Shown here: positions 1 to 64,000 of the stretch, piece after piece | Position numbering within the stretch: the stretch's first letter is position 1 | Layout of the letters: each line of letters opens with the position of its first letter | NCBI RefSeq assembly: GCF_018350175.1 | Contig: NC_058368.1 | Coordinates: forward strand, 5,952,001 to 6,016,000 | DNA: 64,000 nt | Direction of reading: 5' to 3' | Source of the DNA: Felis catus | Taxonomy: Eukaryota | Notes under the pieces: generated by a model | What the model saw: only the letters and a program-made list of their open reading frames with translations | Databases searched by the model: none | Told to the model about the DNA's origin: nothing | Program-made: the position numbers and the translations under genes

Positions 1-1458
1 GCTTATTTTCCTCAGATCATCCTTCTTTTCCTTCATAATTCACATAAACTGTTGAAAGCTCAAAATTTTAGAGAAATGACTCCCCATGCCAGTAGCAGAG
101 TAGAAAATTCAGATAGTGGAGTATTTTAAGGAAAATACATAGTAAAACTATAAGCCATGCAGATTAATGCTAAAGAAAATTCCTTCATCAAATACAAGTG
201 AAATAAAAATAGTATCAGTTACCACTTTCTGTTGCAAGATTAGTGAACTAGTAAGTGTGCCAAAACATTTCTTGACTGTTGCCAACTCTTTTATTTCTTT
301 GACTATGTGAAATGAGTGCCATAAAATACTAAATCATATTTAAAAGATTATTTTTTAACTATTTTGCTTAACTACACTTTTCAGTTATATTCAGTCATCT
401 GTAGAAATCAGAGTTTTTTTTTTAATGATCTGTACTTTTCTTAAACATGTTAATGAATGAACTTTTAACAAGATGTGGCACCTGGGGAAAAATTTTAAAA
501 CATAACAGGTATGAAGCTCCAAAAGCTTTAATGAAACAATCCTCCTTCCTATTTTCCTCAGAAGGCCTTCATTACTCATTACTCAAATGAAATTACTGTG
601 TTTCCTGAAATAAAAGGTAATTTAATAATCCTTGAATTACCAAGGCCTTTATAGAAACCTGCAGGTCTAAAAACACATGAAATTCAGACACTTAAAATTT
701 GATTTCATACTGTGTAAGAGCTATAATATGTACTATACGTGTATCATATTCAACATTTCCACTTCTACTTTTCCACATAGCGGACTATATATCCCATCAG
801 TGATCTCAAATGACTGCAGTTACTTTGTTGACCCCAAAATAATCCGGCAAAATTGAAGTTTTCCTCTACGTTAATAACTCTTCTCATACTTCATTTCATC
901 ACTGAACACAAAACTTGGTGCTTTTCTGATTAATATATTGCTTTCAATTTTACAGTTACTTGGAACACGTAAATGCTTGGAGCTAAAGCTTAACAGTCTT
1001 AACATCTTATTTTTTTTTCTTCCACTCCTAAATTATTTATTTTTCTTTACCAGTCCTCCTGCTGCCAATGTTAACAGGAGTGAAGATAATTCCTCCAACA
1101 TGGTTCACTCTAGAACATGACTACCTGAGCAATTTGCCAACGTTAATTATGTAAAATTCTGCACAGCACAACCTGCGGCACATTATACGGGAAAATTGCA
1201 TTATCTGCTTCATTATGTAAAGCAAGTGTATCAGTAATGATTATTTAGGAATAATGAGTTCTGTTTTTTTATAATATTAAATATTTTCTTTTTTGATGTC
1301 TTGAAATGAATGGTGAGCTGGCTTGCTAAATGCAAAATGACACTCCTTCCCAATTTTTGTTATCATCGGAGGCTCCATTTTTCTTTTGCAACATTATTTT
1401 CAATAAATGTGTGAATATGAAGCATTGAGATTGCTTTAAAATCTCTACTAACATGGTA

Positions 1459-1866
1459 AATTTTTTTGTAATGTAATTTATTACAAATTGCTTTCCATAC
1501 AACACCCAGTGCTCATCCCAACAGGTGCCCTCCTCAATGCCCATCACCCACTTTCCCCTCTCCCCCACCCCCACATCCACCCTCAGTTTGTTCTCTGTAT
1601 TCAAGAATCTCTTGTGGTTGGCCTCCCTCCCTCTCTGTTTGAAACTATTTTTTCCCCTTCTCTTCCCCCATGGTCTTCTGTTAAGTTTCTCAAGATCCAC
1701 ATACGAGTGAAAACATATGGTATCTGTCTTTCTTTGACTGACTTATTTCACTTGGCATAATACCCTCCAGTTCCATCCACGTTGCTGCAAATGGCCAGAT
1801 TTCATTCTTTCTTATGGCCAAGTAGTATTCCATTGTATGTGTAAACCACATCTTCTTTATCCATTC
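1459..1866 (-). mobile_element. 5'-truncated felid L1 (end of ORF2 plus 3' UTR)
   Basis: ORF2 C-terminal peptide [23 protein letters not shown] (ORF 1690..1893) and carnivore L1 3' UTR; same family as 15802-17500 and 39340-40115. Confidence 0.9.
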
Positions 1867-2226
1867 AGGAATAATGAGTTTTGAAAATGACATAACTCTA
1901 AAGTTTACAAGAACTTAAAACATAAGAGAAAATCTTAAAGAAACAAAGTGCCAAGATCACCATGGAAATCACAATATGGAAGTGAAATAGAGCTTTCACT
2001 CACAAGACTAGCTTCTGGAAAATTCTAATTATGCAACCAAGACCCACAAAGTCACAAACTTTGTAAACACAAATTTGAACACGTCTCAGCTGCCTTTGCT
2101 GTATATAATTTGGAGAAATAAAAAGTATAACTCAGCCTTCATCTAATATTTAACAGTAGAAGAGTTAACAAAACATAACATTTTATTCTATATTTATTAT
2201 ACTCTTAAGAGACTTACTAAAGACTA

Positions 2227-2452
2227 GGGGTGCCTGGGTGGCTCAGTCAGTTGAGCATCTGACTTCGGCTCACGTCATCATCTCGCGGTCTGTGAGTTCA
2301 AGCCCCGCATCAGGCTCTGTGCTAACTGATCTGAGCCTGGAGCCTGCTTCAGATTCTGTGTCTCCCTCTCTCTCTGCCCCTCCCCTGCTCACACTCTGTC
2401 TATCTCTCAAAAATAAATAAAACATTAAAAAAATTTTTTTTAATTTAATAAA
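2227..2452 (+). mobile_element. SINEC (Can-SINE)
   Basis: GGGGTGCCTGGGTGGCTCAG head, tRNA-like A/B boxes, CT tract, AATAAA, A-rich tail. Confidence 0.92.
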
Positions 2453-3210
2453 ATAGTACAAAGGCTATACACAACCCTCAAAGTATATGCAAACTAAATT
2501 GAGAAATAAAGGAAAAGATACCACCATTATTATATGCCATGAAGAGTTAACCATAATGAGAAAGCTGAAGTGATATATCAGATAACATAGCCTTAAAGAG
2601 AAAATATTACCAAAAATAGAGACATTTCATAATGATTAAAAAGTTAATTTTTCAGGAAGAAATAACAATTATATTTCCTAACAACAGAGCCTCAAAATAT
2701 ATGAAGCAAAAATGGGTAGAATAAAAGGGAGAAATATAAAATTCAAAATTACAGTAGGATTTTAATAATTCTTTCAGAAATTGATAGAATGGCTAGAAAT
2801 ACAATGAGGACAGTTTATTACAACAGTGACTCAGTCACCGTGACTCAACTGATATTTGCACATAGCATTTTACCAAAACCATATACTAGAACATAAAACA
2901 AGTCTTAATGGATTCAAAATGATTAAGACCAATTAAAACATATGTCCTTTGTCCAGAATTAAACTGAATTAAAAACAAGTAACAATAAGACATCTAGAAA
3001 CATGCCAAATATATGTAAATTTAACACACTTCTAAATAAGCCATGGGTCAAAGAAGAAATTAGTGAAAATTGGATATTTTGAAATAACCTTATTGAAAAT
3101 ATAACACTAATATTTATGGAATACAGCTAAAGCAATGCATAGAAGAAAAATTATGGTTTTAGTGCTTAAGTTAGAAAATATGTTGAAAAATAATCACCTG
3201 AATTTTCGCC

Positions 3211-3730
3211 TCGTGGTAGGCAGGATTTTAAGATTCCCACCCACCAGTGTGCATGCTCCATACAATCCCTTCCCATTGACCTCATCTGGTAGGCTCTTTC
3301 AAAAGAGGTATTAAAGGTCAGAGACAAAAGGACAGAGATATTCCAACCTGCAGCACATGTTCTTTTGTTGGCCTGGAAGTAAACTGCCATGTTGCAGAGA
3401 GAGCCACAAGGCAGGAACCTACGAGTGACCTGTAGTTCCCGAGAGCAGTCCCTGGCTGACAGCTAGCAAGAAGACAGGACCTCATACAGACACAAGGAAG
3501 TAGATTCTGCCAACCAACTAAGGGAGCTTCAAAGTGGCTTTTTCCCCAGTTGAGACTCCAGACGGGGACACAGCCAGCTGACATCCTGATTTCCGCCCAG
3601 GAAGACACTGAGCTGAACCAAAACATGTCAAATATCTAACCCGTGAAATCCATAAGACAAAAAAAATTTATGCTGCTTTAAGCTGCTAAATTGGTGGTCA
3701 TTTGCTATGCAGCAATTGGAAAGTAACACA
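3211..3730 (+). mobile_element. MaLR solo LTR (MLT1-like)
   Basis: MLT1-type 3' end (tgctttaagctgctaaattggtggtcatttgctatgcagcaat...aca) and internal motifs. Confidence 0.75.
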
Positions 3731-3744
3731 CTGTTCTAAAATAT

Positions 3745-4280
3745 AGTGTATTAATAGAAAATTTGAGATACAGTTAAGGCCAACAGATCAGGAGACAATT
3801 GCCGTTGAAAAGACAATTTGTTATACTCACAGATCCCAAGATACGGAAGCAAATAACACAGTGGAGATGGGGGGGCGGGGGGGGGGGGACACATGGGACA
3901 GCACTGAGTTCAGTCAGAAGACAAAGGGAACAGAAGGAAAGTGTGGGCAAGAACCTTTACTGTGCTTCCCACAAAAAGGAACAGGTGAGACAGGGGAAGC
4001 CGATCTAGGATTTTGCGAGTTTGAATAATTCCAGTGGGCTCTGGGGCTTCGGGCAAGTGGATAGTGGCCCAGAATGTGAGAGCCTGATAAAGTAGGTGGT
4101 AGGGGTACAGGCTCTGGGTTGGTTGGTTTGCATAAGAAAGGCACATTCACTGGGCAAGTTGTTTACTAGCTCTGGGAGTTGCTTAACCCTGGAGGGGAGG
4201 GACCTTCCCAGTACCTCCCCAGCAAAGCCCCCAGTAATAGCAAAACATCAGAATAAAGATCATGAAAGACAGGGTTAATA
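3745..4280 (-). mobile_element. ERVL-class solo LTR (MER74-like)
   Basis: aaggccaacagatcaggaga...gaaaagacaatttgttatactcacag resembles the MER74 family by recall. Confidence 0.55.
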
Positions 4281-4511
4281 TATATACACCTCAAAAAGAC
4301 TGAAGAACAAATTAAACACAAAGCAGTAGATGGAAATAAGTAATAAAGACAGGAGTAACAATCAATGACATTGAAAACGGACAAAATATGGAGCAAATAA
4401 CAAAGTCAAAAATCTGGTTCTTTGAAAAGATCAACAAAATGGGTAAACCCATTACTATACTGATCCAGAAAAAGAGAGAATATAAATTATCACTATCAAG
4501 AATTCAGAATT

Positions 4512-4745
4512 GGGGCGCCTGGGTGGCTCAGTTAAGCACCTGACTCTTGATTTTGGTTATGATCTCACAGTTCAAAAGATCGAGCCCCGCATCAGGCTTT
4601 ACACTGACAGTGCAGAGCCTGCTTGGGATTCTTTCTCTCCCCCTTTCTTTTTCTTTCTCTCTCTCTCTTTCTCTCTCTGCCCCTCACCTGCTCATGCTCT
4701 CTCTTCCTCTCTCTCCCTTTCTCTCTCTCAAATTAAACTTTAAAC
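4512..4745 (+). mobile_element. SINEC
   Basis: SINEC head, expanded CT tract. Confidence 0.88.
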
Positions 4746-4869
4746 AATTAAACTTTTGGTATTTTAGGAGCAAATAATTGGAAAATTAAGCTGTACATAC
4801 AATTCTAGTTCCAATATAGCCACATACATGAAGTACCTAGTGACAAATTTAACAAAATATAGTCAAGAT

Positions 4870-5725
4870 TTTTAGTTTAGTGGTACTTGTCTATTTTTGC
4901 TTTTATCGCCTGTGCTTTTGTTATCATATCCAAGAAATCAGTGCCAAGTTCAATGTCAAGCAGGTTCCCCCCTATGATTTCTTCTAGGATTTTACAGTTT
5001 TGGGTCTCTGTTTAAGTATTTGATCCATTTTGACTTGACTTTTGTGTATGCTGTAATGTAAGAGTCTGCTATGGTCTGGATGTTTGTGTCCCCCAAAATT
5101 CATATGTTCAAATCCTAATGCCCAGTGATATTAGGAGGTGGAGCCTTTGAGAAGTAATTATGTCATGAAGATTAATGCTCTTATGGAAGAGACTCCAGAA
5201 ATCCCTAGCCCCTTTCACCACCTGTGGACACAGCTTAGAAGGCACCAGCTATGAACCAGGAAGACAACCAGCACCAGAACATGACCATGATGGTGCCTTG
5301 GTTGTGGATTTCCCAGTCTCCAAAACTGTGAGAAATAAATTTCTGTTGTTTATAGGCTAGCCAGTCTGTGGTATTTTGTTACAGCAGCCAGAATGGGCTA
5401 AGACAGGGTGTGATCTTTTTCCTTTGAATGTGGATATCCAGCTTTTCCAAGACCATTTTTTGAAGGGACTATCCTCTCCCCAGTGTGCGTTCTTGGCATC
5501 CCTGTAATCCATATACATGGGTTATTTCTGGACCCTATTCTTTCCCATTGGTCTCTGTCTTTATGTCAGTACCATACTGTTTTCATAATTGTAACTTTGT
5601 AATATATTTTGAAATCAGGAAGTATGAGGCTTCTGGCTTTGTTCTTCATTCTTAGGATTGCTTTGTTTTGTGATCCTTATGAATTACAGGCTGTTTTTGC
5701 TATGTCTATGGAAAAAAAAATTGGA
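4870..5725 (-). mobile_element. L1 ORF2 relic interrupted by an MLT1A-like LTR
   Basis: T-rich antisense L1 sequence on both sides of 5067-5405. Confidence 0.75.
5067..5405 (+). mobile_element. MaLR solo LTR (MLT1A-like)
   Basis: TGCTATGG...tgtgtcccccaaaattcatatgtt start; aataaatttctgttgtttata...ctaagaca end (TG...CA). Confidence 0.85.
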
Positions 5726-5739
5726 ACTTCTTGTGTGTG

Positions 5740-6960
5740 CAGCTGCAGCAAACATTAAGTATGGCCAGATTAGCATAAAACTTTACATTAAAGGCCTTTA
5801 GCTCAACTTCTATTACCAGATTCATCATGTCCAGCTTTCAACAAAAAATTACAAGACATGCTAAAAGGCAAGAAAAAGCACCATATCTGAAGAGCTAAAG
5901 CAAGCATCAGAACCAGATTCAAAGATAACACAGATTTTGGAAGTATCAGTGAATTTAAAAAAAACTATGATTGAGGCTCCTGGGTGGTTCAATCGGTTAA
6001 GTGTCTGACTCTTGATTTTGGCTCAGGTCATGATCTCACCGTTCGTGATAGCACAGGGCCTGCTTGGGATCCTCTCTCTCATGATCTCTTTGCCCCACCC
6101 TCACTCACAGTCTTTCTAATTAAATAAATGAACATCTTTTAAAAATAAAATAAACTATGATTAATATGTTAGGGACTGTAATGGAAAAATAGACAATATA
6201 TGGGGAAGATAAGCAGAGTGATGGAAACACTTAAAGAATAAAAATGAAATGCTAGAAATAAAAAACACTGTAACAGAAGATTGTCCTTATTGAGCCCAAC
6301 AATAGACTGGACACAGTCTAAAAATTAATGAGCTTGAATTATGTCAACAGAAATTTCCCAAACTGAAATACAAACAGTAAAAAGAATTAGAAAAAAAATC
6401 CCAAATGGAATATTCCAGAACTGTGGGACAATTTAAAAGATCTAACAACATACAGTCAATTGGAATTCCAGAAGGAGAAGAGTAAGAGAACAAAACAAAG
6501 AGAATTTTAAGTACTAATGACTAAAAATGTTCCCAAACTAACGGCAAACACATAACCATAGACCCAGGAAGCTTAGAAAACACCAAGCATGATTAAAAAA
6601 AAAAAAAATCTATACCTAGGTATATCACACTCAAACCACAAAATCAAAGGCAAAGAAGAAATGTTGGAAGAAGCCAGAAGGGAAGAATAAAGTAAGAAAT
6701 AGCAGGCTTCTCATCAGAAACTACACAGTTGAGAAGGAAGTACTGAAAGAACAAGAAATACCAACCTAGAATTCTATATCCAGTGTAATTGTCCTTCAAA
6801 TGTGAAAGAGAAATAAAGACTTTCTCACACAAAACCAGGAAATTCATCACCAGCTGATCTGCCCAGTAGAAATATTTTTAAAGTTTTTTCATGGAGAATA
6901 ATAATGATATGTGTCAGAAACTCAGAACTACATTTAAAAAAAAGAATGAAATGGAATAGG
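5740..6960 (+). mobile_element. Old L1 ORF1-region relic with a SINEC inserted at ~5973-6152
   Basis: ORF1-like caacctagaattctatatccag; SINE flanked by aaactatgatt duplication. Confidence 0.75.
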
Positions 6961-7276
6961 TGAAATCTATTTAAAATTCTTTAAAGTGAGTACGAAAATT
7001 ATACAGTAAAAAAAAATTAACAGAAAATAAATGGCTGTAGCCATTTAATTTTTAAGGGCAAGGATGTTCAGTATTGGATTCCAAAATCCTTTCATTCTTG
7101 CAATGTAAATGCCAGGTATCTACTCAAAATTCTGGTAAAGACTGCTATATGCACATCTTTTTCTTTTTTTTTTTTTCATTTTTAAAATCAAGTATCTGAG
7201 TGCTGGGTTTGATATGATGCTGGGAACAGGGTGATGAAGGACTAGCCTAAGAATGAGGCAAGAAGTGGGAACCAGA

Positions 7277-7505
7277 GGGGTGCCTGTGTGGCTCAGTCGG
7301 TTGAGCGTCCGACTTCGGCTCAGGTCATGGTCTCATGGTTTGTGAGTTTGAGCCCCGCATTGGGCTCTGTGCTGACAGCTTGGAGCTTGGAGCCTCCTTC
7401 GGATTCTGTGTCTCTCTGCCCCTCCCTTTGTGCTCTGTCTCTCCCCGTCTCTCAAAAATAAAAAAATGTAAAGAAAAATCTTTAAAAAAAAAAAAAAAAA
7501 GAAAG
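7277..7505 (+). mobile_element. SINEC_Fc-type SINE
   Basis: Full head, CT tract, poly(A). Confidence 0.92.
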
Positions 7506-7648
7506 AATGAAGTCAGAACCAGAGGTAATGTTCCAGTGGACTTGAGTGGGAGTTCAAGACAACTTATGTAGATTTTAAGGTTGTTGGGGAACACTCAAGT
7601 AACAAATTGGGTATACTCATATTAAATAGAATTTTTAAAGTCACTTAC

Positions 7649-7713
7649 CTCGAGTGAGTTTGAATTCAATCGAATACAAGGCATTTTAGCTGATAACAGT
7701 TTACAGGAATATG
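7649..7713 (-). CDS. ATP8A2-like exon (65 nt): (A)[21 protein letters not shown]
   Basis: ctttgtag/ acceptor, GAG/gtaagt donor; YSC-L motif, expected size and phase. Confidence 0.9.
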
Positions 7714-10440
7714 CTACAAAGTGACAAAGAAAGAGATCACAGATTGCCTTCCACGAGTTCATGTTTTTAATGAAAAATCTACTTATGTTCTCTATTCACC
7801 ATACTGTCTTATGACTAGTTCAAAGTCTAGAGGCTTATCACAAACACTGAGCAAGGGATTGTGGAGGGAAAAAATTGAAACATCGCTTCATTTTTATCTT
7901 AATCAGCAATTTAAGTAGAAATGGTTGGGAAATGGCATATAACTAATGGCTAAATCTGTACCTTTAAATGCCTGTGGATTTTTATTATCTCTCTGTGACA
8001 TGAGATTCAGTTCATACTGGGTATCAATTCCACGTCCTGAGGAATCCAAGTTCTGTTGTATCAAGCCACTATGTCAACATATTGTTCCTACTGTACTAAT
8101 AAAATCCTAGGTGTGGTTAAAAGAAATAAACCCACCCAATGCTCAAAGCATTCAACGTGATGATCAAAGTATACACCTCAGGGGGCACCTGGGTGTCTCA
8201 GTTGGTTAAACATCCGAATTCCGCTCAGGTCATGATCTCACAGTTCTCGTGGTTCGAGCCCTGCATCAGGCTGTGTGCTGGCAGCTTAAAGCCTGGAGTC
8301 TACTTTGGACTCTGTGTCTCCCTTCTCTCTGCCCCTCCACTGCTCCATGTTTTCTCTCTCTCTCTCTGTCTCTGTCTCAAAAATAAATATTGAAAACGTT
8401 TAAAGATAAATTTATACAATACCACTTTAAAAAATTTTTTTATTTTTGAGAGAAAGAGAGCATAAGTGGGGGAGGGGCAGAGAGAGAGAGAATCCCAAGC
8501 AGGTTCCATGCTGCCAGTGCAGGGCCTGACGTGGGGCTCGGGCCCGTGAACCATGAGATCATGACCTGAGTCAAAATCAAGAATCAGATACCTAACTGAC
8601 TGAACCACCCAGGCCCCCCAGGAGATAATCATTCTTAAATGATCTTCCTCATCAGTTATTGGTTCATCTGATGCTTCCTGTGTAAATCGTGGTTTTTTTT
8701 CCCTAAAGAATGCAATGATCTTTAATTTCTATTTTGAAGCTTGTGGATATTCGCTTTGCATTGCTACAGCAGTTTTCAAAACCAGAGTTTCTAAACTCTT
8801 CTAAGAATTCTAAAGATTCCCTGATACATTTTTTAAATGTTCACTTATATTTCAGAGAAAAATAGGGGGAGCAGGAAGGGGGCAGAGAGAGAGGACCGAT
8901 GATCCGAAGCAGGCTCTGCACTGACAGCAGAGAGCCCAATGTGGGGCTTGATCCCAGGAACCATGAGATCATGACCTGAGCTGAAGTCAGACACTTAAAT
9001 GACTGATTTAAGGCGCCCCAAGATTTCCCGATAAATTTTATTGCAATGTTCATGTTTCCACTTTTACTTTGTAGTAAGTTACTGACAAAGTTAACTGCCT
9101 AATGCTGTCAGTTTCTGTACCAGCATGCGGGCTGGAGAATTAATATTCGTGCCAGACGCAGACAAGCCAGCCTCCACCTGTGGGTTCCAGTGCTGCCCCC
9201 GAGAAGAAACTTCTTCTGTCCTGAAGCTGTTGCTGCTGCCGGCTCTATATAAACAAAGGCTAAAAAGTCTCCATATAGAGAGGTTCCTCAAAAAGTTAAA
9301 AACAGAACTACCCTACAACCCAACAATGACACTACTAGATATTTACACAAAGGATACAAAAATACCAATTCAAAGAGACACATGCACCCCAATGTTTACA
9401 GCAGCATTATCAACAATAGCCAAATGGAAAAAGCCCAAAAGTCCATCAAATGGATGGATGAACAGACAAACAAGAGGTGAGATACACACACACACACACA
9501 CACACACATATGTATGTATACACACACATATAATGAAATATTACTCAGCCATCAAAAAGAGTGAAATCTTGCCATTTACAATGACATGGATGGAGCTAGA
9601 GTGCATTATGCTAAACAAAACAAGTCAGAGACAACTACCATATGATCTCACTCATAGTGGAATTTAAGAAACAAAACATGAAGTAGGGGAAGGAGGGAAA
9701 AAGAGAGAGGGAGGCAAACCATAAGAGGCTCTTAATGAGAGAGAACAAACTGAAGGTTGCCAGAGGGGAGGTGGGAGGGGATGGGCTTACCGGGTGATGG
9801 GTATTAAGGAGGACACTTGGAATGAGCACTGGGTGTTATATATTAAGTGATGAGCCACTAAATTCTACTCTTGAAACCAATACAACACTATATTTTAACT
9901 AACTAGAATTTAAATAAAAACTTGAAGCAAAAAGTGTCTGAAATAAAAAAATAAATAAAATTAAAACTCTCCATATATCATGAAAATTTAAATCAGTATG
10001 CAGGCACTGATGGCTTACTCGTACCCGGCATCATATTGGGTGCAAAGGAAGATTTACGACAGGTATGTATTATAAGCCTCTTAAAACCTAAGGAATCAAA
10101 GCTAGCACAAAAGAGGAAAAAAAAACAACATACTGGTAAGCCAAATATAATAGTATAAATGCTGCTGAGGTTGAGAAGTAGCAGATTGTGTTGAACTGTG
10201 TTATCAGAAAGCTTTCAGGGGCGCCTGGGTGGCTCAGTCGGTTAAACATCCGACTTCGCCTCAGGTCACGATCTCACAGTTCATGGGTTTGAGCCCCATG
10301 TCGGGCTCTGTGCTGATAGCTCAGAACCTGGAGCCTGCTTTGGATTCTGTGTCTGCCTGTCTCCCCACCCCTTCCCCGCTCACACTCTGTCTCTCTCTCT
10401 CTCTCAAAAATAAATAAACATTAAAGAAAGAGAAGAAGGA

Positions 10441-10491
<51 letters not shown>

Positions 10492-13400
10492 GAAGGAAGG
10501 AAGGAAGGAAGGAAGGAAGGAAGGAAGGAAGGAAGGAAGGAAGGAAGGAAAGAAAAGAAAGAAAAGAAAGAAAAGAAAGAAAAGAAAGAAAGGGAGGGAG
10601 GGAGGGAGGGAGGAAGGGAGGAAGGAAGGAAGCTTTCAGAAGTTAATAGAACTAGTAGTCTTAGAAAACAGACAACAAATGTGACAGGAGTCCTCAAACC
10701 CGATCCTGACATACTGATTCCTGAACGTATGTCAGTAAGTAAACCTCCTGCCAAGTCCTTGATCCAATTTTGTTTGTAACCAGTAACAAGACTGTTTAGT
10801 CTTTTAAGTGCACAGCATTAGCCAACTTGAGCTCCGTGAGAGATGGCAGTAATTAGAACTGCCACAACATTCACAAAGGCAGCGGCCAACATTTTTAAAG
10901 CCCTCACTGTACCCAGTATTTCAGAAAGAACCGTACATGTGCATCTCATTTAATGGTCACAATCACCAGAGGTATCATGGTTATCTCCATTTTATTAATG
11001 AGGAAATTGAGGATTAGAAAAGCCCACAAAAGCACAAGCTTGTAAATGCAAAGGCAGAAGATTCAGGCTCAAAACGTGGTCCTTGTAACTCCGAAGTCTG
11101 TGATTTTAAACCACTATGCTCTAGATTATCTTTGAAAGATACAAAGATGTCAGGTCTCAGACACAGCTCAGTCTTCTTTTTGAATCTAATCCCCAGCCAT
11201 TCAAACTCATGAAAGTAAGGTGAGAGCTCTCTAACCAAAGGCTATTGCATTTCTTGGAAAAGAAAATGGCCCGGAAAGCCTCTAAGAAAACAAATTATAT
11301 CAGCATGCTCTTCGGTTTATATCAAAGCTCATTGACTCCATTTTTAGCTGGTCTCTGCAGGCGTAGCCTCTAAGGGAGGACAATAAAATTCACTCTGGGA
11401 CCCAGCACTCAAAAGGTGTCAGGGGACTGTAGGCTGCATTCAGGCAACAGACGTGTTTTGCTTTGCCCTTACAGAATTTTATACATTTGAGCCCACATCT
11501 ACGTATCAAGATATTCCGCATCAAAATACAGAATCCTGAATCATCTTTTAAAAACAAAAAACCTGTGCCAACAGCGGACTCTCATTTCCAAAAGGCAAGA
11601 CTACACTGTCCCTGGGGGGCCAGTGTTCCCCCTGTGGGCTTCCTCCTCCGACACGTGTGTACTGCCCCTCACTCTTGTCCTGCCTGACTCTTCCAGATGT
11701 TTGCAAGCCCTGCTTTAAGAAATTAGAGTTTGTTTCCTTTCTTCCTTCAAGTCCACCAGAGTTACTGTACATTTTTTTTGAATGGATGCAATTTAATATG
11801 GCGGTTTTCTAAGAATCCATTATTCTGAGCAAAGAATCCTTCAAGTGAATTACAGACTTCTAACAAAAATAAGTTTCATTCACTAAGGATAAAAATTCTG
11901 CTACTAATAACAATGGCTGTGTCTCATCTACGTAGGGTTTCAGTCCTGAGCTGAGGAGGCAGTTGAAGGCTTAGGAGAAACAAACAGTCCTCAGGTTGCG
12001 GGTTTGTAAAGAATGAGAGGGTGCACTTTAGGAAGACGGGAAGAGAGCAGTCATTCTCCTTTGTGGTGCTGGGTCAGCTGAGCCCCTTCACAGGATATAC
12101 CCTGAGTTACTGTGGTCACTGAGGTCATGGTTATCAAGAAACATAGCAAGTCACACTAAAGCCAAAATATGGGAGAGCTGGCCAAAGGAGAGCATATGCG
12201 TAGTGTGTCCTCAGATATTTGCCAGGTGGATAAATGAGTGACTACATCGTCCTCTGAGTCCTTAATAATCACATGAATATCTAGCATTCGTGAAGGACTT
12301 GTGAATGCTGCACCTCAAGCTAAGGTCTTCACAGAGACTACCTCAAGGCATCCTCACAAGGGCCCTATGAGGTTAAAAATATTATCATTATCCCCATCTT
12401 ACAGACAAGAAGAAGTTGATGTTTAGAGATGTTAAAATCGATCCTTCAAAAGTAACCAAGCCTTCATTGACTCTGTGGTCTCCTCCAGCTACACCCTATT
12501 TCACAGCAAAACTCTTTGAAAGACTCCTCTGTGCCCACTGCACCCTCATCAGTGAGGGCTGACAGATCAGCCTACCAGACGAACCCCGAATTTGGTCCCT
12601 CCTCCCCTTCCCATCACACCCTAGTGCAAGTCGCCACCGTCTCTTGTCGAGACGTCCGCAAAGGCTCGCTACCTGATCTCCTGACTTGACTCGGCCCAGC
12701 CTCCACACAGTAGCCAACAGATATTGTTGAAACGCAAATGAGACCACATTACTCTCCTGCTTGAAAGGGTCCACATTTCTTACAGCAGATGCTCATCTCC
12801 TGTCTTCTCTGCTTTGCTCCCTGTACTCCAACCACACCGGCCTCTCGACTGTTCCTCGAGCACACACATGCCCGTACCAGGGCCACGGCGCTCACCATAC
12901 TCCTGGCCTGGAACACTCATCCCAGGGACCTTCCCGATGCTTGCTCCTTCTTTCCATCTGGGTCTCTGCTTCGAAAGTCACCTCCTTAACAGGCGTTCTA
13001 TTTAATTACCTTCCCCACCTCTTGCTATGCCTTTCTTTGTTTTTATTCTTAGCACTGATTGTAATATAATACGCAGTGATTTGCTTATTAATTTTATCTC
13101 CTCTACTTGTATATAAGTTTCATGAAGAAAGAGAGTATTACTCAAGTTTTCATTCCCAGCTCCTAGAGTGTCCTCATATCTAGTAAGTGTCCAATATTCA
13201 TTAAATGAACGAATGCAAAGTAAACAAATGAGTGGAGACAAGTGAAGGGTGTCTGGTGCACACAGATTCATTTTATCATATATGTTCATCTAAACAGAGC
13301 TGGATGCCATGATGATCATGAAAAAAACATAATAATTTCAATTCCTTGTCACCACTGAAATTTGAATATGCACAGCTAACAGTTAATTTTTCAACTCCTA

Positions 13401-16400
13401 TTCTGCACACCTCAACCCTAAGACACAATCATACAGTAAAGTTAAGGGGGAAAGGGGCAGAAAAAAGTGACATTGGAGCTTGGGGAAAAAACAGCTGAAT
13501 ATTCTAATAATCAAAATATTTAGGAATAAACATATATAATACAAAGATAGGTATACACATCATAGAGAAAATATGCCATAACTTCAGGTTTCCAAGGAAA
13601 GGAACGAGAAACTACATACTACTCATGTCAGCATTCTGCAGTCTCTATTTCAACAATGTGAAGGAGACACAACAGTTTGCTTTGCTTGGTTTGTTTAAAT
13701 TTTTTGCCATGCGATGGCAAGGTTCCACTGCACTCCATTTTCCCCAAAGACATATAAAACAATTACTTGAAGGCAGCTCATTCATTCTTGATACTAGGAT
13801 ATATTTAGAATACCTGTTCAACCAGATTTTTAAAAACTTTGTATCTATTACCTATGTTAATTGCAGTTTCTTGTTTATCTCCTGTCAGGACCCATATTTT
13901 TATGTTTGCGTTCAGTAAAGCTGTTATCGTTTCTGGAACACGTGCTTGAAGGTGATCTTCAATGGCTGTGGCACCAAGCAGCAGAAATTCCTAGACGTTT
14001 TTTTCAAAGGGATATTTTTTATTATTAGTTAAGATAAAAAAATTTTTAAGACGGGATAAATTGGGCAAATTTTGACAAAAGATACGCATTCTACTTATTA
14101 TGTCCCATACCTGTACACACACACATACTTTTTTCTTGTCTCTTCCATTGGTCTGTTTGTCCCTACTTTGTTACAGTATGAGGCAGTGTAGCATGATAGT
14201 TAAAAGCATAGACTCATGGATCCATGTCTTAGCTCTACAAATTACTTCAAGTTATGATCTACAAACGATCAGAAGCACATTACTTAAATTTCCATGCCTT
14301 CATTTCTTCATCTATAACTGGCAAAGTAGGGGGAAAATGACTCAGAGAATTATTGTGAGAGTTAACATTTAGAAAGTGAGAATAGTATCTAACATATTAT
14401 AATTAGGAAATTAGGATTTGAATAGACATTTCTCCAGAGAAGATACACAAATAATCAAAAAACACATGAAAAGATGTTCAATATCATTAAAGAAGTGTAA
14501 ATTAAAATCACAGTGAGATAACTGCTTCGTACCCAGTAGGGTGGCTATACCAAGTTATAGATAGTAACAAGTGTTGGCAAGGATGTGAAAAAATTGGAAC
14601 CCTCATACACTGGTGGTAGGAATGGAGAATAGTGCAGCCATTTTGGAAAACTAGTCTGGCAGCTTCTCAAATGGTTACATGGAGTTGCCATATGACCCAG
14701 CAATTTCATTCTCAGGTATATTCAGGAAATAAAGAATGCCCACATGAAAAATTCCATGAGTGCATACAGAAGCATTATTCACAACAGCCAAGTGGAAACA
14801 ATCCAGATGTCCTTCGACAGAAGAATGGATAAACAATTGTATACCTACACAATGGAATACTATTTGGCACTGAAAATGAATGAGATATTGGTACGTGCTC
14901 CAATATGGATAAATCCTAAAAACATTAAGCTAAATGAAAGAAGCAAGTCACTAATATTTATGATTCCATTTATATGAAATATCCAGAGGAGGTGAATCTA
15001 CACAGACTAAAGGAAATTAGTGCCTGCATGGGGCTGGGCAAGAGAGTAGGAGGGAACCAGAGAGTGAATACTAATAGATATGGGGATTGAGAAGGATGTT
15101 GAAAATATTGTGTTCATTATGGTGATGGTTGCACAATTCTATTGAATATAGATATTATGCAGCTGAATATACTAAAAACTATAGATTGTATACTTTAAAT
15201 GGAGGAATTGTATGGTGTGTGAATTATATCTCAATAAAGATGTTGTATTAAAAAAAGGAATTATTCAAAGGAAATTTGAGGCCAGAGAACCTCAGAATCA
15301 AGTCTAATTCAATCAGCCAATATGTCAGATTCATATTTTACCAATTGAGTGATACTGGTAACACGAAAATTAATTACTTTAGCAGTTACTAAGTTATGAT
15401 GTACTTACTGACTATTGATACAAATGTGGAGATTGTCTCTCTTACTCTTACCCAACAGGAAACAAATTTAAATTTTATGAATGTCCTAAGGAAAAATATT
15501 CAAGAAGAAAAGAAGTGCTACTGGCCACAAGAGCTAGGAATATCAGAAAATCCCTCCCTATAACTGAAAACAAGTAGAGTCATAGCAATGTGCATGGAAT
15601 TATCTATAAGAACCAATTTCACACAACTAGTTGACCCTGACACATCTTTGGTGTTATATTCCAGTAGTTACCAAAAAGTCCATAGAGAGTAGCCATATAA
15701 CTAATTAACATAACATCAGCTGGAACTGTGGAAATTAACACAAGTACCAGGCAGAATATTAGACACTCTTGTAGCTAAAAAAAAAAAAAAAAAAAAAAAA
15801 AGATGTAAAAGATCTGTATGCTGAAAACTATAGAAAACTTATGAAGGAAACTGAAGAAGACACAAAGGAATGGAAAAACTCTCCATGCTCATGGATTGAA
15901 AGAATAAATATTGTTAAAATGTCAATATTACCCAAAGCAATCTACACATTCAATGCAATCCCAATTAAAACTGCACCGGCACTCTTCTCAAAGCTAGAAC
16001 AATCCTAAAATTTTAATGGAACTACAAAAGACCCTGAATAGCCAAAGTAGTATCGAAGAAGAAAACCAAAGTGGGAGGCATCATAATCCCAGACTTTAGC
16101 CTCTACTACAAAGCTGTAATCCTCAAGACAGTATGGTAGTGGCACAGAAACAGACACATAGACCAATGGAATAGAGAACCCAGAATTGGACCCACAAATG
16201 TATGGCCAACTAATCTTTGACAAAGCAGGAAAGAGTATCCAATGGAAAAAAGACAATCTCTTTAGCAAATGGTGCTGGGAGAACTGGAGAGCAACATGCA
16301 GAAAAATGAAACTAGACCACTTTCTTACACCATACACAAAAATAAACTCAAAATGGATGAAGGACCTGAATGCCAGACAGGAAACCATCAATACCCTAGG

Positions 16401-19400
16401 GGAGAAAGCAGGATAAAACCTCTTTGACCTCAGCTGCGGCAATTTCTTACTTGACACATCTCCAAAGGCAAGGGAAATAAAAGCAAAAATGAACTACTGG
16501 GACCTCATCAATATAAAAAAAGTTCTGCACTGCAAAGGGAACAATCAACAAAACTAAAAGGCAACCGATGGAATGGGAAAAGATACTTGCAAATGACATA
16601 TCGGACAAAGGGCTAGTATCCAAAATCTGTAAAGAACTCACCAAACTCCACACCCAAAAAACAAATAATCCAATGAAGAAATGGGCAGAAAACATGAATA
16701 GACACTTTTCCAAAGAAGACATCCAGATGCCACATGAAAAGATGCACAACGTCATTCCTCATCAGGGAAATACAAATCAAAACCACACTGAGATACCACC
16801 TCACGCCAGAGTGGCTAAAATGAACAAATCAAGAGACTATAGATGCTGGAGAGGATGTGGAGAAATGGGAACCCTCTTGCACTGTTGGTGGGAATGCATA
16901 CTGGTGCAGCCACTCTGGAAGACAGTGTGGAGTTTCCTCAAAAAATTAAAAACAGAACTACCCTAAGACCCAGAAATAGCACTGCTAGGTATTTACCCAA
17001 GGGATACAGGAGTACTGATGCATAGGGGCATGTGTACCCCAATGTTTATAGCAGCGCTTTCAACAATAGCCACATTATGGAAAGACCCTAAATGTCTATC
17101 AACTGACAAATGGATAAAGAAGATGTGGTTTATGTACACAATGGAATACTACTTGGCAATGAGAAAGAATGAAATATGGCCTTTTGTACAAAGTGGATGG
17201 ACTGGAGAGTGTTATGCTAAGTGAAATGAGTCAGGCAGAGAAAGACAGATACCATATGTTTCACTCATATGTGGATCTTGAGAAACTTAACAGAAGACCA
17301 TGGGGGAGGAGAAGGGGGAAAAAGTTAGAGAGAAAGAGGCAAACCATAAGAGACTCTTAAATACTGAGAACAAACTGAGGGTTGATGGGGGTTGGGGGGG
17401 AGGGGAAAGTGGGTGATGGGCATTGAGGAGGGTACCTGTTGGGATGTGCACTGGGTGTTGTATGGAAACCAATTTGACAAGAAGTTATATTAAAAATAAT
17501 CAAAACGGGGGCACCCTGGTGGCTCAGTTGGCTGAGTGACCGACTTCAGCTCAGGTCATGATCTTGCAGTTTGTGAGTTAAAGCCCCGTGTCGGGCTCAG
17601 TGCTGACAGCTCGGAGTCTGGAGCCTGCCTCGAATTCTATGTCTCCCCCTCTCTCTATCCCTCCCCTGCTCATGCTCTGTGTCTCTCGGTCTTTCAATAA
17701 TAAATAGACATTAAAAAATTTTTTTTGAATAATCAAAATAAATAAATAAAATTAAAAAATAAACACTGTCTGTTTGCCAGGCACTGTGTACATGCTGGAG
17801 ACCAGCATTCAGCTGATGATTCATCTAATAACATGAAGAAACCAGTCAGCTTGAGGCCACCGCACTCCCTGACCTTGCCACCCATCTCACATAACCTGGG
17901 AAAGGCAAACTTACCTGTTCTTTTTCTTATCCTATGAATTCCTTACTCTTTTCCCACTTATGACTTCCAGACTAAAACTAAAACTAAAATATAAAATACA
18001 TCGGTTTGATTGAAAAATAATTGCATAGTAATACTTGTACAGTCTTTCAAGTGCCAGAGGCCAATTTCAACTGCTCAGATTTCTTCCCGGTGTGTGGGAG
18101 CAACAGACAACTTGCCGGGAACATAAGGAAGAGGAGGGTTACATAAATCAGTCTCCTTGCTGTGCTGCGTCAACAGATGCGGAGTAATCACCTGTGAGGG
18201 TTACTGCAGCACATTCACATAGTTGGTGTGAAGCTAGGTTAGGTTCCTAATCTTTCAACACACAACTTAAAAACAAAAACAAAAACATAGACCCAATGAT
18301 GTCAAGAAAACCCCTGAGTCTAAATCTGCTTTGGCTGTGCTCCTGCTGGAATAAAATGCGGAGTTCATGGAACCAAATGACAAAAGAACCCAAGTCAAGA
18401 AACTAAGATAAGAATGGACCCAGGAGCCACAAGATCCCTGAGGCCACAACAAGCAAATTCACAATGACCCTCGAGTGACACTCAACAGTCCAGGCTGCAA
18501 GAGATCCCCTGGAACAGTAACCACCAGAGAAGAGCACAATAAAATTATACTCATCCATGTAATGAAATACCATGGACTGATCTAAGAAAATAACAGAAGA
18601 ATATTCAGTGATATGGAAAAAATATCCCCAATTTATTGCAAAGTGAAAATTTTCATGATTCAAGCAGTATGTTCATGGGGAAAATTCGATGGAGATTTTT
18701 TTTTGGCGGCAGGGCGGGGCGGGGGGGGGTAGGTTTTTACTTTTAATTTTTATAGGAAAAAATTTGTATGTGTGTATTAAATACCTACAATGGAATACCA
18801 CGCATATATGAAGAAAGAGACTGGAAGATTATACACTAGAACTTAGTCATTAGCCCAACATTACAGATGATGGTTATTTACTATTCCAGCTTATTTTTCT
18901 GTGAAAAACATGTATTTCTTTTGGAATGGGAAAGGTTATTCAAAAAAAAAAAGGGATAACAAGATTGAAGTAATTAGGGTATGATTTGGAAAAGAAAGAA
19001 ATATTTTTAATATTTTACAAGATATATCTTATGAATTTGCAGTACAAAATGTATACTTCCGAAGAAAAAAAAACACAATTTAACTGAGTTTTTAAAATTA
19101 CATCAAAACATGAAAACATCGATGAGTGCATGCTTTCCAAACTTTAACTTGGCCTGTAGCATACACATGGGGTATGTTACCTTTTCGATATGATCGTAAC
19201 ATTCTTCCAAACTCTGCCTTCTGTCCTGTATAACTGTACTTGCTTTTTTATACTCCATCAACCACTGTTGATATTGTTTCTCCGTTAAATCTGTATAGGC
19301 AATACAGAGAGTTCTCAGTCCTGTAAGAAAGAATGGAATACAACCTGATCAAGCCGTCAGTCAGTGATCAGGGAGAAGTAGAGAATTTGAAAACAAATCC

Positions 19401-22400
19401 AAAAGTGTTTTTAGAGGTCATGGGAATGTGAAGTCCTTCACATGGCCCTCCCTGATCTGTCCCTGGCTACCTTACTGATTGATCTTATCTCCTCCCCTCT
19501 TCATTGCTTTCTTACTGGTCCTCTTACCTTCCAAAACTTGCACTTCCTCTGCCCTTGTCCTGGAATCTTTTTCCCTGGAAAGCCACATGGTTCTCCTTCC
19601 CTTTCTTCAGTTTCTGCCTAACTCAGCCTGCAGAGAGAGCAACCATCACGCTCTGTTCCCCTGTCCTGCTGAAATTTTCTCCACAGCACTTGTCACCCCC
19701 CTGACATTATCTATTATTGGCCAATTCCCTCAGGGCATGAGCTGTCTATGTTTTGCTCACTTCTGTCCTGGGAGCTCACAACAGCGCACGGCACTTAATA
19801 AATACTCAATATCTGTTTATTGAAGGAAGGAAAAAATGAACGAGGCTTTAGTTTTTCAATTTCCAAGTAAGTCAAACAATTGTTAAAACAACAGAACATG
19901 AATTTAAATCCCATTTTGTAAAGACTTACTGGGAAAAAAATTAGAAATCATATTTTACTCTAATATTTTAGGCGAACCCCAGAAAAGCATTCAAATAGTT
20001 GGGGATCCCCTAGAAATGAACTCATTACAGATAAACTAAAGAAGTTGTTATATTGTTTTGAGCTCCATTACAATACAGTTCCTATATGCTTCTACCTGTT
20101 GTAACCTGCCTACAGCTCACATCTATTTTAAGATGGAAGTAAAAGGCCCAAAGTGCAACCTTGCAAAATACCAACACTTCTAGGCAAAACACATGGCTTG
20201 GGAAGCAGAAGCTTATAACCTAAAAGGATAAAGGGGGATACAGCTTCCAGGTATTATTAGCTTTACTCTTACATGATATGATACCTTGCTTTTTCAAAAC
20301 TTCTATAAACTTTTTAGTTAGTGTTGTTCTTATTCAAAACTCACTCATGAAATTTTCTTTTTAATTAAAAAAAGTTTTAAGTGTTTATTTATTTTTGAGA
20401 GAGCGAGAAAGAGACAAAGCGTGAGCAGCAGGGAGGGGCAGAGAGAGAGGGAGCCACAGAACTCGAAGCAGGCTCTGGGCTTGAAGCTGTCAGCACAGAG
20501 CCTGAGGAGCTCGAACTCACAAGCTGTGAGATCGCTACCTGAACCAAAGTCAGACACTCAGCCAACTGAGCCACCCAGGCGCCCCCTGAAATTTTATTTC
20601 TTAAGAGATGGGTGATAAGTCAAAATCAGAAGGATAATAAGAGAATGGCAGGAAAACATTGACTGTGTCTGCTTTCTGAGTTATATGTACAAAATAGGTA
20701 ACTTTTTCTCTACTACGGGCCAAGTTCCTAGTACAACAAATAGAAACAGATAATAGATGTCTTTGTAGACACTGCTTTTGGAATAAAGGAAGAACTTCAC
20801 AGTAGAAACATACTTTTTAGTGTTTGCTCATAAGCATAAAACACATGGAGAGAGGAAGAAGGAAAAATAATGTCTCAACAGGGTTTATTTGAAGAACCAT
20901 TTACTTTTAAGCAAACAGAAGGCGTCACAAAGTCACATACATGAATGAGCTCCCCTTGCCAGCCAAGCATCGATGACATACATTCAGTTTATAATTTCAA
21001 TATTTAAGAAGAGCATTTCAAAAGGGAACATCATTCTCAACAATTTTCACTTACCTTCTTTGGCAAAATATTCCAGATGGGTTAATGTCTCCTTCACAAA
21101 GAGAGAGTCATCTGAAAGTCTCTCATAAATCACTGTATCCTATTAAAAAAAAAAAAAAAGTTCCTGTGACTAACATCTTATCTAAGCCTGACAGTCCAAA
21201 TTCTAAATACTGCATTACAATTTTATTGTCATATACAATAGATGTGAGGAACTCAAGCAGTCCCAGGGAAGACACAATTCCAAAGAGGATACATTACATA
21301 CAGAGGAACAGAGGTAACAGACTTTTCACTGAGACAATGCAAGTGATAAGCCAGTAAAGCACAATCTTTAAAGAACTGAAAGAAAAAAAATTGTCAACCT
21401 GGAATCCTATATTCCTCAAAAATTTATTTCAAAATGAAGGTGAGAGAAAATAAAGATGAAATAAAAATATTTTTCAGACATAAACAGGCTGAAAAAACTT
21501 ATTGCCAACAGATGCATGCTATAAGATATGGTAAAGGGAATCTGTCAGAGAGGAGATTATAGCAAATAGAAACATGAGTCTGAAGAGCACTGAAAATGAT
21601 AATGACATGAGTGTGTGTCACACACAGTATTTTTTTTATTTATTTTAACAAGGATAATTGCTTGAGCAAAATTAATAACAATACACTGTGAAGTTTATAA
21701 CATTTATAAAATTAAAATGTCTGACAAGAGCACAAACATTGGGTGGAAACAGATGGAAGTACAGAATTGTAAGGTATATAATCACTCCACGACAGAATGT
21801 AATAAATTAAAGATGCCCACTCTAAGACCTAAAACAACTAATCAAATTTTAAAAAGGAGAGATATAGGAATAAAAAAATACTGAAGTAATTCTTGTCATA
21901 AATGAAAAAAGAACTGGAACAAATAGAAAATAAATGGCAAAATGATGTGTTTAAACCTAGCTGTATCAGTAAGCACATGTAAATGGTTTAATATCCAGTT
22001 AAAAGGCAGAGAATTCCAGGATGGATTAAAGATAAAAACAAAACAAAACAAAACAAAAAACAACCAACTACATGCTTCCTAGAAGAATCGTACTTTAAGT
22101 ATGAAGACACAAATGGGCTAAAAAGAAAGAAAAAAATATACCATAGCAACACTAATCAAAAGAAGCCTGCGATGGCTATGTTATAACCAGACAATAGAGA
22201 ATTCAGAGTGAAGAAAATTGCCAGGGATAAGAAAAATCATTTTGCACTGACAAAAGGGTCAATTTCATCAAGAGGAATTGGCAATCCTGAATGTTTATAC
22301 ACCTAATGACATAGCTTCAAAATGAAGCTTAAACTAATAGAAGCAAATGCAATGAATGAAAAGCTAAAAGAACTTGAAGATGAAAAATCACCATTCAGAC

Positions 22401-24902
22401 ACAATGATATTTGGGGATTTTAATATCCCCCTTTCAATCACTGATAGAACAAGTAGACAGAGTCATCAAGGATATAAAAGATTTGGATGACAGTATCAAC
22501 CAACTTAACTAATAGTTATAAACTACTTTATCCCACAACAACAGAATACTCAGACTTTTTATATGCATACAAAACATTTAACATTTGATAGGTCATAATA
22601 TGAACCATAAAACAAGTTCCAATAAAATAAAGGATTCAAGTTATATAGAGTATGTTCTCTACTAAAACGGAATTATGTTCTAAATCAATTAAAAGAATAG
22701 CTCTAGCAAATGCCCAAATATTTAAAAACACATACTTAAAAAGAACCCATGAGTCAAAGAAGACATCATAACAAAACTTAGAATATTTTGAATGAATGAA
22801 AATGAAAATGCAGCACATAAAAATTTGTGACATTCTGCTAAAGCAATAATTAGGAAATGTATAGGACTAAACATTTGTATTAACAAAGAAAGAAAGAAAG
22901 TTCTCAAATCAAGTTCTGCCTTAAGAAACTATAAAAAGAGGGGCGCCTGGGTGGCGCAGTCGGTTAAGCATCCGACTTCAACCAGGTCACGATCTCGCGG
23001 TCCGTGAGTTCGAGCCCCGCGTCAGGCTCTGGGCTGATGGCTCAGAGCCTGGAGCCTGTTTCCAATTCTGTGTCTCCCTCTCTCTCTGCCCCTCCCCCGT
23101 TCATGCTCTGTCTCTCTCTGTCCCAAAAATAAACATTGAAAAAAAAAATTAAAAAAAAAAAAAAACAAGAAACTATAAAAAGACTGAGGTGTTTGGGTGG
23201 CTCAGTCAGTTGAGCATCCAGCTCTTGATGTTGGCTCAGGTCACGACCCCAGGGTGGTGGAATTGAGCCCCACATTGGGCTCTGCACTAAGCGTGGAGCC
23301 TGCTTAAGATTTTCTCTCTCTCTCTCTCTCTCTCTCTCTTTTCCTCTCTCTCTCTCTCTCCCTCTGCATCTTTCCCTTGCTCACACTCTCTCTCTGTCTT
23401 TAAAATAAAAAATAAAGAAACTAGAAAAAGAGGAGCAAATGAAGCCACAAGTAGGCAAAATAATAGGAATAATAAAGAGTAGAAGCTAATGAAATAGGAA
23501 ACAGAGAAACATTGAAGAAAAATCAAATCTGGAAGCACTTTCTTCAGGAATATCAATAAAACCAATAACTAGCTAGCCTACCATATGATTTCACTCATAT
23601 GTGGAATTTAAGAGATGAAACAGATGAACATATGGGAAGGAAGGGGAAAAGAGAAGAGCGGGAAACAAACCACAAGAGACTCTTAACAACAGAGAACAAA
23701 GTGAGGGTTGATGGAGGGAGGTGGGTGGGGGATGGGCTAAATGGGGGAGGGGCCTTAAGGAGGGCACCTGTTGGGATGAGCACTGGGTGTTGTATGTAAG
23801 TGATGAGTCACGAAATTCTACTCCTAAAACCAATACTACATTCTATGTTAACTAACTAGAATTTAAACAAAATCTTGGAAGAAAATAGGTAAGTAAAAAT
23901 GGAATAATTATGAGTTAAAGAAGCTACACAATAAGTCATCCTATATGACTTACATATATCCTATATGACTTTATATAAAATTTAATAAATGCAAACGAAT
24001 CTGTAGTTGACAGAAAGCAGACTGGTATCAAAACGTATCAAATTATACACTTTAAATAATGTGCAGTTTATTTTACCTCAATAAAGCTGTTTTCTTTCTT
24101 TTTTTTTAATTTTTTAATGTTTTATTTATTTTTGAGACAGAGAGAGAGACAGAGCATGAGCAGGGGAGGGGCAGAGAGAGAGGGAGACACAGAATCGGAA
24201 GCAGCTCCAGGCTCCAAGCTGTCCGCACAGAGCCCGACGCAGGGCTCGAACTCACGGACCGTGAGATCATGACCTGAGCTGAAGTCAGACGCTCAACCGA
24301 CTGAGCCACCCAGGCGCCCTGTAAGCTGTTTTTCTTTTAAGTACATATGGCTGTGAACAAATATATACGTGCTTAAAAAAAAAGGATTTACAGAGGCAAA
24401 GCCATTTCCTGAGATTCACCAAATCCAAGCACTTTGGGCTTGAAATGGGGATCAAAATTCCTGCTCTAAACTCTTAGCATCAACAATCTACTCATTAGTT
24501 CTCAACAGACCAATTGAGTGACAACAAATTTTTCACTGACATTAAAGCTTAATAAACATTCTGGTGTGGATCACCATAAATTTCAATGACTTGAGTCTTG
24601 GGGAAGCTTTGGGGCTACCAAGAAAGGACTTTTCAGCCTTGGCTGATGCTGGCAACGACCAATGGTAACAGCAGATTCAAAGTAACATTGAAAAATAATT
24701 GCGAAGTTGTAAAAGGCTTCCTGCAAGTTGTTGAAACAGAGGGAAGGCGTTAATACGAATGATGAATCATGATACTTACAGCCCCTTTGCAGTACAGCCG
24801 GAGCTTTCCTGTAGGAGTTCGGACAATTACAGACATCCTTTTTCTATTACTAAGACAATATGAAATGCATTATTGGTTTCCATGTTTCTCAGTACATGGT
24901 GC

Positions 24903-24951
<49 letters not shown>

Positions 24952-25154
24952 CCAAGTTAAAAGAATTCTCAGAGTCCTCCGCTGACCATTAGTGAAAAGG
25001 CCAACATGTTTCTTGCCAGCCTCCATTTCTTTTTTCTTTACCTGTTTCTTTAAACTGAGATTCTAATCTAAATCTCCACCTTCTACTACTACTGTTTCTC
25101 AGTTACTATCCTTTTCTTCCATGGAAATTTATTAGCACAAATATATATACATAC

Positions 25155-25186
<32 letters not shown>

Positions 25187-28100
25187 ATGTTAATTACATA
25201 GTGTAATATGTATAACATATATTGTGTTTTGTATTATTACTATTATGTATTATGTAATACATATATAATGTAACATACACTTATGCATTACACATATAAG
25301 ACATAAATTATATATACATATAGCATATATAATATAATCACTTACGAACGGATGAGGAAAGAGGAAAGCTTCCCTGGTTGTGTATTTTTCAGGCCTCACA
25401 ACATCTCTGTCAGGTAGACCCTCCTGTCCCCCCTGCTGCACAGAGATGTTTAACTTCTGGCTTGAGAGATGCCAGTTATTTTTCTGTATAGTTCTGTCTC
25501 AAAGTCCTCTGGATTTTTTTCCTTTTTGTTTTTTTATGATTATAGACAGAACTTAAACTCATTGCTTTCATTCCTGAGTTAGCAGCCCAAATAGGCTTGA
25601 AGATCTCCCCTCTCCTCCTTATCCCACACCCTGCCAAAGTAAACTGGCCAAAATCTTTTTTTTTTCCCTTTTTCCTCATCTTGTCATTCCCTAACCTTAA
25701 CCTTGGATGGCTCTCCATAGCTTACAACAACTTTTCAAGAGACTCAAACAAGCTACCTGCAAATCAGCACCTTCTCAGATATTCATCATATCCTACAATG
25801 CTATGTGTTGCACAGTCCAAGGGGGGGGGTCCCAGTGAGTAGCCCCACACCTGAACACTTGAGCTAGGAAACATCTCAATAGGGACAGGGGCCAGCAATT
25901 GCTTTAACTGCCTAGCTGTCAGAATGCCACTAAAGGCAACTGAGTCATTCCAGTGTCACCCAGCTAGGAGCTCGTACTTTAAGGACAGGAAACGAGTGCT
26001 CTAGTAGTAGTGACAGTCAGATATGAAGTAAAGGGAGAGCTAGAATCAACACTGAGATACATTTTCTTGTAATACAGTTTTTAGAAGCAGCTGTCCTCAA
26101 GAGACAAGTTGGTAACAACAACTCTTCTGAGGTTCAAAGCTTTTTCTAAAGCATGTCATTGGCCAATAAGTCTTACTCATATGTGGATCTTGAGAAACTT
26201 AACAGAAGTCCATGGGGGAAAGGAAGGGGGAGAAATAGTTACAAACAGAGAGGGACGGAGGCAAACCACGAGAGACAAACTGAGGGGGCATGGGGGGAAG
26301 GGGAAAATGGGTGATGGGCATTGAGGAGGGCACCTGTTGGAATGAGTACTGAGTGTTGTATGGAAGTCAATTTGACAATAAATTATATTTTTAAAAAGAT
26401 TTTTAAAATCACCTGGCTTTGGGAAGAACGAATTATTCCTTTCCTAATTTTCTAGCACTTCTCTTTCTAATTTTTCAGATTCCACATTAGAAATGCTCAG
26501 ATGGGGGCGCCTGGGTGGCGCAGTCGGTTAAGCGTCCGACTTCAGCCAGGTCACGATCTCGCAGTCCGTGAGTTCGAGCCCCGCATCGGGCTCTGGGCTG
26601 ATGGCTCGGAGCCTGGAGCCTGTTTCCGATTCTGTGTCTCCCTCTCTCTCTGCCCCTCCCCCGTTCATGCTCTGTCTCTCTCTGTCCCAAAAATAAATAA
26701 ACGTTGAAAAAAAAAATTAAAAAAAAAAAATAAGAAATGCTCAGATGGTCTAAGAGACTGAGACTCTGTGAGTCTTTAAAACAGTGCAATGAAAATAAAA
26801 TCATCACCAGTATCCTCACAATAGGCTATGGGGACCAGGCCACAGTGGCTGGACCAGAAGGCCCTCTGAAATCCAAGAGAAGAGAAGACAATGTGGATGC
26901 ACATTGCCTCCTTTGGGGGTAAAAAAAGGAGTTACTTCACTGTCTATGTTTAAAGAAATCATTTTGGGTTTATTTGTAAAAATAATGTCCAATATTCATC
27001 TATTCATCAAGTATTTATTGAGCACTTACTGAATACCACATTCCACAGAAGGTGACTCATGCGTTCCTGGGATCCCGAGTCTAGTTGGCGACACAGTCAA
27101 TAAGTAATAACCCGGATGTGAAATCTCAAGTCTGACTCTGACGAGAGCTGAGAAGGAGAGGTGTGGGAACCCCTCTCAGCTACAAAAGGGGATTTGGCCT
27201 AATGAGAACTAAAGAAGTGAGCACCAGGCTCAGATTTAAGGCTCGATGGAAGCTGACCAGAATTTCATGATTCTGCATTAAAGCTTTGATTTACATTTCC
27301 AAATCCTAACTGAAGAGTCACGGAAAGAGCCCTGGAGAATACATGAACAAAATGAAAAGGTAGCTTACCTAGAAAACTCCAGGATGTTAAGAATTTCAAA
27401 TGTGAAGTTTTCTCCCATCTATAGGAAGGTAAGACAACATATTCTTACCTGAGGAAAAAAGTACTCATCTTGCAAAACCGCTCACTCTCCCAGTCGGAAA
27501 CAAGTTTTACCCGACAACTACACATCTTTTTCAAAACAGAAATTTCCTTACAAACTTGATGAAAGGATGGCGCCCTCTTCTGGCAAGAACATTGTTTGCA
27601 AACTGGGGAATAGTTAGAAAAATGCTTCTCAGAGTGCAGATTTAAGGCTGAAACACCTGTTTTCAGTATAAAGTCAGCACCACGAGAAACAGTTTATAAA
27701 CACTCTCATGTTGCAAGGGGACGTGGAGACCATCAACAGACAGAAATGGAAAAACAAGTAAGTCCTGTCATAAAGTCACGCAGTTCAAATGAAATCCTTA
27801 ATCCTTAGATAATTTGAAGAGATAAGCATAGAAAGAGACGGCATGCTATAAAATTTTGTATCAGTAAAATTTGAATTCTTTTCTAAATTTTTCCAGTTAC
27901 AGCTTCTTGACTTCCTGTAGCCATGATCAGTTCACCAAGAAGGCAGCGCAGAATTTCAAATAATTAGAGAGTGGTCCATGTGGCATGTACTCTGGGTATA
28001 AGGATGAATCATTCAGTCCATTCTGCCAAGGGCTGAATGTCTAGTAGATATCCCTAACCACTGCATTATTACTGGAAAAAAAAGTAGTGAGTTGAGCATC

Positions 28101-31100
28101 ACGTTTGCATTGCATCAGTCCATCCCCATGATATTAAAGGCTTGTGGTAAGTGGTCATCGAGATATAAAATATATATATATTTTATATATATTTTACGTA
28201 CGATATATTATATCGTACATTTTATATATATTTTACGTACGATGTATTATATCGTACATAAATATATATATTACATATATATTTATAAATAATATATATT
28301 ATATATATATGAATAAAATAAAATGAACAAATCAACATAATAACAACTCACAAAAAAATAGTTGGAAACATTTCAATTTTTCATAGAAAAAAAGTAGTGT
28401 ATTTCTTGAAGATCTGATGATTCTGACTCTTTGGAATAGTTCACTTTCTCTGTGCTTTCTCACTAATTCCGGTTACTTTTCATACATTAACTCATTTAGT
28501 CCTCACAAGAACCCTGTGACACGCACGATAGAGAAACTGGGGTAGACACAGAAGGAACACACTTGAGACAAATGGCTGGGAAGATGTGGGTCCAGGTGGG
28601 CATCCCAGGCAATGTGATCCCAGAGCTCCCAGACTCAACTACTCTACTGCGTCTCTCTGGAAGGGGCACGTGAATCATGAGAATGTAAGATGCTACTCAC
28701 AGCATTTATGGTGACAGAGGATGGTGTTCTTGTAGTAAAAACAAAGCCAAGTTTCTTTATTCCTTTCACTAAAGCTGCTTCATCTACCAACAAAAAGTCT
28801 GTATTAATGGAGACTGAATGAAGATATTAACACTGAATTTAATTTGATACAGATTTCTATTCTCCAGCGCTAAAATACCATGACATTTTTTTAACTTGGC
28901 TTTTTTTTTTTTTTTTGGCTCCAAATGCACTTATCTAACTACCAGATAGCGTTCGTGAAAGAGGAAATCTGCTTAAATAGACCCCTTTCAGTGAGGCTGA
29001 GATCTATTTACCGGCCTAAATTCCTTTCTTAGTACTCATTACGGTTTTTGTTCGACAAGCCATTGATAGAATCGCCACAAAATGCCGCAGTGCCTTAACC
29101 TTACTCCTGCCTTGTTACTGATTATGACTAAATGTTCCACCAAGCCCTAGCTCAAAGAGCCGTCTCCACCAACGTCCTTAGGGCAGTCTTTGGGGGTGTG
29201 GGGAGCAGGATCCCCAGCGCTGCAACGTGGCTCAAAACCGCACAGTACCATCAATAGCCCTGATTCATAAGAACGCCCGAGAAGGAGCGACGCAGGGGCA
29301 GTCGGGATCAGTGACGGCACCACCTCTTCTCGGGGTTCATCACCTACTGGGTGCTCCAGGAGCACGTGATAGACACCTACCTGGGGAGGAAGCCTGGTAG
29401 GTTGTATTACCTCCATCTCTCTCAGGAACAACAGTGTGACACACACATAACAGGGTGAGAAACTCCTTTATGTAATCTCTCGTGGGCTACAAAAAAGGCA
29501 CAGAGCCAGTGAGTCTCTTCCAACACCAGTGGCACAAGAGTTAGATACAGTCTGCAGGTAGCAACAACCGCGGTTTTCACCTCAGGGACACAGAGAGCCA
29601 AGCGCTGACTGCAAACCACATCAGGCACTCGGAATGTGTTTGCAGAGTGGCTACCAAGGCAGACAGTGCAGGGCCGGGGAGACCTCAGGGAACAAGATGA
29701 CCCTACCCTCTTGGAGCTTCTCTCCTCCCCAGGGAAACAGGTTTTCTCAAAGCTGGAGGAAATAAGTAGGGGTCGTCACAGAGCAAGGAGGGGCATGTTT
29801 TAGGTAGGTGATCTGGGGGGAAAAATTGGAGGACATAATATCTAAACTAAGACCTAAATGGAAAAGTTAGTTAGCTGTGTGACTGTGACATGTGACCGTG
29901 GCACAGGCTAGACAAAGGGGATGGACAGCACTTTCAGAGGCTCCGAGGCAGAGACAGATTCATAGGTTTGCGAGCTTCAAGTTTGTGTGACTCCAGCGTC
30001 TTGAGCAAGGGGAATAATGACACAGAATCGGGTGGGAGAGAAAGCCACGGTGACGAGCTAGGATTTTATCTTTAGTGGCGTGCCAGTCCTCTGAAGGTTT
30101 TGAAGCAAAGGAAGAACACATAAAGATTCATGTTTTAAAAGATCACTTTTAGTTTTGATGGGCGGGGCGCCTGGGTGGCTCAGTCAGTCAAGCGTCCAAC
30201 TCTTGATTTCCGCTCAGGTCATGATCTCACGATTTGTGAGTTCAAGCCCCACATGGGGCTCCATGCTGACAGTGCAGAGCCTACTTGTGATTCTCTCTTT
30301 CCCTCTTTCTCTGACTCTGCTTGTGCTCTCTGTCTCTCCCTCTTTCAAAAATAAATACACTTAAAAATAAAAATAAATAAAAATAAAAGACCACTTTTAT
30401 TTTTGAGAAGACCAAGATTTCAAATCAAGTAGATCAGTATTTTGAAATCGGTAAGTGAAGTTATTGGTAAAATACAATAGAACCAAAGCGCTTCAAAGCA
30501 TTCAGAGATTTTCTTACACAGATTGCTACACAGTAAAATGTTCTTGAGTGATGTTTGGGTTCATTCACACCAGTTAGTTTGGCACTCCCCTCATAACATC
30601 AGTATGGAATCCGCTGTTCACTATATTAATGTCCAAAAAATTTCAAGACCCCCTCTCTTTCCTGGCTCAGAAAATTATACCTTTTAATAAGCCATATATA
30701 TGGTTTTTTTTATTTTTTTTTTCAACGTTTATTTATTTTTGGGACAGAGAGAGACAGAGCATGAACGGGGGAGGGGCAGAGAGAGAGGGAGACACAGAAT
30801 CGGAAACAGGCTCCAGGCTCCGAGCCATCAGCCCAGAGCCCGATGCGGGGCTCGAACTCACGGACCGCGAGATCGTGACCTGGCTGAAGTCGGACGCTTA
30901 ACCAACTGCGCCACCCAGGCGCCCCATGCCATATATATGTTTTAAAGTTATGTAGCATTACCGTGTTGACATGGGAGTGAAAACAGCAGACTTACGTGGC
31001 CATTCTCAAAGTTCTGCAACAATGTTGGGTCATTAAATCCACCGGATTCTGTGATGGCAGACGGTGATGCACTGAGGAAGAACAGAGAAGATTTACTGTA

Positions 31101-34100
31101 ATTAAAAGTTCCTGACAGAGCCAGTCAGCGATCAAATGGACCCAAAGTGAACACGCAGCCCCATCTTCTGATTTCAGAAAGTTACACTATGAAGTCTACA
31201 CAACTACAGCTGACGCTTGAACAACATGGACTGTGCGGGTCCACTGACACACAGATTTTTCTTGTACAATATGGTAAATGTATTTCGTCTTCCTTGTAAT
31301 TTTCTTAGTAACACTTCCTTTTCTCTGCTTCACTTTAAGAGTACAATCTATAATACGTGTACAAAATATGTGGTAATCGATCGTTTACATTATTGGTAAG
31401 GCTTCTGGTCCAACAATAGTCTCTGAGTAGTTAACTGGGGAGTTAAAAGCTATACACGGATTTTCAACTGCCTGGAGAGGGTCAGCACCCCTAACCCCTG
31501 TGTGGTTCAAGGGTGAGCTGTATAGTAAATATTTAAGGTTCTGTCAAATTATACATCCTCTCAGCCCTCAAGTTGCAAAATGGCATTAGAAAATACCTAA
31601 ATCTGTGTTGAAAACCATGTAATTATACAGAGTTTAAGACAGAGTAACCATAAAATCAATAAATCAAAGTCTGGATTCTGGGTTCTTTGAATATCACATG
31701 GGAAAGATCTATCCAGGGGAGATTTCTGGGAACTGCCTTTGGAGATCTAGACAAGGGATAGCTGTGTTACCATATATCAGAACTCCAGTACTGAGAAAAA
31801 GCCCATTACAGGGGAAAAGGAACATGGGCAAAGTAGAAAAGAATGTTGTCTAGTTACCTTAGGTTGTCCAAAATGGTATCACTTCTGCTTGACAGATTTC
31901 TGAGGGAAAACGAGGGAGGTTATAAGGCTATAAATATAAAAAACTTCAGGAATTCTAAAAAAAACATTAAAAAAGCAGATATAAACCATATTTTTTAACA
32001 ACTGCCAGTTTTCATTTAAGTTTCAGTCTCATTCAGATATAGCTATGTTATTAGAAATTCATTTAAGTTTTGAAGTAAATACTTATTAATTTGTTTAAAA
32101 AATGAGAATTTTCAACAGAGTATGGCAAAAAAAAAAAGCCACTTACCCATAAATTATACCTGCAATGGTACACTTCTTCAATGTCATAATATTGCAAGTG
32201 AGTGTTCCTGTTTTATCAGAAAATAAATATTTTACCTAAAGAAAGAAAAAGCAAACATGATAAACAACATAAATATAAAAGTTAAGAGCAAAGACAAATT
32301 TCAGTTCTTTTCTTTAAGTCCTCAAAATACTTGAACTTTTAGTAAAAAGAAGTTCAGCCTACAAGAATTCTGCCTTTAATATTTATACTTCTTTCAGAGG
32401 TTCTCTTTGTTTTATACTGCAGGTGAAATTTTATGTTAATATGCAAAGTAAATTTCAGGCCATCCAACCTAAGAAAATCAAAACTCCAAGTTCTTTTTCT
32501 TGCCACAAGAAATCTCATCAAAGGTCTCTAGAAAACATTAAGTGTATATATAGATAGAAATATATAGACACACACACACACACACACCCCAAAACCAGAT
32601 AAAGACATTATAGAAAAAATTTACAGGCCAATATCCCTGATGAACATAGATGCAAAAATACTCAACGAAATATTAGCAAATCAAATTCAACAGTACATTG
32701 AAAAGATTACACAACATCATCAAGTGGAATTTATTCCAGTGATACAAGAATAGTTTAAAAAATCAATCAATGTGATATACCACATCAATAAAATAAAGGA
32801 TAAAAATAATACAACCATCTCAGGAGATGCAGAAAAAGCATCTGACAAAATTCAACATCCATTTATGATAAAAACTCTCAATGAAGTAGGGGTTAAAGGG
32901 AACAAACTTCAACATAATAAAGGTCAATATGACAAGCCTGAAGTTAACACCAATGGTCAACGGTGAGAAGCTGGAAGCTTTTCCTCTGAGATCAGAAACA
33001 AGAAAGGGTGCCCACTCTCACCACTTTATTCAACATAGCATTGGAAATCCTGGCCAGAACAATTAGGCAAGTAAAATAAAAGGCACCCAAATTAAAAAGG
33101 AAAAAGTAAAACTGTCACTATTTGCAGAAGACCACACCAAAAACTCCTTAGAATGAATGGATTCAGTAAAGCTGCAGGTTACAAATTCAACATACAGAAA
33201 CCTGTTGAATTTCTATACATTAATAATGACTGTTAGAAACATTAACAATTCCATTTACAATTGCATCAAAAAGAATAAAATACCTAGGAATAAATCTAAT
33301 CAAGGAGGCAAAAAACCCGTGATCAAAGAAACTGAAGAAAACACAAATAGAAAGATATTCCACAAATTAACCTTGTTAAAATGTCCGTACTACCCAAACC
33401 AAATACAGATTCAATGTAATCCCTATCAAGATGCCAGTGGCATTTTTCACAGATTTAGAACAATAATCCTAAAATGTGTATGCAACCACAACCCCAAATA
33501 ACCAAGGCAATCTTAAGAACAAAGGAGGTATCATGCTTCCTGATTTCAAACTATATTACAAAGTTATAGAAATCCAAACAGTATGGGATTTGCATAAAAA
33601 CAGACACGTAGGTCAATGGAATGGAAAAAAGAGCTCAGAAATAACCAATGAACATATGGTTAATTAATTTACAACACAGGAGACAAAAATGTGCAATAGA
33701 GAAAGGACAGTCTCTTCAATAAATGGTGTTCAATAAATAAATGACAATGTCACCAATAAACTTGACAACCACATGCAACAGAATGAAGCTGGACCACTTT
33801 CTTATACCATGTACAAAATTAACTCAAAATGGACTAAATACTTGAACACAAGACCTAAAACTATAAAACTCCTAGAAGAAAACATAGGTAGTATGCTCTT
33901 TGACATCAGTCTTGGTGATGATTTTTTGGATTTGACACTAAGAACCAAGGCAGCAAAAGCAAAAATAAGTAAGTGGGACTACATTAAATTAAAAATCTTC
34001 TGCACAGCAAAAGAAATCATCAGCAAAATGAAAAGGTAACACAATGAATAGGAGAAAATATTTGCAAATAATATATTTGATGAAGGGGGTTAATATCTAA

Positions 34101-34617
34101 AATATATAAAGAACTCATGCAACTCAACAGCAAAATAATAATCCAATTTTAAAAATGAGGAGAGGATCTCAATAGATGTTTTTCCAAAGAAGACATACAA
34201 ATGGCCAACAGACCCATAAAAAGATGTTCAGCACCACTAATCATCAGGGAAATGCAAATCAAAACCATAATGAGATATCACTTCACACCCGTTAGAACAG
34301 TTATTACCAAAAGACAATAAGTGTTGGCAAGGATGTAGAGAAAAGGGGACTCTTGTGCACTGTAGGTGGGAGTGGAAATTGGGGCAACCACTATGGAAAA
34401 CAGCATGGAAGCTCATCAAAAAATTAAAAACAGAACTACCATATGATCCACCAATTTCGCTTCTGGGTATTTATTTGAAGAAAATGAAAACACTAAGTCA
34501 AAAAGATAGATATACCCCTATGCTCATGGCAGCATTATCTACAATAGCCAAGATAAAACAACCTGTCAATGAATGAATGGACCAAAGAAAATGTAGTGTA
34601 TATGTAATACAGTAATA

Positions 34618-34663
<46 letters not shown>

Positions 34664-37600
34664 TGAGCCATAAAAAGAAGGAAATCTGGCCGTTTGCACA
34701 TGAAAGGACTCTGAGGGCATTATGTTGTGTGAAATAAGTCAGACAAAGAAAGACAAATGCACAGGATTCACTTACTTGTGCAATCTGAACAAGAAAAATA
34801 ACTGAACTCGCTACAGAGAACAGATTGGTGGTTGTCAGAGGCAAGGAGTGAGCAAAACGGGTGAAGGGGGTCAAAAGGTACAAACTTCCAGTTAGAAAAT
34901 AAATGAATCCTCAGGATGTCGTGGAAAACACGGTGATTGTAGTTAATACCACCATACTGATGTTCAGAAGCTGCCAGGAAGATAGATCTTAAAAGTTCTC
35001 ATCACCAGAACTCTGTAACTATGTATGGTGACAGACGTTAACTAGACTTCTTATGATGATCGTTTTGCAATATATACAAATACCAAACCATTATGTTGCA
35101 CACCTGAAACTAATATAATCATAGATGCCAATTATACTCAATAAAAAAAGGAAAAGAGGCAATGTTAAACCATTTTTTTTATTATCATGATAAAGTGCTT
35201 TTAGATAAAACTTACCATTTTGACCATTTTTAAGTGTTATTATTGAACACATTGACATAGTGGTGCAACCGTCACCACCATCCATCTCCAGAACGTCTTT
35301 CTCATCCCAAACTGAAACCTCCTACCAATCCAGCAATACAATGACTCCCCATTCTGTCCTCCCTGCAGCCCCTAGCAACCACTATGCTACTTTCTGTCTC
35401 TATAAATCTGACTATTCCAAGTACTTCATATAAGCTGAGTCATGTTCTATTTGTGTCCTTTTGTGTCTGGCATATTTCACTTAGCATAATCTTCAAGATT
35501 TATCCATGCTGTACCCTGTTTCCAGATTTCATTCATTTTCAGGACTGCATAATATTCCACTGTATGTGCAGACCACATTTTGTTTAATTATTTATTGGAC
35601 TTTTGAGTTGTTTCCACCATTTGCCTATTGTGAATAGTGCTGCTTAGAACATGTGTGTATAGGGGCGCCTGGGTGGCGCAGTCGGTTAAGCGTCCGACTT
35701 CAGCCAGGTCACGATCTCGCGGTCCGTGAGTTCGAGCCCCGCGTCAGGCTCTGGGCTGATGGCTCAGAGCCTGGAGCCTGTTTCCGATTCTGTGTCTCCC
35801 TCTCTCTCTGCCCCTCCCCCGTTCATGCTCTGTCTCTCTCTGTCCCAAAAATAAACGTTGAAAAAAAAAAAAAAAAAGAACATGTGTGTATATAATACCT
35901 GTTTGAGTCCCCACTTTGAATTCTTTTGTGAAAATCCCCAGATGTGGAATTGCTGGAACATATGGTAATTCTAGGTTTAGTTTTTTGAGGTTTCTCCATA
36001 GTGTTTTCCACAGTGACTGCACCATCTCATATTTCCACATGAACACGTGTTCTCTGGTGTGAAAGTTTTACAGTAGGTGTCCTGGTGGCTGCCAAGTGCT
36101 ATTTCATTATGGTTTTGATCTGCAGTTCCTTAAAGATCAGGGATGTTGAGCATCATTTCAGGTGCTTATTGTTTGTTTATATACATTCTTTGGAAAAATG
36201 TCTATTAAAGTCCTCTGCTATTGAGTTGTACTAGTTTTTATATATTCTGAATATTAAACTTATTGTCTTGTTTTATTTCTGCTCTTATCTTTATGTATTA
36301 CCTACATAAACAATGTAATTTTCTTTTTTTTTTATTTTAATGTTTATTTACTTGTGAGAGATAGAGTGTGAGTGGGGGAGGGGTGGGGAGGGGCAGGGAG
36401 AGAGGGAGACACAGAATCTGAAGCTGGCTCCAGGCTCTGAGCTGTCAGCACAGAGCCCGATGCAGGGCTTGAACTCACAAACAGTGAGATCATGAGCTGA
36501 GCCGAAGTCAGATGCTTAACCGACTGAGCCACCTAGGCGTCCCAGTATAATTAATTTTCAAAGCTTGAGTTCCAAAGCCAGTTTTATTATATTGAATTAC
36601 TACTCTAAAGTAGCTAGAGTCGGCTGACAAGGCAAGAGGGATAAACTGATTTTTTTCCCAACTGTCAACAGAAAACATATGTTCTAAAGGATTAGCAAAT
36701 GATCAGATTTTCACGAGCAGAAAAGTTGCTAGAAAGCTGATTATTCCATCCTCCTCCATTTTTAGTTTTCCAAGGTAAAAAGGCTATTAATGGTGTTCTC
36801 AGATCAGGCATTTCCAAGAGCCAGAAATATTCTAAAATAAATATTTACTGAGAACTCACTATTCAAATGATACTATACAATGTGACCATAAATTAGAAAT
36901 CATATAAACTAAATACTGGCTAATTAAATCCCTTCTTCACACTGGGTACTGTGCTGAGTGTATTACAAATACATTATCTTATTCAGTCCTCCAAACAACC
37001 TTCTCAAGTAGTTGCTATCGACATGCCCGAATTACAGATGAGGAATCAAGGCCAGCAAAGTTACCTAAGAAGCCCATGGTGACGCTGCTGGTAAATAGTG
37101 AGACCAAGGTTCACTCCCAGGAAGTTTAACACCGAAATTCTGCTTTTTATCATAATTTACATATTGCTGCCAATTAATTGAAAGATGGGAACTTATAATA
37201 TTATTAAAAAAAACATTAATAGCAAAAATGATTACAAAAAAGTACCAATCAGAAGTCCCATCCTTCCAGGTACCATACGACTGTGGGAGTTAGTTGAGTT
37301 TTTCCAGCTGTCCTGAGGTATAACTGACAAATAATTGTGGGAGTTTTTAAAAACAATTTATACTTGTAAAGCTGCCACTGTCACTTAGAAGGCAACCAAC
37401 TGTCCACTGGTAACCTGGCATCATTCCTGCCCCTTTCTGTTGTACTGTAGGGGCTCATGACCTGAGGGTACATTTCTCCCTATCTCCCAGGATTCCAGTT
37501 TAGATTCTACCACTGAAAGGAACTTGCAGTAAAGAATTACAAGCTGCATCGTTGCCCTATTGGCAGCTGTGGGCAGATGCATGGGTTAGATGGGTATGAA

Positions 37601-40600
37601 ATTTTGCAGCAGGCTCCAGATGCTTCCCTGTGGGTCCTCTGCCGTAGGGAAGCAGGAGCATGGCCACCAGTGGCAGATGCCCAGGTTCCTGTGACTCCCT
37701 GAAAGCTAACTGAAAACTTGAGAGCTAACTGACGCTTTCACTACCTGCCTCTCCAGCTCTTCTACTCTTTCAAGCACATTAATAACCTGTATTAGGTCCG
37801 TTCGACTTGCAACCCATGATGCATTATCAATATTTTTAGCTAATTATACTTTCGAAGCTCCACATGGGTATCATGTCAACTACAGCTTATGGCTGAATTC
37901 GCACTTTAATTTTGCACACGCTCTCCCTAGAGGGCGTTCTTCAAAGTTCTTGTCACATACCCAGGCCCTGAAGGGGCCCTCACCTGCCCAAGCTCTTCGT
38001 TAAGATTGGACGTTCTGGCCATGGCATAGACGTTATTTCCTTCATAATGCATATCTTCATCCTGCAAGAAATGAGCAAAACAGCCAAGCCACGCAGTCAG
38101 AACTAGGCTCAAAACGTCTGCAGGTCAACTGGGCTGCCACTGGTCTTCTGACATGGCTGACATGAGAAAGAATTCAAAATGGAGTCTAGAATACTAAGAG
38201 AGTCTTGGGTGCTAGTTTCTCACACGCTTTGGCAGAGCTGATTCAGGACAGGCAATGCTACATAGAAACAAATATCAGTGTGTCGTTGGTTTGGTACTGG
38301 AAGACTTGGCTTCCAAATCCCAGCTCCGCCTCAGACGCTCCCACAGAGTGTCTGAGATCCTGAGTATGCTTTGCAGCTACTACATCTATAAAATGGGAGC
38401 GATAACACGGATCTCACAGCGCCACTGTGAATTTTAAATGAGAATACACTTGAAAGCACTCTGTCTCATTTTGTGGTTGTTAAAAATAACACTACCCTTC
38501 AAGTGATGGTAATTCATTGATACAGGGAAGCATTTTAGTAGGACATCTAGCAAAAAATTTATTTCCACAAAAAATCTTTTTAAATATAACTAAAAATTGC
38601 AAATGCACATTCAAAGTAGAAAATTTGCTCAGTCACATGATACTAAGTATCAATTTAAGTGAATGCATGGTTTTCACCTAAGAGATCTTTTCCTTAGTTT
38701 GAAGTCATTCTGGAATGGCTGTTTCTGTCACTCTTGCCAAGATACGTAAATCTACTGTAAGTCTACTGGACTCTACTGTTCTAGAATATCTTAAATTTTA
38801 ATGGGCCATCTCTTTGCAGTTGCTACTAAGTCACTACTCTTGAATCTTTCTTATCAGCTAGGAAAAAACATATTAAGAAACAGTGTCCTCAAGAGTGACA
38901 CAGAGAGGCCCAGGCACTGCTGAGTCAGGCTGACCCTGATGTTTGGCTCTCCTGTCAGGAATGCAACTCACCCGTGCACCACGGTAGGAACTCAGGCACT
39001 CTGATTCTTAAAACCAAAGCCACAGGTCAAGAGAGAACTTGTTTTTAAACTTTCTGATTTGCATACTCACCCAGTTTATAAACAGGGCCTGAATATATTT
39101 CACAATTTCCAGAGTGACCAGCAGGCTAATGGGGATGAGATTGTGATACAAGATGATGAACACCAATATGTCAAACCCTAAGCTGTGGGAGCTGTAACCT
39201 GTGGAAGAAGATCAGAGGAATCATGTCACAGCTGCAGGCAATACCTCTATTCTTCTTTGCATTATTACGTTTTAAAATTGTGAAAATTTCTCCATGAAAA
39301 TTACTATTAAGGGTAAAATTAAATGGACACATAAAGTAGTTTTATTATTTTTTAACATAGTTTATTGTCAAATTGGCTTCCATACAACACCCAGTGCTCA
39401 TCCCAACAAATGCCCTCCTCAATGCCCATCACCCACTTTCCCCTCTCCCCCACCCCCGTCAACCCTTAGATTGTTCTCTGTATTTAAGAGTCTCTTATGG
39501 TTTGCCTCTTTCTCTCTAACTTTTTTTCCTCCTTCTCCTCCCCCATGGTCTTCTGTTAAGTTTCTCAAGATCCACATATGAGTGAAACATATGGTATCTG
39601 TCTTTCTCTGACTGACTTATTTCACTTAGCATAATACCCTCTAGTTCCATCCATGTTGTTGCAAATGGCCGGATTTCATTCTTTCTCATTGTATATATAA
39701 ACCACACCTTCTTTATCCATTTGTCAGTTGATGGACATTTAGGGTCTTTCCATAATTTGGCTATTGTTGAAAGTGCTGCTATAAACATTGGGGTACACGT
39801 GCCCCTCTGCATCAGCACTCCTGTATCCCTTGGGTCAATTCCTAGCAGGGCTATTGCTACGAGGGATAGTTCTATTTTTAATTTTTTGAGGAACCTCCAC
39901 ACTGTTTTCCAGAGCGGCTGCACCAGTTTGCATTCCCACCGACAGTACAAAAGGGTTCCCGTTCCTCCACATCCTCGCCAGTATCTATGATTTCCTGAAT
40001 TGTTCATTTTAGCCACTCTGACCGGTGTGAGGTGGTATCTCAAAGTGTGGCTTTGATTTGTATTTCCCTGATGATGGGTGACACAGCATCTTTTCATGTG
40101 TCTGTTTGCCATCTGGAGTTAAGTCTCAGTTAAGCACCAACACTGTAATAGGGCTTGTGCCAAGCGTCAACATACAAGATCTAGCAAGAGACAGACCCTG
40201 CTCCCAGGGAGCTTTGGATGCAGCTTGAGAAAGGAAGATGTGTCAGGAATTACGATACAATGAAATCCATGATAGCGCTGAACACGAAGAGTTGCAACGA
40301 CACAAAATGGAGGGCCCAGAAAGAGGGTGCACAAAAGAAGGTGAGCCCAGTTTTGAGGAAGGGAGTTTGTTAAGTGGAGATGAAAGGAAGGGCACGAAAG
40401 GACATTTTATTTAGGTGGAAGTACGTGGCTTGAAGACAAAGAGATAATCAATGATTTTTTAAACTTAAGAAATGAAGGAAAGTAAAGCCAAAAGGAAAAG
40501 AAAAAAATAAATATCATACTTCGTAAAACCTAGTGATGTACTCATTTTTAAAGAGGTACATGTATTTGAGAGAGCAATTTTCCAATAAAAGTTCAATCTA

Positions 40601-43600
40601 ATTTCACAGAAATTTACTGAAAAATATACAGAAGGTATTCAGGAGACATATACAGACTGCTTTCTATAGGTCTTTCTGAAAACTTACATCTCAATCTTAT
40701 GTATTAAATTTATATGTTGAGTTACAACTGAAAAGAACTAAACAAATTGATTTGTCAGATTAATTAAGCACAAATATGTATACTGAGAGACAAAATTAAA
40801 TAATTTTAAGTTAAAATTTTATATTCATTTTTCCTAAAAGGGAACACACGTGTAACTCAGAACGTTCGTAGTTAAATCTAGATTTCTAAATTCCATCAAC
40901 CTAAAGGTCAAGTTTAATTCAGTATCATATCAATTCAAATCCTTATCACCTTGAGTTTACTAACTTTCCCTTATTTGCCATGATTACACTTTTATACTTA
41001 CTATGCTACCTTATGGTCATAAATCATTCTTTTAGGAATACTAGAGGCAGATATTATTAGGACCGTTTTTCTGGACAGAGAAGTTGAGAAAAGATCTCTA
41101 GTGCTTTGCTAAATGTATTAATTACTGAAAATGCAATTATAGTTTAATTACCCAATACCTTTCTCTTCTTTTAGACTAGAATATCTTGGGCAGAGTGATA
41201 TAGTCCAGAGCCAATAACAGATTTTTATTCCAAATAAGCCAGTAACTTCCTCTGTGCTTTTTGGTAAATACACAGAATCTATTTCACTTTCATAAAACAA
41301 GGGGCTGGGCTAGAAAACAATAGAGTTCTGCTTCTAAATATAAAAATTATTTCTTTTACTTAAAAAATTAATTACTGAGTTCCTATTATGAAAAGGCATG
41401 GTTCTTGGAGTTAAAGATACAATGATTCCTGTCCTCAAAAATTCACAATCTAGCTGGAAGGATGGGGCAAACAATGATTATAAAACATGGAAATGGAATG
41501 ATATCTATTAAGAACATCATTATAGAAGCCAAAGAGGCCTCCTAACTAAGAGAGGGAGATAAGATATAGGAAATGCTGCTGGAGAAGGTAATCCCTCATC
41601 TTGGACTGAAATGAGAAGAGACAGGTATCCCGTCACGAAGAGACCAGAGGTGCATTGAGGCAGAAGGAACTGTAGACAAAAGGCCTAGAGATGCTGAAGC
41701 AACTGGTGGATGGAAGGATCACGCAAGAGAACGAAAGTCAGTCTTCTGTGAATACAGACTAAGGATCAGATGATGGAGATAGGACCAGATATAAAGGTCC
41801 TGATGTGCCATGCTAATAGCCAGAGGATAAATAATTTCGGTTTTGCAAGACATACAGTCCCAGTTCCAACTACTCAACTCTGCTGTTGTAGCATTGAAAG
41901 TAATCACATGTAAGGGCATCTGGGTGGCTCAGTCAGTGAAGCATCTGACTTCGGCCCAGATCATGATCTCACGGTTCGTGGGCTCGAGCCCCCCGTCAGG
42001 CTCTCTGCTGACAGCTCACAGCCTGGAACCTGCTTTGGATTCTGTGTCTCCCTCTCTCTCTGCCCTTCCCCGACTCATGACCTGTCTCTCAAAAATAAAC
42101 ATACATTACGGGCGCCTGGGTGGCTTAGTCAGGTAAGCATCCGAATTTCGCTCAGGTCATGATCTCACAGTTTGTAGGTTCGAGCCCCACATCGGGCTCT
42201 GTGCTGACAGCTCAGAGCCTGGAGCCTGCTTTGGAATCTGTGTTTCCTTCTCTCTCTGCCCCTCCCCTGCTCATGCTGTGTTTCTCTCTGTCTCTCAAAA
42301 ATAAATGTTAAAAAATAAAATAAATAAATAAGCATTAAAAATTTTTTTAAAAAAGAAAGCAATCACATGTAATACATAAACAAATAAAGATGGCTGTGTT
42401 CTGATAAAACTTTATTTACAAAAACTAACAATGGGCCATCAGGCAGTGGTCCACCAAGCCATTGTAAACAACAGGATACAGTGAAGCTACTGCATGCATT
42501 CATAACTACTTTTTACATACATCTTTCTGGAAACTGTATAAAGAATGAATGTGAGTGGAACTTGACTGAGGGCTGGGCAAACAGTTGGAGAACTGTGGCA
42601 GTAGTTCAGGGATGAAAACGAGAGTGTGCACAGACAAAATATTGAAAAGGTGGAATCAATAAGACTTTGGAACTGATTGGAGGATGAAGGCCATGGCGAT
42701 AGGAGTGGGGAAAAGAGGAGGAAGCGAGGAGGGGTGAGAGTGACATTCATGTTTCCAGCTTGGATGATGGTTGGATAGCAATACCTACAATTTACATGGA
42801 GAATACTGAAAAAAGACACTCATTTGGGGAAAAAAACTTGAATTTAGTTTTGTACATGATGTAAGAAGTCTACAAGATATCTGGAAAGCAATCTCCAGGC
42901 ATCATTGAGTTAATAATTCATAGAGGTATCTGGGCTGGAGGCAAGCAGGTAGAAGAGAAATCAACTAACGGATGACAACTGAAATTATTAAAGCAAGTGA
43001 GCTCTCTTAGGATTTTCTTGGATAAAACAATCCCTAAGAAGCTGGTGAAGGCCATCCTACAGGAAAAAACATGCACACATAAATATATGACTAAAAGTTT
43101 CACAAAATTTTCAGGATTTATGGACTCAAGTTGAGGCATTCCTGGTGAAGACAGGATCCTGCAAAACACCAGCATGTAAGAGACGGATCAAGGTTTTCAT
43201 GAATCAAGTAAGGAACAGATGATTTGTTTGCTTGTTTGTTTTTAATCAGAAGAGGGTGGGACGCTTGGGTGGCTCAGTCTGTTAATCCTCCGACTCTTGG
43301 TTTCGGTTCAGGTCATGATCTCACGGTTCATGAGTTCAAGTCCTGCATCGGGCTCTGTGCTGACAGTGCAGAGCCTGCTTGAGATTCTCTCTCTCCCTCT
43401 CTCTCTCTGTCCCTTCCCCACTTGCTCTCTCTGTCTCTCAAAATAAATAAATAAACTTTAATAAAAAATAAAATAAAACTCAGAAGAGGGTGGCAGAAAT
43501 CCAATTAAATTCCACTTAAATAAACATTGGGTTTGGCAATTAGGACTTGCCTTGAGCCACAATTCCAGTAGACTGGTTGAAATGGCTAGCAGATGGGAAG

Positions 43601-46600
43601 GGACCAGGAGGTAAGAAAATAGAAACAGTGAGGGTTGTGTCTCCTTCAAGAAGTCTGACGAAGAAGGCAAGAAAAGGTCATTTGTAGGGTATGCAAAATT
43701 TGACATTTTATCAACACCAAAATGTCAGTGACTTCTGTAAGAATTTATGTCTGTGTCAAAATAATATAATATTCACAGTCTTGGGCTAGGATAAATTAAA
43801 CAAGCACATTTAAGTTGAGATTAATTTTTTGAAATCACTGAAAATCTAAAAGCTTGAGCTAAAAACCATACAAGTAACATTTAGAAACCAAGATTGCATA
43901 GGAATGAATCCATAGTTTTCTGATACAATCTACAAAGTCTGTATCTTGGCTTCTTTAAGATGTTCCCAGACAGATCTGCTCAAGGGAAGTTAGAACAATT
44001 TAAAATCCTCAGTTGATAGATGAGGAAAGTAGAAAGATATGTGACGGTTAATTGTGAAAACATGGAAAGACATAAGCAAAAAAAAAAAAAAAAAAAAAAA
44101 AAAAGACTGAACTTTTAATGGCCAAGTATCAGTTTACATCTTTTACCAACCTTCTGGTCCCCTTCAGGGACCCTTGTCTTCATTTGGGGGGCATCATTCC
44201 TTGTATACAGAGCACTGTACTAACCCCATAAGGTAGGTATTATCCCCATTTTCAAATGAGGGAAGCATTGCTCAGAGAAGTAAAAAGCCTTGCCCCAGTT
44301 CTCCTGGTGACTAAGTGACAAAGCCAAGGACAGAGGCCCTGTGTGTCTGCCTCACTGTCTCATTCCTCTGCCTTGACCCATCTTCTCTCCTTTATTCTGG
44401 AATGCCAAGATTATGTGGCACTGGCAGAACAATCTTAAGAAGGAAACACTCTGTTTCTAAAACTCACTAATCCTCAGTGTCTCAAAAAACCAAAACAAAC
44501 AACAGAAACTGTTCTAACTGTTCTACCAGTCAGAACAAGGGCCTTCCCTTTCAAATAAAAACATGGAAACAAGTGTTTAAAGTCACTTCAAAGCGTTACC
44601 ACTCTTCAAATGGTAGCTTGTCGACACCCTCGGACACTTACCCTTCGTCCCGATGTACCAAATGTCTCCTCCATGCCCTTCCTTCCAGAGTATGGCTCCC
44701 ACACAGCTCACCAAGGACATGGCCAGAAGCAGCAGGAACAACACCAGGATCTGCACGTTGGTCACCTTCTCAACAGTCGATCTCTTGAGAGGCAATTGGA
44801 TGGAATTCTGCACCATAGCGAATGCATACACACCAAAGAGAATGAAAAACAATCAAAGGAATTATAATGCATGAATATTTTTATGGTAAGAGGAGGTCAA
44901 AAATCCCAACAGTTGAAAAGGAGAATATGGTTTTTGCCAAGTAAGTACCAACACTGAAAGCACCATGTTGTTGAATGATGTGGCTTTCCCACTTCAGTCC
45001 TTGAAGCATCTTCTACTTATTCACAGAGAACATATTCACACAGCGGACCTACCACCCCACAGTTCTAGGGTTTTTAAAAAAAGCAAATGTGGGAAATCAC
45101 ACAGTCTAGGTGATCTTCTGTACAGATAAAAGAAAAAAAAAGACTGTACTAATTTATTGGCTTTACTATTTATAGTTATTGAATTATTTCTGGTTTGAAA
45201 ACCATGGAAAGATACCTTTTATCTGAGTCTGTTGGGGAAATATTCAAGATTTTACCAGTACAGGGACACCTGGGTAGCTCAGTCGGTTAAGGGTCCAACT
45301 TCAGCTCAGGTCGTGCATGATCTTGCAGTTTTCACGGGTTTGAGCCCCGCATCAGGGTTTGTGCTGACAGCTCAGAGCCTGGAGGCTGCTTCAGATTCTG
45401 TGTCTCCCTCTTTCTCTGTCCCTCCCCACTCGTGCTCTCTCTCTCTCTCAAAAATAAACATTAAAAAAAATTTTTTTAAAGATTTTACCAGTACAATAAT
45501 TATTCTAACACATGCTTATTTTAGGGACACCAAAGCTCTGGGTTAGGGATACAGGAGAGCTTCAAGTAATAACTTTCTGTTAGCATTTCAAATTTACCCA
45601 TAAATTTCTGATAATTGTCTGCATAGGTCTATTAAAATATTGACAAATAAATGTATATTTAACTTTCTTATATATAACACGTATAATTAGCAAGCATATA
45701 AACAGATATAGGTATTTAACTTTTCAACCATACTTTGCCAGATTAAATTTACCATTTCTACATATTTTTTTAAGTAGGTTTCACACCCAGTGCAGAGCCC
45801 AACATAGGGCTTGAACTCACAACCCCGAGATCAAGACCTGAGCTCAGATCACTAGTCAGACTCTTAAATGACTGAGCCACACTGGTGCCCCTACATTTTT
45901 TTAAGTGTGGAAGCATAAATCCTCAAAGTCTATTAGTAATGAAAATATGAGTTAGTAATCTAAATTACTCAGCTTTTTTACAAAGCACAGGAATAAAAAT
46001 TGAAATCCTAGTTTTAACTGCATTAAGCATATTATTAGAGAACGTCCGTGCATATATGTTTACGTACTATAATTTATATAATATATACATTTATGTATAA
46101 TATCTCCAAAGCAATCATGTCATTCCTTCTCTTTTTTTAACTGGTATAAGTAATGTCTTCAAATGCTATATAATATAGAATAGTTTTCAGCTAAGCGTGT
46201 TGTGCTTAAAACCTCTCAGTAAGGAAATATTTACATTTACTAGTTCTTTCTTTCCTGAAGTTATGAAAAGGCCCACTTTGAGATTTTTGTTATTCTGAAA
46301 TGACCCAATCAGCATGTATAATAAGCAATGATTTATACCCACAAAATAATGTGGAATAGTAGGATGCACCTTCTCATGAGCTGCTGCACAGACTAGCCAC
46401 ACAGGGGAGATAATGGGACATGCTCCTTAAATCAACAGTAGGCATTTAAATTTGAGATTGAATGTTGTATCACCAGCTATACAATTAAGTGATAACAGCA
46501 AGATCATTTGAAGACAACTGAAGTCAGAAGGGTGTAGCGTTTGAGAGTTGTGCGTTTTACAGTTGAATCACAGGTCACGATTATGTGGGTCTATGTTGCC

Positions 46601-48428
46601 CTTGGTTCACTGTCCAGATACAAACTTCTATTTGTGGGTAGACCGTGTCTATATCGCCATCTTCGTCCGGGATTTTTAGTATACAGAGTGTAAGGAACAC
46701 TTACACATTAACGCACTACTGCAGGGTACAATCCCAGGGCAGGAAGAATAAGAGGAAAAAGAAAAGTGAGACAAGAAATCAGGAAGCAAAGAGAGAGTGG
46801 AATGTTACTGACCAGTCATAGCTTTGCAAGAAAATGTACCTAGGGCCCCAGTCACAAGGGCCCCAACTTTCCTCGGACTAGTCTGTCACCATTCCATGCC
46901 TTCTTTCTCTGCCATTTACCCTACAGTCACACTGAGCAGCGCTCCCCAAATGGCCCTTGGACACATGCAAGTCTTGGTCTAGCGCTCTCCCACCTACCGC
47001 GCCTTCATTCTGAACCTCCCCACACCCTTGAAACTTTCATCTGCTCTACTCAGCTTTCAGGTCTCGGTTTACTTACATCGTTCTTCCCCACAACAGCCTC
47101 AATGTCAGGTTGGATGGAGCTCCTATATAAACACACAGCGTCCTACACTTAACCTGCCTTAGTGACCTCTGGCTATTACGTTACCTTGATTGTCTTCCTT
47201 CACAGACCGCAGGTAAGTCGAGGGCAGGAAACAGGCCTTGTGCCCTACTATACCCTACGGTCTTAGCACAGTGTCTGGCATTACACAGGTGCCAAAGGGA
47301 TACTTGTGTAAGCAACAGTCAAAGCCAAATGTTGTATTTTAGCAGATGGAATAACGGGTGGACTTACTGTCAAAGTATTAAGGATAAGAAATGTGCAAAA
47401 CATTCCTGGTCCAAAACAAGTGTTTTGAAGGATGTCCTGAAGGGACAAACTGAAGGGTTCTCGAAAGACAGTGATTGGGAAGAATGGCAAACACAGAACT
47501 TCCAATGTCATTTTGGCCAAAATAATCTTACCACTAATGGGAGCCATGTAGATTAAAATGAAATATGGACCTCCCTTCAAACTTCAGGTTAGTAAACAGA
47601 AATGAGCCTCCTAAATTCAAGAGACATATGATGCTAATCCCCCTCACCTCATAAAAAAGGGAAAAATCTAGAGGCAATACAGTCATCACAAATTATTTTA
47701 CCTGCATGAATTTGGTTTCAGATCCAGTGTAAACAACTATGCCAAGGATCCACCGGGTATTTTTAAGTTGTGTACCTCTTAGCAAGACCTGATCAGGCCC
47801 TACTGCAACAGGGCTAAAAGTAAAGAGCATGTATACATTACCAAAAAGTTTTTTCTTTTCTTTTCACAAAGTGAAGCAAGCCTAGGCTTTCATCTTATAC
47901 ATATTTCTTTTTTGTCGAGTTCAACTTTGGGGGGAAACAGCAACAAAAACAAATGTGTCTTCATACAAGGAGCATGGGGAAAAAATGGTTTTATCATCCA
48001 TTTCTCACTAACCTAAAGGTAAGTTGATTAAAAGTTCTAGAGAAATAATACCTCTCATACCTAGGGTGACTATGAAACTTAATGTCAAGGAAGACTGGGC
48101 AGAGGAATAAATACTTGTGTATTACCAATTTGGTTTTCTATAGAAAAGATTACATGGGGTCATTCAGAGCACACAAAGCAACCTTGGTTTGCCATATTTT
48201 CCTGTCCTCCTCCCCTCTGGCACTGGGCTGACTCACTCACTATATAAAAAAATGCTTCCCGGGCACCTGGGTGACTCAGTCAGTTGAGCATCAGGCTTAG
48301 GCTCAGGACATGATCTCACGGTTCCTGAGTTTGAGCCCCGCGTTGGATTCTGTGCTGACAGCTCAGAGCCTGGAGCCTGCTTCGGATTCTGTGTCTCCCT
48401 CTCTCTGTCCCTCCCCGACTTGTGTTTG

Positions 48429-48468
<40 letters not shown>

Positions 48469-51400
48469 AATAAATAAACATGAAAAACAATGCTTCCATA
48501 AAAGTCTTAAGTGGAAGCTAAGCAGAAGTGGAGCAGAAATTAGGGAAAATCCTTCATCATTATCAAACTGAATTCCTAGTGGCTTCTCTTCTCGGATGAC
48601 TTTCGAAACTTTGTTCTTCCCGCTAACTTAGCCCAAGGGATGTGCCAAGTACTTCTATGCAAAGGGAACTTAGACCTGACTTCTCTAGCCCATCTACAGG
48701 TATACCAATTTTAAAAATGCCATATAGGGGTGCCTGGGTGGCTCAGTCGGTTGAGCAACCGACTTCGGCTCAGGTCATGATCTCACGGTTTGTGAGTTTG
48801 AGCCCTGCGTCAGGCTCTGTGCTGATGGCTCAGAGCCTGGAGCCTGCTTTGGATTCTGTGTGTGTCTCTCTCTCTGTCCCTCTCCCACTCATGCTCTGTC
48901 TGTCTCTGTGTCAGAAATAAATAAACGTTAAAAAAATTTTTTTAAACGCCATACATTTTCCTCCCATATTTAAGAACCTTTTTAACAGTATATTGATGCC
49001 TCCGGTATTTCAAAATCAAGTAAAAAAATGAAAAAACTATTAAACTGAGAGAACAAAAATGGTCATATTTTATGTTCCATTAAAAAAAATGTTCAATAAG
49101 AGAAAAACGATACCTTTTACCATTTAGATACAAGGTTCCAATGAAGGTATTGAAATGACGATTAGGTCCTTCACATTCTATTTTTCCAGAGAGGCTTGAC
49201 AATTGTTCTGTTTGCATTTCAGCTGTTTCTAACAAAGCCTGTAAAATAAAATCAAAGTAAAATTAATATAAAACTTTAATGGCAAAGTTCAGTGTCCTAG
49301 TAGTTAATAAAATTATGAAAATGAGGGTCCAAAATGTATTGCACTTACCAGACAACAAATAAGGTACCTCAAACTTTAACATAAAGTTCGTTAGAAAATT
49401 TTGCCATACGAGTATTTTGCAAATATTTTTAATAAGGTTCAGAGGTAGTAGGAAAGTCAAATTTTCATCATCTCTACATGAAAATAACATTTTTGAAAGT
49501 GTAGTGACTTTAACTAAACATCATGGCATGTTTGATACATTTATAGCTGTAGCTGATGAGGCTGATATCTGGACCACACTTAGAGTGGCAAGGATCTAGA
49601 ATAATGGCTCCAAACTTTTACATACATCAGATGCACCTGCAAGTCTTGTTGAAACACAGATTGCTGAGATTCACCCCCAGGGGGTCTTTTTGTTTGTTTG
49701 TTTTTATTCAGTAGGTCTGAGGTGGAGAGCTAGGATTTGCATTTCCCAAAGGATGCTGATGATGCTGGTCTAGAGAGCATGCCCGGAGAAACACCGATCT
49801 AGAGAATGTCTCATTGCAATAAGCAGACCTCAACTTTACAGAGAGGAAAAGAAGATCATCTTCAGGAGAACAAGAATCAAATTGCCATCTGTCTTTTTTT
49901 AACAGCAATATGAGACACAGGAAGAGAGTGAATTTTTATTTTTAATTATCTAAATAAAAGACCTTTAAATTCAGAATGTTGTATCTTTCCAAATATCAAA
50001 CAAATGTGAAAGTTTAACACAAATATTCTCAGGCACGCAAATGTCTTAGAAGTTTTGACGCTCAGAAACCTACATCGAAACAGTTTGGGATGCACTTCTG
50101 TTAAAAAAAAAGATGCCTTAACAAAAATATGAGAGCACGTTACCAACTGGGAGAAGGCTTTGATGACACGTATAACTGACAAAGAATTGGTATAAAAAAT
50201 ATGGAGGAACCCAAGTGGCTCAGTCAGTGGAGCATCCAGCTTCAGCTCAGGTCATGATCTCACAGTTCCTGAGTTCAAGCCCCACATCGGACTCGCTGTC
50301 AGTGCAGAGGCTGCTTCAGATCCTCTCTCTCCTTCTCTCTGCTCCTCCCCTGCTCATGCTCTCTCTCAAAAATAAATAAAACATTTAAAAATTTTTAAAT
50401 ATTTAAATTTTTTTTTCAACGTTTATTTATTTTTGGGACAGAGAGAGACAGAGCATGAACAGGGGACGGGCAGAGAGAGAGGGAGACACAATCAGAAACA
50501 GGCTCCAGGCTCTGAGCCATCAGTCCAGAGCCTGACGTGGGGCTCGAACTCACGGACCGCGAGATCGTGACCTGGCTGAAGTCGGACGCTTAACCGACTG
50601 CGCCACCCAGGCGCCCCTTAAAAAAAAATTTTTAAATATTTAAAGAAGTCCTATAAACCAATAAAAAGTACAAATATCCCAATAGAAAGATGAATAAACA
50701 ACATGAACAAATATTTCTCAGAAAAAGAAAATATGTATCACCAATAAGCTCAAAAGCAGATGCTCAAGAATGATATATTAATGAATTTAAAAAGAAAAAG
50801 TAGGGGTGCCTGGATGGCTCAGTCGGTTAAGTGTCTGACTTTGGCTCATGTCATGATCTCACGGTTCATGGGTTCAAGCCCCGCATCAGCTCTGTGCTGA
50901 CAGCTCAGAGCCTGGAGCCTGCTTCGGATTCTGTGTCTCCCTCTCTCTCTCTCTGCCCTTCCCCCATTCATGCTCGGTCTCTTTCTCTCAAAAATAAACA
51001 AACATTAAAAGACATTAAAAAGAAAAAAATTGTATCGGGGCGCCTGGGTGGCGCAGTCGGTTAAGCGTCCGACTTCAGCCAGGTCACGATCTCGCAGTCC
51101 GTGAGTTCGAGCCCCGCGTCAGGCTCTGGGCTGATGGCTCAGAGCCTGGAGCCTGTTTCCGATTCTGTGTCTCCCTCTCTCTCTGCCCCTCCCCCGTTCA
51201 TGCTCTGTCTCTCTCTGTCCCAAAAATAAATAAAAAACGTTGAAAAAAAAATTTTAAAAAAATCAAAAAAGAAGAAAAAAATTGTATCAATTGAGGCTGA
51301 GAAAATTAGTAAAAAGTTTAATATGCACTCTAGAAAAATAAAATTCTTAGCAAAACTTTGCAAGGTTGGTGGTTATTTACCAGAATGAAATGCAACTACC

Positions 51401-54400
51401 CACACTTAACTATAAAATGTTAAAGCATTTCCATGTTAGTCAGGAATAAGAAGAGACTGGGTTCTAGCAGAGTTTCTGGGTATTGCCATAAGATGGGGGG
51501 GTGGGACGGTAAGAAATTAGGTATGATTATTGGAAAGTAAACAACAAAAATAACCTAATTTCTAAAGAAAGAATTTATCACCCACAAAATCCTATCTGCT
51601 TGACCTAAAAATTGTAGAAATGTGGAGGAATACTTAGTAAGGTGTTTGGATTTAAGATCAATAAACAAAAATAACTGTAGGTATATCATAACTAAGCCCT
51701 TACCCATAGAGAGCAACTGTCTAGTAAAGCCTCTATAGGCAACTCTATAAAGGTTTTTGTGTGAACATAGGTTTCTACCTCTCTGGAATAGTGCAATTAC
51801 TGGGTCATATAATAGTTGTGTGTTCAATTTTACACAAAACTGCCAAAATGTTTTCCCAAGTGGCTATGCCATTTTATATTCCCACCTGCAATGTATGAAT
51901 AATCCAGATTCTCCACATCCTCACCTGCATCTGGTGTTGGAACTATTTTAAATTTTGACCATTCTGACAGGTGTGTGGTGATACTTCGACTCTGATTTTA
52001 ATTTGCATTTCCCTAATGGTTAATGATGTAGAAAATGTCTTCATGTGCTTTATTTTCCATTTTTATATCTTGTTCTATGAAATGTCTCTGTCTCTTTTGC
52101 CCATTTTCTAAGTGAATTGGTTTGGAGGTTTTGTTTCCTTGTTTTTGTGTGTTTGTTTTGTTTTTTTTTATGTAGAGTTTTGAGAGTTCTCTATATATTC
52201 CAGATACCAGTCCTTTATCAGACATGTGGTTTGCAAATATTTTCTCCTAGTTTTCAGCTTGTCTCTTCATCTTCAAAAGCAAAAGCTGTTCATTTTGATG
52301 AGGTCCAATTTATCAATTTTCCCTTTTATGGATCACATTTTTTGTATTGATTCTGAGAAATCTTGGCCTACTACAGATCCTAAAGATTTTTTTTTCCAAT
52401 TCTTTCCCCTAAAAGTTGTATCGTTTTACATTTTACATTTAAGTCATGATAAATTATTAATTAATTTTTGTATAAAGTGTGACTTAGGTCAAAGGTTTAT
52501 TTGAGGTTATTGTTTTGTTTTGTTTTGCCTGTGGATGTACAAATGCTCCAGAACCATTTGTTGAAAATGTTACCTTTTCTCCAAAGAATTGCTTTTGCAC
52601 CTTTGACAAAATCGTTTGGGCATATTTGTATGGATCTATTTCTGGGTTTTCTATTCTGTTGCACTGAGCTATGTGTCTATCCCTTTACCAAAACCACACA
52701 CTCTTGATTACTGTTGTAGAATGTCTTGAAATCTCATTCTTTCCATTTTATGCTGCTTTCTCGAAATTAATGTTTTAGTTATTATAGTTCATTTGCCTTT
52801 CTGTAAATATTTCAGGATAACCTCATCCATATCTACAAAAGATCTTGCTGGGATTTTCCTACGAGTTCCATTAAACTGGTATGTCAATTTGGGGAGAATC
52901 AGTATCTGTGTTGAGCCGTCCAATCCATGAACACTGTTTATCTCTCCATTTATCTAGATCTTCTTTAATTTCTTTCATCAACATTGTAATGAAATTTTCA
53001 GCATACAGATCCTGTCTATATTGTTAGATTTATACCTAATTCACATTTTGAGTGCTTATAAATGGTATTGTATTTTTAAATTTCAGGGTCCACAGGTTTA
53101 TTGCCACTATACAGAAATGAAAGTGTTTTGTGTTTATCTGGTATCCTGCATCCTTGCCAAAAACACATTATTTCATTTTATTTTAGATTCCTTGGAAATC
53201 TAGGTAGACTTTTTTTTATGTAGACAACTACGTCAAAATCAAATACAGTCTTATTACTTCCCTTCCAATATGTATGCCTCTTTACTGCACTTTCTACTGC
53301 TTCCAGTGCTACGTGAGTAAGAGTAATGTCAGCAGATATCCTTGCCTTGTTCCCATCTGGGGTGGGGGTGGGGGGAATGCATTTAGTCTTTTACCACTTA
53401 CATTTCATTACATATATTTTAATAGTAGCTCTAAGTTTTTGTAGATGTTCTGTACCAAGTTGAGAATGTTCCCCTCTATTCCTACACTTCCCTCATTTTT
53501 CTCATTGACATTCAATTTTGTCAGATGCTTTTCCTGCACTTATTGATATTACCATGTGATTTTTCTTCTTTAACCTAAAATGGTGGATTACATGGATGGA
53601 TTTCCAATTATTAAATGCACCTTGAATATGTGGAATAAACCTTTATATTTCTTTTCCTAGACTTCTGAATTCTATTTACTAGTACTTTTAAAGAATTTTG
53701 GTGTCTGTACCCTTGAGGGATATTGAAACATTTTTTTTTCCCACTGTCTTTGTCTGGTTTGGGTATCAGGGTAATAATAACAGCTTCACAAAATGAATTG
53801 GGAAGTGTTTCCTCCTTTTCTGTTTTCTGGAGGAGACTATATATAATTGATGTTCATTTTTCATTGCATGTTTGTTAGGATATTCCACTGAAACCACCAG
53901 GGCCTTGAGATTTCTTTTGGGGGCATTTTTAAATTATGAATTCAATTTCCTTAGAAGTTATCAGGCTATTCAATTTATCTTTTTAAGTGTTTGTAGGTTT
54001 TTCTGTTATGTTTGCCACAATTTCTAGCTTTATTCTCCCATGGGTGGAGAACACGTTCTCCGTGGCTTCAATTTTTTTCATTTTTATGAGGCTTGTTTGA
54101 TGACACAGGTATTCTGTATCGTGGTGTACGTTCTTTGAGCACCAAAAAGAGTATGTCTTTCTTTTGTTGGGTATTGTTGAATGCTGTATAAATATCAAAT
54201 AGATCCTGTTGGTTGATGGCATTTAGTTCTGTATCTTTGAGAATTCTCTGTCTGGTTGTTCTGTCAATTAATGAGACAGGATTGCTGAAGTCTCCTACTA
54301 AAAATGTGGATATGCATATTTATCCTTTAAGTTCTAGCAATTTTAGCTTCACATATTTGCAGCTCTGTATTTTGATGCATACACATTAACACTGCTATGT

Positions 54401-57400
54401 CTTATTGGTGGACCGACTCTCTTGTCATTACATAATAAAAAATGTTCCCTTCTATCTCTGGCAGTTTCATTTGCTCTGATGTCTACTTGATATGCTATTA
54501 ATAAAGCCACTCCTGACTTATCTTTACATGACATATCTTTTTCTATCTTTTACTTTTAACCTGCCTATACCATTATAATTAAAGTGAGTTTTGTATAGAA
54601 AACTTATATCATCCAGCATATGCTTGGATCATGTTTTTAATCCATTAGATAATATTCTAATCCAATATTTCAGGGCATTTAATATAATTATTGATTTTGT
54701 TTGTTTTTTTCTGATTTTGCTTTATTGTTTTTTCTTTCTCCTGCTTTCCTTTGGGTTACTTGAACATTTTTTTTAGAATTTCATTTTGATTTGATTGTTT
54801 TTTAGTATATTCCTCAGTGTATAACTATTGTAGTGGTTATTCCAGGCATTACATTATTTATGTGTAACTGCTCACAGTTTGTGTCATCTTACAAGTTTAA
54901 ACAAAATATAGAAGCCTCGCTTCCTTTTATGTCTCTTTACCCTCCTCTGTTACATACCTTATATATTTTCTTTCATACATTTACAACCACATCAGATAAC
55001 TTTATAATTTTTGTTTCAACCATCAAACATAATTTAGAAAGCTGAAGAGAAAAGAAGCGTATTGTATTTGGCCTTATTTTTGCTTATCATGTTCTTTATT
55101 CCTTGTTTCTTATGTTCCTTTTTTATGGTTTCCTTCCTTCCTTTAGCCATTCTTTACAGTACGTCTTGTGGCAACAAACTCTGTTATTTTTTTCCTTCAA
55201 TTGGGAATGTTTTAATTCTCTCTTCATTCTTGAAAAATATTTTTGCTTCATACATGATGCTGGACTGACAGTTCTTCCCTATCAGCATTTTTTAAATGTT
55301 ATGCCACTTCCTTCTGACCTCCATGGGTCTTTTTTAAATTTTTTTAATGTTTATTTTAGAGAGAGAGAGAGAGAGACAGAGCATGAGTGGGGGAGGGGCA
55401 GAAAGAGAGAGGGAGACACAGAATTGGAAGCAGGCTCCAGGCTCTGAGCTGTCAGCATAGAGCCCGACGCGGGGCTCGAACTCATGGACCGTGAGATCAT
55501 GACCTGAGCCAAAGTCGGATGCCTAACCGACTGAGACACCCAGGCTCCCCTGACCTCCATGGGTCTTAATAAGAGATCTGCTTTTATACAAATGGTCTTT
55601 CCCCTATAGGGAGTATCTTTTTTCTCTCAACTACTTTAAAATATTTTTTGTTTTCAGAAGTTTGATTATAATGTGTCTTTGTATGGATTTCTTTGGGTTT
55701 ATCCTTTTTGGTTCACTCAGCTTCTTAAATTTATAGTTTGTTTACGTTTTTTTTTTGGCAAATTTGTGAAGTTTTAGCCACTGTTTCTTCGGATAGTTTT
55801 TCAGCTCCACCCTCTTTTCCCCTTCCAGTAGCTCATGTCATGAATGTTAGTTCTTCGGTTATATTCCCACAGGTCTCTGAGGCTCTGTTCATTTTTTTTC
55901 TCAGCCTATTATCTCTGTTATTCAAGCTGGGCAATTTCTATTGCTTTATCTTTCAGTTCATGGATTCTTTCCTCTGTCCCTTCTATCCTGCTGTTGAGTT
56001 CATCACTTGAGAGTTTTTAATGCCTTAAGTACTTTTTGTACTTTTCAGTTCTAAAATTTCCATTGGGTCATCTATTTCTTTGCTGAGATTTTGTTTCTTT
56101 GCTGAGACTTTTTATATGTTCCTATTTGTTTCAAGAATGTTTGTAGTTGCTCATTGGAGTTTTTTTTTTTTCCAACGGATCCTTTAAAATCGCTTCCAGA
56201 TAATTCTAACATCTCGTTATCTTGGTGTTGGCATTAGCTGTCGTCTTTTCAATGAGTTTGAGATCCTCCTGGTTTCTGGCATAATAAGTGACTTTTTATT
56301 GGAATCTGGACATTTGGGGTATTATAAGATCTGGATATCATTTAAGCTTTCTGTGTTAGGTGGCTTCCTTTGACACCACTCTGACAGAGGAAGGTGTTGC
56401 CTCATTACTGCAAGATGGGGGTAGAAGGACAAGTTGCACACTTGGCCTCTGTTGACAGCCAAATGGGGAGGCCCCTTGTTATAGCTGGACAGGAGTGGGA
56501 GTTCTGGCTGCCCTGTGGGCCTCCATCATTGAAGAGATTGGAACACCTTATTACTGATGTCCATGTCGTCTCCACTGACACTGTGGAAAGAGGAGAGGGC
56601 CTTACTGCCACCCTTATTACAAAATCAAAGTCTTAGCTTCCTACTTGGTTTCTCACATCATCTTTGTGGCGGAGTTGGGTGCCTCATTTCAGCATGGTAA
56701 CGGTGGAAGTCAAGGCTTTACATTCAACCTTTGCTGGCAGAGGTGGGAATGGGACCATATTTTCACTCTGTGTCTGGCTGGGGTAGAGTGGCCATTGTCA
56801 AAGTTTCTGTCTTACTCTCTGCCCTTTTCCCAGTCCTTTGACTAGAGAAAGGAGGCTTTTGTTGGACCATCCTTTTTTGGGGTCTGTGTCCATTGGTTTT
56901 TCTGGGTTTTTGGTTTGTTAAGTCCCAAACCTGGTATATACAAGGCAAAAGGAAAACCCAGGGAACTCACCACCATGCTGTTCCATGGGTTCTAAGGTCC
57001 CACAATCTACCTTCTTCTGTCACTCTTTCAATGTTTTTCAGTGACACTTTCAATGTCTCCTTATAATTGTTTTCTACATAATGTCCAAACTTTTTAGTTG
57101 TACTTAGCAAGAAAATAGAAGAAAACATGTCTACTTCATTTCTCCTGAAACAGAAGTCTATAATTGCATTTTTAAAATTCAAGAAGGTACCACCAAACTA
57201 TCACAACAATTAGTACTGGGGATAAAGATGGGAGTTAGAAGATAGAGAAGGCTTAACAGACTGCCTAGGTTTCTGTACTGTTTGTATTATTTTTACAAAG
57301 ATGATGTATTACTTTAATAAATCCTAAATACATATTTTTCACTTTCAATCACACTAAAGTTTGCAAAAAAGATTAGCAGACATGTAAATATTCAAATGTA

Positions 57401-58174
57401 AAATCAGGGGCTTCCTTTCTGAAGCCAAGTGATAAAGCAAAGACTCAATTATTTTATTTATTTTTTATTTTTTATTTTTTGAGAGGAAGAGAGAAAGCAC
57501 ATGAACAGGGGAGAGGGATACAGAATCTTAAGTAGGCTCCACACTCCTCACAGATCCCGACACGGGGCTCAATCCTACAACCCTGGGATCATGACCTGGG
57601 CCAAAACCAAGAGTTGGACACTCAACTGACTGAGCCACTCAGGCACCCAAGACTCAATGATCTTAAAGATCAATGTCTTTTTTCCATTAATAGGAAGTTA
57701 ATTGGAAAACTATCTCCTTCCATTCATAATCACAAGTTACTCTGAAATTCAAATGATAGTTTAAAAAGCAGTGTTATATAAGATCACTCAGAGCTCATTT
57801 AGATTAATAATTATGATATTTATCATAAAGATAGTTATATTACCAAAGCACTAACAAAAATATCCTCAAAACAGCATGCTCAAAGGTATGTTATCCTTTA
57901 TGACCTGAATTTTATGACACTTTTTTCTTACCTAGTTCCTACTTGTTTTTTTTAAAGTACCCTGTAAATAACTGCTGAGGACTCATTACATCTACACCAG
58001 AGTAGTGAGATACTTTTCTTCATGAAAAATAAATAATTGGCACCTGACAAAACTTGACATTGTGAGCTTAAGCATAAAATCAGGATTTAAAAAGGTGTCT
58101 TTACCTGCCGTATTTTTAGGTTTGTCTCCCCATCCAGATTAGATGTTGCAACATAACATGTTGCCTCAGGTTCA
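7649..58174 (-). CDS. Partial multi-exon CDS (17 exons, 541 codons) of an ATP8A2-like P4-ATPase / phospholipid-transporting ATPase IB-like; 5' and 3' ends outside the window
   Basis: Spliced exons 58174-58105, 49238-49114, 47813-47702, 44807-44642, 39198-39071, 38061-37984, 32235-32147, 31899-31858, 31071-30996, 29486-29381, 28783-28701, 27418-27369, 24849-24780, 21139-21055, 19320-19181, 13990-13852, 7713-7649. All are flanked by AG/GT, phases are compatible and there are no stops. Motifs: [61 protein letters not shown]. Confidence 0.95.
8181..8410 (+). mobile_element. SINEC
   Basis: SINEC head and tail. Confidence 0.9.
8431..8619 (-). mobile_element. SINEC
   Basis: Reverse-complement SINEC ending cccaggccccc. 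Confidence 0.9.
8830..9019 (-). mobile_element. SINEC
   Basis: Reverse-complement SINEC ending ggcgcccc. Confidence 0.88.
9278..9962 (+). mobile_element. 5'-truncated carnivore L1 with internal (CA)n
   Basis: ORF2 C-terminus [11 protein letters not shown]...CTPMF; TSD aaaa(g/c)tctccatata at 9262-9276 and 9963-9977. Confidence 0.9.
10218..10424 (+). mobile_element. SINEC_Fc-type SINE
   Basis: Full head and tail; aagctttcag duplicated around the SINE plus microsatellite. Confidence 0.92.
10425..10629 (+). repeat. Compound purine microsatellite (GAAA)n(GGAA)n(GAAAAGAAA)n(GGGA)n
   Basis: Read directly. Confidence 0.97.
10900..11125 (-). mobile_element. MIR relic
   Basis: MIR core tatctccatttt...atgaggaaattgagg. 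Confidence 0.65.
12280..12460 (-). mobile_element. MIR relic
   Basis: cctatgagg...attatccccatcttacagacaagaagaagttga. Confidence 0.6.
12520..13215 (+). mobile_element. L2 3' relic
   Basis: L2-type text ending caatattcattaaatgaacgaatg. Confidence 0.65.
13852..13990 (-). CDS. ATP8A2-like exon (139 nt), P domain: [46 protein letters not shown]
   Basis: ctag/ acceptor, TAG/gtaat donor; GATAIED and LTGDKQETA motifs. Confidence 0.96.
14175..14400 (+). mobile_element. MIR relic
   Basis: gaggcagtgtagcatgatagttaaaagcatagact...ttgtgagagttaa. Confidence 0.65.
14415..15255 (+). mobile_element. Old eutherian L1 3' end (L1MB/L1ME-like)
   Basis: End of ORF2 plus 3' UTR terminating gtgaattatatctcaataaag. 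Confidence 0.8.
15802..17500 (+). mobile_element. 5'-truncated felid L1 (3' part of ORF2 with frameshifts, plus 3' UTR)
   Basis: ORF2 peptides [34 protein letters not shown] in ORFs 16186-17224. Confidence 0.95.
17507..17727 (+). mobile_element. SINEC inserted in the L1 A-tail
   Basis: aataatcaaaa duplicated on both sides. Confidence 0.9.
19181..19320 (-). CDS. ATP8A2-like exon (140 nt): [47 protein letters not shown]
   Basis: tcttacag/ acceptor, AAG/gtaac donor; GLRTL motif. Confidence 0.95.
19430..19840 (+). mobile_element. L2 3' relic
   Basis: Ends actcaatatctgtttattgaaggaagg. Confidence 0.6.
20365..20586 (-). mobile_element. SINEC
   Basis: Reverse-complement SINEC. Confidence 0.9.
21055..21139 (-). 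CDS. ATP8A2-like exon (85 nt): [28 protein letters not shown]
   Basis: T-rich...aatag/ acceptor, AAG/gtaagt donor; D-VIYERL...HLEYFA motif. Confidence 0.95.
22940..23165 (+). mobile_element. Young SINEC_Fc
   Basis: Near-identical to other young copies; TSD aagaaactataaaaaga. Confidence 0.95.
23187..23415 (+). mobile_element. Older SINEC with expanded (CT)n
   Basis: Degenerate SINEC head. Confidence 0.85.
24095..24319 (-). mobile_element. SINEC_Fc-type SINE
   Basis: Reverse-complement SINEC; aagctgtttt duplication. Confidence 0.92.
24780..24849 (-). CDS. ATP8A2-like exon (70 nt): [23 protein letters not shown]
   Basis: tcttag/ acceptor, GCT/gtaagt donor; RKRMSV and CKGA motifs. Confidence 0.96.
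24906..24947 (+). repeat. (CA)n microsatellite
   Basis: About 20 perfect CA units, ~55 nt from the acceptor of the 24780-24849 exon. Confidence 0.97.
25140..25335. repeat. (TA)n / AT-rich low-complexity tract
   Basis: Read directly. Confidence 0.9.
26170..26400 (+). mobile_element. Felid L1 3' UTR fragment
   Basis: actcatatgtggatcttgagaaacttaacagaag...caatttgacaataaa. Confidence 0.88.
26504..26731 (+). mobile_element. Young SINEC_Fc
   Basis: TSD agaaatgctcagatg; CpGs largely intact. Confidence 0.95.
27369..27418 (-). CDS. ATP8A2-like exon (50 nt): [16 protein letters not shown](S)
   Basis: cctatag/ acceptor, AG/gtaagc donor; LEFSS nucleotide-binding Phe. Confidence 0.93.
27568..27585 (-). 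promoter_or_regulatory. Candidate CTCF-binding motif
   Basis: Minus strand TGCCAGAAGAGGGCGCCA closely follows the CTCF core CCASYAGRKGGCRS; unique intronic DNA; no functional data. Confidence 0.45.
28163..28320. repeat. AT-rich palindromic tract with a 39-bp tandem duplication
   Basis: Units 28180-28218 and 28219-28257 differ at one base. Confidence 0.9.
28455..28650 (-). mobile_element. MIR relic
   Basis: attaactcatttagtcctcacaagaaccctgtga...gaaactgggg. Confidence 0.6.
28701..28783 (-). CDS. ATP8A2-like exon (83 nt): [28 protein letters not shown]
   Basis: ttggtag/ acceptor, GCT/gtgagt donor; DEAALV motif. Confidence 0.95.
29381..29486 (-). CDS. ATP8A2-like exon (106 nt): [35 protein letters not shown]
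   Basis: ttttttgtag/ acceptor, CAG/gtaggt donor; CHTVVPE and YQASSP motifs. Confidence 0.96.
30164..30385 (+). mobile_element. SINEC
   Basis: TSD aaaaga(t/c)cactttt. Confidence 0.9.
30704..30925 (-). mobile_element. Young SINEC_Fc
   Basis: TSD gccatatata; two mismatches versus the 26504 copy over the body. Confidence 0.95.
30996..31071 (-). CDS. ATP8A2-like exon (76 nt): [25 protein letters not shown]
   Basis: ttcctcag/ acceptor, CAC/gtaagt donor; F-DP-LL-N-E--H pattern and size of the ATP8A exon. Confidence 0.88.
31207..31520. mobile_element. Non-autonomous Tigger (Tigger2a-like) DNA transposon
   Basis: TA duplications at 31205-6 and 31521-2; terminal inverted repeats cagctgacgcttgaacaaca / tgtggttcaagggtgagctg. 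Confidence 0.85.
31858..31899 (-). CDS. Putative small symmetric exon (42 nt, phase 2-2): (G)[13 protein letters not shown](S)
   Basis: cgttttccctcag/ acceptor, AAG/gtaac donor, open in the required phase; sits where ATP8A1/2 have a ~45-nt exon; no sequence motif support. Confidence 0.7.
32147..32235 (-). CDS. ATP8A2-like exon (89 nt), phosphorylation site: [30 protein letters not shown]
   Basis: tctttag/ acceptor, GG/gtaagt donor; DKTGT encoded at 32217-32203. Confidence 0.97.
32590..35150 (+). mobile_element. L1 (RT domain to 3' UTR), degenerate, with (CA)n at 34621-34661
   Basis: ORF2 peptides [29 protein letters not shown] and KWDYIKLK; tail atactcaataaaaaaag. Confidence 0.92.
35170..36270 (-). 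mobile_element. Old L1 3' end (L1MB-like)
   Basis: Antisense 3' UTR and ORF2 end ([15 protein letters not shown]). Confidence 0.8.
35662..35877 (+). mobile_element. Young SINEC_Fc
   Basis: TSD agaacatgtgtgtata. Confidence 0.95.
36325..36543 (-). mobile_element. SINEC
   Basis: Reverse-complement SINEC. Confidence 0.9.
36930..37155 (-). mobile_element. MIR relic
   Basis: attacagatgaggaatcaagg core. Confidence 0.65.
37984..38061 (-). CDS. ATP8A2-like exon (78 nt): [26 protein letters not shown]
   Basis: ttgcag/ acceptor, CAG/gtgagg donor; [12 protein letters not shown] motif; overlaps ORF 37927..38112(-). Confidence 0.96.
39071..39198 (-). CDS. ATP8A2-like exon (128 nt), TM4: [43 protein letters not shown]
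   Basis: ttccacag/ acceptor, TGG/gtgagt donor; PISL motif of P4-ATPases. Confidence 0.96.
39340..40115 (-). mobile_element. 5'-truncated felid L1, sense to the gene
   Basis: ORF 39516..40112(-) is the ORF2 C-terminus ([29 protein letters not shown]). Confidence 0.95.
41820..42440 (+). mobile_element. MER58-like hAT relic carrying two tandem SINECs (41914-42105, 42110-42354)
   Basis: actactcaactctgctgttgtagc...ataaaactttatttacaaaaac; gaaag(t/c)aatcacatgtaa duplicated around the SINE pair. Confidence 0.75.
43258..43478 (+). mobile_element. SINEC
   Basis: TSD tcagaagagggtgg. Confidence 0.9.
44642..44807 (-). CDS. ATP8A2-like exon (166 nt), TM3: [55 protein letters not shown]
   Basis: gcag/ acceptor, G/gtaagt donor; overlaps ORF 44583..44852(-); [18 protein letters not shown] is ATP8A2-like. 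Confidence 0.95.
45263..45479 (+). mobile_element. SINEC
   Basis: TSD agattttaccagtaca. Confidence 0.92.
45765..45891 (-). mobile_element. Short SINEC
   Basis: Reverse-complement head only. Confidence 0.8.
47702..47813 (-). CDS. ATP8A2-like exon (112 nt): [37 protein letters not shown]
   Basis: cttttag/ acceptor, CAG/gtaa donor; LLRG-L-NT and VYTG-ETK motifs. Confidence 0.95.
48260..48486 (+). mobile_element. SINEC
   Basis: TSD aatgcttcc. Confidence 0.9.
48727..48944 (+). mobile_element. SINEC
   Basis: Full head and tail. Confidence 0.9.
49114..49238 (-). CDS. ATP8A2-like exon (125 nt): [42 protein letters not shown]
   Basis: ttttacag/ acceptor, AAG/gtat donor; IECEGPNRH motif of ATP8A proteins. 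Confidence 0.93.
49600..49805. mobile_element. MER5A-like hAT relic
   Basis: acacagattgctg...attcagtaggtctgaggtgg...atttgcatttc...gatgctggtc. Confidence 0.7.
50205..51270. mobile_element. Cluster of four SINECs: 50205-50395(+), 50408-50617(-), 50803-51028(+), 51037-51270(+)
   Basis: Four SINEC heads; the second and fourth are the young SINEC_Fc type. Confidence 0.92.
51715..57160 (-). mobile_element. Long degenerate old L1 (L1MC/L1MD-like) with a SINEC at 55331-55550(-)
   Basis: Continuous T-rich antisense L1 from the ORF2 end towards the 5' region; SINE TSD tgacctccatgggtctt. Confidence 0.8.
57451..57648 (-). mobile_element. SINEC
   Basis: TSD aagactcaat. Confidence 0.88.
58105..58174 (-). 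CDS. ATP8A2-like exon (70 nt), A domain: [23 protein letters not shown]
   Basis: ttag/ acceptor, CAG/gtaa donor; P4-ATPase DGET dephosphorylation motif. Confidence 0.95.
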
Positions 58175-58889
58175 CTAAGGAAAATAAAGCAAATAACATT
58201 GAATGAATATCTGTCAAAAAAACTAATTTCCCAATAATATGAACAATGAAATGGGACCTATATCAACAGCTCTGTTTCTTCAAAACCGAAAAGACCACAG
58301 TTAGTTTTCCGGGAGATATTAAGGCTGATACCACCAGCCTAAAATTCACCCTGTAGTAGAGAACTTTCTACCCTGTGTGATTACTCTTTAATCTCAGAAA
58401 GAGACATGGCTGACGGTGAACAGAGTATGTTATATAGGCCAGAACAGACCAGCATCACAACGAGGTCAAACTTAAAATTCTGTTCTTTTCTAAAATGTGT
58501 CCGTGGTAGTTCCCAAGAGCTCAGGCTCTATGGCCTTTATAATGAGGGTAAATCTTTAGGATAACTCTGGACAGAACTGAAGTCCTCAAACACTACACTT
58601 GGGCTTCTCCATTTCTATCTGACCTCACCAGTGAAGAAATTAACACTGAATTAACAAACATTTGTCTTGCCAGATTTTACTCCATGTCAAATGCAACTCA
58701 CTCATGAAAATTAATTATTTGGGGAGGCGGGGAGTGCCACAAAGAATAACAAAAATTGTCATTAAAGTCTTGATTTCAGTCTTATCTCTTTTGACTGTAT
58801 CTCATTCACAGCAGTATCAAGTTTAAAATAAAACAATCTATCAATTTTGCCAGCCAAGACCATATACCCCAAAATAAAAACAGATCTTC

Positions 58890-59464
58890 ATTAAGGATGT
58901 CAGTGATGTAACAAAGTAAGAACTTCCAAAAACTCGCTCCTCTATAAAACAATGAGATAACTGACAAAAATTATCAGAATCAAGTTTTTCACAACTCTGA
59001 AAATTAACTAAAGGTTTAAATCAATCGAGGGAGATTTTATTCAAGAAAAAAAAAGCCAAATCTTGTTGTTGTTTTTAAAGAGAGCTTTGTAATATTTTAA
59101 CTTCCTCCTGCTTTGGGCTCAGTAGCAGCTTTAAAAAATAACAGTCCACATTTCCGGTACTGAGGGAGCATAAAAGAGAATGACCTCTTTCAAAGCCTTA
59201 TTCCCAAAAAGTTATTATTTCACCTGTCTGGTGGTCTCTGGAAGGTCCCACCTGAAGGGCTGGTTTTCATCTGACTTAACCCAGAGCTTACCCAGTGCTC
59301 AAATCTAGGTAAACAGTGGTGGGTGTGGGAGAAACATTTTTGAGAACATTTACAGGAAAGTATTTTAATGTTGCAGCTATCTGAGGTGATGTATAAGTTA
59401 GGGAAAACAACAGACTAACCAAAAAGCCTAAAAGAAAAACTTTCTTTTTAAATTTTTATTTATT

Positions 59465-59519
<55 letters not shown>

Positions 59520-61000
59520 AAGAGCATGAGCATGAGCATGGAAGGGACAGAGAGAGAGGGAGACACAGAATCCAAAGCAGCCTCCAGGCTCTGAGCTGTC
59601 AGCACAGAGCCCGACGTGAGGCTCAAACTCATGCCCAGGTGCCCCCTAAAGAAAAACTTCTAATGAAAAGCAACAAAAAGAAATCCTGGGGAGGAGAGAG
59701 AATTTGATGGTCAGAGATGCCACAGTATATTACTTAAAATGTTCAATTTTCAACAAAAAAAAACATGAAACATGAAAACCATGAGCAGCAAATAAGTATG
59801 AACCATATACAGATTAAAAATCAATAGGAAGTCTTCCTGAACAAATCCAGACATTGAACTTACCAGACAGGTGTAAATCAGCTATACTAAATATGTTCAA
59901 ATAGCTGAAGGAAACTATGTCAAAAGAAATAACATATTAGAACGTGTCCCCTCAAATAGAGAATATCAATAAAGAATAGAAATTATAAAAAAGAAAGCAA
60001 ATAGAAATTCTGGGGTTGAAAAGTATGATAACTGAAACGAAAAATCCACTGCTCAGATTTGAGCAGACTCGAACTGGAAGATAGATCAATTGAGATAACT
60101 CAGGCTAAGAAATAAAAATTTAAGGGGCGCCTGGGTGGCGCAGTCGGTTAAGCATCCGACTTCAGCCAGGTCACGATCTCGCGGTCCGTGAGTTCGAGCC
60201 CCGCGTCAGGCTCTGGGCTGATGGCTCAGAGCCTGGAGCCTGTTTCCGATTCTGTGTCTCCCTCTCTCTCTGCCCCTCCCCCGTTCATGCTCTGTCTCTC
60301 TCTGTCCCAAAAATAAATAAACGTTGAAAAAAAAATTAAAAAAAAAAAAGAAATAAAAATTTAAAAGAATAAAAAAAAAAAAAAAACAGAGCCTCAGAGA
60401 CCTGTGGGACACAAACAAACATAGCAACACACATATAATGGGAGTCCCAAAAGAATTCAGAAAGGAGCAGAAAAAATATTTAAAGAAATGATACCCCAAA
60501 CTTCCTAAATTTGATGAAAAGCATTAATCTACACATCCAAGAAGCTCAACAAAATAAGCCTCCAAGTAAACTATTCTCAAAGAAACCACACCTAGACAAA
60601 TCCTAATCAAACTTGAAAATTAAAGCCAAAGAGAAAATCTTGAGAGCAACAAGAGAAAAGCTACTCACCACTTTGAAGAGATGATAAAAAAGACTATCAA
60701 ATCGTTCTCAGCAGAAACCTTCGAGGATAGAAGGTACTAGGATGACGTATTCAAAGCACTGGAAAAAAATTATCAACCAAGAATGCCATATCCAACAAAA
60801 CTACCTTTCAAAAAATGAAGAACAAATACTTTCCCAGATAAATAAAAACAAAGACATTATTGACAGCAGGCTTACCCTATAATAAATACTGAAGAGGTTT
60901 CTTCAGACTAAAGTGAAAGGTCAAAAGGCAGTATCTCAATCCACATGGAGAAAAAAAGAGTACCATTAAAAGTACCATGTAGGTAAATATAAAAGACATA
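58890..61000 (+). mobile_element. Old L1 5'/ORF1 relic with nested SINECs at 59445-59646(-) and 60124-60349(+, young)
   Basis: ORF1-like agagcctcagagacctgtgggac; young SINE TSD aagaaataaaaatttaa. Confidence 0.75.
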
Positions 61001-61131
61001 TATGGCACATATATATATGTAATATATATACACACAGTATATATATATATATACACATATATATATATGACCATATATATTTTATATAAGTAAATATAAA
61101 AGATAGATATATATACTTATATATGTATATA

Positions 61132-61183
<52 letters not shown>
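60995..61183. repeat. (TA)n/(TG)n microsatellite tract
   Basis: Read directly. Confidence 0.95.
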
Positions 61184-61186
<3 letters not shown>

Positions 61187-61252
61187 TTATTGCTTGTAAC
61201 TTTTTCCTCCTTATTTAAAAGTCAACTGATTTCCTAATAAGAAAAAAAAAAC

Positions 61253-61660
61253 TGTTGTGGTTACCCTTTAGAAGCAGGATCAGCCAGCCACCCACCCAAA
61301 ATTTGGTTTGAGTGTCAAAACTGATGATGCCACAAACACACCAAAAGGGTGGGAAGATTTATTATACACATGATGAGGTTTTCTGGGGAGAAGAGGGCAG
61401 ACCTTTGAAGCTGATCCAGAAATGCCTTAAGAGAGCAGGTAAAGGAGACAGGCTTAGGGGTGGGGCTTTTTTGGTGGTTAGGGAGGAAGCCCTCACTCAA
61501 GCAGAGGCTTACATGATTTGAAACTCCTGCAGGTGCCAAAGGAGGGAGCACGCAGGCTTTTCTGTCAGCCAGTCTAGACATGGGGCAGAAGGGGAAGAGG
61601 AAAGGAGGCTTAAAAGCTGTCAGCAAAGATCCAAAAATGGAGTCAGACTCCTTATTATTA
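61253..61660 (-). mobile_element. ERVL-class solo LTR (MER54-like)
   Basis: caaaatttggttt...actgatgatgccaca...tttattatacacat pattern, by recall. Confidence 0.5.
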
Positions 61661-61669
61661 AAAAATATA

Positions 61670-63750
61670 TACATTCCTGTGATAAACCCCATTTGATCAT
61701 TACATATTACCATCTTTTATACTGTTAGGTTTTAAGATTTTATATTAAAATTAACAGCATAATGGACTTGTCAGTTTCCTTTCTCATTCTGTATTTGGTA
61801 ATTTTTTTGTGTCAAGTTTATGCCAGTTTCAGAAAATTAGAGCATATTCTTGGTATTTCTTTGAGGAGTTTATTAGAAAATTGGTATTTTCTCTACACTG
61901 AATGTTTGATAGAATTTGACAGTTACAGTGTCTGGTCTTGATAGTCTCTTTGTGGGAAGTTTATGTGTTTTTTTGGTTTTTTTGTTTTGGTTTTTTACTA
62001 CTTATATAATATCCTTAATGATTATAGGACCATTCAGGCTCTATATCTCTTCTAGAATAAGTTTTGGTATATTGTATTTTCCTATGGGTTTATGCATTTC
62101 ACTTAAATGCTAAAACAAGATCACAAAACTTTCATAAGATCCTCTCTTTAATCTCTGGTGCATTTATAATTATATCAAATTTTCAATTTTTAAACAAATA
62201 CACATGTTTGTGCCTTTCCTTTTCTTCCTTGATTAATCTTACCAAACTTTCATTTATTAGTCTCTTTCTAAGAAGCAAGCTTTGCCCATTTTGATCTTCT
62301 CCACTGTTTTTCTTTCATTAATTTCTACTCTTTTTTTTTTTTAATTTGAGAGAGGTGGGGAGGGACAGAGGGGGAGAGAGAAAGATACTCTTAAGCAGGC
62401 TCTATGTTCACTGCGGAGCCCAATGCAGGGCTCGATCCCATGATCCTGGGATCATGACCTGAGTCAAAATCAAGAGTTGGACACTCAATCAACTGAGCCA
62501 CCCAGGCACCCCATTAATTTCTACTCTTATCTCTATTATTTCCTTATGTTTGATTTCTTTGAGTTTATTCTTTTGTACTGTAGCTATTTTCTTAGACTGG
62601 ATTCTTAGCTCTTTTTTTTTTTGCATTTATTTCTTTTGTAATGAAAATGTCTATAAATTTAGTTATAACACAGGAGATTTGATGCTTTCTCATAAGTACT
62701 AAAATCTAAGTATTTTCCAATTTCCGTTATGATTGCCTCCTTGACCCATGATTTACAGGTACGTTTTATTTCTAACACATAAGGTTCCTAGTTATCTTAT
62801 TATTGAATTCTGACTTAATAGCATTGTGGTCAGAGCAGGTGGCCTGTGGGATACCAGCCTCTTAAAATCTGTTGATTCTGTCTTATGACAGAATATATTG
62901 ACATATATTCCTAACTGTGCTTGAAGATTATGTATACATCACTTTTTGGTATACTACACCAAAAAGTTCTGTTCTATACATGCCATTATTTCAAGGTTGT
63001 TATTGTGCTTTTCAAGTATTCTACCTCCATATGGACTTTCTTCTCCATTTGATCAGTTCCTGAAAGCAAACATTAAAACATCACAGTATGATGTGGGGTT
63101 TGTAAGTTTCTTGTAGATGTATAAGTTTCCTCTTTTCTCCATGAATTAAAACTTTTATTGTGCAATGGCTCTTTTCTTTTTCTTCAATGAGACTTTACCT
63201 CAACGCTTTTTGCCTCAAAACCTATTTCATCTAATAGTGATACCGTCTCTTCTGGACTTCTTTTACTATTTTCTGTGTTTATTTTTTCATCCTTTGATTT
63301 TAATCTTTGTGAGCACTTGTGTTTTGTGAATTTCTTATAAACATATAGCTGGATAATTTTATAACCTTCTCTTTTTAACTTCTTAAATCCATTTGCTTTA
63401 ATTATAATTGATGATATATTTTTCTTTATTCTACTACCTGACTATGTGCATTCTGTTTCTCCCTCTTTTTGCCTCTTTTTTCTATTCTTTTAGTTACCTT
63501 TGAGGGCTTTTTCCTTCTGCTCAAATAATCTTTCCCCTTGATATGGCTGGAAGTTGTATCCTCTATGTCTAATCTTTTAGATATTAAAGTAAATTTTTAC
63601 ACAAATAATCCAGAATTTAAGGTTTCTAGCCAATTGGTATTTTCATCCTCATTCTGAACAATACAAACACAATTCCGATTATCACACTCTCAATGACTCT
63701 GATGTTTCCTATTATTTACTTCTAGCTTCAGATCCAGGAAACCCAGTGAA
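61670..63750 (-). mobile_element. Very old L1 relic (L1ME-like) with a SINEC at 62331-62512(-)
   Basis: T-rich antisense L1; SINE TSD cattaatttctactctt. Confidence 0.65.
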
Positions 63751-64000
63751 TCCAAGGGATGGACTTCCAACAATTCTGAAAACCTGTCAGCCATTATCTT
63801 TTGGACCGTTGCCTTTTCTTTTCTGTTTTATCTCCTTCTAATTAATCAGAGGTTTTTTTCTTTATTTTCCATGATGACATTAAATTCTCTTCTTAAAATC
63901 TCTTCACCCCACAGGCCAGGTGAATTCAGAGATCATATCTGCCTGAGTCAGCTTGAGTTCTCACAGGGAACGTCTCCCCTCCCCTCTGTGCCAAAGTCAA

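What the first reader, a model, noticed from the sequence alone, without database searches (positions are those of the whole stretch)
7649..58174. Intact, divergent third ATP8A-class flippase gene (neither ATP8A1 nor orthologous ATP8A2)
Seen: 17 consecutive exons, all GT-AG, giving 541 codons with no stop or frameshift and every catalytic motif in range (DGET, PISL, DKTGT, CKGA, TGD). Known: mammals are usually described with two class-8A flippases, ATP8A1 and ATP8A2, whose orthologs are highly conserved. Compared from memory with human ATP8A2, exon sizes agree almost exactly but identity is only about two-thirds (e.g. ~30/43 in the TM4 exon), far too low for the felid ortholog. Diagnostic strings ([31 protein letters not shown]) are ATP8A2-type. 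Inference: this is an old intron-preserving duplicate of ATP8A2 that is still coding. It may be auto-annotated as 'ATPase IB-like' yet be functionally uncharacterised. Human annotation includes ATP8A2 pseudogene loci, one of which could be its decayed ortholog.
Basis: partly seen in the sequence, partly recalled or inferred. Interest (0 to 1): 0.78.

Follow-up and report, generated by a model that had tools for sequence, protein, structure and literature searches.

The report
Unstudied placental duplicate of flippase ATP8A2
The window holds 17 intact exons of a third cat ATP8A-type lipid-flipping pump, a fast-evolving copy of ATP8A2 that arose in early placental mammals, is listed in databases only as "IB-like", and was not found in any paper searched here.

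Summary
There are 17 minus-strand exons (window 7649-58174, 1624 nt). All 16 internal junctions are GT-AG, and the translation matches residues 154-694 of the Felis catus RefSeq protein "phospholipid-transporting ATPase IB-like" letter for letter.

These are coding exons 7-23 of a 36-exon, about 194 kb gene with 1144 open codons.

- **Not ATP8A2.** The true ATP8A2 lies on the opposite strand with its 3' end about 78 kb away. A Shisa-domain gene lies between them and an RNF6-like RING gene lies upstream.
- **Divergence.** The window peptide is 68% identical to true ATP8A2.
- **Age.** In trees, 33 "IB-like" proteins from Afrotheria, Xenarthra, Euarchontoglires and Laurasiatheria form one clade. 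It is sister to placental ATP8A2 and sits inside mammals. An older origin is rejected (p-AU 0.0085).
- **Rate.** The copy evolves about 5.5 times faster than ATP8A2 but keeps the catalytic motifs and the same pattern of constrained sites.
- **Pocket change.** The lipid-headgroup-anchoring Asn of helix M4 is His in 35 of 36 members.

Expression could not be shown. It is a new member of a known kind.

The parts
58105..58174 (-). Coding exon 7 of 36 (70 nt), A-domain, holds LDGET
   Evidence: AG acceptor, GT donor, exact match to P0004 from residue 154
49114..49238 (-). Coding exon 8 (125 nt)
   Evidence: GT-AG, 0 mismatches
47702..47813 (-). Coding exon 9 (112 nt)
44642..44807 (-). Coding exon 10 (166 nt), [19 protein letters not shown], helix M3
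39071..39198 (-). Coding exon 11 (128 nt), helix M4 YHNLIPISL. His replaces the headgroup-anchoring Asn (ATP8A1 N352 / ATP8A2 N359)
   Evidence: role of the Asn from passages of PMC11225554 and PMC4937031
37984..38061 (-). Coding exon 12 (78 nt)
32147..32235 (-). Coding exon 13 (89 nt), phosphorylation motif FSDKTGTLT
31858..31899 (-). Coding exon 14 (42 nt)
30996..31071 (-). Coding exon 15 (76 nt)
29381..29486 (-). Coding exon 16 (106 nt), N-domain
28701..28783 (-). Coding exon 17 (83 nt)
27369..27418 (-). Coding exon 18 (50 nt)
24780..24849 (-). Coding exon 19 (70 nt), ends in CKGA of the KGAD motif
21055..21139 (-). Coding exon 20 (85 nt)
19181..19320 (-). Coding exon 21 (140 nt), variable N-/P-domain linker used as the first search query
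13852..13990 (-). Coding exon 22 (139 nt), LGATAIED...[11 protein letters not shown]. Same size and phase as in ATP8A2 and ATP8A1
7649..7713 (-). Coding exon 23 (65 nt)

Best explanation
The window carries the central 17 coding exons (A-domain, helices M3-M4, phosphorylation site, N-domain, start of the P-domain) of an intact third class-1a P4-ATPase gene of the domestic cat.

Origin and position. The gene is a neighbouring duplicate of ATP8A2 in inverted orientation, made in the stem lineage of placental mammals. It lies between a Shisa-domain gene (SHISA2 by position) and an RNF6-like RING gene. It has been inherited vertically in all four placental superorders.

Most likely function. It encodes the catalytic alpha-subunit of an ATP-driven lipid flippase working by the ordinary P4 cycle. 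That cycle is autophosphorylation of the Asp in DKTGT, dephosphorylation by the DGET loop triggered by lipid binding in the M1-M2-M4-M6 groove, and a C-terminal GYAFS autoinhibitory tail. It probably pairs with a CDC50 beta-subunit.

What is different. It evolves about 5.5 times faster than ATP8A2 under weaker but clear purifying selection. Its clade-wide fixed substitutions cluster in the lipid groove, including Asn-to-His at the M4 headgroup anchor, while the PS-selective M1 Gln is kept. Lipid preference or affinity has therefore probably shifted.

Shown here: gene structure, intactness, position, phylogeny, motif and site conservation. Inferred: flippase activity, CDC50 dependence, altered specificity. 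Not shown: expression.
For: - **Structure and intactness.** 16 of 16 junctions in the window are GT-AG with 0 mismatches. Whole-gene threading places P0004 and P0003 in 35 exons each, with all introns GT-AG. Their union is 36 coding exons and 1144 codons ending at TAG. Leopard and tiger isoform X1 are also 1144 aa.
- **Family.** Pfam finds PhoLip_ATPase_N, E1-E2_ATPase, Cation_ATPase and PhoLip_ATPase_C above cut-off. The best solved relative is ATP8A1, 6k7g (1393 bits).
- **Separate from ATP8A2 and ATP8A1.** True ATP8A2 exons lie at C1:5.26-5.764 Mb on the + strand. The paralog lies at 5.843-6.036 Mb on the - strand. ATP8A1 is on C11.
- **Neighbours.** A Shisa_N match lies at C1:5.788 Mb. A 594-aa RING-H2 ORF lies at 6.091 Mb on the - strand. 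A stoat model of the paralog is annotated as an 'RNF6 isoform'.
- **Phylogeny.** In the 61-row tree the 33 paralogs form one clade (SH-aLRT 100). It is sister to 10 placental ATP8A2 (84). The two together have support 100 and sit inside mammals above marsupials and platypus. The paralog topology follows the species tree. The 27-row tree agrees. Forcing placental plus marsupial ATP8A2 together costs 44.5 lnL, p-AU 0.0085.
- **Catalytic motifs in 36 paralog models.** DGET 36, TGDKxET 36, PISL 35, DKTGTLT 35, KGAD 35, GDGAND 35, FYKN 33, LQQI 33, G[YF]AFS 28.
- **Site constraint.** Of 528 columns invariant in 27 vertebrate ATP8A1/2, 316 are invariant in 31 paralogs, against 68 of 559 variable columns. 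Spearman rho is 0.64.
- **Groove changes.** There are 23 fixed changes, and 10 of them fall in the 71 invariant M1/M2/M4/M6 columns against 13 in 457 elsewhere (Fisher p 2.8e-4). The M4 Asn is His in 35 of 36.
Against:
- The crown rate is 5.5 times that of ATP8A2 and the stem is 11 times longer, so constraint is much relaxed.
- Two annotated cat isoforms each skip a transmembrane exon in frame: X3 lacks the M5 exon and X4 lacks the M6 exon. Some products would therefore be non-functional.
- GYAFS is absent from 8 of 36 models. This may be a gene-model matter.
- No codon-level dN/dS could be run, because only proteins of other species were available.
- The groove windows for the enrichment test and the AU-tested group were chosen after seeing the data.
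- The inferred losses in human, mouse and other lineages rest only on absence from the 120 best of 8000 scored candidates.
Confidence: 0.8

Rival explanations
1. The gene is an expressed or silent copy on its way to becoming a pseudogene in the cat lineage: open by inertia but no longer needed.
For: It evolves fast. The annotated isoforms X3 and X4 drop M5 or M6. No laid RNA evidence exists. The lineage seems to have lost the gene in several mammalian groups, since none appears among the 120 best hits.
Against: The cat has 1144 open codons and 35 GT-AG introns. Cat and tiger are 98% identical. Catalytic motifs are kept in 33-36 of 36 models from species separated since the placental radiation. 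Substitutions avoid the sites that ATP8A1/2 hold invariant. None of the listed RefSeq names carries a 'LOW QUALITY PROTEIN' flag.
Confidence: 0.08
2. The exons are simply the cat ortholog of ATP8A2 (or ATP8A1), and the low identity was a mistake of recall by the first reader.
For: The diagnostic strings are ATP8A2-like, and the automatic name is 'IB-like'.
Against: A separate gene at C1:5.26-5.764 Mb matches tiger ATP8A2 at 85-100% per exon. ATP8A1 is on C11. The window peptide is 68% identical to ATP8A2 and 59% to ATP8A1. The paralog clade is separate with support 100.
Confidence: 0.01
3. The duplication is older than placentals (therian or amniote), and the tree position is an artefact of early gene conversion with the neighbouring ATP8A2 or of the long stem branch.
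For: The two genes are neighbours, so conversion is possible. The paralog stem is long (0.43-0.5). The sister relation to placental ATP8A2 has only SH-aLRT 84.
Against: The node joining paralogs and placental ATP8A2 above marsupials has support 100 in both trees. The AU test rejects the older placement (p 0.0085). A long branch would be pulled outwards, not into Eutheria. Only one ATP8A2-type protein each of opossum, Tasmanian devil and platypus is among the 120 best hits.
Confidence: 0.08

Closest known systems
ATP8A2 (phospholipid-transporting ATPase IB), class-1a P4-ATPase, PS/PE flippase with CDC50A
   Same: It is the parent gene and chromosomal neighbour. The one exon compared has the same size and phase. 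Shared motifs are [40 protein letters not shown], the M1 LQQ and the C-terminal GYAFS. The role of GYAFS comes from passages of PMC11750469.
   Different: Identity is only 66-68% to the same lineage's ATP8A2. It evolves 5.5 times faster. It carries 23 clade-wide changes at sites invariant in ATP8A1/2, including His for ATP8A2 N359. It is restricted to placentals and apparently absent from several of them.
ATP8A1 (IA), solved with CDC50A (PDB 6k7g-6k7n)
   Same: It is the best solved relative (1393 bits, query 10-817). Q88, T100 and T101 equivalents are kept. Residue roles come from a passage of PMC11225554.
   Different: Identity is 57-59%. The N352 equivalent is His. It also has N343D, T346V, L86I and A902S in ATP8A1 numbering.
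ATP8B5 / FetA, the 'fifteenth' mouse P4-ATPase that is a pseudogene in human
   Same: It is a precedent for a lineage-restricted P4-ATPase missing from the human set and therefore little studied (passages of PMC4937031, and PMC11750469; abstract of PMC3645723).
   Different: ATP8B5 is class 1b, present in mouse, and reported as testis-expressed. The gene here is class 1a, was not seen in muroid rodents among the 120 best hits, and its tissue is unknown.

Membership tests
P-type ATPase | Phosphorylated Asp in DKTGT(L/I)T | tested here: met
   FSDKTGTLT is in window exon 32147-32235. The motif is present in 35 of 36 paralog models.
P-type ATPase | A-domain dephosphorylation loop (DGET in P4) and the P-domain motifs TGDK and GDGxND | tested here: met
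   DGET 36 of 36, TGDKxET 36 of 36, GDGAND 35 of 36. DGET and TGDK lie in the window. GDGAND lies outside it.
P4-ATPase (lipid flippase) | M4 PISL motif with the gate Ile after Pro; Pfam PhoLip_ATPase_N and PhoLip_ATPase_C | tested here: met
   PISL is present in 35 of 36 models; the tenrec has PISV. PF16209 scores 83.5 bits and PF16212 scores 183-224 bits, both above cut-off.
P4-ATPase (lipid flippase) | Ten transmembrane helices in one product | tested here: inconclusive
   The exons for M5 and M6 are both intact in the genome. The 1144-aa form is annotated in leopard and tiger. However, cat isoforms X3 and X4 each lack one of these exons. No topology prediction was run.
P4-ATPase (lipid flippase) | Lipid-stimulated ATPase and flippase activity; CDC50 beta-subunit | not testable with these tools
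   This needs expression and assay. No complex prediction was run.
Class 1a (ATP8A) P4-ATPases | Falls inside the ATP8A clade in a tree with ATP8A1, ATP8A2 and an outgroup | tested here: met
   It is sister to placental ATP8A2, nested in vertebrate ATP8A2, with ATP8A1 and a scorpion ATP8A outside.
Class 1a (ATP8A) P4-ATPases | Entry-gate residues of the PS flippases: M1 Gln (ATP8A1 Q88), M2 Thr-Thr (T100/T101), M4 Asn (N352) | tested here: not met
   The Gln is kept (LQQI in 33 of 36) and the Thr-Thr is kept. The M4 Asn is His in 35 of 36 paralogs and Asn in 27 of 27 ATP8A1/2. The gene is in the clade, but one pocket residue departs.
ATP8A2 orthologs | One-to-one ortholog at the ATP8A2 position, above 90% identical among placentals | tested here: not met
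   True ATP8A2 is a separate gene at C1:5.26-5.764 Mb. Identity is 68% against 96.9% between true orthologs.

The most novel reading that the evidence does not exclude
Most placental mammals carry a further, functionally distinct class-1a flippase (in effect an 'ATP8A3'). Human, mouse and some other lineages have lost it, which is why the canonical list stops at 14 or 15. After the duplication its lipid groove was remodelled: the M4 anchor changed from Asn to His, and there are nine other fixed changes in M1/M2/M4/M6. It now flips a different lipid, or flips PS/PE with different affinity or pH dependence, in a particular tissue. The only lead on tissue, still unverified, is that gut metatranscriptome runs hold its 3' end.
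Probability: 0.3. Interest if true: 0.75.

Novelty: new member of a known kind. Interest (0 to 1): 0.55.

Why it matters
Reviews count 14 human and 15 mouse P4-ATPases (abstracts of PMC3645723 and PMC11775268; passage of PMC11750469). This gene would be a further member present in cat, dog, pig, sheep, cattle, rabbit, elephant and others.

- **Animal models.** Flippase biology in veterinary and large-animal models, such as ATP8A2 disease models and gene-expression mapping in livestock, may be confounded by an unrecognised paralog lying next to ATP8A2.
- **Mechanism.** The gene is a natural experiment on the entry gate. The headgroup-anchoring Asn is replaced by His while the PS-selective Gln is kept.
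- **Evolution.** It is a clean case of a neighbouring inverted duplication followed by a burst of change and by repeated lineage-specific loss.

It is not a new kind of system, and databases already list it.

Tried and rejected
- **RNA evidence.** The look-up of sequencing runs on the last coding exon plus 3' flank (L025:1-1200) listed 20 holders from 11 studies. Nothing was laid, so this is no evidence of expression or tissue.
- **AU test on the 61-row set.** It did not finish in three calls. I repeated it on a 27-row subset.
- **DNA between ATP8A2 and the paralog.** The Shisa-domain gene there is known only from a Pfam family search of the genome.
- **Literature.** 0 papers for 'ATP8A2-like', 'ATP8A3', 'ATPase IB-like' or 'ATP8A2L'. 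Six papers mention ATP8A2P1-3 and none concerns this gene. Four papers name SHISA2, RNF6 and ATP8A2 together; I read passages of the cattle paper only, and it lists the three genes in one interval without the paralog. Supplements were not opened.
- **Rfam.** Two borderline tRNA matches were found. I take them as SINE heads, not genes.
- **Earlier-findings look-ups.** The look-ups by place and by sequence gave nothing.
- **Row label corrected.** I first labelled the bat Molossus protein P0100 as a paralog because of its 67% identity. The tree put it with true ATP8A2.
- **Recall corrected.** My recalled ATP8A1 and ATP8A2 strings were swapped. One search fixed the assignment.
- **Rough rate estimate.** Tiger-pika paralog identity of 74.6%, set against a recalled neutral rate of about 2.2e-9 per site per year, suggests dN/dS near 0.3. 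This is inference, not a measurement.

Full report
**What is in the window.**

A stop-to-stop ORF listing showed P4-ATPase peptides on the minus strand. A search with one variable exon returned 37 proteins out of 45 candidates. All were from Carnivora and nearly all were named "phospholipid-transporting ATPase IB-like".

tblastn of the Felis catus isoform X3 (P0004) and junction-by-junction threading gave 17 exons from window 58174 down to 7649. All 16 of 16 internal junctions are GT-AG, and the translation has 0 mismatches to residues 154-694 of P0004. The exons sum to 1624 nt, or 541 codons.

**The whole gene.**

The window is G000:C1:5952001-6016000. With flanking DNA, P0004 and P0003 each thread exactly into 35 coding exons with GT-AG introns. 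They run from C1:6035661 to the TAG after 5843022, about 194 kb.

- X3 skips a 111-nt exon that encodes M5 (YCFYKN).
- X4 skips a 123-nt exon that encodes M6.
- Both exons are intact in the genome, so the union is 36 exons and 1144 codons. That is the length of isoform X1 of leopard and tiger.
- The window holds coding exons 7-23.
- Pfam finds the four P4-ATPase domains. The best solved relative is human ATP8A1, 6k7g.

**It is neither ATP8A2 nor ATP8A1.**

| Gene or feature | Position in G000 | Strand |
|---|---|---|
| True ATP8A2 (tiger ATP8A2 maps at 85-100% per exon) | C1:5259576-5764334 | + |
| Shisa_N domain gene | C1:5787878 | - |
| This paralog | C1:5843022-6035661 | - |
| 594-aa RING-H2 ORF | C1:6091179-6092960 | - |
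| ATP8A1 (with its own Shisa gene at 169.60 Mb) | C11:169.5 Mb | + (matched exons) |

- The 3' ends of ATP8A2 and the paralog face each other about 78 kb apart.
- The nearest Atlas clusters of the RING-H2 ORF are chordate RING E3 ligases of 667-748 aa.
- A stoat model of the paralog is annotated as an "RNF6 isoform". A cattle paper lists ATP8A2, SHISA2 and RNF6 in one interval (passage).
- I therefore read the order as ATP8A2, SHISA2, paralog, RNF6. The names SHISA2 and RNF6 are inferred from domain and position.

**Divergence.**

Over the 541 window columns, the cat peptide has the following identities:

| Compared with | Identity |
|---|---|
| Tiger ATP8A2 | 68.2% |
| Orangutan ATP8A2 | 68.4% |
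| Otter ATP8A1 | 59.1% |
| Jackal paralog | 85.1% |
| Elephant paralog | 77.6% |

Tiger and orangutan ATP8A2 are 96.9% identical to each other over the same columns.

**Distribution and age.**

A full-length search scored 8000 candidates and listed the best 120. Proteins closer to the cat paralog (65-98%) than any true ATP8A2 (60-65%) come from these groups:

- Carnivora
- Artiodactyla
- Eulipotyphla
- Lagomorpha
- Strepsirrhine primates
- Several non-muroid rodents
- Xenarthra
- Afrotheria

I picked 54 of those 120, added 6 of the 120 ATP8A1 hits and a scorpion ATP8A, and built a tree (61 rows, 1144 columns, LG+C20+F+G4, quick search).

- The 33 paralogs are one clade (SH-aLRT 100, stem 0.43).
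- That clade is sister to 10 placental ATP8A2 (84).
- The two together (100) sit above marsupials and platypus.
- Inside the paralog clade the branching follows Afrotheria, Xenarthra, Euarchontoglires and Laurasiatheria.

A 27-row subset gave the same result. Holding placental plus marsupial ATP8A2 together, with paralogs outside, costs 44.5 lnL units (p-AU 0.0085). The group was named after the tree was seen.

The duplication therefore dates to the placental stem. Haplorhine primates, muroid rodents, bats, cetaceans, horses and marsupials show no paralog among the 120 best. This suggests loss but does not prove it.

**Is it under selection?**

- Crown-to-tip length is 0.312 for the paralogs and 0.057 for placental ATP8A2, a ratio of 5.5.
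- Substitutions are far from random. Of 528 columns invariant in 27 vertebrate ATP8A1/2, 316 are invariant in 31 paralogs, against 68 of 559 variable columns (rho 0.64).
- Catalytic motifs are kept in 33-36 of 36 models, and GYAFS in 28 of 36.
- Together with 1144 open codons in the cat, this shows purifying selection that is weaker than on ATP8A2.
- A codon-based test could not be run.

**What changed.**

Using 32 paralog rows (four redundant or odd rows were dropped), 422 of the 528 invariant columns are kept in at least 90% of paralogs, 83 vary, and 23 carry a clade-wide different residue.

Ten of the 23 lie in M1, M2, M4 or M6, which hold 71 of the invariant columns. The other 13 lie among 457 columns elsewhere (odds ratio 5.6, p 2.8e-4). 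The windows were set post hoc.

The most telling change is in M4. YNNLIPISL in ATP8A2 and FNNLIPISL in ATP8A1 become YHNLIPISL in 35 of 36 paralogs; the star-nosed mole keeps Asn. This Asn is ATP8A1 N352, described as the anchor of the lipid headgroup in E2P (passage of PMC11225554). It is also ATP8A2 N359, described as important for lipid affinity (passage of PMC4937031). The M1 Gln that reads the PS carboxyl (passage of PMC12424579) and the M2 Thr-Thr are kept.

**Most likely mechanism.**

The protein is most likely an ordinary P4 flippase alpha-subunit with a remodelled entry gate. The catalytic machinery is shown to be conserved. Flipping, the CDC50 partner and a changed lipid preference are all inferred.

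**Expression.**

Expression is not established. Runs on record as RNA hold the last exon and its 3' flank.

**Novelty.**

- Four name searches found no paper.
- Reviews count 14 human and 15 mouse P4-ATPases.
- An earlier follow-up in this scan, on the window holding the gene's last seven exons, reached the same reading. It is not independent evidence.
- The gene is already listed in databases under an automatic name.
- Verdict: a real, intact, unstudied new member of a known family.

Noticed in passing
G000:C1:5935167-5935277 and 5909435-5909557 (outside the window): Annotated cat isoforms X3 and X4 skip, in frame, the exon for helix M5 (111 nt) or M6 (123 nt). Either product would lack a transmembrane helix. 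Whether these are real splice forms or artefacts of the automatic gene models is unknown.
   Followed up: partly
Protein N-terminus, first coding exon at G000:C1:6035561-6035661: In many paralog models the predicted start is MG(C/W)xxS; the cat has MGCQHS. From memory this resembles an N-myristoylation (plus Cys palmitoylation) signal. The aligned Met of ATP8A2 is followed by Ser instead. Some models extend further upstream, so the true start is uncertain.
   Followed up: no
G000:C11:169603886-169604053 and G000:C1:5787878-5788045: A Shisa_N-domain gene lies beside ATP8A1 as well as beside ATP8A2. The ATP8A-Shisa pairing therefore looks older than the ATP8A1/ATP8A2 split.
   Followed up: no
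P0036 (Mustela erminea): A stoat model of this paralog is named 'E3 ubiquitin-protein ligase RNF6 isoform X2'. This is probably a read-through or merged gene model with the upstream RING gene on the same strand.
   Followed up: partly
P0045 (Condylura cristata): The star-nosed mole paralog alone keeps Asn at the M4 anchor position (YNNLIPIS). This is either a reversal or a gene conversion from ATP8A2.
   Followed up: no
window 10423-10632: A long (AAAG/GAAG)n microsatellite of about 50 units lies in an intron. It appears as poly-KE/RK ORFs.
   Followed up: no
window 41920-42275; 20499-20580; 24231-24315: There is a 196-nt unit repeated 1.8 times, with the look of a carnivore tRNA-derived SINE. 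There are also two borderline Rfam tRNA matches (30.7 and 29.1 bits against a gathering score of 29). I take these as SINE heads, by inference.
   Followed up: no
window about 16005-17230: ORFs of 85-162 aa on both strands resemble, from memory, LINE-1 ORF2 fragments within an intron.
   Followed up: no
PMC8520274 (cattle): The paper reports 'ATP8A2-Liver' as an expression-linked gene. Liver is not among the tissues given for ATP8A2 in PMC11750469 (cerebellum, testis, retina, spinal cord). It may be worth checking whether reads of the neighbouring paralog were assigned to ATP8A2 (passages).
   Followed up: no
P0063 (metaclust, unnamed): A 1185-aa paralog-type protein from a metagenome-type source groups with the anteater Tamandua. 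It lacks the DKTGTLT, GDGAND and FYKN motifs. A contiguous ORF of that length suggests a spliced transcript of a xenarthran, possibly misassembled.
   Followed up: no
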